Shown piece by piece: positions 1 through 40,758 of a DNA stretch of 40,758 nt (positions are counted from its first letter, which is position 1; each line of letters starts with the position of its first letter). The notes beneath the pieces are model-generated. The model worked only from the letters and a program-made list of their open reading frames with translations. It was not told the DNA's origin and did no database searches. The stretch comes from a virus (lineage: Duplodnaviria; Caudoviricetes), in the IMG/VR virus record IMGVR_UViG_3300020161_002793, positions 1-40,758 of that record. One strand, given 5' to 3'. Both the position numbers and the translations under genes were made by a program.

Positions 1-1
1 A

Positions 2-1450
2 GTAGTAATAATTCCACCAGATGATTATACCGTCACCGACATAGAAGACAACGAGCCAATCACGACAGTCATATTGGACAATATTCTTGAGGATACGTTT
101 ACGACCGGTGTTGACGCTGACGAGGTTGGTGCTGTTCTTGACACGCTCCTCGGCGCGGAACTCACCGACACTCAGTTCGACAATGTCCTAGAAGCCGTGT
201 TCACCGAAGATGTTTCTACGGAAGTATTCACCGAAGCGCTAACAACAATGTTGGATGCAGACATCACCAGCGAACAGTTGACAGCAGTACTGGATTCAGC
301 ATTCTCCGAAGATACTTCTCCTGAGAATATGGTTGCGGCTTTGGAATCAATCTTTGATGGTCCAATTAGTTCTGGCGACTTGACAACAGTTATGGACGCA
401 GTGTTTGACGAGGACATTTCCGTTGCGGACACCAAGACAGTGCTTGACGACTTGCTGGAAACAAACCTTAGCCAAGCAGAAGCAAAAGCAGTCTTTGACA
501 ACGTGTTTGATGATGACCTTACAGATGCAGAAACCATTGGCCTCATCGTGGATGTTTTGGAAGACGGTCTAACCGCAGACAATTTAGGTGCTGCTCTTGG
601 AGCGGTCTTTGACGAAGAAGTAAGCACCGAGGTTTTGGTTGAAACCTTTACTGCCGTCTTGGGTAATGAATTGGACGCCGAGTCGGTTGGTGTCATCGTG
701 GATGTCTTGGAATCAGACACGATTACGAGCGAGCAGGTTGGACAGGTTGTTACGTTGGTGATTGAACAAGAAGGTGGCATCGAGTCAGGGCAAGCAACCG
801 AACTCGCAACAAGCGCCAAGGTGCTTGAAAGCATTGACGGGTCGCAAGCAACAGAAGTGTTTGCCGCAATCATTGTTGCCGAGGTCTCGCAAGAAGCGGG
901 TGCTGAAATCGCCGAGGCACTCGCTGAAGCACCAGTAGAAGTAAAAGAATCTTTTGAAGAAGAAATAAATGTCTTTGCTGGCGTGTTTGATACCTACACC
1001 GCCCTTGGTTCTTCGATAGATGTTGGCACGAGAAGAAGTGTGATTGCTGTAAACTTGGTTACCAGCACGGTCGCTTTGGCTTCTGCGGCTGGCGCAATTC
1101 CAACTCCTGGCTCCAATCCCTCTAGCCCTTCTCCAGCCGGCCCAAGGCAGGATGTCGCGGTAAGAAGAGAAGAGGAAGAGCCAGAAGAGGGTGGGGCAAT
1201 CGAAGGCGAAGGCCCTGACTGGATTAAAGCGATATCTATTTACAAATACACAGATGGAGTAAGAACTATGGATTGGAAGAATTTTACTAAGAAATTCATC
1301 TATGGCGTTATGGGTTCGGGTTTCACCTTGGCTGGTGCGGTAGTCATGTACTTCACCCTTTCGGGATTAACTCAACAAATTGCCTTGTGGGGCACGCTAA
1401 TCGCGTTTGCCTGTGCAATGTATCTACATATGAAAGAGCCAAACGATTAG
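2..1450 (+). CDS. Large acidic repeat protein with C-terminal transmembrane helices (5'-truncated)
   Basis: Frame is open from base 2; degenerate D/E-rich helical repeats (L..VF.ED); Pro/Glu linker; two hydrophobic segments at the C-terminus. Confidence 0.75.
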   Translation, partial: VVIIPPDDYTVTDIEDNEPITTVILDNILEDTFTTGVDADEVGAVLDTLLGAELTDTQFDNVLEAVFTEDVSTEVFTEALTTMLDADITSEQLTAVLDSAFSEDTSPENMVAALESIFDGPISSGDLTTVMDAVFDEDISVADTKTVLDDLLETNLSQAEAKAVFDNVFDDDLTDAETIGLIVDVLEDGLTADNLGAALGAVFDEEVSTEVLVETFTAVLGNELDAESVGVIVDVLESDTITSEQVGQVVTLVIEQEGGIESGQATELATSAKVLESIDGSQATEVFAAIIVAEVSQEAGAEIAEALAEAPVEVKESFEEEINVFAGVFDTYTALGSSIDVGTRRSVIAVNLVTSTVALASAAGAIPTPGSNPSSPSPAGPRQDVAVRREEEEPEEGGAIEGEGPDWIKAISIYKYTDGVRTMDWKNFTKKFIYGVMGSGFTLAGAVVMYFTLSGLTQQIALWGTLIAFACAMYLHMKEPND

Positions 1451-1545
1451 TAGTTACTTTTATTAGTAGCCTATAATTTAGTACATTTTGTTGTAAAATC
1501 AGGTGATGCCTTAAAGGTTTTGGCACTTTTTGAAAAGAGTTGACA

Positions 1546-2328
1546 ATGAATAAATTAGCTTGGGATTATATTGTTCCGGTTGTACTTCCTAAAGACCTTA
1601 AAGGTGTTGAGCCAGGGAAGTTGCCTGCAAATCTTTTGAGAGCTGTCCCAGGTGGTGGCAAGATGCACTGGATTGCTGCATCCGCATGGAGCGCAATGGT
1701 TGAGAAAGCAAAAGCTGCAGGAATTGAACTAAAACCGACTTCCAGCGGCGACACATATCGCGATTACGAGTCGCAAAAAAGAGGATTTCTTAGTCGCTAC
1801 CAACTAGAGCCAACAGGAACAAATTCAACCAAAACCTTTGAAGGAAAAACTTGGCATCTTAAAAAGGGTATGGCGATGTTGGCCACACCTGGTAAATCGC
1901 AGCATAATCTCGGTTTGGCCGTTGACGTTCATTCAGCATCAGAGCCAAAACGCCTCAACTGGCTTATTGCAAATGTCAAAGAGTTTGGTTTCTCTTGGGA
2001 AGTTGTTCCAAGCGAGCCATGGCATCTTCGATATGTAAGTGGCGACAATATCCCTGCATCAGTTAAAGCATGGATGGACGCTAACGGCGTAACTGCTCCG
2101 GCAGGTGGAGCGCCAGTCGCTGCGCCAGCAGCAGCTCCAGCATCAGATGGAAGCGGTATCAAGGAGTTACAGGAAACCCTTAAGGCTAAGGGTTTTTATA
2201 AGGGTGAAATAAATGGCCAGAAAGACGCTGCAACTGATGCGGCAATCAAAGCATTTAAAGTTGCAAACAAGCTCGCAGCGGACTCTGTGGCTGGTCCAAA
2301 AGTAATAGAACTGCTCGGACTGAAGTAG
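1546..2328 (+). CDS. Endolysin: M15 (VanY-like) peptidase plus C-terminal peptidoglycan-binding domain
   Basis: SQHNLGLAVD (SxHxxGxAxD) and EPWH motifs; Ala/Pro linker; IKELQETLKAKGFY...AAIKAFK PG_binding_1-like tail. Confidence 0.88.
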   Translation: MNKLAWDYIVPVVLPKDLKGVEPGKLPANLLRAVPGGGKMHWIAASAWSAMVEKAKAAGIELKPTSSGDTYRDYESQKRGFLSRYQLEPTGTNSTKTFEGKTWHLKKGMAMLATPGKSQHNLGLAVDVHSASEPKRLNWLIANVKEFGFSWEVVPSEPWHLRYVSGDNIPASVKAWMDANGVTAPAGGAPVAAPAAAPASDGSGIKELQETLKAKGFYKGEINGQKDAATDAAIKAFKVANKLAADSVAGPKVIELLGLK

Positions 2329-2330
2329 CC

Positions 2331-2579
2331 ATGACTGAAATCATCGTCGCCATGGTTGGTGTTATTGGGCTTATAGCTGTAGCTCTAATTGAGAAAGACC
2401 GCCGTTCTTCTAAAATAATGTGGGAAGAAAACAAAACAGACCACAACTACGTAGTGGAAAAAATTGAGACTCTTGGCAAGAGCCTTGGGCGCTCAATAGA
2501 TAGAACAAACAAATCAGTTGAGCGTATTGAGGACAAGCTTGATACACATATTCGTGACCATGTGGTTGGAGACGTCTAA
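2331..2579 (+). CDS. Small membrane protein (N-terminal TM plus coiled coil), holin-like or lysis accessory
   Basis: Hydrophobic N-terminus; directly after the endolysin. Confidence 0.6.
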   Translation: MTEIIVAMVGVIGLIAVALIEKDRRSSKIMWEENKTDHNYVVEKIETLGKSLGRSIDRTNKSVERIEDKLDTHIRDHVVGDV

Positions 2580-2812
2580 TGTCAAGCAAAAAGCCAGCAA
2601 AACGAAATATATCAAATTCTTCTCCATCTGTTGAAAAAATAGACAATGGGTTTAATGTTCGCTATGTCGGTTCTAAAGGATTTCCTCACGTGTGTCCAAT
2701 TTGCAAAAGCGAAAGAGGTAAAGGAATGGTCCGCGAATACAAGACTGTTTTGTATTGCGGAACTGGTTGCGTTATGAAACACAAAAGACTTACAGAGGTT
2801 GAATCAACATGA
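2579..2812 (+). CDS. Hypothetical Cys-rich (Zn-binding) protein
   Basis: CPIC...YCGTGC; translational coupling on both sides. Confidence 0.55.
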   Translation: MSSKKPAKRNISNSSPSVEKIDNGFNVRYVGSKGFPHVCPICKSERGKGMVREYKTVLYCGTGCVMKHKRLTEVEST

Positions 2813-3081
2813 AGAAAGATTTGTTTGTAAATGTCCTTCTTAGAATTCTTGCTACTTTTGCAGCATCTGGTCTTGGCGTTATCGGCGCAGGAACGATTGC
2901 TGGTGTTCCAGTACTCAAGGCTGTCTTCATGGCTGGAATTGCAGGGGTTGCAGTAGTTGTAGAAGGCTTGTCACGAGCATTTCTTGAGGATGGAAAACTT
3001 TCAAGTTCTGAAATCAACGATGTCTTTAACAAGGTTGACAAGAAAGCACCTGCAAAGGCAAAGGCAAATGAAGCGGTTTAG
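2809..3081 (+). CDS. Two-TM membrane protein, possible holin
   Basis: Two hydrophobic helices and a charged C-terminus; in the lysis module. Confidence 0.6.
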   Translation: MKKDLFVNVLLRILATFAASGLGVIGAGTIAGVPVLKAVFMAGIAGVAVVVEGLSRAFLEDGKLSSSEINDVFNKVDKKAPAKAKANEAV

Positions 3082-3292
3082 TCTTGTTCTCATATCTGCA
3101 CTTGCTCTTGCTTCTTGTGGTTATGACGGAGAGTATCGCTATGCATGTCAAGACCCTGAGAATTGGGGCAAGACAGAATGCGAGCCACCAGCATGCAAGG
3201 TAGATGGCGCGTGCACAGAAACGCTGCTTGGATGGGACCCGAGCGAAACAACAGTAGAAACAGTTCCAACACAGGAGACAATCGCACCATGA
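3068..3292 (+). CDS. Small Cys-rich lipoprotein
   Basis: ATG 3068; MKRFSLVLISALALAS-C lipobox signal; four further Cys. Confidence 0.7.
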   Translation: MKRFSLVLISALALASCGYDGEYRYACQDPENWGKTECEPPACKVDGACTETLLGWDPSETTVETVPTQETIAP

Positions 3293-3570
3293 GACCACGT
3301 TTAACCCCAGCAGAATTAGATGCACGACTTAAATTCGTCATCGGTTGCATGCTTGGATTCGTTCTCCTCATCACCACTGTCGGAGTACTCTGGGCACTCG
3401 TGTTCGTAACACAGCCAATCGGCGCACAAGCAGAGAACGACAAGATGTTCTTTGGCGTTCTGTCAAGTGTTGCTACGTTCATTACAGGAACACTCGCAGG
3501 GCTTATGATATCTACTGGAAGAAACCCTGAAGATAAAAACAATAACGGAATACCGGACAACGAGGAATGA
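3289..3570 (+). CDS. Two-TM membrane protein
   Basis: ATGA overlap with the lipoprotein gene; two hydrophobic helices. Confidence 0.7.
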   Translation: MRPRLTPAELDARLKFVIGCMLGFVLLITTVGVLWALVFVTQPIGAQAENDKMFFGVLSSVATFITGTLAGLMISTGRNPEDKNNNGIPDNEE

Positions 3571-3571
3571 T

Positions 3572-4594
3572 ATGAGCGGACAAACCTGGGGTGAATTTAA
3601 AGGAAAGATTAATGGTTTTCGGTTTGAAAATTCCGAACAAAAACGTCTTGGGCCAAGTATTGGCAGAGCAGCAACTGGTTCGCAATCAGAAATTGACAGA
3701 GACTCAGATGGTGTTGTCTTGGATGGTACGCCAGATGAAAAACCCGCCCCAAAGAAACCTGTCAGTAAAGAAAGCACGAGCGGATACAAGCCCGGCTACA
3801 TTCTTGAAGATGCTGATGGTCAACTACAGCAATACGATGGTCAGCCCCCTAAGGATAAACCATATATCCGAGAACAGATGAACGGACAATTACAGGCATT
3901 TAATGCACCGTCAAAGAAACCCGTTAATAATAAACCGCCAGACAGATACCCGAATCCTCCCAAAAAGCCTGTGACCAACACGGATGACGATTATGACGGC
4001 ATGATTAATGATGGAACGTCAGAAGAAAGACGTGCGCCTTACAAGAAACAAAGCAATGCCGAGTATGAAAAGGCTAGAAGAAGATTTGTTCGTGCAGAAC
4101 TTGCGCGTCAGGGAATAAAAAGAAACGCACGAGTTCAAGACAGAAGCAAAGAAGAGCGTGACGCCCGCGCGAAAGCACGAGCAGCTTTTGATAAAGCAAC
4201 TGTTAGAGCGGGAGCTGAAGCACAGGCTGGAATCGGAAGAGCAAATAGCGATGCTGCGCGAGACAGAAGACTTCAGGCCGAAAGCGACAGACTCACTGGT
4301 CAAGCAGCGCGTACTTCTGCGGCTGACAGAAAACCAGCAGACAGATATCCGAATCCTGACAAAAAGTACCCGCCAGGCCAGAAGCCTTCGGCTCCAAAAC
4401 CTGCTGACAAGAAGCCTGCTGACAGGTATCCGAATCCAACGCGCCCAGACAGAAAACCAGCGGACAGATATCCGAATCCTGAAAAGAAGTATCCACCAGG
4501 TCAGAAACCTTCAGCGCAAAAGCCAGCTGACAGAAAGCCGGCTGACAGATATCCAAATCCACCAAAGAAATATCCACCAGGCCAAAAACCGTAA
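3572..4594 (+). CDS. Low-complexity protein with DxDxDG motifs and PADRYPNP repeats
   Basis: 340-aa ORF with visible internal repeats. Confidence 0.7.
   Translation: MSGQTWGEFKGKINGFRFENSEQKRLGPSIGRAATGSQSEIDRDSDGVVLDGTPDEKPAPKKPVSKESTSGYKPGYILEDADGQLQQYDGQPPKDKPYIREQMNGQLQAFNAPSKKPVNNKPPDRYPNPPKKPVTNTDDDYDGMINDGTSEERRAPYKKQSNAEYEKARRRFVRAELARQGIKRNARVQDRSKEERDARAKARAAFDKATVRAGAEAQAGIGRANSDAARDRRLQAESDRLTGQAARTSAADRKPADRYPNPDKKYPPGQKPSAPKPADKKPADRYPNPTRPDRKPADRYPNPEKKYPPGQKPSAQKPADRKPADRYPNPPKKYPPGQKP
4318..4591 (+). repeat. Coding tandem repeat (KPADRYPNP[xKKYPPGQKP]) x4
   Basis: Four copies of GACAG(A/G)TATCC(G/A)AATCC; a fifth diverged copy near 3940. Confidence 0.85.
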
Positions 4595-4697
4595 AAACAA
4601 TTAAAGATTGATTGGGGAGGATTTGTGCCAGAACTAAATGCCAATACGCCTCCGGCAATGACGAATATCATTATGATGTTCAGATAATGGATGAAAA

Positions 4698-5153
4698 ATG
4701 ACTAACGAAACATGGGGAACATACCAGGGCAAGATTCTTGGTTTCCGTTTTGAAACAAAGGCTGATGAAGAGGGCGGTTCATGCCCTAAGGCAACTCAGG
4801 ATATTGCAGTCAATCTTAGAAACCGCGGCAAAGCAATCAAGACGGCAATGTATGGTCCGTTAAATCCAGCGGAGCCAAATGCTGACTACTGGAAGAAACT
4901 TGCTAACGAGTGGAATGTTGACTCCGCTTCGGCGAAGAAACAACTGTGCGGAAACTGTTCGCTTTTTATTAAAACCCCATCCATGATGGCATGTATCGAG
5001 GGTGGCGTTACTGGCGGCGAGAGAAAAGACGAGTGGGAAGCAATTGACGGTGCCGGCCAACTCGGTTACTGCGAAGCGTTTGATTTTAAATGTGCATCAA
5101 AAAGAACTTGTCGTGCATGGGTCACTGGTGGACCGATTACAAAAGAAAAATAA
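4698..5153 (+). CDS. Hypothetical Cys-rich phage protein
   Basis: 151-aa ORF with CGNC, YC...C...C..W; N-terminus resembles that of ORF 3572. Confidence 0.7.
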   Translation: MTNETWGTYQGKILGFRFETKADEEGGSCPKATQDIAVNLRNRGKAIKTAMYGPLNPAEPNADYWKKLANEWNVDSASAKKQLCGNCSLFIKTPSMMACIEGGVTGGERKDEWEAIDGAGQLGYCEAFDFKCASKRTCRAWVTGGPITKEK

Positions 5154-5398
5154 TGAGAGTATGGATTGACCAAGACTTATGTACTGGAGATGGACTATGC
5201 GCAGAGATAGCACCCGATGTGTTTACGATGATGCCAGACGGTTTGGCATACGTACGGGAAGGGGACAAAATATTTGCCTCCTCTGTGGGAAACCCCGAAG
5301 GCGCAAACGGTTTAGCCTCTTTCGCAGACGACCGCCTTGGTGACGTTATTGAAGCAGCCGAAGAGTGCCCTGGTGAGTGCATTTTTATTGAGCCTTAG
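5153..5398 (+). CDS. fdx: Ferredoxin (actinobacterial single-cluster type)
   Basis: MRVWIDQDLCTGDGLCAEIAPDVF...CPGECI: CxxDxxC...CP motif; TAATG coupling. Confidence 0.9.
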   Translation: MRVWIDQDLCTGDGLCAEIAPDVFTMMPDGLAYVREGDKIFASSVGNPEGANGLASFADDRLGDVIEAAEECPGECIFIEP

Positions 5399-5538
5399 CG
5401 GCCGAGTCGTTCCCTCTCAAAATTAACCCATTCTTGTCTGGCAGTACTACCGTAGTATTCATAGTCATTAACTGACTTCATAACAAATTTGTGCGCACAC
5501 AGGGCCACGACTGCTGAGATAATTAGAAAAATAAACAT
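5395..5538 (-). CDS. Small membrane peptide (47 aa)
   Basis: Manual translation MFIFLIISAVVALCAHKFVMKSV...; below the ORF-track cutoff. Confidence 0.45.
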   Translation of the reverse strand: MFIFLIISAVVALCAHKFVMKSVNDYEYYGSTARQEWVNFERERLGR

Positions 5539-5842
5539 AAAGACATTATTGCACTTAATCTCTTATTGAGATATTAAGTTTGTTATGTATCTTCAAAATA
5601 AATAATAGCAATCTTTAAACTAGATACATAAAGCCAATGACATTCACCCATAAACTTGGCTCAATTGAGATAAAATCTACTTATCATGGGTTGCTGTCCG
5701 AGAACACCTCTTTATTCTACTTTTGACCCTGATAGCAATCTTCGTCGAATCAAAGAAAAAATTCAGAACAAGTTAGATTTGGCTGAACAGAATAAAATAA
5801 TTGACCTTTCGGTTGAGCAAAGCTTTATTTCTCAGGATTCAC

Positions 5843-6823
5843 TCATCGACGGATTATCTGATTTAAATACATCTCCGCCCAGTGAATATGCCGATGAAAG
5901 CCAGGATGCGGCCAGCAGTGGGTAGGCCCATTTAAATTATTACCAATTTTGTGATAATCATATGCATAATCAAATGTTTCTAAATGTTCAAATTCATCAT
6001 GACATTTAAAATCTTCGTAATTTTTCATCTTGTAAATACTTTTTAATTCTTTTTCGTTTTTTGCGTCAACCATGTATTCGTACTTTGGCGACCATTGCGT
6101 TCTTGTGATATCGGGTATATAACATTCAAAATTGTCAACTAAAAATTGTTCCATTTCTATTGTCAAATTTGTCGTCCAAGTACTCCAAAACAATTTCACC
6201 CCAGACATCAAACAAAATGTTTCTAAAAGTTTTATATATTCAAGGTTCGCAAAATAAGCTTGCTCTAAAGGAATAATTTCACTGTAATCATATGGTGCCT
6301 GAGCTTTTACTTTAAATTTTTCCCTGTTTAAATGGTAGTCATACATGTGAGTTGCTTCTGAATCTATGAACCAAAATCTTTCTAAGTTCGGAAAGTTAGC
6401 GACAACATATTTTGGCAAAATGTCGTGAATGTTCACTATTGAAAAGAAAGCTGAAATGCACTTCATGGCGCTACCGCCGCTGTAGGAAATATTTCCATAA
6501 GAAAATTTTCTTCCTAAATTGCCCAATTTTTCTGTTAGAAGCGCCGGCCAAGTCTGTTCAACTGGCAATCCTTGACCAAGAGTTATTGAACATCCGAGCG
6601 TTATGATTTCTGAATTGAGCGAAAACTCTGCCGAGCGAAACCCATCACTGTTGTAAACATAGCTATATTCTGGTCTTGGTATTTCTGACCACGGGAAAAA
6701 AATTGGCATTTCGCAAGACCAGTCACGGTCTGGATTGGTTCTGTCAAAACCAATAGTTCTGTATCCATTGTCGATAAATGGAAGAGCAGCGTATGGCCTT
6801 TTGTTGAATATTGAGTAAAGCAT
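5843..6823 (-). CDS. SGNH/GDSL-hydrolase-like hypothetical protein
   Basis: LGCSIT.G block I-like motif and C-terminal HPG..H; AT-rich gene. Confidence 0.6.
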   Translation of the reverse strand: MLYSIFNKRPYAALPFIDNGYRTIGFDRTNPDRDWSCEMPIFFPWSEIPRPEYSYVYNSDGFRSAEFSLNSEIITLGCSITLGQGLPVEQTWPALLTEKLGNLGRKFSYGNISYSGGSAMKCISAFFSIVNIHDILPKYVVANFPNLERFWFIDSEATHMYDYHLNREKFKVKAQAPYDYSEIIPLEQAYFANLEYIKLLETFCLMSGVKLFWSTWTTNLTIEMEQFLVDNFECYIPDITRTQWSPKYEYMVDAKNEKELKSIYKMKNYEDFKCHDEFEHLETFDYAYDYHKIGNNLNGPTHCWPHPGFHRHIHWAEMYLNQIIRR

Positions 6824-7157
6824 GGCTAGTAAACGATTTTACTTTTTTTTACTTTTCTGTAGCGAATTTTAAGTTTAAACCAGAGCTTTACCATTCTCCA
6901 TGTCTTTTTCATGGTCTGATATTAGTTCCTTTACCTGCTTGGATTTGGATGTATCTTTGTATTGGCGTTTATTTTTAAGCACAAGAGGTGATTTTGAATG
7001 AGGTGGAAATCTTTCAGGGCTGTTTTGGGGACAATTGCTTTATTTCCTTTTGTTGTTTGTTCAGTATTTAGCATGTATAGAAAAGCAAAAAATGATTTAG
7101 TTCCACCAAATCGAGACATGTGGGAGTAGTATTTCACCACAGCAAATTGGAGAAATT

Positions 7158-7565
7158 ATGTCAGACCAAAGGTTTTTTTATTCGGCAAAAGTCCTAAACG
7201 TAGTTGATGGCGATACTTTTGATTGCATGGTGGATTTAGGTTTTAGTGTTCACTTAAAAGCCCGAGTTCGTCTTTATGGACTAAACACCCCAGAGTCAAG
7301 AACAAAAGACCTTAAAGAAAAAGAGCTTGGCCTAAAAGCTAAAGCTTTTACGGTTGATTGGCTTACAAGGCATCCAGTTGTATACATCCGGACAGTGGTG
7401 GACAAAGCAGAAAAGTATGGTCGAATCCTGGCCGACGTGTACTCGTCCCCTGATATCAATGACGAAAAAACAGCAAAGCTAAATACAGATATGATTGAAG
7501 CCGGACACGCTAGGCCATATTTCGGTGTTGGAGATAAGACCTGGGATGAATTTAAAACCAAGTAA
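7158..7565 (+). CDS. Thermonuclease (SNase-like) family protein
   Basis: VVDGDT, RVRLYGLNTPE and KYGRILA motifs. Confidence 0.9.
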   Translation: MSDQRFFYSAKVLNVVDGDTFDCMVDLGFSVHLKARVRLYGLNTPESRTKDLKEKELGLKAKAFTVDWLTRHPVVYIRTVVDKAEKYGRILADVYSSPDINDEKTAKLNTDMIEAGHARPYFGVGDKTWDEFKTK

Positions 7566-7738
7566 ACGATTTAGTTTTTGGTTTTTTTAGCTGGCTGCCC
7601 CTAATTAGATATTCACCGTATATCACAAAAAGACTTTTTACGGGCAGAAATGTTTTTGATGTAGACTTTGTTTAACACCTGCCTGTCAAGGGGATGAACC
7701 AGTTTTTGTAAATTTATCCAATCTGTTAGTATTCCTGT

Positions 7739-8065
7739 ATGGAATCTGAATTAGTGTGGCATAACGATGGCCACAAAATTAGCCTTCGTCTTGAAAAAAA
7801 CCTTGTTGTAGTTGATTCTGTATTCTGTCCCCATATTGAATCTGATAACAAACCTTGCCATTTGACAAAAGATGGATGTGTTGTGGTTTGGTTCATAAAT
7901 CTGTATGGCCTGGAGTGCAATGTTGGGGTTTCTCCAGCTAAACCAGAACTTGAAATTGCTTGGACTTTTATAGGCGAACCCGAAGACGGTATCGCTGCTG
8001 GTCAGGTTTGGGTAATCCCGGTCGAAGACGAGTTTTTTCAGGCCTGGTCTCTCATACAATCCTAG
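7739..8065 (+). CDS. Hypothetical protein
   Basis: 108-aa ORF with globular composition. Confidence 0.6.
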   Translation: MESELVWHNDGHKISLRLEKNLVVVDSVFCPHIESDNKPCHLTKDGCVVVWFINLYGLECNVGVSPAKPELEIAWTFIGEPEDGIAAGQVWVIPVEDEFFQAWSLIQS

Positions 8066-8508
8066 AACGGGTCACTAGATTCTTCATCGCCTTGTTTTAT
8101 GGCTTTTTCGGCTGTCTTGATTGCATTTAAAACATGGATGATATCACTGTGATTTACGAGTCTTTTTTCGTCTATTTTGTAAACGTTACGACCCTTGACT
8201 TTTGTCTTTGCTAAGAGACCATTATCAATAAGGATTTTGATGGATTTTTGCACCGCGGCTTCCGATATACCTAAATAAATAGAAAGGGCTCTCTGGGTCA
8301 TTTCTGGTTGCTCTGTGAGCACTATGAGTACCCGAGCGGGCGCGTTCAGTAGTGAAAGCTCTTCTGGCTTCCCATAGAACGCCTTACTATTCGTTTGGAT
8401 GGTTTTAAGAACCCTGGTTGCAATCTCGTGGGCTGATGAGGTTTTATCGGAAATAACGACCGCCAAGGACGATATTAGTTCGTTGTCGGCTAGTTTTCTT
8501 TTGTTCAT
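8062..8508 (-). CDS. Winged-HTH (MarR-like) transcription regulator
   Basis: MTQRALSIYLGISEAAVQKSIKILIDNGLL..K..GRNVY. Confidence 0.78.
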   Translation of the reverse strand: MNKRKLADNELISSLAVVISDKTSSAHEIATRVLKTIQTNSKAFYGKPEELSLLNAPARVLIVLTEQPEMTQRALSIYLGISEAAVQKSIKILIDNGLLAKTKVKGRNVYKIDEKRLVNHSDIIHVLNAIKTAEKAIKQGDEESSDPF

Positions 8509-8630
8509 TTTTCTCCCAGGGGGGATACCTTTGCAAATGACATATGTGTGATTTAATATACATCATGCAGGTAACACCTAAGACACATGTGCCAATTGAG
8601 CCTGCAAAAACCACCAATAGGAGGTAAGTA

Positions 8631-8888
8631 ATGCTGAAAGATAAGTTGCTTAATTTGTCCCCCAGAAACAAGTGTGCTGTTGGCGCAATTGTTTCCAAAA
8701 TGGACAAAGAAACCAAAGAAGCTTTTTGTCAAGTCATGGAGGGCGAGGTTGGCGACAAAACAATCGCTGACGTGCTTTCCAGTGAAGGTTTTTCAATCTC
8801 CCGCGAAGCAATCAAGAATCGCCGACGATGCTTCCGTTCAGAGGCTGGCACAGAAGCCTGTGAATGCCAGAAAACAGGAAAGTTCTAA
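8631..8888 (+). CDS. Hypothetical HTH-like protein coupled to the phosphoesterase
   Basis: Strong RBS AGGAGG; TAATG overlap with the next gene. Confidence 0.65.
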   Translation: MLKDKLLNLSPRNKCAVGAIVSKMDKETKEAFCQVMEGEVGDKTIADVLSSEGFSISREAIKNRRRCFRSEAGTEACECQKTGKF

Positions 8889-10078
8889 TGACACGCCCAC
8901 CAACAAAAGAACTCGCTAAGAAGCTTGGTACATTGGCAGCAAAGCCAGAAAAAGAACGTGACCGTGCATCCTTTTTGAATTCTATGGCCAAAATCATGGA
9001 GTCCAAAGGCATCAGTATGGATGACATTGGTCAAATTAAAAAAGTATCTTCTTATCAGACAATTACTAAAAACGAAGAAGGTGAAGCTGAGATTCACGAC
9101 CTTTGGGCATTGCAATTTAGCCCAGCTTTTGAAACTGGTCCTCAGTGGCCAGTCATCACCCCCGGCCCATCGGTCAATATGCCCAAGTCAACGGTTAAAA
9201 AGAAAACCAATCATGGCTACAAGACCTGTGTAATCGTCCCAGATATCCAATTTGGCTATTACCGTGAAGACAATTTTCAGTTAGTACCCACCCATGATGA
9301 GCGTGCTATCAGTATCTGTCTTCAAGTGATAGCAGATTTGCAGCCAGAATTAGTGGTTTGCGTAGGTGATAACTTAGATTTTCCCGAATTTGGGAAGTAT
9401 CGCCTGAGCCCAGCTTTTCAGGGGACAACACAAGCATCAATAAACAGGGCAACAGTGTTCAGCGCAGAGATGAGAACCGCAGCACCACACGCAAAAATCG
9501 TTTGGCTGGCAGGAAACCATGAAGAAAGACTTCCAAACTACATTCTGGACAACGCCAAAGCGGCATTCGGGCTCCGAAAAGGAGACACCCCACAGTCTTG
9601 GCCAGTTATGTCAGTTCCAAGTTTGTGTCGTTTTGACGAATATGGCATTCAATACGAGCCAGGCTACCCTGCTGGAAACTTTTGGATTAATGAAAAGCTC
9701 AGAGTGGTTCACGGACATAAAGTAAAGTCCAATGGGTCCACCGCCCACATGTACCTGAGTTCAGAAAAGACCTCAGTTATCTACGGACACATCCACCGTA
9801 TCGAAGTAGCGTTCAAAACTCGCAGAGATTACGACGGTGCGCGAACAATCATGGCCGCATCTCCAGGCTGTCTTGCCCGAATCGACGGAGCCGTACCATC
9901 CACAATTGGCGGATTAGACCTTGACGGACGACCACTAACAGTAGTGGAAAACTGGCAACAAGGACTCGGAGTGGTCACATACGAAGACAAAGGAGACCAC
10001 AAGTTCTCCTACGAAACCATGCCAATCTATAACGGTTGGGGAATCTTCAGAGGAACAGAGTACAACGCCAGGAAGTAA
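8888..10078 (+). CDS. Calcineurin-like metallophosphoesterase
   Basis: PDIQ, GDNLD, GNHE, HGH and GHIH motifs. Confidence 0.88.
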   Translation: MTRPPTKELAKKLGTLAAKPEKERDRASFLNSMAKIMESKGISMDDIGQIKKVSSYQTITKNEEGEAEIHDLWALQFSPAFETGPQWPVITPGPSVNMPKSTVKKKTNHGYKTCVIVPDIQFGYYREDNFQLVPTHDERAISICLQVIADLQPELVVCVGDNLDFPEFGKYRLSPAFQGTTQASINRATVFSAEMRTAAPHAKIVWLAGNHEERLPNYILDNAKAAFGLRKGDTPQSWPVMSVPSLCRFDEYGIQYEPGYPAGNFWINEKLRVVHGHKVKSNGSTAHMYLSSEKTSVIYGHIHRIEVAFKTRRDYDGARTIMAASPGCLARIDGAVPSTIGGLDLDGRPLTVVENWQQGLGVVTYEDKGDHKFSYETMPIYNGWGIFRGTEYNARK

Positions 10079-10170
10079 AGAGGCGGCTATTTAAAACAAT
10101 CCACGATTTCTGAATCCCGGTCAGTCAGAAATCTCCATAAGAGACAAAAGCTCTAGGAGAGAAGAGAGAC

Positions 10171-10830
10171 ATGACAACAATAGTGGGGATACAAGGAGAT
10201 GGATTTTCTGTACTGTGTACAGATTCCAGAATATCGACAATAGACGAAGCGGGTAACTCCAACCCGATGTCCACATTGGGTTCAGGTATGTCCAAAATAG
10301 CCCAAAACGGACCATACCTAATCGGAGCAGCTGGAGACGTAAGGGCAATAAACCTACTCCAACACGTATTCGTTCCACCAACCCCACAAACAAACCTAAA
10401 AGGCAAAAAACTAGACGCCTTCATAACAGCCAAATTTATACCCGCAATCAGAGAATGCTTCGAAAAACAAGGCTACGGGTCAAGCGAAGCAGGGAAAGCC
10501 CCAGCAGGACACGACTCCCTGATAATCATCTCAATCCACTCAACAATTTACGTGATAGATGGCGACTACTCGTGGATAACCGACGCGACAGGCTTCTACT
10601 GTATAGGTTCAGGAGCAGGATACGCCCTAGGAGCATTACACGTCCTAAGCCCAAAACGAAAACCAGCCCTATCAACATCAAAAGCATTAGCAATAAAAGC
10701 AATCTCAGCTGCTGCCAAATATGACTCCAATACAGGAGCTCCATACCACACGTTCATACAAGAACAACCAGCAAAAAAAGTATCACCCAAAAAAGCATTA
10801 CCGAAACAAACACAAAAAAGAATCAAGTAA
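10171..10830 (+). CDS. Proteasome-beta/HslV-like Ntn-hydrolase peptidase
   Basis: N-terminal M-TTIVG...DSR, K, GAAG, IGSG..YALGAL, D..TG. Confidence 0.82.
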   Translation: MTTIVGIQGDGFSVLCTDSRISTIDEAGNSNPMSTLGSGMSKIAQNGPYLIGAAGDVRAINLLQHVFVPPTPQTNLKGKKLDAFITAKFIPAIRECFEKQGYGSSEAGKAPAGHDSLIIISIHSTIYVIDGDYSWITDATGFYCIGSGAGYALGALHVLSPKRKPALSTSKALAIKAISAAAKYDSNTGAPYHTFIQEQPAKKVSPKKALPKQTQKRIK

Positions 10831-10833
10831 AAA

Positions 10834-11154
10834 ATGACTGAACCAGAAACACCATACCAACCAAACGAAACCGATATACAAACAAACGGATGGTTACAGT
10901 ATGCCAACTGTAAAGGCCAGACATACAAGATGTTTCCCAAAGCCCATAAGGACATCAGCTACATACCAGAAGCAAGAGCCCTATGCGAAAAATGCCCAGT
11001 CAAAAAACACTGCCTAGAATACGCACTCCAATTCCCAGTAGCAGACATGCACGGAATATGGGCTGGCATGACATCACGACAACTCCAAACAGAACAAAAA
11101 AGACGAGGAGTAGGACCAACCAGACCTACACTCTCACAAATGTGGGGAGACTAA
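10834..11154 (+). CDS. whiB: WhiB family transcription factor
   Basis: W...ANC, CEKCPVKKHC and GIWAG motifs. Confidence 0.9.
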   Translation: MTEPETPYQPNETDIQTNGWLQYANCKGQTYKMFPKAHKDISYIPEARALCEKCPVKKHCLEYALQFPVADMHGIWAGMTSRQLQTEQKRRGVGPTRPTLSQMWGD

Positions 11155-11370
11155 ATGCGGTGGATACCAGACAAAACCTTCACAATCCTCGTCCGATTAA
11201 TAAAGAAACAATACGCCCTCTACACAGAACTAAAGTTAAGAGGCCAACAAGTATACGAGCACGGACTATACGGAAGACTTCGCTATTGGCTACATGGAAC
11301 ATTCAGCCGTATAGAGAAAACCGAAAGACGGATGTTTAGAAAACAATCCAAACGCAGATGGGGAAAATAA
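11155..11370 (+). CDS. Hypothetical basic protein
   Basis: 71-aa ORF abutting whiB. Confidence 0.45.
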   Translation: MRWIPDKTFTILVRLIKKQYALYTELKLRGQQVYEHGLYGRLRYWLHGTFSRIEKTERRMFRKQSKRRWGK

Positions 11371-11373
11371 CCC

Positions 11374-11718
11374 CTAAAATCCGCGAACGCCACATTCTGA
11401 ACAAAATTTCATATTTTGTAGTTGCTGCCATTCTGGTTTGCAGTCTGTTCGTCCGCAGGGTTGGGTTATTTTTTGGCCGGTGGCCCAGGCTCTTATTTGG
11501 TCAGCGGTTGTTGGCAGTGGGGCGGCTGGTTCTGGAGCTGGGGGTAGTCCTTTATTTTCTCTGATGGAGATTAGGAGCTGGCTTGTGGCCCATTCGTTTA
11601 TTGAGCTGTTTATTGACGCGCAGTATTCGAGTATCTGATTTTTTAGCCAGCCGGGGATTGTTAATACTATGTTGTATTTTCCGTCTGGTAGTTCAGCTTT
11701 TTGGGGTTCCTTGGGCAT
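11374..11718 (-). CDS. RHH-like N-terminus plus C-terminal Zn ribbon protein
   Basis: IVLTIPGWLKNQILEYC..INSSINEW; CGRTDC...CSECG. Confidence 0.6.
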   Translation of the reverse strand: MPKEPQKAELPDGKYNIVLTIPGWLKNQILEYCASINSSINEWATSQLLISIRENKGLPPAPEPAAPLPTTADQIRAWATGQKITQPCGRTDCKPEWQQLQNMKFCSECGVRGF

Positions 11719-11872
11719 CGCGTTTGACGAGGGTTAGGAGGTATTCAGTGATGGTCATGTCGTAGCCGTCTGCTAGTTCTGTGACTAGGTTTTTTGTTTC
11801 GGACGGTATTTTGATTGTGATTGTGGAGTGTCGACCGGTTGCTTGTTTTGTTGGTCTTCCCATTCGAGCCAT
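11693..11872 (-). CDS. Ribbon-helix-helix (CopG-like) DNA-binding protein
   Basis: Manual translation MARMGRPTKQATGRHSTITIKIPSETKNLVTELADGYDMTITEYLLTLVKRD. Confidence 0.65.
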   Translation of the reverse strand: MARMGRPTKQATGRHSTITIKIPSETKNLVTELADGYDMTITEYLLTLVKRDAQGTPKS

Positions 11873-11895
11873 GGGGGGAACTTTATCAGAGTTTT

Positions 11896-12363
11896 TTATT
11901 TTGGTGTGAAGGTTTGTTTTGTCCAGTGTTTCACATTTTTTTCGTATGCTTCTAGGAAGAATGTTCGGTCACCGTTTGTGATAGTGCCGATTGAGTTTAT
12001 TCCTCCCATGTCGTTTATGGTTTGTTTTAGTACTGGGTGTATTTCTGTTTGGGAGGCAGTTCCGTTGGATACGGTTTTGGAGAGGCCTTGTACTTTTGCC
12101 CAGGCTTCGTGTGGTTCTGGTGGGTGAACTATTTTTTGTTGGATTGTTAAAGCGATGATTCTGAGTTGGGCCGGTTTTGGCATGTAGGTTTCTGTTAGCG
12201 CTATTTCGGTAATTGCCTGTTTAGCTGCTTCTGGGGTGATGTCTTTTAGCATTTGTTCCCAGTTTGAGATTACTTGTTTTGCGAGTGTTTCTGTTGATGG
12301 GAGTCGGTCGTTGTAGTGGCCGTAAATTCTGTTTACGATTTCTCTGGTTTCTTGTTGGTTCAT
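11896..12363 (-). CDS. Replicative helicase loader/inhibitor-like protein (G39P-like)
   Basis: MNQQETREIV...W..ML.D.....A..AI......YMP.PAQLR pattern; ATGA overlap with the upstream gene. Confidence 0.55.
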   Translation of the reverse strand: MNQQETREIVNRIYGHYNDRLPSTETLAKQVISNWEQMLKDITPEAAKQAITEIALTETYMPKPAQLRIIALTIQQKIVHPPEPHEAWAKVQGLSKTVSNGTASQTEIHPVLKQTINDMGGINSIGTITNGDRTFFLEAYEKNVKHWTKQTFTPK

Positions 12364-12728
12364 TGTACCCACCCGTTTTTTTGTGCTTCTTTTAGTTGTT
12401 TGATGAATTTGTTGATTCGCCATTCTTCGCGGAGGATGATTTCGAGGCTGTTATATTTTTTGCCGGCTGGGTTGTCTCCCATGTGCCATTCGCTGAATTT
12501 GATTCCCTCTATGGCTTCTAGGCATCGTTGGAGGCCGTATTGGTGTATTCCTCGGCGGATGTCTTTTTCGCGGTTTTCTGTGAGCTCTGGGGCTCTTCCT
12601 GTGCCGGTCCAGTGGTGGTTTACCCAGTGTTGGAATACTTGTTCAATTTCGTCTGAATTTATCTGGTTTAGCGTTTGGGCGTTTTCTTGGTCGTAGCGTT
12701 TTTTTTGGGTTGGGGCTCGACGTTTCAT
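12360..12728 (-). CDS. Phage replication-initiator C-terminal-like protein
   Basis: VFQHW...LTENR...I...I..YG...CLEAI.G....WHMG.N...KKYN.LE.ILR. Confidence 0.5.
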   Translation of the reverse strand: MKRRAPTQKKRYDQENAQTLNQINSDEIEQVFQHWVNHHWTGTGRAPELTENREKDIRRGIHQYGLQRCLEAIEGIKFSEWHMGDNPAGKKYNSLEIILREEWRINKFIKQLKEAQKNGWVQ

Positions 12729-12736
12729 GTCTTTTG

Positions 12737-12765
12737 AGTATAGGTGTTTCGGGTTGTTTAGGCAA
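12737..12765 (-). promoter_or_regulatory. SigA-type promoter, near-leaderless transcript
   Basis: TTGCCT-N17-TATACT, 8 nt before ATG 12728. Confidence 0.6.
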
Positions 12766-12919
12766 GTTTTGTTTTTCGTGGATTGTTTGTTCGCGCCGCT
12801 TTTGGGTGGTGTCCACGTTTCGTGTTCTGGATATTTTGGTTTTCTCGCTCGCTAGCGTGCGCGGCTTCGCCGTGCTGCTAGTGACGCAATCTGTGTGTCG
12901 ATGGATTAGGAATTATTAA

Positions 12920-13145
12920 CCCCCCCACACTTTTCCAGGTTTCTGGATGGTGGCCGTAGCTTTCAAGCCGACACCATTTTTGTTTTTAATATAAAACGTT
13001 TCAACGTCCCGTTTAGCTGTTTTGAGCTGTTTGACAATTGGGACCGATACCCGTTTCCGGTCACGTATCGCATTCCTGGCCTACTGTCATAACATCCAGG
13101 GTCTAGCGCTTGGGTGCCCCCTTCTCCGGAGGACTTGATTAAGTT
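12920..13145 (-). ncRNA. Candidate structured non-coding RNA or leader
   Basis: No ORF; several hairpins (GATAC..CCG-GAAA-CGG-GTATC, GTCCC..GGGAC, ATGGTG..CACCAT, CCAG-AAAC-CTGG); upstream GTGACG-N17-TATACT at 13182-13154. Confidence 0.35.
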
Positions 13146-13165
13146 GTTGACGAAGTATATACATG

Positions 13166-13212
13166 TCTTCCACCACCGTCACAACAAGACCAGAAAAAAA
13201 CTTTAGCCCCGT
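13166..13212 (+). repeat. Bipartite dispersed repeat, copy 1
   Basis: TCTTCCACCACCGTC ACAACAAGA...AGCCCCGT (gap 24). Confidence 0.85.
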
Positions 13213-13291
13213 TTATATTAATTCTCATTCTTATAGGCTAATATTCTAATGGCGTCAATGGGTTCCCCCTTCTCCCCAGAAGACGCCAGGT

Positions 13292-13340
13292 GGGGTTGAG
13301 CCGCAATGGTTTAGTGTAGGTAACCATGTGCGGCTCCCCC
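13292..13340. terminator. Long hairpin after minus-strand operon
   Basis: GGGG..GAGCCGCA.ATGGTT...AACCAT.TGCGGCTC.CCCC. Confidence 0.55.
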
Positions 13341-13347
13341 ACTGTTT

Positions 13348-13851
13348 TTAAATCAAATCAAGAAGAAACTGTTCTTTGTCCCACATGATGCCAATAGCTG
13401 AATAGCCGGCAATGTCAAGCACGGTGTCTTTAATCGGTTCGTTCGAAGCTGCCAAGCTGCTGGCGGCCAGATTCTCTAATCGCGCAATCTTGTCATGGAC
13501 CCTAATCAGTAAACCGTCCCGCCCGAACTTGGCTATGTTGTGATGCCCATAGTCCCGTTGCTTTTTAACCAGGGTTGAGCTGAGCTCTTCGTGTGAAACA
13601 CTATGGCCGGCAGAAAGGCCCCAGGTTAAAGCTTTTGCTCCCAGGACAAGCCAGTCTTCAGCGGCTGATGAACCCGGTTTGTTGAAGAAGTTCGTAGACA
13701 TGTCTTCAAACCAGTCCCGAATGTCGTTGATGCTCGAGGTGATTTGTTCGCTTAAAACAAATATTTCTTTCGACGCCTGATACGACGCGTCATTCCAATT
13801 TGTGTATTCAGTGTTTGAAAAACTGTTTATTGTTTCATTTAGTGAAGGCAT
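13348..13851 (-). CDS. Nucleotide-modification-associated domain protein (DUF1599/Nmad1-like)
   Basis: KKQRDYG..NI...G...R..DK.ARL.NL....E...DT..D..GY. Confidence 0.75.
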   Translation of the reverse strand: MPSLNETINSFSNTEYTNWNDASYQASKEIFVLSEQITSSINDIRDWFEDMSTNFFNKPGSSAAEDWLVLGAKALTWGLSAGHSVSHEELSSTLVKKQRDYGHHNIAKFGRDGLLIRVHDKIARLENLAASSLAASNEPIKDTVLDIAGYSAIGIMWDKEQFLLDLI

Positions 13852-13870
13852 ACAACATGTCTACCACACG

Positions 13871-13885
13871 TCTTCCGCCACCGTC
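13871..13885 (+). repeat. Repeat core only (box A)
   Basis: TCTTCCGCCACCGTC, intergenic. Confidence 0.7.
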
Positions 13886-13891
13886 AATTGT

Positions 13892-14059
13892 TTAGGATGC
13901 TCTGGACAAGTCTTTCACTTTTGTTTCCTGCATTTCCGCAGCTGTCGAATGTTTGTACGAGCATGTTGGTGGCGCAGAGAGACCAACATATGTGGTTAAC
14001 GTGTTCTCGCAGCGCGGACAAATCCAGTGACGCGTCTTTTCGGCTCGTGATTCTTTCAT
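13892..14059 (-). CDS. Small Zn-ribbon protein
   Basis: WICPRC...PTC...H. Confidence 0.5.
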   Translation of the reverse strand: MKESRAEKTRHWICPRCENTLTTYVGLSAPPTCSYKHSTAAEMQETKVKDLSRAS

Positions 14060-14132
14060 AATTATATAGTTAATCACAAACAGGCCAAAACGAGGAGCAC
14101 AACCAATACGGTTGCAAAACTGATTACTTCGT

Positions 14133-14339
14133 TCACCACGACCTCCAGCTCTGGCCCCACCTTGGTGATGTTGACCTAAGGTATTTAGTAAATCGCGGAA
14201 ATCTTTTTTCAGTGAGCTCTGGGATGACTATGTGCACCAACACATCAATCAGCCGCATAAATCTGCAGGGGGACCCAAGACGAGTCCTGGAGACAGGTTT
14301 AGTTGCCGGCAATGACTTTAACGTTTCGCGGAGCGACAT
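14133..14339 (-). CDS. Hypothetical protein
   Basis: ORF packed in the minus-strand operon. Confidence 0.35.
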   Translation of the reverse strand: MSLRETLKSLPATKPVSRTRLGSPCRFMRLIDVLVHIVIPELTEKRFPRFTKYLRSTSPRWGQSWRSW

Positions 14340-14343
14340 ATCT

Positions 14344-14697
14344 TTAGTCAGAATCACTTTCAAAATCCTTTCTAAGGTCGCGCATAACTCCAAGAATCAT
14401 TGTCTTCATTGCTTCTTTTTTCTCTGGTGTGGAATCTTCATAGAGTGCATGCATGAGCTTCATGAAAACCGTGGCGCCCATCATCACGAATTCTTCAAGC
14501 GTGTTTCCTTCTCTCTTAACCATTTCGGAAATTGCTTTGCTATCTCCAGCTGCAAGTACTTGGCGCTCTTCCCATGTAAGTGCGTCAATTGGTAGAACCA
14601 TGACGTCTTCAGTGACCGGGAATCCTCGTTTTTCAAGGTCGTCCCATATATAAAGTGAGCCAATTGGTCTGCCTTCTTCATGTTCTGAATTATTCAT
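14344..14697 (-). CDS. Hypothetical protein
   Basis: RBS GAGGAG upstream; 117 aa. Confidence 0.7.
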   Translation of the reverse strand: MNNSEHEEGRPIGSLYIWDDLEKRGFPVTEDVMVLPIDALTWEERQVLAAGDSKAISEMVKREGNTLEEFVMMGATVFMKLMHALYEDSTPEKKEAMKTMILGVMRDLRKDFESDSD

Positions 14698-14750
14698 TAC
14701 TTCTCCTCGTTGTGTTTAAAATATTACCTAATTGATTAATCAATAACAAC

Positions 14751-14765
14751 TCTTCCACCACCGTC
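14751..14765 (+). repeat. Repeat core only (box A)
   Basis: TCTTCCACCACCGTC overlapping the stop of the minus-strand gene. Confidence 0.7.
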
Positions 14766-15216
14766 AACTTACGGAGGTCTCATCGAGCAGGCCGAAACTG
14801 GCAAACAGCTCACTGACGTCGGTCAGAGTTGCTTCTTCGAATTCTCGCGAGTCGCGGTCGACAAAAGCTGCGATTACCGCCTTGGTGGCCCGTTCAGTCC
14901 ACACCGACTTACGACTTCCATGCATTCTGCTCATCAGCCGAATAGATGCGCATCCTGGCATGATTGCATTCCTCCAATTAAGAGCGCAGTCAATGAAATT
15001 GCGCGGGCTCAGCTTTCTCCCGACTCTTTTTTCCAAACAGCCAATACATAGAAAGCCGTCAACATTGCCGGCCTTTTTCCAACATGAGTTGGTAACCATG
15101 TAGTACTCACCGATTTCGGCGGTGTCTACTCCGCAGTCATGGCAATCAAAGTTGACTAGGCCTTCGCAGTCTTCGCAAAGCTCATCTTCTGTGTCGGGCT
15201 TGCGTACTTTTTTCAT
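14764..15216 (-). CDS. Cys-rich hypothetical phage protein
   Basis: CEDC, CHDCG...EYYMV....W, LCIGCLE.R.GR.L; RBS GGGGAC. Confidence 0.7.
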   Translation of the reverse strand: MKKVRKPDTEDELCEDCEGLVNFDCHDCGVDTAEIGEYYMVTNSCWKKAGNVDGFLCIGCLEKRVGRKLSPRNFIDCALNWRNAIMPGCASIRLMSRMHGSRKSVWTERATKAVIAAFVDRDSREFEEATLTDVSELFASFGLLDETSVS

Positions 15217-15226
15217 ATTTGTCCCC

Positions 15227-15586
15227 CTACTTCTCTTCGTAAATTTCTTGCGCTTTTGCGACAATCGCATCCCAATATTTAGTGTCCTCCAGAGGGCGGT
15301 CCACCAAAGTGAGGAATGCAGAATCTGTAAGTTTTTTTACTGCAAGGTCAATGTATTGTTTTTGAACTTTTTCGTCAACAGCATCCCAGCGAGAAATTGT
15401 TTTACGCTCTTCTGCTTCAGTCTCAACCCATACATCATGTGTTTGAAAATTGGCGCGCTTGTTCTCTCCTGTATGGTCTGCCGGGTCCTCAACTTGCACC
15501 AGACAGGCCACAGCAAGAGCGTCAAGCTCAGCAGCTGTAAGAGGGTTTTGTGTTACGAACCCAACTTTGATTTGATACTGCATCAT
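15227..15586 (-). CDS. Hypothetical protein
   Basis: Coupled operon gene. Confidence 0.65.
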   Translation of the reverse strand: MMQYQIKVGFVTQNPLTAAELDALAVACLVQVEDPADHTGENKRANFQTHDVWVETEAEERKTISRWDAVDEKVQKQYIDLAVKKLTDSAFLTLVDRPLEDTKYWDAIVAKAQEIYEEK

Positions 15587-15825
15587 TACAAGTCGCCTTG
15601 CAGGTCATCTTCTCTAATATCAATTGTCACTTCTTCCATATCGCCCAACTCAACATCGGAAAAAGAATCGCTGATGAAATCAGCATTCTCGTTCAGCCAG
15701 ATGCCTTTGTCGTCAATATCAAGGTCGTCCCAATTGGATGGCAGTTCCGCATGAAGGTTGTAAGTGATGTAACGGTCAACACTGTGTTCACGTGTTTCGC
15801 GATTTGTAACGTTATAAATAGTCAT
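15586..15825 (-). CDS. Hypothetical acidic protein
   Basis: Coupled operon gene. Confidence 0.65.
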   Translation of the reverse strand: MTIYNVTNRETREHSVDRYITYNLHAELPSNWDDLDIDDKGIWLNENADFISDSFSDVELGDMEEVTIDIREDDLQGDL

Positions 15826-16007
15826 TTAGGTACCCCCATGTAGTAGTTGATAATTTGCGGTAAGTGTGTTGATTTGTTAAGAACCGATTGTGGAACGAGG
15901 CCGTCATTCATAATCATGTCTTCTTCAACAGTGATTTCAGAATCTTGAACAAGAAAACATTCATCCACACGAATAACACGGTCAGTCTCTGGGTGAATAA
16001 TGTACAT
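15822..16007 (-). CDS. Hypothetical protein
   Basis: Coupled operon gene. Confidence 0.6.
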   Translation of the reverse strand: MYIIHPETDRVIRVDECFLVQDSEITVEEDMIMNDGLVPQSVLNKSTHLPQIINYYMGVPK

Positions 16008-16187
16008 TTAAATAACCTTTCTTGCAATTTGGATTTCAATTTTTGACATCAAGTCGTCAATCTCTGGAAATCGCTCTTGAAGCGCTCCGCGATTGTTGTA
16101 GAAAAAATCCATTGCCATTGTTTCAACAATTTCTTCAGCATCCAATTCATCAGGAATTGTCAAAGTCATGTGGATAGTTTTAGGCAT
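16008..16187 (-). CDS. Hypothetical protein (59 aa)
   Basis: Manual translation MPKTIHMTLTIPDELDAEEIV...; fills the operon gap exactly. Confidence 0.6.
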   Translation of the reverse strand: MPKTIHMTLTIPDELDAEEIVETMAMDFFYNNRGALQERFPEIDDLMSKIEIQIARKVI

Positions 16188-16504
16188 TAGATATCCCCTT
16201 TCAAGGCAAATTGTGGAATCAATGCTGTATATCCCCTATTGGGGTCTTCGTTATCAGTGTGCACAGCATCAATAAATCGCAGACTGCACGAGCTGTCCCA
16301 CCATTCCAAAATCTTTTCAAACATTTCTTCAGGTGTTCCGCGAAAAGATTCTTCTCCATTTTCCCCGGCATAGTTCTTTTCAAACCGCGAGGCCACTTCT
16401 GTATCCATGGACAAATAGATTTTGTGGCACGAATCCCAAGAGATGAGCAAAGCTTCTTTAAGAGCTTTTTCAACATCGTCCCAATAGGTGTTAACAGTTT
16501 TCAT
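16187..16504 (-). CDS. Hypothetical phage protein
   Basis: WDSCHKIY..MD...WW..SC.LRFI motif; RBS AAGGAG. Confidence 0.7.
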   Translation of the reverse strand: MKTVNTYWDDVEKALKEALLISWDSCHKIYLSMDTEVASRFEKNYAGENGEESFRGTPEEMFEKILEWWDSSCSLRFIDAVHTDNEDPNRGYTALIPQFALKGDI

Positions 16505-16523
16505 ACAAATACTCCTTGAATAA

Positions 16524-16664
16524 TTATTTTTTGTTTGTGATTAAACGGTGATTTTGATAAACACGGTCAAAGACCGATTTCGCTCCACACTTTGTACAGC
16601 GGTAATGGCCTGCAGGTGCAAGACACTTCCAAAAGTGTTTACTTTCTTCACATACCTTCTTCAT
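16524..16664 (-). CDS. Small Zn-finger-like protein (46 aa)
   Basis: MKKVCEESKHFWKC...YRCTKCG; RBS GGGAG. Confidence 0.55.
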   Translation of the reverse strand: MKKVCEESKHFWKCLAPAGHYRCTKCGAKSVFDRVYQNHRLITNKK

Positions 16665-16696
16665 ACAAATACTCCCTCTACTTATGTATGGGGTGC

Positions 16697-16725
16697 ACGC
16701 TACACCCCATAAGCAAGTTTGTCAA
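16697..16725 (-). promoter_or_regulatory. SigA-type promoter
   Basis: TTGACA-N17-TAGCGT. Confidence 0.65.
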
Positions 16726-16928
16726 GGCTTTATAATTTTAATTCGGTGTTGTTCTACCCATTGCTCGCCAGTGCCATCGGCCGGCTTGACCAATACATCT
16801 ACGTGGCCGAAACGGGCCCTAATGTCCTGAATAACAACATTGATGGTCATCTTTTCAACGTCCATCAAGGCCATCATCCCTTTTGTGAACGGCTTCTTCT
16901 TGGTTGCTTGCTCCATAGTGAGTTCCAT
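16722..16928 (-). CDS. Small SH3-like hypothetical protein
   Basis: RBS GAAAGGAG before ATG 16928; V.IQD.R..FG.VD.LV.P..G.GEQWV. Confidence 0.65.
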   Translation of the reverse strand: MELTMEQATKKKPFTKGMMALMDVEKMTINVVIQDIRARFGHVDVLVKPADGTGEQWVEQHRIKIIKP

Positions 16929-17013
16929 GATTCTCCTTTCGTAGTGCACTGTACAAGCTGTAAAGAGCAGTTGACAACCTGGGCCGGCACGCATTTGTCC
17001 TGGTTCGACGGCA

Positions 17014-17052
17014 TCATCCGCCACCGTCGCGATAAAACGACCCGAAGCCCCG
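17014..17052 (+). repeat. Bipartite dispersed repeat, copy 2
   Basis: TCATCCGCCACCGTC GCGATAAAA...AGCCCCG (gap 17). Confidence 0.8.
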
Positions 17053-17173
17053 CGGCCGAACTAGCGGGACAAAAGTCCCGTGCTCTTACGCGCCGCCTGG
17101 ATGCAGCTGCATGATTCGGCCGGCAGCTACGTACTTCCGCCATAAAAAACATATTTGTATTAGCCTCTTGACT

Positions 17174-17563
17174 ATGAAAACAACAGACAAATGGGAACGC
17201 AATATTGAAGCTTTGAGAAAGTTTGTGGCTGAAAATGGGCACGCACGAGTACCGGCAACAGCAAAGATTGAGTTGAATGGGGTCTATATAGCAATCGGTT
17301 CTTGGGTTAGCTATCTGCGTGTGAAGTACAAAAGTGGGACTCTAAACCCAAACAAGAAAGCTCAGTTGGAGACGTTCCCGATGTGGACTTGGGGGCCGTG
17401 TAAGCCGGGTCCGGTTGGCGACGAAGCTCGAGATAACGCGATGCTACAGTCCCGCGAACAGGGCAGAAGCCTTCAAGCTATAGCCGATGAGTACGGATTG
17501 TCGAGGCAGCGCGTACACCAGATTCTTGGTCGAATAGCAAGCAAGACAAAGCAACTTGTCTAA
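17174..17563 (+). CDS. Helicase-associated (HA) domain plus sigma-70 region 4-like HTH protein
   Basis: W...L..F..ENGH..VP...IG.WV...R.....L...K..QLE...W.W; SLQAIADEYGLSRQRVHQI. Confidence 0.78.
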   Translation: MKTTDKWERNIEALRKFVAENGHARVPATAKIELNGVYIAIGSWVSYLRVKYKSGTLNPNKKAQLETFPMWTWGPCKPGPVGDEARDNAMLQSREQGRSLQAIADEYGLSRQRVHQILGRIASKTKQLV

Positions 17564-17777
17564 TCAACAAAAGTCTGCAGCGTATTTGATTTTTGCCGGC
17601 CTGATGGGCTGGCTCTTTGCAAGCACTATTTACGCCGTGAACTTTTGGGCGGGGCTGTTGGTCTTGAGATACTACGAAGTGATAGATGACATCATTCCGT
17701 ATCAGGGTTGTTTTGTTTTAGCCGCGCTAATAAACCTTACATTGGTTTACGACAGAGCTATCAGACTAAAAAAATAG
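17556..17777 (+). CDS. Small membrane protein
   Basis: Two hydrophobic segments. Confidence 0.55.
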   Translation: MSNQQKSAAYLIFAGLMGWLFASTIYAVNFWAGLLVLRYYEVIDDIIPYQGCFVLAALINLTLVYDRAIRLKK

Positions 17778-17811
17778 TCTTACGAATCTTCGTATCTTTT
17801 CTCGTTGGTCG

Positions 17812-17958
17812 TCATACGCCACCGTCAATAATTTTGGAAGGCGGGGTTTCCATTTTCAGAACCATCTCGGCCATCACCCATTGAATTGTGTCAGGGTGTG
17901 TTCCGGCAAGAACTTCTCGCATCTGAGATTTTAGTTCTTCAATTTCTTTTTCAGTCAT
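17812..17958 (-). CDS. Small hypothetical protein (48 aa); 3' end overlaps a box A core at 17812-17826
   Basis: MTEKEIEELKSQMREVLAG...; RBS AGGAG; TAATG coupling. Confidence 0.5.
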   Translation of the reverse strand: MTEKEIEELKSQMREVLAGTHPDTIQWVMAEMVLKMETPPSKIIDGGV

Positions 17959-18092
17959 TACCTTCTCCTTGTCTGTTTATGTCTTCTTCTATTGTTTGCC
18001 CTGTCGTGCTCTCTGAGCGTGTATTTGATGAGCAACCAAATAATTGTCCACGACACGATTGCGAACAGCAAGAACTTTGCGTCTTCGGTCAT
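17958..18092 (-). CDS. Small membrane peptide with basic tail (44 aa)
   Basis: MTEDAKFLLFAIVSWTIIWLLIKY...RRR; RBS AAGGG. Confidence 0.5.
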   Translation of the reverse strand: MTEDAKFLLFAIVSWTIIWLLIKYTLREHDRANNRRRHKQTRRR

Positions 18093-18156
18093 TGTTTCCC
18101 TTTCCTTGATGACGGGCTGACAAGCTCGGGGGTGATGCCTGCCAACCCGTCAAAGC

Positions 18157-19641
18157 CTACTTCAAATACAGAACTTTGGAAGTTCTTGAATGATAAACAT
18201 ACCCAAGATGATATGGAACGATACTCGTAACTTTTTCACGACGCTGGAGTGCTTTCAACATTTCAATAGCGTCGTCGGCTGTTGGTACAACATAGATGCC
18301 ATTTTTTTTACAGATGTTGATACATTCCATTTCAAGCCCAGCACCTTGGCAATCGTTTTTCCCAGTAACCCCACCATCAGAAACCCAAATAATTGGTTCT
18401 TTGAGATTTTTCCTTTGAGAGACTGCCCACAGCAAAGCCGGGCCATCTACTCCGTTGCCACCATTAGGGCTTGGCAACTGTTCAATCATTCTCCCATTTT
18501 TGCCAATTACATACAGATTTGGTTTGACATTAGAGCCACCAGAATACTGAGCCACAAGCGCATTGGGAGAACTCAACAACATTTCTCTTACCTGTTCAGC
18601 AGCAAGAGACATTGAGCCACTTCTGTCAATCAGAAGAATACCCCCACTACCTTTTGTTACTCGGTCAAAGATGCGTCTTTGTGGGTCGGTGTAAAGACGA
18701 GAAATACGGCGTGGACTTTTCCCAAATTGAGAAGGACTTCTTTTTTTACTAATTGAGCCATAAACATTTTTTGTAAGCATTGGGGTTGAAACTTTGAGTT
18801 CTTCCCATTGGTTTTTCGCTGCTTTTTTGGGGGCTGACCATTCAATTTCTTCTTTGGCCATTCGCAACTCATTACCTTTTCGGCCTTGGCGGGATTTACC
18901 AAGCATTTTTTGCCATTCGTTTTGTTGGTCAGGATTTGAATTTTCGGCGTCAGCACCTTCTTCAAAGGCGTCAGCAACTTCTTCAATCCACTTGGCCAAC
19001 ATTTCTGTATAACCGAACCCGTGCCTATCTGGTCGTGGGGAAGTAGAGACATACGCAGAAGCGATATCTTCGTTCAAACGCTCGTCAAAGTATTCCTTTG
19101 AAGCCACGGAAATTTCTTTTACTGGTTTTGCCCATTCGGGTTTGAGATTTGAAATTTCTTCAACAAAGCTGTCAAATTCGGCAGTTCGTGAGTATTTGAC
19201 AGAATTGAGAAGGGCATCTTTCATAGTTCCAACCTGAGCAATACGAGTTGCTACAAACTTTCCAGTTCCGTTTTGGATAAATTTTTCCGGCTCAAACCCA
19301 AGAAAGTTCAGATACGAATGAACACGGAGTTCTTCGCAGGCCACAAGAGCGTTAGAAGAAGCGTAACCTCTTGGTATCCAAACTTTCTCCATTTCTTTTT
19401 CGCTCGGAGAAATTTTGGCGTGAACCATTTCGTGAGCCTGAATATGTCTTGTGGTTTCGTCGTTGCCGATTGGCACAGACAAGATGCGACTGTCTACAAC
19501 AGCGAAAGGTTGGCCTGAATAAACAGACCAATTCCCTTTCTCAACATCTTCTCTAGTGAGCATCTCGGGTTCGGGGACAAGAAATTTAGAAGTGCTGACA
19601 CTCACTTCTGCGCTTGAATTACTTCCTGAATAGATATCCAT
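18157..19641 (-). CDS. vWA-domain protein with N-terminal HExxH metallopeptidase-like domain
   Basis: AHEMVH, EELRV; MIDAS DRSGSM; WVSDG. Confidence 0.82.
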   Translation of the reverse strand: MDIYSGSNSSAEVSVSTSKFLVPEPEMLTREDVEKGNWSVYSGQPFAVVDSRILSVPIGNDETTRHIQAHEMVHAKISPSEKEMEKVWIPRGYASSNALVACEELRVHSYLNFLGFEPEKFIQNGTGKFVATRIAQVGTMKDALLNSVKYSRTAEFDSFVEEISNLKPEWAKPVKEISVASKEYFDERLNEDIASAYVSTSPRPDRHGFGYTEMLAKWIEEVADAFEEGADAENSNPDQQNEWQKMLGKSRQGRKGNELRMAKEEIEWSAPKKAAKNQWEELKVSTPMLTKNVYGSISKKRSPSQFGKSPRRISRLYTDPQRRIFDRVTKGSGGILLIDRSGSMSLAAEQVREMLLSSPNALVAQYSGGSNVKPNLYVIGKNGRMIEQLPSPNGGNGVDGPALLWAVSQRKNLKEPIIWVSDGGVTGKNDCQGAGLEMECINICKKNGIYVVPTADDAIEMLKALQRREKVTSIVPYHLGYVYHSRTSKVLYLK

Positions 19642-20381
19642 CAGGAAGCCTTTTTTGATGTTTCAATTTTCAATGCGTCCAAGATTGACTTGGCACGGTT
19701 CTGAAATACGATTTCAGCCGCATATTTCGCACCAACAGAACTTCGCAGTTTGTCAAAGGCATACCAAGAGCGCAACGAAACTCTCCTGACCCCAGCATCA
19801 CACATTTGTTTTGCTGGTTCGCGCAAATCTTCGCTCAAACGCAGGAGAGCGTTTGGGTGTGGTTCGTCAATACGGATACAGACGGGGAAACGGTCTTTCA
19901 GTGCGATAGGGAGTTCTTCCATCTGCTCAATGTTCGTTGTCATAACAACGCTGAAACCTTTCAGGGGAACAACTTGTTCCTGCGTTTCAGGATTTGACCA
20001 AACTGCGCTTTCAGCACTGTCTGTGATTGCGAGAAGTGTTGCGAACACATCTCCACCTGCTTTGTCAATTTCATCTACGACAAGTCGGCCACCAACTTCC
20101 CCGTTGCCTCGCCAAGCTCTGATGCCTGCGCCCTCAAGCCAAGTAAGCCCACCAGTTTTTTCTTGAACCCACATTCCTGTAACTTCGGCAGTTGTCATAT
20201 CGTCGGTACAGGCCAAACGGTGTGCGCCACCCTGAACATCTCCAAGAGAAAGGCCAGCGTATGTCTTTCCAATTCCAGGTGCGCCATAAAGAACAACTCG
20301 GTCAATTCCGGCGTTCAACGCATCTTCAAGAACCTGCCAGCATTTTGGAAGGAGAGTATTTTTTGATTTTGTCTTTGTCAT
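19641..20381 (-). CDS. MoxR-type AAA+ ATPase
   Basis: Walker A GAPGIGKT, Walker B VVDEID, MTTN, ALKDRF; coupled to the vWA gene. Confidence 0.88.
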   Translation of the reverse strand: MTKTKSKNTLLPKCWQVLEDALNAGIDRVVLYGAPGIGKTYAGLSLGDVQGGAHRLACTDDMTTAEVTGMWVQEKTGGLTWLEGAGIRAWRGNGEVGGRLVVDEIDKAGGDVFATLLAITDSAESAVWSNPETQEQVVPLKGFSVVMTTNIEQMEELPIALKDRFPVCIRIDEPHPNALLRLSEDLREPAKQMCDAGVRRVSLRSWYAFDKLRSSVGAKYAAEIVFQNRAKSILDALKIETSKKAS

Positions 20382-20410
20382 TTCTGACCCCTTTTGTAGT
20401 AGTTATTTTT

Positions 20411-20439
20411 ATGTTAGGTATTTAGTAGAAATATGTCAA
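20411..20439 (-). promoter_or_regulatory. SigA-type promoter
   Basis: TTGACA-N17-TAACAT. Confidence 0.7.
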
Positions 20440-20478
20440 GTAGGGGTGAGTAAGTTCATACCCACCCCTACAGGATTG

Positions 20479-20883
20479 TTAGGAAGCTTGAGCGACGCTC
20501 TGTTGCTTCTTGGCTTTTGCTTCTGCTGACACAGGTGTTACACGAACCTGTGAGTATGGGGTAACGGTAGCGACGGTGTCGGCTACTTGTTGGTCAATCA
20601 ACCCCATCTTGATTGCGCTTTCCATCAGGTCATTATCCACGACCATCTTGGTAACTTTTTTCAGGACAGTCGGCTTGACCATCTGTGAAAGAGTTTCAGC
20701 GTCAAATGACACTCGGGTTGCTTCCACGATTTTGACGATTACGCCATTTGTCGTGTAGTTGTCAATTCCGGCCTTGGCGAGTTCCTGTCGGAGTTCTGCT
20801 TCCGCGGCTTTTTTTGCTTTTGTTGCTTCTGCTTCTTGTTGTTTCAGAACCAAATAGTTCTGAACTGTCTGTTCAAGTGCCAT
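20479..20883 (-). CDS. Coiled-coil phage hypothetical protein
   Basis: RBS GAAGGAAAG before ATG 20883; own promoter and downstream hairpin 20440-20472. Confidence 0.7.
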   Translation of the reverse strand: MALEQTVQNYLVLKQQEAEATKAKKAAEAELRQELAKAGIDNYTTNGVIVKIVEATRVSFDAETLSQMVKPTVLKKVTKMVVDNDLMESAIKMGLIDQQVADTVATVTPYSQVRVTPVSAEAKAKKQQSVAQAS

Positions 20884-20921
20884 CTTTCCTTCTTTCTGTA
20901 GTGGTTGTGATTGGCACTTGT

Positions 20922-20950
20922 AACCTACAGGGGACACAATGAAATGTCAA
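20922..20950 (-). promoter_or_regulatory. SigA-type promoter
   Basis: TTGACA-N17-TAGGTT. Confidence 0.7.
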
Positions 20951-21160
20951 GTGTTATTCGGAAATACTTCTCCAGAGTTTGTGTGGCCTTCGGCACAAGG
21001 TTTTGGCTGTTTGTTTGCGACGGTCAGTAAACCGAACAGCTCTAAATCTAAAGCCATCAGCGAACTGTTGTCTCTCGGCATCTGACCAAACAGCTTTGAT
21101 TTTTCGTTTCATACCCAATTATCGCACAGCCGGTTTGGCCAGACGCAACGGTCTCGGCCA

Positions 21161-21220
21161 TCATACGCCACCGTCGCAACAAGAAGAAGCCCCGTTTGCT
21201 ATTCCCCGGCACGGGGCTTC
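21161..21220 (+). repeat. Bipartite dispersed repeat, copy 3; box B forms an inverted repeat
   Basis: TCATACGCCACCGTC GCAACAAGA GAAGCCCCGT...ACGGGGCTTC (gap 12). Confidence 0.85.
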
Positions 21221-21335
21221 TGGTCGCCATCTGGCCGCTTGGCCGCGCACGAGCTGTCCGGCACGGAACTGGATTGCTTCGCTGTCGGTCAAGCAACAAA
21301 TATACCCTTTGTGTCTAAGAACACATAAATATAAC

Positions 21336-21364
21336 TTGACATTTATGCTTGTCTTTTATACATT
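21336..21364 (+). promoter_or_regulatory. SigA-type promoter
   Basis: TTGACA-N17-TACATT. Confidence 0.7.
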
Positions 21365-21400
21365 ACAAGAGTTACATAAACCAATCCCAAAGGGGGAATA

Positions 21401-21868
21401 ATGTCCACACTCACCGAGCAGGTAAAAAACCTGTTCATCGCTACTGGGTCAGAAAGAGATGCCGATGAAAATCTGTCTCTCACCAAGGCTCTGTTCTACA
21501 CAATCAACAAAGCCGGTTCTCATCGGGTTGTCTTCTCAGCAGGAGATATCTACGACGGGCTGGAAGAACTTGGCGACAAGTTCGTTCTCGGAACAAACGA
21601 AGTGGCGATTGCGATTGAAACAACTGGCTGGGCTGCTCCGATTGAAGGAAATGAAGATGAAGATGAAGATGAAATGGTTGCGCCAAGTCAGCACCCAAAG
21701 CGTCGTCGTGTTCGTCTGATGTCAATCGTAACTCGCAGTTACGAAGTTGCTAGTGCCTTGGGTTTCGCCGACGATGATGAAATCGTTACCGACTCAGGAA
21801 CTGCTAGGGGTTCATTGGCAGAAGCTTTGCTTCACACGATGAAACAAATCGTTAGCAAGTCCAACTAA
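21401..21868 (+). CDS. Hypothetical actinophage-type protein
   Basis: TTGWAAP....PSQHPKRRRVRL motif; RBS, promoter and terminator present. Confidence 0.75.
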   Translation: MSTLTEQVKNLFIATGSERDADENLSLTKALFYTINKAGSHRVVFSAGDIYDGLEELGDKFVLGTNEVAIAIETTGWAAPIEGNEDEDEDEMVAPSQHPKRRRVRLMSIVTRSYEVASALGFADDDEIVTDSGTARGSLAEALLHTMKQIVSKSN

Positions 21869-21890
21869 ATAGCCGACTAAACTCGGTTCT

Positions 21891-21931
21891 AACAAAGCCC
21901 CATCGCCTTCGGGTGGTGGGGCTTTCGTTTG
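21891..21931 (+). terminator. Intrinsic terminator
   Basis: AAAGCCCCATCGCC-TTCG-GGTGGTGGGGCTTT. Confidence 0.75.
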
Positions 21932-21998
21932 TCCCCAATCAGACGCGCTTCGTTTCCGCGATTGTCCAACGCGCTTCGCTTCCGCGATTGCCGGTCCG

Positions 21999-22049
21999 TC
22001 TTCCACCACCGTCGCAACAAGACTGAACCATTTGGGGCAATAGCCCCGT
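21999..22049 (+). repeat. Bipartite dispersed repeat, copy 4
   Basis: TCTTCCACCACCGTC GCAACAAGA...TAGCCCCGT (gap 28). Confidence 0.88.
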
Positions 22050-22156
22050 GGGTTTTAGATTGAACCTCTTCGGCCTGCAGCTTCTCGGCCTTCAGGCTCC
22101 CGGCCTGCAGCTTTCCGGCCTGACTAAAAAATTTCTGAATTTCTTATCATTGACAC

Positions 22157-22185
22157 TTGACAATCACACACGGGCTATATACACT
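22157..22185 (+). promoter_or_regulatory. SigA-type promoter
   Basis: TTGACA-N17-TACACT. Confidence 0.7.
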
Positions 22186-22216
22186 CAATGGCACATCACA
22201 TACAAAAGGAGAAATT

Positions 22217-22735
22217 ATGGGAATGGATGTATTTGGGAATAATCCCCGAAACAAAGAAGGCGAATATTTCAGAAACAATGTTTGGTGGTGGAGGCCACTC
22301 GCAGATTTCATCTTGGAGTGCTACCCCGAAATTGCAAACAAATGCGAGCATTGGCACAGCAACGACGGAGATGGTCTTGACGCTCACGACGCAAAAGAAC
22401 TCGCCGAAAGATTGCAGGCCGACATTGAAAATGGCAAAGTTTCCGAATGGGAAAAAAACTATAACGAATGGCGTTCTTCGCTTCCTCGTGAAGCGTGCGA
22501 AATTTGTAATTGCACAGGCATTCGGTCTGATGAGCGTGGAGTTGAAATGGGAATGCCCGACAAAGAACTTTCTCCCGAAAACAAAATTCTTACTGGCCGC
22601 GAATACGGTTGGTGCAACAGTTGCGACGGTGTGGGAACAAAAGAAAATTGGCTTAGTTCATATCCGTTTGAAACTGACAACGTAAAAGAATTTGCCAACT
22701 TTCTCAAAAATTCAGGAGGTTTCAAAATCTGCTAG
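22217..22735 (+). CDS. Hypothetical phage protein with DnaJ-like CxxCxGxG Zn motifs
   Basis: GEYFRNNVWWWRPL; CEICNCTG, CNSCDGVG; SGGF.IC; RBS AAGGAG. Confidence 0.75.
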   Translation: MGMDVFGNNPRNKEGEYFRNNVWWWRPLADFILECYPEIANKCEHWHSNDGDGLDAHDAKELAERLQADIENGKVSEWEKNYNEWRSSLPREACEICNCTGIRSDERGVEMGMPDKELSPENKILTGREYGWCNSCDGVGTKENWLSSYPFETDNVKEFANFLKNSGGFKIC

Positions 22736-22798
22736 TTGCTTTTATTTCATAACCGATATACCATAACAATCAAACAGCAATCACCCAAAGGAGGCGTG

Positions 22799-23017
22799 AT
22801 GATTACCAAGCAAGCAAAACTTGCCGCAAAACTGTGTGAATTTCGCACAGAGGCAGGACTGACACAGCAAGAAGTCGCAGACCTCGCAGGTATTGACCGT
22901 AAAACAGTCAATAGAATTGAGAACAACCGTTTCTCGCCAAGCGTGGACACAATTCTTCGTCTTTGTGTTACGTTCGCAAAAAAACCATCCGAAGTATTTG
23001 AATCGGCAGGTTTGTAA
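22799..23017 (+). CDS. XRE/Cro-family HTH regulator
   Basis: R...GLTQQEVADLAGIDRKTVNRIENNRFSPS; promoter TTGCTT-N17-TACCAT at 22736-22764. Confidence 0.88.
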   Translation: MITKQAKLAAKLCEFRTEAGLTQQEVADLAGIDRKTVNRIENNRFSPSVDTILRLCVTFAKKPSEVFESAGL

Positions 23018-23269
23018 ATGACCACGACAAAAACACCAGTCTCGGGGGTAGAAATTACCCCTGAGATGGCAAGCAATATTGCCAAGATTACAGAAAAAGG
23101 GCAACTTGATATGGCCACTAATTTCTTGAAAGTCTTGAAAGATAACTACTCATTGGAAGACCTCGGTGTTTTGGACGTTCTTGACGCTCTTGGTATTTGT
23201 GGTTTGTCTTTGACAATCGGCGAATGGGCTTCCTACACCTATCTCACAGAACTCGCAAAGGAGGCGTAA
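23018..23269 (+). CDS. Hypothetical protein
   Basis: Coupled operon gene. Confidence 0.6.
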   Translation: MTTTKTPVSGVEITPEMASNIAKITEKGQLDMATNFLKVLKDNYSLEDLGVLDVLDALGICGLSLTIGEWASYTYLTELAKEA

Positions 23270-23700
23270 TGGCTACTCGCTCAATTTTCGCTGAAACAAC
23301 ATCCGAAGGATGGCGCGGCCGGTATTGCCATTGGGACGGACACCCTGGGACAAAGATTGACCAGTTGCTTTTTCTTGTCGCCCGTGATGGCCTAGAGAAA
23401 GTCAAACAGGTTCTTCTCCACGACAACTACTCGTGGTCTTCTATTGACCCTTTCTCCGAACCCGACAGTTCAGAAACCCGCTTCAAAAATGTTGCTGGTT
23501 ACGGTATCGCACATAACGATTTGACCGAAACTGAACAGTATTGGTTTCAGCAATCTGATGCCGATTTCGCTTGGACGGAATACTTGTATGTATTCGGTAA
23601 TGATGGCATTCAAGTTTGGTCAGCGACTGGAGAAAATGAATGGGAAACTTCTTTGAGTAACTTCCATCCATACACTTCAAAACTGGAAACATCCAAATAG
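23269..23700 (+). CDS. Hypothetical phage protein (YCHWDG-type)
   Basis: MATRS...YCHWDGHP...EYLYVF; RBS AAGGAGG. Confidence 0.75.
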   Translation: MATRSIFAETTSEGWRGRYCHWDGHPGTKIDQLLFLVARDGLEKVKQVLLHDNYSWSSIDPFSEPDSSETRFKNVAGYGIAHNDLTETEQYWFQQSDADFAWTEYLYVFGNDGIQVWSATGENEWETSLSNFHPYTSKLETSK

Positions 23701-23771
23701 TCAGTTTCAAAAATTTCCCCTATCCGAGTAAGACGCAACTCGGGTAGGGGAATTGTTGTATCGGGAGAAAA

Positions 23772-24332
23772 ATGTTCGTTGATAAAGAATTACTTGAAAC
23801 CATCAAAGACCTTGTGGTTCAGTTGAAAGAAATTGCTGACAGAGAAAAATGGCCAGCCGCACCCCCGGCAGTATTGTTCAAAGAGAACAAAAAGGGAAGT
23901 GAGAATATGCTCACCGACCTAGATGACGACCAAGACACGCTTGAAGAATGTGCTATTAGTGCGCTCAGCAGAATAGTAAATCAGGGCATTAGAGATGTCC
24001 TGTGGGCAGGTATTCTGTGCGAAGGCTACGCACTCATTGAAGGAAAAGTGATGCGAGAGCCGGAAACGAAATCACTTGAAGAAGAATTTGGAAACAATCC
24101 GTTCACCAAAGTAACCGAAGTTGTCGCAGTTTGTATCGCTGATAACAAATTACGGAGTGAAACAATTATGTTTCCTTATAAGAGAGATGATTTCGGAAAG
24201 ACCGTCATTGGCGAACCATATCTACGTTCCCAAGACCCCGAGAATTGCGACAACAGCAATCTTTCATCCTTTGAACAAATCTCTTTGAGGTTTCAAGAAG
24301 TCTTACTGGGTCTTCGTAAATCCAACTTCTGA
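23772..24332 (+). CDS. Hypothetical protein
   Basis: 186-aa ORF with RBS GGGAG; hairpin 23715-23752 upstream. Confidence 0.65.
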   Translation: MFVDKELLETIKDLVVQLKEIADREKWPAAPPAVLFKENKKGSENMLTDLDDDQDTLEECAISALSRIVNQGIRDVLWAGILCEGYALIEGKVMREPETKSLEEEFGNNPFTKVTEVVAVCIADNKLRSETIMFPYKRDDFGKTVIGEPYLRSQDPENCDNSNLSSFEQISLRFQEVLLGLRKSNF

Positions 24333-24370
24333 TTGCCTTCTGACCGGCACGCAGTCAGCTGCTTGCCCGC

Positions 24371-24421
24371 TCATCCGCCACCGTTACAACAAGATGATGC
24401 GGCTTTGTTTCAAAGCCCCGT
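24371..24421 (+). repeat. Bipartite dispersed repeat, copy 5
   Basis: TCATCCGCCACCGTT ACAACAAGA...AAGCCCCGT (gap 28). Confidence 0.88.
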
Positions 24422-24614
24422 TGGGGTTGAAATCTGCCGCAGCAGCTGCGCCGCGGCTACTTTCCGGCCCTTTCGGGCAGAAGCGGGGCTGTTGGTCTTC
24501 AGGGGGGGGGTGGAATGAATTTGCCGGCAGAACTCTCGTCGCGCTAGGGCTGGCCGAAGTCGGTTGGCCGAAGATGGCCGAAGCTGGCCACCGATTAAGA
24601 ATCTTTAAAAAAAG

Positions 24615-24643
24615 TTGCAATTAAGTGCCTTAGACGGTATATT
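24615..24643 (+). promoter_or_regulatory. SigA-type promoter
   Basis: TTGCAA-N17-TATATT. Confidence 0.6.
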
Positions 24644-24676
24644 AAATAGAAATAAACTAATTACCTAAGGGGGTAT

Positions 24677-25099
24677 ATGAGTTATCTGGAGAAAGTGCAA
24701 ACTCTTCTGGCTGCAGAGCCACAGAGACAAGAAAGAGAAGTGAAGTGGGTATGGCGTTCACAGTCGCAAGAACTTGAAACGCTTGAACACACGGGCGAGC
24801 CAGTCGGAGTCCATATCCAACTGAGAATTAGCCACGATTCCAAGCGTAAGACTTTGAAGGCCACACTCAGTAAGGCTCATTGGAAGAATTCTGATTCGCC
24901 AGGATTCTCAATTACCTTCATGAGTCCATTTGACGCTATTAACTATCCGTCATTTACTGTCGCCACGATGTCGTTGCCACGATACTCGGGGACGCAGGCC
25001 AGAATCTTTGAAGAAGTCGTGCGAAATTCTTTGGCTCAATATTGCGAAACAAGTCAGGCAGTTTCAGCCCTCGTTGATACCGCATTGACTTACCAGTAA
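24677..25099 (+). CDS. Hypothetical protein
   Basis: RBS AAGGGGG; own promoter and terminator. Confidence 0.7.
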   Translation: MSYLEKVQTLLAAEPQRQEREVKWVWRSQSQELETLEHTGEPVGVHIQLRISHDSKRKTLKATLSKAHWKNSDSPGFSITFMSPFDAINYPSFTVATMSLPRYSGTQARIFEEVVRNSLAQYCETSQAVSALVDTALTYQ

Positions 25100-25111
25100 G
25101 CAAGCAAGCCT

Positions 25112-25156
25112 TAGGGCTGATTACCCCTCACACGGGGTAGTCAGCCCTATTTTTTT
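25112..25156 (+). terminator. Intrinsic terminator
   Basis: TAGGGCTGATTACCCC-loop-GGGGTAGTCAGCCCTA plus T-tract. Confidence 0.8.
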
Positions 25157-25192
25157 GCCCAAGCTCAGTTGTGCCCATTGGCCTGCCGATGC

Positions 25193-25243
25193 TCATCCGC
25201 CGCCGTCGCTACAAGACGCAAACTTGCCGTCCCGAAGCCCCGT
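25193..25243 (+). repeat. Bipartite dispersed repeat, copy 6
   Basis: TCATCCGCCGCCGTC GCTACAAGA...AAGCCCCGT (gap 28), immediately followed by TATAAT. Confidence 0.88.
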
Positions 25244-25255
25244 TATAATCAATCT

Positions 25256-25450
25256 ATGAACCTTTACCATTGCGAAATATGCGGCCACCCGGTTGACCCG
25301 TCCCACACCAACGTTGCGCATTTAGTTACCGCATGGCTAAAGGGAGGAAGGGGCGCAGTTGTCAGGGTCGTTGAAAAACAGTACAGATATGCACATGTTG
25401 TGTGTGCTGAGTCCACTCCGAAAGCAGAGCAAGTAGAAAAGCTTTTTTAA
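25256..25450 (+). CDS. Small Zn-binding protein (probably leaderless)
   Basis: CEICG...H..C; TATAAT 6 nt before ATG. Confidence 0.6.
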   Translation: MNLYHCEICGHPVDPSHTNVAHLVTAWLKGGRGAVVRVVEKQYRYAHVVCAESTPKAEQVEKLF

Positions 25451-25496
25451 AGCGAGAAGAGTACTAGCAGAACGCAAGCAACTGTAAAGAATTCAA

Positions 25497-25739
25497 TCAT
25501 GATGCACGCTCCGCGAGTTTAACAATTTCTTCTTTCGCGATTTGGCCAATAATATCCTGAACAGTCAGGTAGTCGGTTTGCCAAACTTTGATTTTGTAGT
25601 TAAGCCGGCCGTTGTGAAGGTCATCGAACAATTTGCTCACGCCCTTAATTGGCGGAGCTCCGTAAGGAAGATATTCATCCAAGAGAATTTCTTTGATGTC
25701 TTTCTCGGTAAAGTCTCTCGGGTCGCTGAAGTCCCCCAT
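25497..25739 (-). CDS. Hypothetical protein
   Basis: RBS AAGGGA; promoter TTGACA-N17-TACATT at 25798-25770. Confidence 0.7.
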   Translation of the reverse strand: MGDFSDPRDFTEKDIKEILLDEYLPYGAPPIKGVSKLFDDLHNGRLNYKIKVWQTDYLTVQDIIGQIAKEEIVKLAERAS

Positions 25740-25802
25740 TTAAATCCCTTTCTTTTTTGTGTGCTGCACAATGTACATGACACCCGTCTGGATGTCAACT
25801 AT

Positions 25803-26081
25803 TTATTTCTGCGGGAAAATTATTTCTTGACCGAGTTGGATGCCGGCTCCATAGATGCGAACGGTGTCGTCAACAGCGTTGAGAAGGTGGCCAGAACAAT
25901 TAGCTTGCACGAGGTCCCAGATGGTGTCACCGTATGAAACGACAATCGGGTTGGAATTGCAGCTGTATGCATTAACACGAATCTCGTGTTGCATATATGC
26001 AAATCCGGCCAAGAAAGTCCCCAGAGCAAGAATGCCACCAGTGACAATATTGAAATGAGTTTGACGATTACGTGAGCTCAT
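25803..26081 (-). CDS. TM plus LysM-like protein, paralog A
   Basis: N-terminal TM; IVVSYGDTIWDLV...IQLGQEIIFP. Confidence 0.7.
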   Translation of the reverse strand: MSSRNRQTHFNIVTGGILALGTFLAGFAYMQHEIRVNAYSCNSNPIVVSYGDTIWDLVQANCSGHLLNAVDDTVRIYGAGIQLGQEIIFPQK

Positions 26082-26144
26082 AGAACCAAGTCTACGAACT
26101 TATTTAAAAAACGCAACAGCTGCTGAGACCAAGGCGGCAGCTCG

Positions 26145-26194
26145 ACATCCGCCACCGTCGTTACAAGACGTCCAGGTCCGGGCAATAGCCCCGT
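26145..26194 (+). repeat. Bipartite dispersed repeat, copy 7
   Basis: ACATCCGCCACCGTC GTTACAAGA...TAGCCCCGT (gap 27). Confidence 0.88.
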
Positions 26195-26585
26195 GCTAGA
26201 AAAAGAAAAACACGAGTTCAAATGGAAAGCCGAAGCGCCGTGCCGAGGAAGAAGCCTTCGCATCTGAAGCCCGACCCCGCAGTTGATGGGTTTGATGTAA
26301 TAAATTAGCCTGGATTGTCACGCGTTGCGTAAATTTCATAACATTCCTGCCGCTTGACCCGAAGTGCGTTCAGGTTCAGCGGGACTATCGGTCTTCTTTG
26401 GCGGCAGCTGCCATCTCCGGCCGCAGCAGCTACAAAGGAGCTCAACCGGGTCTGGCTGTAGTCCCGCTTGATAAAGGATGTGGGACGTAACACCTGCTGG
26501 CCTGACTGGAAGTCCGCAGAACTTTCTGAATGGCCACCGGCGCAAACTGGCTCAGGAAGACAACCGAGAAGGGAGGAATAGAAAC

Positions 26586-26614
26586 TTGACAATGTTCAAA
26601 AAGTTGGATATCAT
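26586..26614 (+). promoter_or_regulatory. SigA-type promoter
   Basis: TTGACA-N17-TATCAT. Confidence 0.7.
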
Positions 26615-26646
26615 AAACGGTACAAAGAAGGGGAGGGGGTGAAAAA

Positions 26647-27006
26647 TTGAAGGTAAAATTTGGAAGCAGCACCGTGAACATTCTCAGCCTCGTGCGAGAT
26701 GGTAGACCGTGCGACATCAAAGAAACAAACGCTCAAGTCGGGAGAATGAACATTCTCGCTATCTCGGGCGGGCGAGTTCTGCCATTGAAAAATGCGCTAG
26801 GTGAAACGGTAGGCGTGGCTTATCCCGTAGACGCAAGTCGTCGGGTTGAAGTAATCCTTGACTATGACGACACTTATTCGGTTAGCCGAATTAGATATAT
26901 CACCAAAGGAAGCGAAGCAAATACCGAAGTCGTGGAATATTCCGTGTCAGGCGTATATTGCGACAATGTCGGTGAAGTTGCATATTCCGCTAGTTGCTGG
27001 AAGTAA
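26647..27006 (+). CDS. Hypothetical actinophage-type protein
   Basis: Q.G.MNILAISGGR...V.V.L...DTYSV.R...GVYCD...EVAY.AS; RBS GGAGGGGG. Confidence 0.75.
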   Translation: MKVKFGSSTVNILSLVRDGRPCDIKETNAQVGRMNILAISGGRVLPLKNALGETVGVAYPVDASRRVEVILDYDDTYSVSRIRYITKGSEANTEVVEYSVSGVYCDNVGEVAYSASCWK

Positions 27007-27017
27007 CACCACAGGCA

Positions 27018-27054
27018 AGACCCCTAGTCCGACCCCCTTGGGCTAGGGGTCTTT
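27018..27054 (+). terminator. Intrinsic terminator
   Basis: AAGACCCCTAGTCC...GGGCTAGGGGTCTTT. Confidence 0.75.
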
Positions 27055-27111
27055 CGCTGTCCCTGAACGTTTGCCGTGCCGGAAACCCGCCGTGCCGATG
27101 CCGTGCCGAAC

Positions 27112-27162
27112 TCATCCGCCACCGTCGCTACAAGATGAAAGTCTGGAACCCAAAAGCCCCGT
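27112..27162 (+). repeat. Bipartite dispersed repeat, copy 8
   Basis: TCATCCGCCACCGTC GCTACAAGA...AAGCCCCGT (gap 28). Confidence 0.88.
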
Positions 27163-27344
27163 GAACAAAGAAAACGAAGATGCGGCACAGCTGCTGCAGC
27201 CGGATGGAAGTTCTTTCTCGGGGGGTGGAGAATTTCTTTCTTGGGACTGAAGGCAATCAAAACCGTTGAAATCCACATCACGCAAACAAAAACGCGTTTT
27301 GGTCTCAGGTTTGAGATTCAGACAGCCAGGTAACACCTTTGGCG

Positions 27345-27542
27345 TAGACGGGGCTCGCGCCCGAAGTGAAGGGAGACTTTCGGCTTTAGCAGCATGCTAA
27401 AGACGAAGGCTTCCCGAACGAGGGCGGTAGTAGCGGGGCTTTCGGTCTTCAACGAATATCCCGCGCAACCTAAACCAGTTCAAATGGACTTTCTTCTCGG
27501 CGGAAACCAGAACTCGGCTTCTGGCCATAGAGCGCCCATCTA
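27345..27542. ncRNA. Candidate multi-stem structured element
   Basis: Closing stem TAGACGGG-GCTC/GAGC-GCCCATCTA with internal hairpins; homologous to 31599-31692. Confidence 0.45.
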
Positions 27543-27600
27543 AAAAAAAAGAATCAAAACGGTCATTGACTTTCAAATTCCAACCCTGTAAGTTGCTTTT

Positions 27601-27792
27601 ATGACTCAACTTGGATTTGTAACGCAATTTGGTTATGATGTAACCTGTTTCCGTTGCGAACAAACAATAAAAGCAAAAGAATATTGTGTAAAAATTCCTG
27701 AAGAAGGAATTATGCACGTGAATCGTGATTGCGTGCAAGAAAAAAGACTAGAAGCAATGAAAATGCACCCGACTAGGAGAAGAAATGATTGA
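27601..27792 (+). CDS. Small Zn-binding protein (leaderless)
   Basis: CFRC...H...C; promoter TTGACT-N17-TAAGTT at 27566-27594. Confidence 0.65.
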   Translation: MTQLGFVTQFGYDVTCFRCEQTIKAKEYCVKIPEEGIMHVNRDCVQEKRLEAMKMHPTRRRND

Positions 27793-27841
27793 AATGCTTA
27801 CCGTCGCTGTGGTGCTCATCATTCTCATCTGTCTCTGACGC

Positions 27842-27892
27842 TCATCCGCCGCCGTCAGCACAAGATGCAAGCCGGCTTTTCAAAAGCCCCGT
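27842..27892 (+). repeat. Bipartite dispersed repeat, copy 9
   Basis: TCATCCGCCGCCGTC AGCACAAGA...AAGCCCCGT (gap 28). Confidence 0.88.
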
Positions 27893-28021
27893 AAAAAGAA
27901 AATATCAAACTAGCCGCTGCTGCAGCACGTTCCGGCACGTTGAACGCAACAGGGTCAGAATCAAATTGATTGAATATTTTTCAAAAATCAGATAAAATTC
28001 AAATACCTCAAAGGGGGGAAA

Positions 28022-28354
28022 ATGACTGAAAATAATTATCGGACAGCAAAAACCATACTCATTACTGTCGTAATCACGGTTGCGTCAGTGTTTGCGTTTT
28101 CTTTTTTGCGTAATCAGCACGAGAAAGATACCCAGTTTTTCTGTACTGGCGCACCTATCCAAATTACCGAAGGCGACACCCTTTACTGGATTGCCCGTAT
28201 GAACTGTGACGGCAATTTTATGGAAGCGGTGGACAAATTGGTGAAACTCTACGGAACTTCACTGACTATCGGAGATACTATTTACCTGCCAACTCATAAC
28301 AGTTGCGAGTTGCGTCTCACTGACGGTGGTCAGGTAATTGAGCAATGCGGGTAA
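28022..28354 (+). CDS. TM plus LysM-like protein, paralog B
   Basis: N-terminal TM; IQITEGDTLYWIA...LTIGDTIYLP; promoter TTGAAT-N17-TAAAAT at 27970-27998. Confidence 0.72.
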   Translation: MTENNYRTAKTILITVVITVASVFAFSFLRNQHEKDTQFFCTGAPIQITEGDTLYWIARMNCDGNFMEAVDKLVKLYGTSLTIGDTIYLPTHNSCELRLTDGGQVIEQCG

Positions 28355-28454
28355 TGACCTAAGGTTTTTACAGCAATGTGGCTACTCAGCAGGTCTGATG
28401 TTGTCGCACTTATTCAAACCAGGAACCAAGAACCGTCTTGATACACTTCGGTAG

Positions 28455-28838
28455 ATGACAACCTTTCCAAAATCTCCAGTCACCGAATGTTCCGCTTGTG
28501 GCGGGGCTTTTGAGGACATGGAGTATTGGGGTCAGCCGGAGAACGGATGGTCTATCCCATGGGAGCTGTTGGGCGGTTACGGAGGGTTCACGGACGAACT
28601 CGGGCCAGCGTTTGAAGGAAGGCCAAGCAAAACATGGGAAATGTGCCATGACTGCGTTGTAAAAATGTTGAAACTTTTTCCTCGCCTCGCAAATGACATT
28701 GGAAAAGGAAACCATCCGTGCAAAGATGCGGTTCCGTGTTGCGAATGGGCGTGGAAGTCTGAAGACGGAGTGATATTTATCGTCGTGGACGGTGAGTGGG
28801 TTCTTGCGCCGAGTGAACATCCGCCACCGTCACCGTAA
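28455..28838 (+). CDS. Cys-rich hypothetical protein
   Basis: CSAC...GGYGGFTD...MCHDC...CCEWAW. Confidence 0.7.
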   Translation: MTTFPKSPVTECSACGGAFEDMEYWGQPENGWSIPWELLGGYGGFTDELGPAFEGRPSKTWEMCHDCVVKMLKLFPRLANDIGKGNHPCKDAVPCCEWAWKSEDGVIFIVVDGEWVLAPSEHPPPSP

Positions 28839-28870
28839 CGCGCTTCTTCGAGCCAGAGCCATAGCCCCGT
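28817..28870 (+). repeat. Bipartite dispersed repeat, copy 10
   Basis: ACATCCGCCACCGTC...TAGCCCCGT (gap 31); overlaps the 3' end of the upstream CDS. Confidence 0.8.
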
Positions 28871-28981
28871 GGTTTAAAAATAAAGTTTGCTGCCGCTGGC
28901 CGGCCAAATTCAAAAACCTCACGCATGGTGTTTGACAAACAAATAAAAATGATGTACTTTGACAGGCGTAAAGGGGGAAAC

Positions 28982-29035
28982 ATGATTGAGTTTCTGACAG
29001 TTCTGACAGTTCTTCTTATTTTAGTAGCGCTATAA
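28982..29035 (+). CDS. 17-aa hydrophobic peptide MIEFLTVLTVLLILVAL
   Basis: Promoter TTGACA-N17-TACTTT (28932-28960) and RBS AAAGGGGG. Confidence 0.45.
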   Translation: MIEFLTVLTVLLILVAL

Positions 29036-29064
29036 AAGGCGCGCATTGCTTATAGAATAAATGG

Positions 29065-30996
29065 ATGGAATCTCGTCTCTCGTTATCTGACGACCATCTC
29101 GTCTTTGATTTCCCGTACGACCAGAATCAGGTTACCGAAATCAAAAAAATCCAAGGGGCGAAGTGGGACAAAGTATCCCGCGTTTGGAGGGTCCCAATCA
29201 GCAGTATTCAACCAGCACGGGACTTCGCACGAGGACACCAGTTTAATATTGACCCGGATGTGCTTCGCTTCGACGTGCCCAAGCAGCTCGGTGACAGCAA
29301 CAGCCCGAGTGTTACAAAAAAGGGCGAATGGTTGTTCCTTAGGTTTAGTTACGACCCGGTCAAAGTCCGAGCCGTCAAGCTAATCCCCGGCATCACATGG
29401 GACACCAAGGAGAAAAGCTGGAGAGCCCCGTTGACATCCATCTCGCAAACCATCTCATGGGGAGAAACATTCGGATTACACATCCCACCTTCAGTCATTG
29501 CCGAGGGTGAACTCGTCAAATCAGCACGAGAAGAGACAATCAAAGCATCAAAAGCAAAAGACGCAGAACTGGAAATACCGACTCTTGTTGGGAACCTTTT
29601 GGCTTACCAAAAAGCTGGCATAGTTTACGCAACCACTGCAAAAAAATGTTTTATTGCCGACGACATGGGTCTTGGGAAGACGGTCCAAGCCATCGGAACA
29701 CTCGAACACACACATGCATTCCCCGCAGTTGTTGTTTGCCCAGCGGGACTGGTGTTGAACTGGCGAGACGAAGCAAACAAATGGCTGCCGCACCGCCGTG
29801 TTGCCGTGGTTACAAATCGTTCCGAGTTTCCCGAAGAAGGGAGTTTTGACATCCTTGTTGTTGGATACCCGAACATCACCCATTGGAATAAATTGCTGAC
29901 GGGATACAAGGGTTATGTGTTTGATGAATCCCATTATGCGAAGTCCCCCACAGCTCAAAGAACCAAAGCATCAATCAAGATGGCTAGGTCTGCCGGAGCC
30001 GACGCGATAGTTCTCTGTTTGACTGGTACACCCATAACCAACCGTCCCGCCGAGTACGCATCCCAGCTTGACATTCTTGGACAACTAAACCGTTTCGGTG
30101 GACTTTGGGGGTTCTATCGGAGATACTGCGGAGCATTTCGTGACAGATATGGCCAATGGCATATTGAAGGTTCAAGTAATTTGGATGAGCTAAACGAGAC
30201 ACTTCGTTCAGTTTGTTACATAAGAAGAACCAAAGAGCAAGTTCTTGATGAGTTGCCACCCGTAAGACATTCACGACTGGTTGTCAGCGGAAGCACTTCG
30301 GGGATGAAAGAATATAAAGAAGCCTGCGATGACATTATTGCTTACATTGTCGCACGGGCAGAACAGATAGCTCGAGAAATTGGCGAATCACCTCGGTCAG
30401 CAGCGGTGAGAGCAAAAATTAAAGCCGAATCAAACGAACACCTGGTTCGCATATCCGTGCTTCGCAAACTTGCAGCTAAAGCGAAAATGGAATCTGTTTT
30501 TGAATGGATAAATCAAAAAATTGGCGCTGGAGAAAAAGTTGTAGTAGCGGCACACCACAGAGAAATTGTTGATGCGATTGCAAATCAATACTGCGGGCTA
30601 AAAATACAAGGAGGTATGAGCGTTGAAGAAGTTCAAGAAGCAAAATACAAGTTTCAAAATGGCACCATAGACGAATCGCCCGTTATTTCTTTGTCAATCC
30701 AGGCCGCAAAGACCGGGCACACACTGACCGCATCTCAGGAAGTTCTCTTCGTGGAATTACCATGGTCACCAGCAGACGTAGACCAAACTTATAGTCGCTG
30801 CCACCGTCTTGGTCAAAAAGGCTCTGTAATGGCCACCTATATTTTAGCTTCAGGGACAATCGATGAAGATATTTTCGACCTCATTGAATCAAAAAGAACC
30901 GTTGTTGACGCCGCAACCGAGGGGGCATCCGAAGATGGGGCCGACGCAAGCACCCAACAGCTGGTTCTCAATTTCCTAAAAGTTGGCCTTGCTTAA
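29065..30996 (+). CDS. SNF2-family helicase with two N-terminal HARP-like repeats (SMARCAL1-like)
   Basis: ADDMGLGKT, DESH, LTGTP, Q...RCHRLGQ; duplicated F.YD......K.I.G..WD.....WR.P. Confidence 0.9.
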   Translation: MESRLSLSDDHLVFDFPYDQNQVTEIKKIQGAKWDKVSRVWRVPISSIQPARDFARGHQFNIDPDVLRFDVPKQLGDSNSPSVTKKGEWLFLRFSYDPVKVRAVKLIPGITWDTKEKSWRAPLTSISQTISWGETFGLHIPPSVIAEGELVKSAREETIKASKAKDAELEIPTLVGNLLAYQKAGIVYATTAKKCFIADDMGLGKTVQAIGTLEHTHAFPAVVVCPAGLVLNWRDEANKWLPHRRVAVVTNRSEFPEEGSFDILVVGYPNITHWNKLLTGYKGYVFDESHYAKSPTAQRTKASIKMARSAGADAIVLCLTGTPITNRPAEYASQLDILGQLNRFGGLWGFYRRYCGAFRDRYGQWHIEGSSNLDELNETLRSVCYIRRTKEQVLDELPPVRHSRLVVSGSTSGMKEYKEACDDIIAYIVARAEQIAREIGESPRSAAVRAKIKAESNEHLVRISVLRKLAAKAKMESVFEWINQKIGAGEKVVVAAHHREIVDAIANQYCGLKIQGGMSVEEVQEAKYKFQNGTIDESPVISLSIQAAKTGHTLTASQEVLFVELPWSPADVDQTYSRCHRLGQKGSVMATYILASGTIDEDIFDLIESKRTVVDAATEGASEDGADASTQQLVLNFLKVGLA

Positions 30997-31023
30997 ACGT
31001 TTAGATATTGGTAAGATAAGAAT

Positions 31024-31176
31024 ATGAACAAGCGTGAACTACTTGATGATTTGGACCTGATGATAGCCAATGGTCTTATTGAAATTGTTTCAGGTTTCGG
31101 AGAAGATGCTAAATATTCGTTAACCGAAAAAGGCAAAGAATACGCTAATCGGCTTTCCGATGAACCCAGTAAATAG
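31024..31176 (+). CDS. Small winged-helix-like protein
   Basis: Manual translation ...MIANGLIEIV.....KYSLTEKGKEY. Confidence 0.55.
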   Translation: MNKRELLDDLDLMIANGLIEIVSGFGEDAKYSLTEKGKEYANRLSDEPSK

Positions 31177-31600
31177 AAAACAAGCACCACAGCAGACAGT
31201 TGTATCAATATCCAGATATGGCCAATGGGGCAAAGTTGAATATGCTCATAAGCTTGATTGTGGCCACACAGAAATACGTAAAAGGGCTACACGAGCTCCC
31301 AAAATAGCGTGCGAGCAATGTGTTAAAGCAAATACAGCCAAACAAATGCTTTCAACTTTTGTGCCAGCACCACGAATTGATGATGACCTGACGTGGCAAG
31401 ACGAGATTGCTTCCTCCATAGCAAAAGTAGAGCAAGATGTCGGTCGCCTAAGAGCACGGCTTGCTTCCAGGTTTGGTATTGGCCCGGAATCAATTGATGT
31501 AATCACCGAAGAGACCATCGCCGGAACAGAAATTTCGTATGTGTTGATTGTCCTCGATGCAGCGCAAGCAGCTTATTTAAGCGATAGCCAAAATCAGTAA
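31160..31600 (+). CDS. Hypothetical protein
   Basis: 146 aa with LDCGH...CEQC. Confidence 0.65.
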   Translation: MNPVNRKQAPQQTVVSISRYGQWGKVEYAHKLDCGHTEIRKRATRAPKIACEQCVKANTAKQMLSTFVPAPRIDDDLTWQDEIASSIAKVEQDVGRLRARLASRFGIGPESIDVITEETIAGTEISYVLIVLDAAQAAYLSDSQNQ

Positions 31601-31692
31601 CGGGGCTTGCGCGAGTCCGAAGCGACTGCATAGCCGTTTTCGAGTGGCACACTCGAAAGAGGCTATGCTGCTGCGTAGGACGAGCGGGGCTA
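31599..31692. ncRNA. Candidate structured element, homolog of 27347-27441
   Basis: CGGGGCT direct repeats 84 bp apart flanking hairpin GCATAGCC..TTTCGAGTG-GCA-CACTCGAAA..GGCTATGC. Confidence 0.45.
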
Positions 31693-31777
31693 AAGAGCAC
31701 CAGATTTGCCGGCTTAAATATGGACTATTTGCTATATTGCCAATATCGGCTAAAATGTGAGTAGGTTTCACGCTCAA

Positions 31778-31851
31778 GCGTCGGTAGCTCAATCGGATAG
31801 AGCAACAGACTTCTAATCTGTAGGTTGCAGGTTCGATTCCTGCCCGACGCG
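31778..31851 (+). tRNA. tRNA-Arg (anticodon TCT)
   Basis: Acceptor GCGTCGG/CCGACGC; D arm; anticodon arm ACAGA-CTTCTAA-TCTGT; T loop GGTTCGATTCC; no encoded CCA. Confidence 0.95.
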
Positions 31852-31875
31852 CAAATCAATGTTGAATAACATAGA

Positions 31876-32058
31876 ATGGAAATCATGAAGAGACTTCACC
31901 CTAGACATGTTTTTCGTTTATACAGAATGAATCTCTTGTGGGGCGACAACATGCTTGAAGCTTTGTATTGGGCATTGCGCGGCAAGGCATTTACCGCATC
32001 TTTTCAGGGGCGCCTTGTGGAGCATCAGATAACTCAACGCGATATTGAAGACGAATAG
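31876..32058 (+). CDS. Hypothetical protein
   Basis: 60-aa ORF. Confidence 0.45.
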   Translation: MEIMKRLHPRHVFRLYRMNLLWGDNMLEALYWALRGKAFTASFQGRLVEHQITQRDIEDE

Positions 32059-32071
32059 GGCAGGCAATAAA

Positions 32072-32512
32072 ATGAACGAGCTACAACTACAAATAGAGGA
32101 ACTAAAGAAGAAGATAGTTCCGGAATACTGGAAGTCAATAGATGTCGATGAAGGCTGGTATCAGCTCGTCATAGACTGTGACAAGGAATTAACTGGAGTA
32201 GACCCGAACTATCAGATTTATCAAGTTAAAGAAAAGTTTGGTGGTCTTCGGTACTACGCAAGACCATCGAATCTTGATGACAAACACACCCTGATGCGAA
32301 TCGGCGATATCATCTCTAAGTATGAAGACATTGCGTGGAAGACATGCAGTGCAACAGGTGGTCCTGGTGTATTAATGAAATCTATTGGTGGTTGGCTTAA
32401 GACATTGAACCCCGAATACGCTGCTAGTACACTTCATTATGCTAAATATTCAGTAATAGCCAATGGCGGGCAATCTGTTTTCCGCTATAAGGATTCATCT
32501 AATAATCAATAA
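32072..32512 (+). CDS. Hypothetical phage protein (QVKEKFGGLRYY family)
   Basis: GWYQL...QVKEKFGGLRYY...TC..TG.PG. Confidence 0.75.
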   Translation: MNELQLQIEELKKKIVPEYWKSIDVDEGWYQLVIDCDKELTGVDPNYQIYQVKEKFGGLRYYARPSNLDDKHTLMRIGDIISKYEDIAWKTCSATGGPGVLMKSIGGWLKTLNPEYAASTLHYAKYSVIANGGQSVFRYKDSSNNQ

Positions 32513-32695
32513 AAAACACAGCGAAAAGGCTTAGGTGCTTCGGTTGAAAACTTTATGGCCAGTCTTTACTATTGCGATTGTGGCAACAGTCATTCTTTTT
32601 ATAGCATTTGTGTTTGTTACCCGTGTGTTTTTTTGGTTCCTGGGCGACATACTTAGACAGGTGGAATTAAAACTAAGAAAGGATACGCGCATAAT

Positions 32696-32953
32696 ATGAA
32701 AGCCAAACGAAGGCCATATATTTTGAACGTAAATGAGTTTCAAATGAAGGAGCTGATGGGGCTCGTAAAGCAAAAACGCCAAGAGCTTCATTCTGAACGC
32801 AATGAAACAGGTGAAAAAAACACTATTCGGGTGGCAAAACTTCAAGGGCTAGAAAAAGCTCTTGAGAGAGCTGTTTATTTTTACAATAAACACACCGAAA
32901 AGCCGTCTTCCAAAAATGACGAAGAAGATGCTTGGTGGCAAGCAATTAAATAA
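32696..32953 (+). CDS. Hypothetical protein
   Basis: 85-aa ORF. Confidence 0.55.
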   Translation: MKAKRRPYILNVNEFQMKELMGLVKQKRQELHSERNETGEKNTIRVAKLQGLEKALERAVYFYNKHTEKPSSKNDEEDAWWQAIK

Positions 32954-32992
32954 AACTTGCAAAATACCGCTCAGGTGGTTATCATTTGGTTA

Positions 32993-33835
32993 ATGAATAG
33001 CCCCAAGCACACCATTATTTCATCCGCTGGTGATGTTGACTTTTTCCGCCTACACGCAGACTTTGTAAATGATGGAATTGTTGTTCTTCGTGGGGCCAAC
33101 ATAGAAGCAGACCAACAATCCGCCATTATGTGCAATCTTGGAGATTTGGTCGGATGGTTCCCAAACAAAACATCAACGAGGGTTTTCCCTTACGATGAAA
33201 ATCATAAGCATACGATTGAAATGCAAAAAGAAAAACAGCCTGATACATCACTGGGTATTGACAAAGAGCACATTTTGGTTGCATGGCATTATGAACACCT
33301 TGGTTACCCGAATCCAGCTATTGGGGCGTCGTGGAATATGAGGGTTTTTAACTGCAGTGAAGATTGTGGGAAAACTTTGTTTATTGATGCAGGCAAAGTC
33401 TTTGACCTGCTTACACCAGACGAACTAAAGTTTTTTGAAACTTGTTTGTTTTCCGAAAAGGTTGATATACCCAAAAAATATCCACCTATTTTGGTTTGTC
33501 CCACAACAAGACATAAAACCACCGGAAGGCGAATGGTTAGAATTTCACCCGCTGTTGACTACCAATCATTTCTTAATCTGGAGTTGGTAAAAGGCCGGAA
33601 ACCAACTACGGATGAAAGAGATTTTTTTTCTCAGATTTATATGCGGCTTGCCAATTCAATCAAAAACGATATTTCGTTGCGGATAGAGCACAAATGGAAA
33701 CAATTTGATTTGGCAATTGTTGATTTGTCGCGTTTCTATCATGCTGTAACTGGCGGTTTTACAGCAGATGAAAGAAACTTTTATGGTGTTTGGGCATTTG
33801 AACGCCCTGGTGATTCTCTAGGATTGAGTTTGTGA
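32993..33835 (+). CDS. TauD/TfdA-family Fe(II)/2-oxoglutarate dioxygenase
   Basis: GIVVLRG, WHYE (HxE), GKTLFID, H..TGR, HKWKQFDLAIVD....HAV; leaderless promoter TTGCAA-N17-TATCAT. Confidence 0.78.
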   Translation: MNSPKHTIISSAGDVDFFRLHADFVNDGIVVLRGANIEADQQSAIMCNLGDLVGWFPNKTSTRVFPYDENHKHTIEMQKEKQPDTSLGIDKEHILVAWHYEHLGYPNPAIGASWNMRVFNCSEDCGKTLFIDAGKVFDLLTPDELKFFETCLFSEKVDIPKKYPPILVCPTTRHKTTGRRMVRISPAVDYQSFLNLELVKGRKPTTDERDFFSQIYMRLANSIKNDISLRIEHKWKQFDLAIVDLSRFYHAVTGGFTADERNFYGVWAFERPGDSLGLSL

Positions 33836-34392
33836 GAAGCTTTGGGAGTCTTTTTTCTGGCGGTGGCGGGTTTGACTATGGACTCGAATCCGCTGGATGG
33901 AATTGTAAATTCCAGGTGGAATGGGATTCAAACTGTCGTGCGGTTTTGGATAACAGGTGGCCAGAAGTTGATAAGTGGTGCAATGTTGAAGACGTTAATG
34001 GTAAATTTTTGCACCCAGTTGATGTTATTGCTTTTGGTTCTCCGTGTCAGGATTTGTCTAATGCCGGTCAAAGAAAAGGCCTCTCTGGTTCAAGGTCATC
34101 ATTGTTTTTCGAAGCAATAAGAATAATCAAGGAGATGCAATATGCAACAGCAAATGAATTTCCAAAGTTGGTCATCTGGGAGAACGTCGCAGGAGCGCTC
34201 AGTAGCAACAACGGTGCCGACTTTGAGGAAGTCCTCCGGCAAATGGCTGAATTGGGGGCAAATCACATTGAATGGGCCATCCTCAACGCAGAGCACTTTG
34301 GAGTGCCCCAATCAAGGCGCAGAGTCTTTGTCGTCGCTCGTCTTGATGAAGAATGTTCCGGAACGATATTTCCTCTCAAAGCGCGCAGCTGA
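33832..34392 (+). CDS. C5 cytosine DNA methyltransferase, N-terminal part (motifs I-VIII)
   Basis: LFSGGGG, GSPCQDLS, WENV.G, PQSRRRVF. Confidence 0.88.
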   Translation: MRSFGSLFSGGGGFDYGLESAGWNCKFQVEWDSNCRAVLDNRWPEVDKWCNVEDVNGKFLHPVDVIAFGSPCQDLSNAGQRKGLSGSRSSLFFEAIRIIKEMQYATANEFPKLVIWENVAGALSSNNGADFEEVLRQMAELGANHIEWAILNAEHFGVPQSRRRVFVVARLDEECSGTIFPLKARS

Positions 34393-34822
34393 GGGAGTAA
34401 TTCGGAGAGCTCAAGGTTGCAATCTTGCGCCCGAAATAGAGGCGTGCTGTCGCGCAATTATTGAAGACAGAGAATACAGGCCTGATGTTTTTCCATTTTT
34501 GATTATGGACATTATGCGAGTAGGGGATGTACGCACCTCGGATAGGGTTTTCCCTTGCCTTGTCGCTCGTATGGGTACTGGCGGGAATAACGTTCCACTT
34601 GTAACTGTAGTAATTGACGGACTTGCGAGAATCAGAAAGCTGATGCCCATTGAGGTAGAAAGAGTTATGGGCTGGCCTGATGATTCAACGAGGTATAGAA
34701 AAGATGGTTCCGAAGTGTCAGACACCCAGAGATACAAAATGCTTGGCAATGGGGTTGTTTCCCCTGTTGCCAAATGGATTGCAGAACAAATCGATATTTG
34801 TTGTCCAGTAAAAGACCTTTAG
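34142..34822 (+). CDS. C5 methyltransferase C-terminal part (overlapping frame; motifs IX-X); start uncertain
   Basis: ECP....SLS..L...VPERYFLS.RAAEGVIRRA; RKLMPIEVERVMGWPD; RYKMLGNGVV. Confidence 0.75.
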   Translation: MQQQMNFQSWSSGRTSQERSVATTVPTLRKSSGKWLNWGQITLNGPSSTQSTLECPNQGAESLSSLVLMKNVPERYFLSKRAAEGVIRRAQGCNLAPEIEACCRAIIEDREYRPDVFPFLIMDIMRVGDVRTSDRVFPCLVARMGTGGNNVPLVTVVIDGLARIRKLMPIEVERVMGWPDDSTRYRKDGSEVSDTQRYKMLGNGVVSPVAKWIAEQIDICCPVKDL

Positions 34823-35943
34823 TTCAAAAGTTCTTCTTCTTGTTGCATTGTGAATGCACGAGTACCTGGCCCAATTGGGTTAACAGATGTGATGTGGAAT
34901 TCGTGAATAAGAAGGTTTCTCACAAGCAAATGAAGAGGGTAAGAACGAGCATCTCGTACATGCTTTTTTCTGAACTCGGCAGCAAAAGCAAATGCGCGTT
35001 TCTGTAGGCCAGGGGTAACGATGTTTTCCTGGATGCATTCCTTTACACCATTCCAGCCACCCCGAGAGTATTGAAGAATTCGTTTATCAAGGTCGTATTC
35101 TGACCACCAGCGTCTCTGGGCTTCGATATGTGGGAAGCATTCGTAAAGCCGGTCATAAAAATCTGGTTCAGTGGCGACAACATCGCCCAGCCTGCGTATT
35201 GCTACTGCATGTAGAGGAATACCTACTCGGGTATTGCTTCCGCTCAGAGCAGCCAAGTCATAATATTCACAATATTCAGCGTTGTGTTCTTCGCTTATAA
35301 ATTTAAGTACATCGTTTGTTTCCCAGTCATAGATTACTTTTGCAAAACGAAGGGGCATATTTTTTTTCATTTTGTACGGGATAACAATGTAGTTTTCATG
35401 CAATTTTTGCACACAAGAACGATATCTAATCATTGATTCGTTTGCGCGAACTCCTGTTATGAAAGCAACGCGTCCCTTTTTACCCTGCATGGTGTAATAG
35501 TCAACAGATTGTGGCAGAGCCTGATTTGGGTCAAGTCCAAAGCTTTCCGCCCGAATAGCCCATGGGGGCATTTGTCTTACTAGTCTGTTTTCTTTTGCGC
35601 GATATGGGGACCAGAGTAAACAATATTCTCTTCTACCAAGAACCCACACTTCTTGCCCCATTGGTAAGCAATACCATTCCATGTCAACCCAGTCGTAATT
35701 GCGAACTTTGTTTACGAACTCGACAACTGAAGGACTTACCATTTCTTCGTCGCGGAAAATTACTTTTACTGGCCCGAGACCACGTTCTTCATGTATTTCT
35801 TTTGCAAGATAAAGAACAGCAGTTGAATCTTTACCACCAGAAAATTGCACGCAAACAGTGTCAAACGTGTCGTAGACGTGACGCATTCTTTGTCGAGCTG
35901 CATCAACACAATTCATGTCAAGAAATAGGCGCTGTCTAGTCAT
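34819..35943 (-). CDS. PAPS-reductase/PP-loop family protein (IbrA-like)
   Basis: FSGGKDS, FRDEE, GVRANES..R, IYDW...DV. Confidence 0.82.
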   Translation of the reverse strand: MTRQRLFLDMNCVDAARQRMRHVYDTFDTVCVQFSGGKDSTAVLYLAKEIHEERGLGPVKVIFRDEEMVSPSVVEFVNKVRNYDWVDMEWYCLPMGQEVWVLGRREYCLLWSPYRAKENRLVRQMPPWAIRAESFGLDPNQALPQSVDYYTMQGKKGRVAFITGVRANESMIRYRSCVQKLHENYIVIPYKMKKNMPLRFAKVIYDWETNDVLKFISEEHNAEYCEYYDLAALSGSNTRVGIPLHAVAIRRLGDVVATEPDFYDRLYECFPHIEAQRRWWSEYDLDKRILQYSRGGWNGVKECIQENIVTPGLQKRAFAFAAEFRKKHVRDARSYPLHLLVRNLLIHEFHITSVNPIGPGTRAFTMQQEEELLN

Positions 35944-35980
35944 ATTGTAAGGTTACCTGCACTAATCAAATTAAGTAAAA

Positions 35981-36014
35981 CGGGGGGTGGTCTTAATTCC
36001 AAGACCACCCCCCG
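35981..36014. terminator. Perfect hairpin in divergent intergenic region
   Basis: CGGGGGGTGGTCTT-AATTCC-AAGACCACCCCCCG. Confidence 0.5.
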
Positions 36015-36149
36015 ACGGGGTAATTAAAGGAGCACCCTTGTGCTACCCCTGTAGGCGTGAGAAAATGGTTTTCACTCATCCGGTCGAAGAATTAAACCAA
36101 ACGCCTGCACAGATTCTACATACATGACTCAGCCTGATAGAGTTATTCC

Positions 36150-37175
36150 ATGGCACATGAGCTTGAAATTAATGGCGGCAAAGCAAGAATGGCTTACGCA
36201 TCTGGTCCAACTAGAAGCGTCCCCTGGCATCGTCTTGGAACCCCAATGAAAGGGCTTCAGACAATGGAGGCAATGTTGACGGCTGCAAATGCTGATTTTG
36301 ACGTAGTCTTATCAAAAGTAGCTGCTATTGATTCCGATGGAAATCTTCTAAAAAATTCAGATGGTTCGATTGTCATTATTGACGACAGTCGCGCAACACT
36401 ACGCCAAAACGATGATGGAAGTTTTCAGGCATTGGCAACCGTTGGCACGCGCTACGAAGTACGCCAAAATAAAGAAGTTCTTGAGCGCGCCCTTGCGGTT
36501 GTTGGAGCATCAAGTGGAGATGCAGTAATGGACACAGTGGGCATTTTGAAGGAAGGTAAGAGATTTTTTGCCACTATCGAGCTTGATTCTCTAGTACTTG
36601 ACCCGGCTGGGGTTAATGACAAAATTGCTAGATACCTTGTAGTCAGTAGTGGACATGATGGTGTCTGGCCAATACGTTATGCGAATACGGATGTAAGAGC
36701 CGTTTGCAATAACACCGTAGTAATGGGGCTAAAGAGTGCTCAACGTGTTTTTACTGCGCGACATACTCGCAACGTTGACTCAGTTATTGAAGATGCACAG
36801 ACTGTTTTAGAAATCTCTACAGCTTGGGGAAAGGCTTTTTCCCACGAAGCAGAAAAAATGTTGTCAATCAATATTCCAAACGGGAGCATTAAAATTGATA
36901 GCATCCTAAACAAGGTTTTCCCTGTTGAACCTGGAGAAACATCTAGGCAAAGAAAGAACCGAGAAGATGTCAATTCATTAGTTCGTGCTCTTTACAAAAA
37001 CGAGAAAAATGCCGGTAGCTATGGTTTTAATGGCTGGTCATTGTATAACGCAATTGTTGAATATATTGACCACTACCGCTCAGAGGACCCATTAGTCGGA
37101 GCCATGGCAGCGATGGATGAAAATTCTCTTAATACACAAAAAAAGATTCTTGCTCACAGAGCAGTGGTATTATGA
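36150..37175 (+). CDS. DUF932 family phage/plasmid protein
   Basis: MAHELE...PWHRLG, VGTRYEVRQN, GHDG, RAVCNNT, RHT, WSLYNAIVEYIDH. Confidence 0.85.
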   Translation: MAHELEINGGKARMAYASGPTRSVPWHRLGTPMKGLQTMEAMLTAANADFDVVLSKVAAIDSDGNLLKNSDGSIVIIDDSRATLRQNDDGSFQALATVGTRYEVRQNKEVLERALAVVGASSGDAVMDTVGILKEGKRFFATIELDSLVLDPAGVNDKIARYLVVSSGHDGVWPIRYANTDVRAVCNNTVVMGLKSAQRVFTARHTRNVDSVIEDAQTVLEISTAWGKAFSHEAEKMLSINIPNGSIKIDSILNKVFPVEPGETSRQRKNREDVNSLVRALYKNEKNAGSYGFNGWSLYNAIVEYIDHYRSEDPLVGAMAAMDENSLNTQKKILAHRAVVL

Positions 37176-37178
37176 ACT

Positions 37179-37670
37179 ATGGCCAATCACGGGAATACAC
37201 CAGACTGGGATGATGAAGAATTTAGTTCGTCTGGAAATGACGAGCCAATTTTTATAGATGATGATGACTATCCCGATGATTCATATAATTTAAGCGACAT
37301 CAAAAAACATATTTTTCAAGAAAAAGTCATTAATAGTTTTGTCGAAGAAGCATATGCTTTTACAGGGCGAGAAGCAATAGCTGAGATACTTTCTTCATTG
37401 GAAAGAAAGATGGGATGGAAATTAGAAATAGTTGCTACCCGTGGAAGTATTGATAACGCCCTGCTTGCAGAAAACAGTACTTTTGACGAAGATGCTTGGA
37501 TACGTTTTTTGATGTCAAAAGATTACGAAATAATGACCTACCGAATTGCATATGAGAGCGAGCTTGCTGTGGATAACTTTATGGAATCCAGCTATCGCCC
37601 CACATCGCTCAAAACAAAGATGCGCAGATATATCAAAGCAAAAGTTTGGAATCTTTTCCAAAATATTTAA
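37179..37670 (+). CDS. Hypothetical protein with acidic N-terminus
   Basis: 163-aa ORF. Confidence 0.65.
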   Translation: MANHGNTPDWDDEEFSSSGNDEPIFIDDDDYPDDSYNLSDIKKHIFQEKVINSFVEEAYAFTGREAIAEILSSLERKMGWKLEIVATRGSIDNALLAENSTFDEDAWIRFLMSKDYEIMTYRIAYESELAVDNFMESSYRPTSLKTKMRRYIKAKVWNLFQNI

Positions 37671-37734
37671 TTTCATAGTTGACTTTGAGACCCCAGACGG
37701 ATAGTTTGTACGAACGCAAACAAGTAGGGGGCTT

Positions 37735-38052
37735 ATGAGTATTTTTGATAGTCAAGAGTCAATTCCTCCAGCGCCACGACTTAGGGCCGCATGCAAGGGA
37801 TTGCCAAGTGATTGGTGGTTCCCAGAATTTCCCCCAACCAAGGAAACTCAAGAGAATCAAAACAAGGCGTATGCAATCTGTAAAACCTGTATTGATAGAG
37901 AACCTTGCGCTGACTATGGAATTGAAAATCCAAGAATTTTAGGAATTTGGGGCGGTTTGTCTTGGAGAACAAGAAGAGACATGAGAGTTGTTCGTGAAAG
38001 ACAAAAAGCAAAACAGCAAGCCAAAGTTTTATTGACTAAGAAGAATACGTAA
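37735..38052 (+). CDS. whiB: WhiB family transcription factor (second copy)
   Basis: AACKG...WFP, ICKTCIDREPC, GIWGG; promoter TTGACT-N17-TAGTTT at 37679-37707. Confidence 0.88.
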   Translation: MSIFDSQESIPPAPRLRAACKGLPSDWWFPEFPPTKETQENQNKAYAICKTCIDREPCADYGIENPRILGIWGGLSWRTRRDMRVVRERQKAKQQAKVLLTKKNT

Positions 38053-39836
38053 TGAGTCAATCTCGCGCCGTTGCCGATTTTCTCCAAAGACTTGATGGGG
38101 TTAAGACTGCTGGGCCAAATCAATGGTCCGCTCGTTGCCCGTGCAGAAACGACGATGAGAACCCGTCCCTCAGTATTGCTGAATCAACCAAGACAGGTGA
38201 CGTTCTTGTTACTTGCCATAGGGGCAATGGTTGCGATACAGCACAAATCTGTGAGGCTATGGGTATCAATCAATCTCAACTCTTTGAACAATCAGCGACC
38301 CGGATTCCAACCTTTCGTGAACACGTGGAAAAGAAACAGCCGGTTGTGCAGCCTAAAAAGAAAACCTCGCGCAAGCTGGTCAAGGTTTACAAGTTCAGAG
38401 ATGAAGAGGGAAATCTTTCTTACGAGAAGCTCCGCTACGTAGACGAAGATGGAAAAAAATCATTTGGTCATCGCAGACCAGACCCAGACATGCCAGGTGA
38501 ATACATTTACGATGCAAAGGGCATCAAAAAACTTCTTTATAGGCTTCCTGAAGTTTTGGAAGCGATTGCCAACAGGGACCCTATTTGGCTCGTTGAGGGT
38601 GAAAAAGATGTTGACACTCTTGTAGAAAAATATGGAGTTTGCGCGACGACAATGTCTAGTGGTGCTGGCCATTGGGAATCTGAGTATTCACAAATTCTTT
38701 CTTGCGCAAGCGTGTTGGAAATTATTGCTGACAATGACGAGTCTGGAAAAACACATGCCGCAAACGTAGCCGCTCAAGTAAGGGCGATGGGTGGGATTGT
38801 TAATGTTTGGGTTTCTCCGCATGGGAAAGATATTACAGACCACATCGAAGCGGGTTACCAACCTGATGAACTTGCAGAGTTGAATTACCAGCTCCCAGAA
38901 CAAGACGAACAGATGCTTTCCGACGATGAAGAATCGCCCGGAGAAAGAATCATTGAGCTGGTTACGTCGGTGGTTGCTAATAGCGATTTGAGCCTTGAAC
39001 AAATGGTTAATCGCGTTGAGATTATGCTTGGTTCGCTTTCAACGAAATCAGATAACGACACTGGAAGACTTTATGATTGGCAAAAATTTCTCAATGATTA
39101 CAAAGACAGGGGATATGAATGGATTATTCCAGGCTTACTTGAAAAACAGGAACGAGTAATTGTTGTAGCTGCTGAGGGTGTTGGAAAAACAATGCTTGCG
39201 AGACAGGTAGCAATTTGTTCAGCAGCTGGTATTCATCCATTTACGTTTCAGAACATGGAACCAATCACCACTTTGATGATTGACCTTGAAAACCCAGAAA
39301 GGATTATTCAGAGGACATCTAACAACATCATGAAGGAAGCTGTAAGGATGTCAAAGCTTAAGAAAATTAACGCCCATTTGTACATACAGCCAGCAGGTCT
39401 TGATTTGACCAGTGGGCGAGACAGATTGATTGTTGAAAGATTGTGCGAGCAGATAAAACCTCAGTTGATTGTGCTTGGACCCCTGTATAAGGCGTATGTG
39501 GATAACGGAAGACAGACAAGCGAAGCTCTTGCTGTTGAGGTGGCCAAATTCTTGGACAGAATCAGAGACGTATATGGGTGCGCTCTTTGGCTTGAGCACC
39601 ACGCTCCTCTTGGTTCAACAACTTCAAGTCGCGAACTTCGCCCGTTTGGTTCTTCCGTGTGGTCGCGTTGGCCAGAATTTGGCATATCTCTCACGCCAGA
39701 CCCATTGGCTTTGGATGGGTATGTTTATCAAGTTAATCATTTCCGTGGGGCGCGTGATAAACGTGCTTGGCCAATACGTATGAAGCGTGCTGTGCGTTTT
39801 CCTTTCGAGACCTTGGAATTCATGAAAATGGACTAA
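38052..39836 (+). CDS. DNA primase-helicase (Zn finger, TOPRIM, RecA-like helicase)
   Basis: CPC...D.NPSL, CHRGNGC; LVEGEKD, ADND; AAEGVGKT, IDLEN, EHHA, FGSS. Confidence 0.88.
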   Translation: MSQSRAVADFLQRLDGVKTAGPNQWSARCPCRNDDENPSLSIAESTKTGDVLVTCHRGNGCDTAQICEAMGINQSQLFEQSATRIPTFREHVEKKQPVVQPKKKTSRKLVKVYKFRDEEGNLSYEKLRYVDEDGKKSFGHRRPDPDMPGEYIYDAKGIKKLLYRLPEVLEAIANRDPIWLVEGEKDVDTLVEKYGVCATTMSSGAGHWESEYSQILSCASVLEIIADNDESGKTHAANVAAQVRAMGGIVNVWVSPHGKDITDHIEAGYQPDELAELNYQLPEQDEQMLSDDEESPGERIIELVTSVVANSDLSLEQMVNRVEIMLGSLSTKSDNDTGRLYDWQKFLNDYKDRGYEWIIPGLLEKQERVIVVAAEGVGKTMLARQVAICSAAGIHPFTFQNMEPITTLMIDLENPERIIQRTSNNIMKEAVRMSKLKKINAHLYIQPAGLDLTSGRDRLIVERLCEQIKPQLIVLGPLYKAYVDNGRQTSEALAVEVAKFLDRIRDVYGCALWLEHHAPLGSTTSSRELRPFGSSVWSRWPEFGISLTPDPLALDGYVYQVNHFRGARDKRAWPIRMKRAVRFPFETLEFMKMD

Positions 39837-39845
39837 TCTATATAT

Positions 39846-40472
39846 ATGTCTGGTACACAAAAACCGCTTACGAGAGAGTTCTTAGCAGAGCGAGACGTCA
39901 GAATATTCAAGATGAGGCAAGCTGGTGTTGGTATTGGGGAGATAGCCAGAAGATTCAATGTCTCGTCTGGAACGGTCGGAACAGCCGTCAGAAGGCAGTT
40001 AGAGAAGCTGAATAAAGAAGCCTTAATGGCTTATCCAGAAGTTCTGCGCATGGAATTGGAGCGACTAGATGCGCTACAGACAGCAATTTGGCCACTTACT
40101 CAACCACGTAAACAGACTTTAGATGATGGAACTGAAATCATTGCTGAACCAGATTTAAAAGCCATCCAGCAAGTATTGTTGATTATGGATAGACGTTCAA
40201 AACTGCTTGGTATGGAGCAGAACAATCTCAATATCCAGATGGATGTGGGTTCTTCGACACCTATTAGGGCGACGCTTCATGGGGCAATACCAACTACTGC
40301 GGCTGAGCAATTTAGTCCTGAAGCCGAGGCTAAAAAACTATTGGCCCTAATGGGTTCTTCTGGCGTTATTTCAAGAGAATACGTAGACAAGATATTAGAT
40401 AAGATTCCCGAGTTAGACCCAATCATTGACGCAGAAATCATCGACACGGAGAGTTATAGTGACCGAGATTGA
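39846..40472 (+). CDS. HTH protein, terminase-small-subunit-like
   Basis: RIFKMRQAG....EIARRF; ELERLD.L...W; AI..VL.IMDRRSKLLG. Confidence 0.55.
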   Translation: MSGTQKPLTREFLAERDVRIFKMRQAGVGIGEIARRFNVSSGTVGTAVRRQLEKLNKEALMAYPEVLRMELERLDALQTAIWPLTQPRKQTLDDGTEIIAEPDLKAIQQVLLIMDRRSKLLGMEQNNLNIQMDVGSSTPIRATLHGAIPTTAAEQFSPEAEAKKLLALMGSSGVISREYVDKILDKIPELDPIIDAEIIDTESYSDRD

Positions 40473-40476
40473 CATT

Positions 40477-40641
40477 ATGGAATGGTTGGAAAATCGTGTT
40501 CCAGCATCTACTGTTGACATAAGAATGAATACAATGGCCATGAATGAGATAGACCGTTTACGGAAGCGAGTATCCGAACTTGAAAGACAACTTGATAAAC
40601 ACATTCGCAAAGATGAAGGAATCATTAGCGCATATGAATGA
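40477..40641 (+). CDS. Small hypothetical protein
   Basis: A..EIDRLR coiled coil. Confidence 0.5.
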   Translation: MEWLENRVPASTVDIRMNTMAMNEIDRLRKRVSELERQLDKHIRKDEGIISAYE

Positions 40642-40758
40642 AGAAAATATTGGGGATACTGACAACCTGAAATCGGCTATGTCAAAAGTTGCGGAAAACA
40701 CGAACATGGGCAGACGTGCGAACACCGGCTCAAAACCTGGTGAGCCAGCTCAAAAACA
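40634..40758 (+). CDS. Hypothetical protein (3'-truncated)
   Basis: MNEENIGDTDNLKSAMSKVAE... open to the window end. Confidence 0.5.
   Translation, partial: MNEENIGDTDNLKSAMSKVAENTNMGRRANTGSKPGEPAQK

Follow-up and report, generated by a model that had tools for sequence, protein, structure and literature searches.

A One-Stranded 15-bp Word Marks a Gene Block beside the Replication Operon of Freshwater Actinobacterial Myophages

Box A, a 15- to 16-bp asymmetric word with the consensus YYWTMCRCCACCGTC, occurs 13 times within positions 13166 to 28831 of the window, always on the + strand; the window is the entire 40.8-kb contig that we analyzed. In related phages, box A keeps to one DNA strand and to one block of early genes, which begins at a replication operon. 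We tentatively propose that box A is a directional signal, recognized by a protein and linked to replication that proceeds from this operon, and that the shuffling of gene modules around it is a by-product of Sak/exonuclease recombination.

Results

The preliminary description of this DNA had reported 13 box A copies, on the + strand only and with none outside 13.1-28.9 kb, and we verified all of these statements. In 100 dinucleotide shuffles of the window, the mean number of box A matches was 0.27 and the maximum was 2, versus 13 in the real sequence. Since the window is a whole contig, the absence of copies outside the block was checked on complete relatives, in which the restriction to one block was upheld. 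Box A was carried by 50 of 64 related loci, from a family of 133- to 174-kb freshwater actinobacterial myophages, and formed a single block with 6 to 17 single sites spread over 7 to 24 kb. The 64 loci contained 421 forward and 0 reverse copies, the forward-to-reverse ratio in held-out contexts was 96:1, and copies lay on one strand in all 10 near-complete genomes, rather than in the random orientation genome-wide that had been named as speaking against a function. Neither a literature search, which covered few subscription papers, nor the main text of two freshwater actinophage papers, where the term "motif" is absent, described the word. We found no cultured relative of the box A phages (phages of freshwater Acidimicrobiia). 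A de novo search of box-A-negative relatives for a substitute dispersed polar word returned only promoter and ribosome-binding-site words and tandem clusters.

Ten copies are followed by a second motif, box B, with gaps (counted to AGCCCCG) of 24, 17, 12, 28, 28, 28, 27, 28, 28, and 31 nt, as had been described, and the ACAAGA reported after box A is present in 8 of these 10 (exceptions, 17014 and 28817). The first copy (13166..13180), whose box B is at 13204-13212, overlaps a leftward sigma70-like promoter (13182..13154, - strand) upstream of the replication operon. Two copies without box B follow: one (13871..13885) lies 20 nt upstream of the start of the ORF at 13348-13851 (-), and the other (14751..14765) overlaps the stop codon of the ORF at 14764-15270 (-), which is part of a ∼1-kb insertion missing from three close relatives. 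Beyond the unit at 17014..17053 (box B at 17045), a third copy without box B (17812..17826) lies inside the last codons of the ORF at 17812-17958 (-) and adjoins the left edge of a palindrome-poor zone. In the unit at 21161..21219, box B is present as an inverted pair (21187, +; 21211, -), which makes a hairpin. Then come units at 21999..22049, 24371..24421, 25193..25243, 26145..26194, 27112..27162, and 27842..27892, with box B at 22041, 24413, 25235, 26186, 27154, and 27884, respectively, and the last one (28817..28870; box B at 28862) begins in the last codons of the ORF at 28455-28838 (+). The placement at module boundaries claimed earlier is supported, but three copies (14751, 17812, and 28817) overlap gene 3′ ends.

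The element had been described as bipartite, with all copies on the + strand. The latter is true of box A but not of box B, which also occurs on the minus strand of the window (for example, at 21211, 27348, 27433, 28501, and 31600), so only box A is polar. In addition, box B accompanies box A in some sub-clades only, where it follows 88 of 113 copies at 7 to 31 nt or inverted. Box B is a clade-limited add-on, and box A alone is conserved across the family. Variable hairpins after some box A copies, box B pairs spaced 22 to 25 nt apart in 23 of the 113 copies, and the CGTC end of box A would suit a REP-like structured RNA or single-stranded DNA hairpin element. We consider such an element very improbable, as the folding z was below -2 in only 2 of 13 units, with no common structure, and as the only Rfam matches were a tRNA-Arg and a sub-threshold hit on the same bases. 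CGTC REPs have an 8- to 9-bp stem, a 4- to 5-nt loop, and head-to-head dimers (PMC3733652). A CGTC/GTAG REP or IS200-type site was rejected, since neither such a stem-loop after the tag nor both orientations were found at box A; the Y1 HUH transposase (PF01797) was detected in none of five genomes (control, 7 of 14). We also discarded a PeSL terminator stem-loop within the element, for want of a common fold, and an integron attC fold, box A being non-palindromic and without a shared fold.

The orientation of box A is independent of the direction of flanking genes: around 200 copies, these were -/- in 99 cases, +/+ in 44, divergent in 35, and convergent in 22, and the strand of box A was constant. 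The next rightward promoter-like site lies at a variable distance (about 130 to 440 nt), and hence there is no fixed repeat-promoter geometry. Alternatively, box A might act on transcription as an operator or polar block, at which a bound repressor, monomeric or heterodimeric, would halt RNA polymerase arriving from one side only, silence the leftward replication operon, and insulate cassettes. Consistent with this, one copy overlaps the leftward promoter (13182), others overlap gene starts (in 57 of 467 sites, the core is followed by CAT, an ATG on the minus strand) or gene ends, several right-arm copies lie 10 to 60 nt past a terminator-like hairpin, and two RHH-type genes are found at the array edge. 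Like stoperators, box A is an asymmetric site, on the order of 13 bp, with many copies at promoters and gene junctions. However, its orientation does not track transcription, which is the defining feature of stoperators in the account given by PMC9283540, and the stoperator option of the preliminary description was therefore dropped; furthermore, cassettes invert whereas box A does not, and a -10 element at the correct spacing was present in 20 of 470 sites versus 14 in a shifted control. A transcription block is therefore unlikely in our judgment. The same -10 counts, together with the variable distance of the rightward promoters, led us to reject a PeSL-type sigma70 promoter in the element, and a role of box A itself as a leftward promoter fits only a few copies.

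The array begins at the operon encoding an initiator C-terminal domain and a helicase loader. The first of these proteins (f5; 12360..12728, - strand) consists only of the C-terminal domain of an O/DnaD-like phage replication initiator (phrog_16167 residues 167 to 270), without the usual N-terminal DNA-binding part. Its matches are annotated as replication protein O or initiation protein, and its fold matches are weak, none reaching a Z of ≥5 in the fold search. The second (f8; 11896..12363, -) is an SPP1 G39P-like helicase loader (family profile versus PDB 1NO1, E = 3.5e-6; phrog_2289, helicase loader). Leftward of the f5 start, none of 194 box A matches was farther away than 1.41 kb. Of 124 copies, 46 (including 11 anchor copies) were in the initial 2 kb of the array, a gradient that is weak in the window (3 of 13 copies). 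Of 233 copies, 13 preserve box A within the end of a coding sequence, and 8 of these ends belong to f5 or f8. Sixty f5 loci had enough flanking sequence: all 36 with a primase-helicase directly behind f5-f8 lacked box A, and all 24 without it carried box A, a link that counts as one data point because it traces to one evolutionary event on the primase tree.

Regarding an origin in this region, the fourfold-site skew was leading-like for the box A strand in 14 of 14 tests, although the skew is modest, the genomes are related, and the box-A-negative genome G008 has the same skew. The best bidirectional origin by skew was positioned 0.08 to 0.24 of the genome to the right of the first box A copy. 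In two relatives, perfect DnaA boxes are concentrated in the block (13 of 14 and 6 of 7 boxes), and the block of G001 to G004 contains none. The first 9 nt of box A fit a relaxed DnaA consensus in 256 of 323 copies, but the canonical final A is never present. We detected no adjacent AT-rich unwinding tract (AT fraction of at most 0.64 over about 10 nt). Adjacent initiator and helicase-loader genes are present, as at SPP1/lambda-type origins; the compact repeat cluster of such origins was rejected, as the sites are spread over kilobases instead. Single sites about 1 kb apart without an AT-rich tract are unlike SPP1 oriL/oriR or iterons. Three of five circular records start less than 2 kb from f5, an observation that we set aside because their end repeats are assembly overlaps of 99 to 141 nt.

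Two candidate readers are encoded next to f8: f6 (11693..11872, -), a small RHH-type protein by its alignment pattern, with no PDB match, and f13 (11374..11718, -), an RHH-type plus Cys4 protein with a weak CopG-family match (E = 0.76), which marks where the array ends on the left in relatives. Four proteins had been put forward for EMSA. In searches of six complete box A genomes, the XRE protein had no match in two and the HA-HTH and MarR-like proteins had no match in one each; only the RHH protein at 11693 (f6) was matched in all six, and it occurred in all complete genomes tested, with box A (6 of 6) or without. No HTH or RHH candidate was both universal in and restricted to box A phages by presence and absence, and since f5, f6, and f8 are also present in box-A-negative relatives, no reader was singled out. 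An HslV-like peptidase (10171-10830) was the only tested gene present in 6 of 6 box A genomes and 0 of 3 negatives, the latter being 41 to 87% complete; it is not an obvious DNA binder.

Modules between copies are reordered in relatives, a permutation that we saw in one clade. It would fit a dedicated, PeSL- or integron-like cassette-shuffling site, an option of the preliminary description, with a recombinase exchanging strands at box A. So would base-exact homology switches at box A (e.g., loci L038/L042 and L022/L024), a near-identical pair in which the differing segment extends from one copy to slightly past the next, and a contig of run X8 whose exact match begins at 14750. Yet we obtained no significant hotspot: the proportion of one-sided junctions was 10/83 at box A versus 36/484 at other shared intergenic 12-mers (p = 0.12), and box A coincided with 5 of 67 rearrangement ends (p = 0.07). 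Gene-level indels were elsewhere (0 of 22 indel ends at box A), and a close strain has two gene deletions within the block, both away from box A. In searches of five genomes per family, we found no tyrosine recombinase (PF00589, IntI-type; control, 14 of 14), no serine recombinase (PF00239), and no Y1 recombinase, and Pfam and PHROG scans of the G001 ORFs revealed no recombinase. Moreover, circle excision is incompatible with genes that flip beside a box A that never flips. We thus judge a dedicated recombination site to be quite improbable. Contig ends did not cluster at box A, and contigs from eight DNA runs, which drop rare variants, held no clear box-A-to-box-A joint and one weak joint (26168>29137) with 23 letters on one side. 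The phage encodes a Rad52/Sak annealase and a PD-(D/E)XK exonuclease, along with an SSB and a RuvC-like resolvase.

The asymmetry of box A, its genome-level polarity, and a density that decays on one side of the block from a sharp edge on the other would also suit a packaging or circularization signal. In that case, terminase would recognize box A as at P22 pac, or copies would pair as loxP sites do, with a pair per headful, and the terminal redundancy of a pac/headful genome would correspond to the block. Among cultured phages, psiM2 and the Gordonia phages Gray/Chidiebere, which are headful and circularly permuted, have the closest large terminases. Nevertheless, the large terminase gene is about 68 kb away in G001, and the HTH protein at 39846-40472, a candidate small terminase similar to gene 1 of Gordonia phage Jace, differs in its recognition helix from one box A phage to another. 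Contig depths, a weak test, show no step at the block, and we consider a packaging signal distinctly unlikely. A DNA-entry signal, comparable to the first-step-transfer region and injection stop signal of T5, seems improbable. The block does contain small early genes in both orientations, some relatives have DnaA-box clusters, as in the T5 injection stop signal outlined in 10.1101/866236, and a palindrome-poor zone with a sharp edge is found in the window, G001, and G005. In the window (17619..24594), several 4-bp palindromes are scarce in this zone, which has its sharp edge on the left and covers only part of the array. However, this depletion sets in at 17.62 kb, in the middle of the array, and G002, G004, and G006, which retain box A, do not show it; contig depth is not twofold over the block.

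Discussion

Our analysis supports the earlier view that module borders carry a DNA site of protein-binding type that is polar and non-random, and a protein likely binds box A. As a 15-bp word stays on one strand (421:0) in phages spanning about 42 to 63% GC and next to genes of any direction, some DNA-tracking machine would be expected to read it. Under the replication-linked reading that we tentatively favor, the direction of box A would be set by replication moving away from the f5-f8 operon, and its job would be the one-directional loading or restart of the replisome through a densely transcribed block. This process may resemble the action of SPP1 G38P at oriL/oriR, but distributed over many single sites. 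A host factor such as DnaA, or a phage RHH protein, could provide in trans the DNA-reading part absent from f5, and cassette reordering may be a by-product of the Sak (Rad52-like) annealase and the exonuclease acting on any short shared intergenic word, including box A. A more specific, and doubtful, version is that of a distributed one-way replisome-loading array, in a clade without the origin-binding half of the initiator and with the primase-helicase moved from the loader operon; an adaptor (phage RHH protein or DnaA) would read box A, and forks would be started or restarted at ∼1-kb steps through the most transcribed DNA.

Almost all known phage repeat families follow transcription (promoters, stoperators, and PeSLs) or cluster compactly (iterons, pac, and att). 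The negative hotspot test moves the question from which recombinase acts at box A to which directional process needs it, and the word provides a short exact substrate for finding its reading machine in freshwater Acidimicrobiia phages.

Chi, KOPS, and Ter sites have a polarity that follows the chromosome and not the genes, and that of box A is likewise independent of genes. Yet Chi and KOPS are 5 to 8 nt long and genome-wide and Ter sites form two opposed groups, whereas box A is 15 nt long and confined to one strand of one phage block. Stoperators of cluster A mycobacteriophages, as characterized in PMC9283540, are asymmetric, 13 to 15 bp long, oriented with transcription, and spread over the genome; box A shares with them the many asymmetric sites at promoters and gene junctions of an actinobacterial phage but stays on one strand within one block, and none of the HTH or RHH candidates examined as a repressor follows its distribution. 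The PeSL of T4-type phages, in the descriptions of PMC2839356 and PMC4122927, is a promoter plus stem-loop of ∼100 bp upstream of its own gene. Box A is similarly repeated where small accessory genes meet, in a plastic region whose modules are exchanged between relatives; unlike the PeSL, it is 15 bp long, is neither promoter nor stem-loop, and is indifferent to gene direction. With T5, as presented in 10.1101/866236, the box A phages have in common an early block with repeats and, in some relatives or lineages, DnaA boxes or restriction-site depletion of part of the block, but contig depths gave no sign of a long terminal repeat, and neither the depletion nor the DnaA boxes follow the distribution of box A. 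SPP1, according to PMC6316719, has two compact direct-repeat origins with an AT-rich unwinding element and encodes a full-length origin-binding protein, in contrast to 6 to 17 single box A sites over 7 to 24 kb, no AT-rich tract, and an initiator without its DNA-binding part. The box A phages nonetheless resemble SPP1 as portrayed there in that a G39P-like loader and an initiator-type gene adjoin co-oriented repeats and in the presence of an annealase, an exonuclease, an SSB, and a RuvC-like resolvase.

Box A is a one-stranded feature of a phage family

In the window, an entire 40.8-kb contig from a phage that carries two WhiB genes, all 13 reported copies of box A, a 15-nt asymmetric word, were recovered at their positions between 13166 and 28831, every one of them on the + strand, against a chance expectation of 0.27. 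The copies of box B, the second word 3' of some box A copies, and the A-to-B gaps likewise agreed with the preliminary description. Its suggestion that the motif is new also held in Rfam, where a tRNA was the sole match in the window and box A belonged to no family; we found no description of box A in the literature. Named homologues of the window's ferredoxin come mostly from Ilumatobacteraceae and other Acidimicrobiia, which are on this evidence the likely host group. One box-A phage contig, L117, was binned in a Planctomycetaceae MAG, where it is probably mis-binned.

We collected 64 related loci through the MoxR-type ATPase of the block, the early-gene region bearing the box A copies, and scanned them with a matrix trained on forward-strand core matches from L014-L064. 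The scan returned 421 matches on the window's strand versus 0 on the opposite strand, with box A present in 50 of the 64 loci and absent from 14. The strand ratio was 96:1 in contexts outside the training set and 194:1 in 80 loci fetched with f5, an initiator C-terminal domain (12360..12728, -), and a symmetric pattern search gave a nearly identical outcome to the matrix. Complete relatives span 133-174 kb, and one of them, G001, encodes a tail sheath. In the 10 genomes that are at least 90% complete, box A occupies a single block of 6-17 sites across 7-24 kb; weak stray matches number at most 2 per genome, the genome-wide check of G012-G015 being by exact pattern only. Box A is a real, family-wide feature, again one-stranded and confined to one block per genome. 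No genes of the block are more conserved than those for the MoxR-type ATPase and its 494-aa partner (18157-20381), and in the mapped loci box A interrupts neither of them.

The proposed bipartite A+B element did not survive this comparison, as box B lies outside the conserved element and accompanies box A in some sub-clades only. Among 113 box A copies from 8 records of the two best-sampled sub-clades, box B was forward at 56, an inverted pair at 23, inverted only at 9 and lacking at 25. Other lineages bear different cargo in the block, such as perfect DnaA boxes, which lie inside it in 13 of 14 cases in G006 and 6 of 7 in G005; the blocks of G001-G004 have none. Clusters of these boxes in both orientations (G006, 149.8-155.1 kb; G005, 97-114 kb; L042, 7646-7768) could be host-DnaA origins or decoys. 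A cassette gene at 28022-28354 weakly matches the YneA (LysM) family of cell-division suppressors. In the clade of L028 (as reversed, 5645-5800) and G015 (start), a small gene has box A-like words at either end of its frame, and f5 starts within a box A copy.

Polarity is independent of gene direction

The earlier claim that the strand of box A ignores neighbouring genes was upheld in relatives: the conserved neighbours of 200 copies were -/- at 99, +/+ at 44, divergent at 35 and convergent at 22. A given gene family can even lie on opposite strands in different relatives while the strand of box A is unchanged. Since flanking genes run in every direction and can flip around a fixed box A, its polarity is a property of the genome and not of transcription. 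That box A is a polar block to transcription is, in our estimate, somewhat unlikely.

The array is anchored at a replication operon

The left edge of the array is fixed at an operon formed by f5, f8 (11896..12363, -), f6 (a small RHH-type protein, 11693..11872, -) and f13 (RHH-type with Cys4, 11374..11718, -), with 0 of 194 matches lying further than 1.41 kb to the left of where f5 starts. Across 11 genomes, 46 of 124 copies fall within the first 2 kb of the array, 11 of them being the anchors, and in 8 cases the 3' end of f5 or f8 contains box A. The f8 product is related to G39P, the helicase loader of SPP1; f5 corresponds to the C-terminal portion of phage initiators, and their DNA-binding N-terminus is missing from it.

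Enough flank was available at 60 of the 80 f5 loci to score association with a primase-helicase. All 36 loci with the primase-helicase directly behind f5-f8 lack box A, and all 24 without it there have box A. On the primase tree this link forms a single branch and therefore one evolutionary event; a quick tree of the ATPase needs three changes. Fourfold-site skew made the box-A strand leading-like in 14 of 14 tests, which cover related genomes and include a box-A-negative one. We tentatively favour the reading in which a protein would bind box A as a polar site connected with replication from the neighbouring loader operon.

Strong AT skews of opposite sign lie beside this operon (-0.53 at 12700-13100, +0.38 at 10000-11000). 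Two f5-bearing phages without box A carry iteron-like tandem clusters (L239, 26-284, and L293, 15328-15480, both as reversed), and the L293 unit includes TCGAAC, which we take to be half of the actinobacterial SOS box.

The HTH protein at 39846-40472, which moved along with the primase-helicase in box-A phages, is highly conserved and resembles gene 1 of Gordonia phage Jace; it is possibly the small terminase. For the large terminase, the nearest relatives are those of psiM2 and several Gordonia phages, which leaves room for a pac-related reading, and we consider a packaging or circularisation signal rather unlikely. A signal for DNA entry is the least probable of the roles weighed here.

Modules are probably shuffled by ordinary recombination

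The preliminary description raised the shuffling of cassettes at the repeats, and part of this stands: whole inter-copy modules are reordered in one clade, and in some pairs identity falls from >90% to background exactly at box A. A first control gave one-sided junctions in 18 of 74 pairs at box A versus 257 of 13,555 at other shared 13-mers, a strong contrast that we discount because that control was mostly coding DNA. A stricter version collapsed near-identical records to 59, added a gapped check and drew its control from intergenic DNA; it gave 10 of 83 versus 36 of 484, with no significant excess (p=0.12); the test is underpowered at 83 pairs, so there may be a mild preference for box A. 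Of the 67 rearrangement ends, 5 coincided with box A (p=0.07); of the 22 indel ends, none did. Of the two ends of a ~1-kb insertion in the window, only the left has box A nearby.

The proposal of a cassette-recombination site was not supported. Searches for tyrosine, serine and Y1 recombinases, in 5 genomes each, gave no match, and the two segments of the window that a strain ~95% identical to it lacks, 16008-16520 and 25807-26093, both lie away from box A. G001 does carry genes for Rad52/Sak and a PD-(D/E)XK exonuclease. In our interpretation, the shuffling reflects ordinary recombination at short homologies in a block made up of dispensable units, and a dedicated shuffling site at box A is unlikely.

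Candidate readers and other features of the early region

The XRE, HA-HTH and MarR proteins, put forward earlier as candidate readers of the repeats, are each missing from at least one complete box-A genome: XRE has no match in G001 and G004, and the other two have none in G002. The f5, f6 and f8 proteins and the 39846 HTH protein also occur in box-A-negative relatives, and no candidate was both universal in and specific to box-A phages. An HslV/proteasome-like peptidase (10171-10830) occurs in all 6 of the box-A genomes compared and in none of the 3 partial genomes that are box-A-negative.

A sharp-edged zone at 17619-24594 is nearly free of TCGA, CATG, TGCA, ACGT, TTAA and GTAC; these six palindromes occur only twice within 17,619-22,075, compared with one per 68 nt on average across the window. 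The zone is similar in G001 and G005 and is not seen in G002, G004 or G006; in certain lineages it marks early DNA that is exposed, without following box A. The window, G001 and G003 contain no GATC at all. A C5 DNA methyltransferase at 33832-34822 is split across overlapping reading frames of 186 and 226 aa, representing either a frameshift or a broken gene. Beside its head genes, G001 has a 3462-aa ORF (50408-60796) with NUDIX, DnaJ, HTH and Zeta-toxin-family domains, and three further ORFs nearby, of 1264-1996 aa, have little annotation.

Comparison with known polar sites

As we figure it, linkage to replication ranks first, followed by the transcription block, packaging, dedicated shuffling and DNA entry. 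On the features tested, box A fell outside the PeSL, stoperator, integron, REP and compact-origin families. It probably functions in the manner of a known polar DNA site. The nearest working model is the SPP1 origin binder, which occupies two sites separated by 13 kb, may cause forks to stall and has a PriA-like action, although its anatomy differs from that of box A (PMC6316719).
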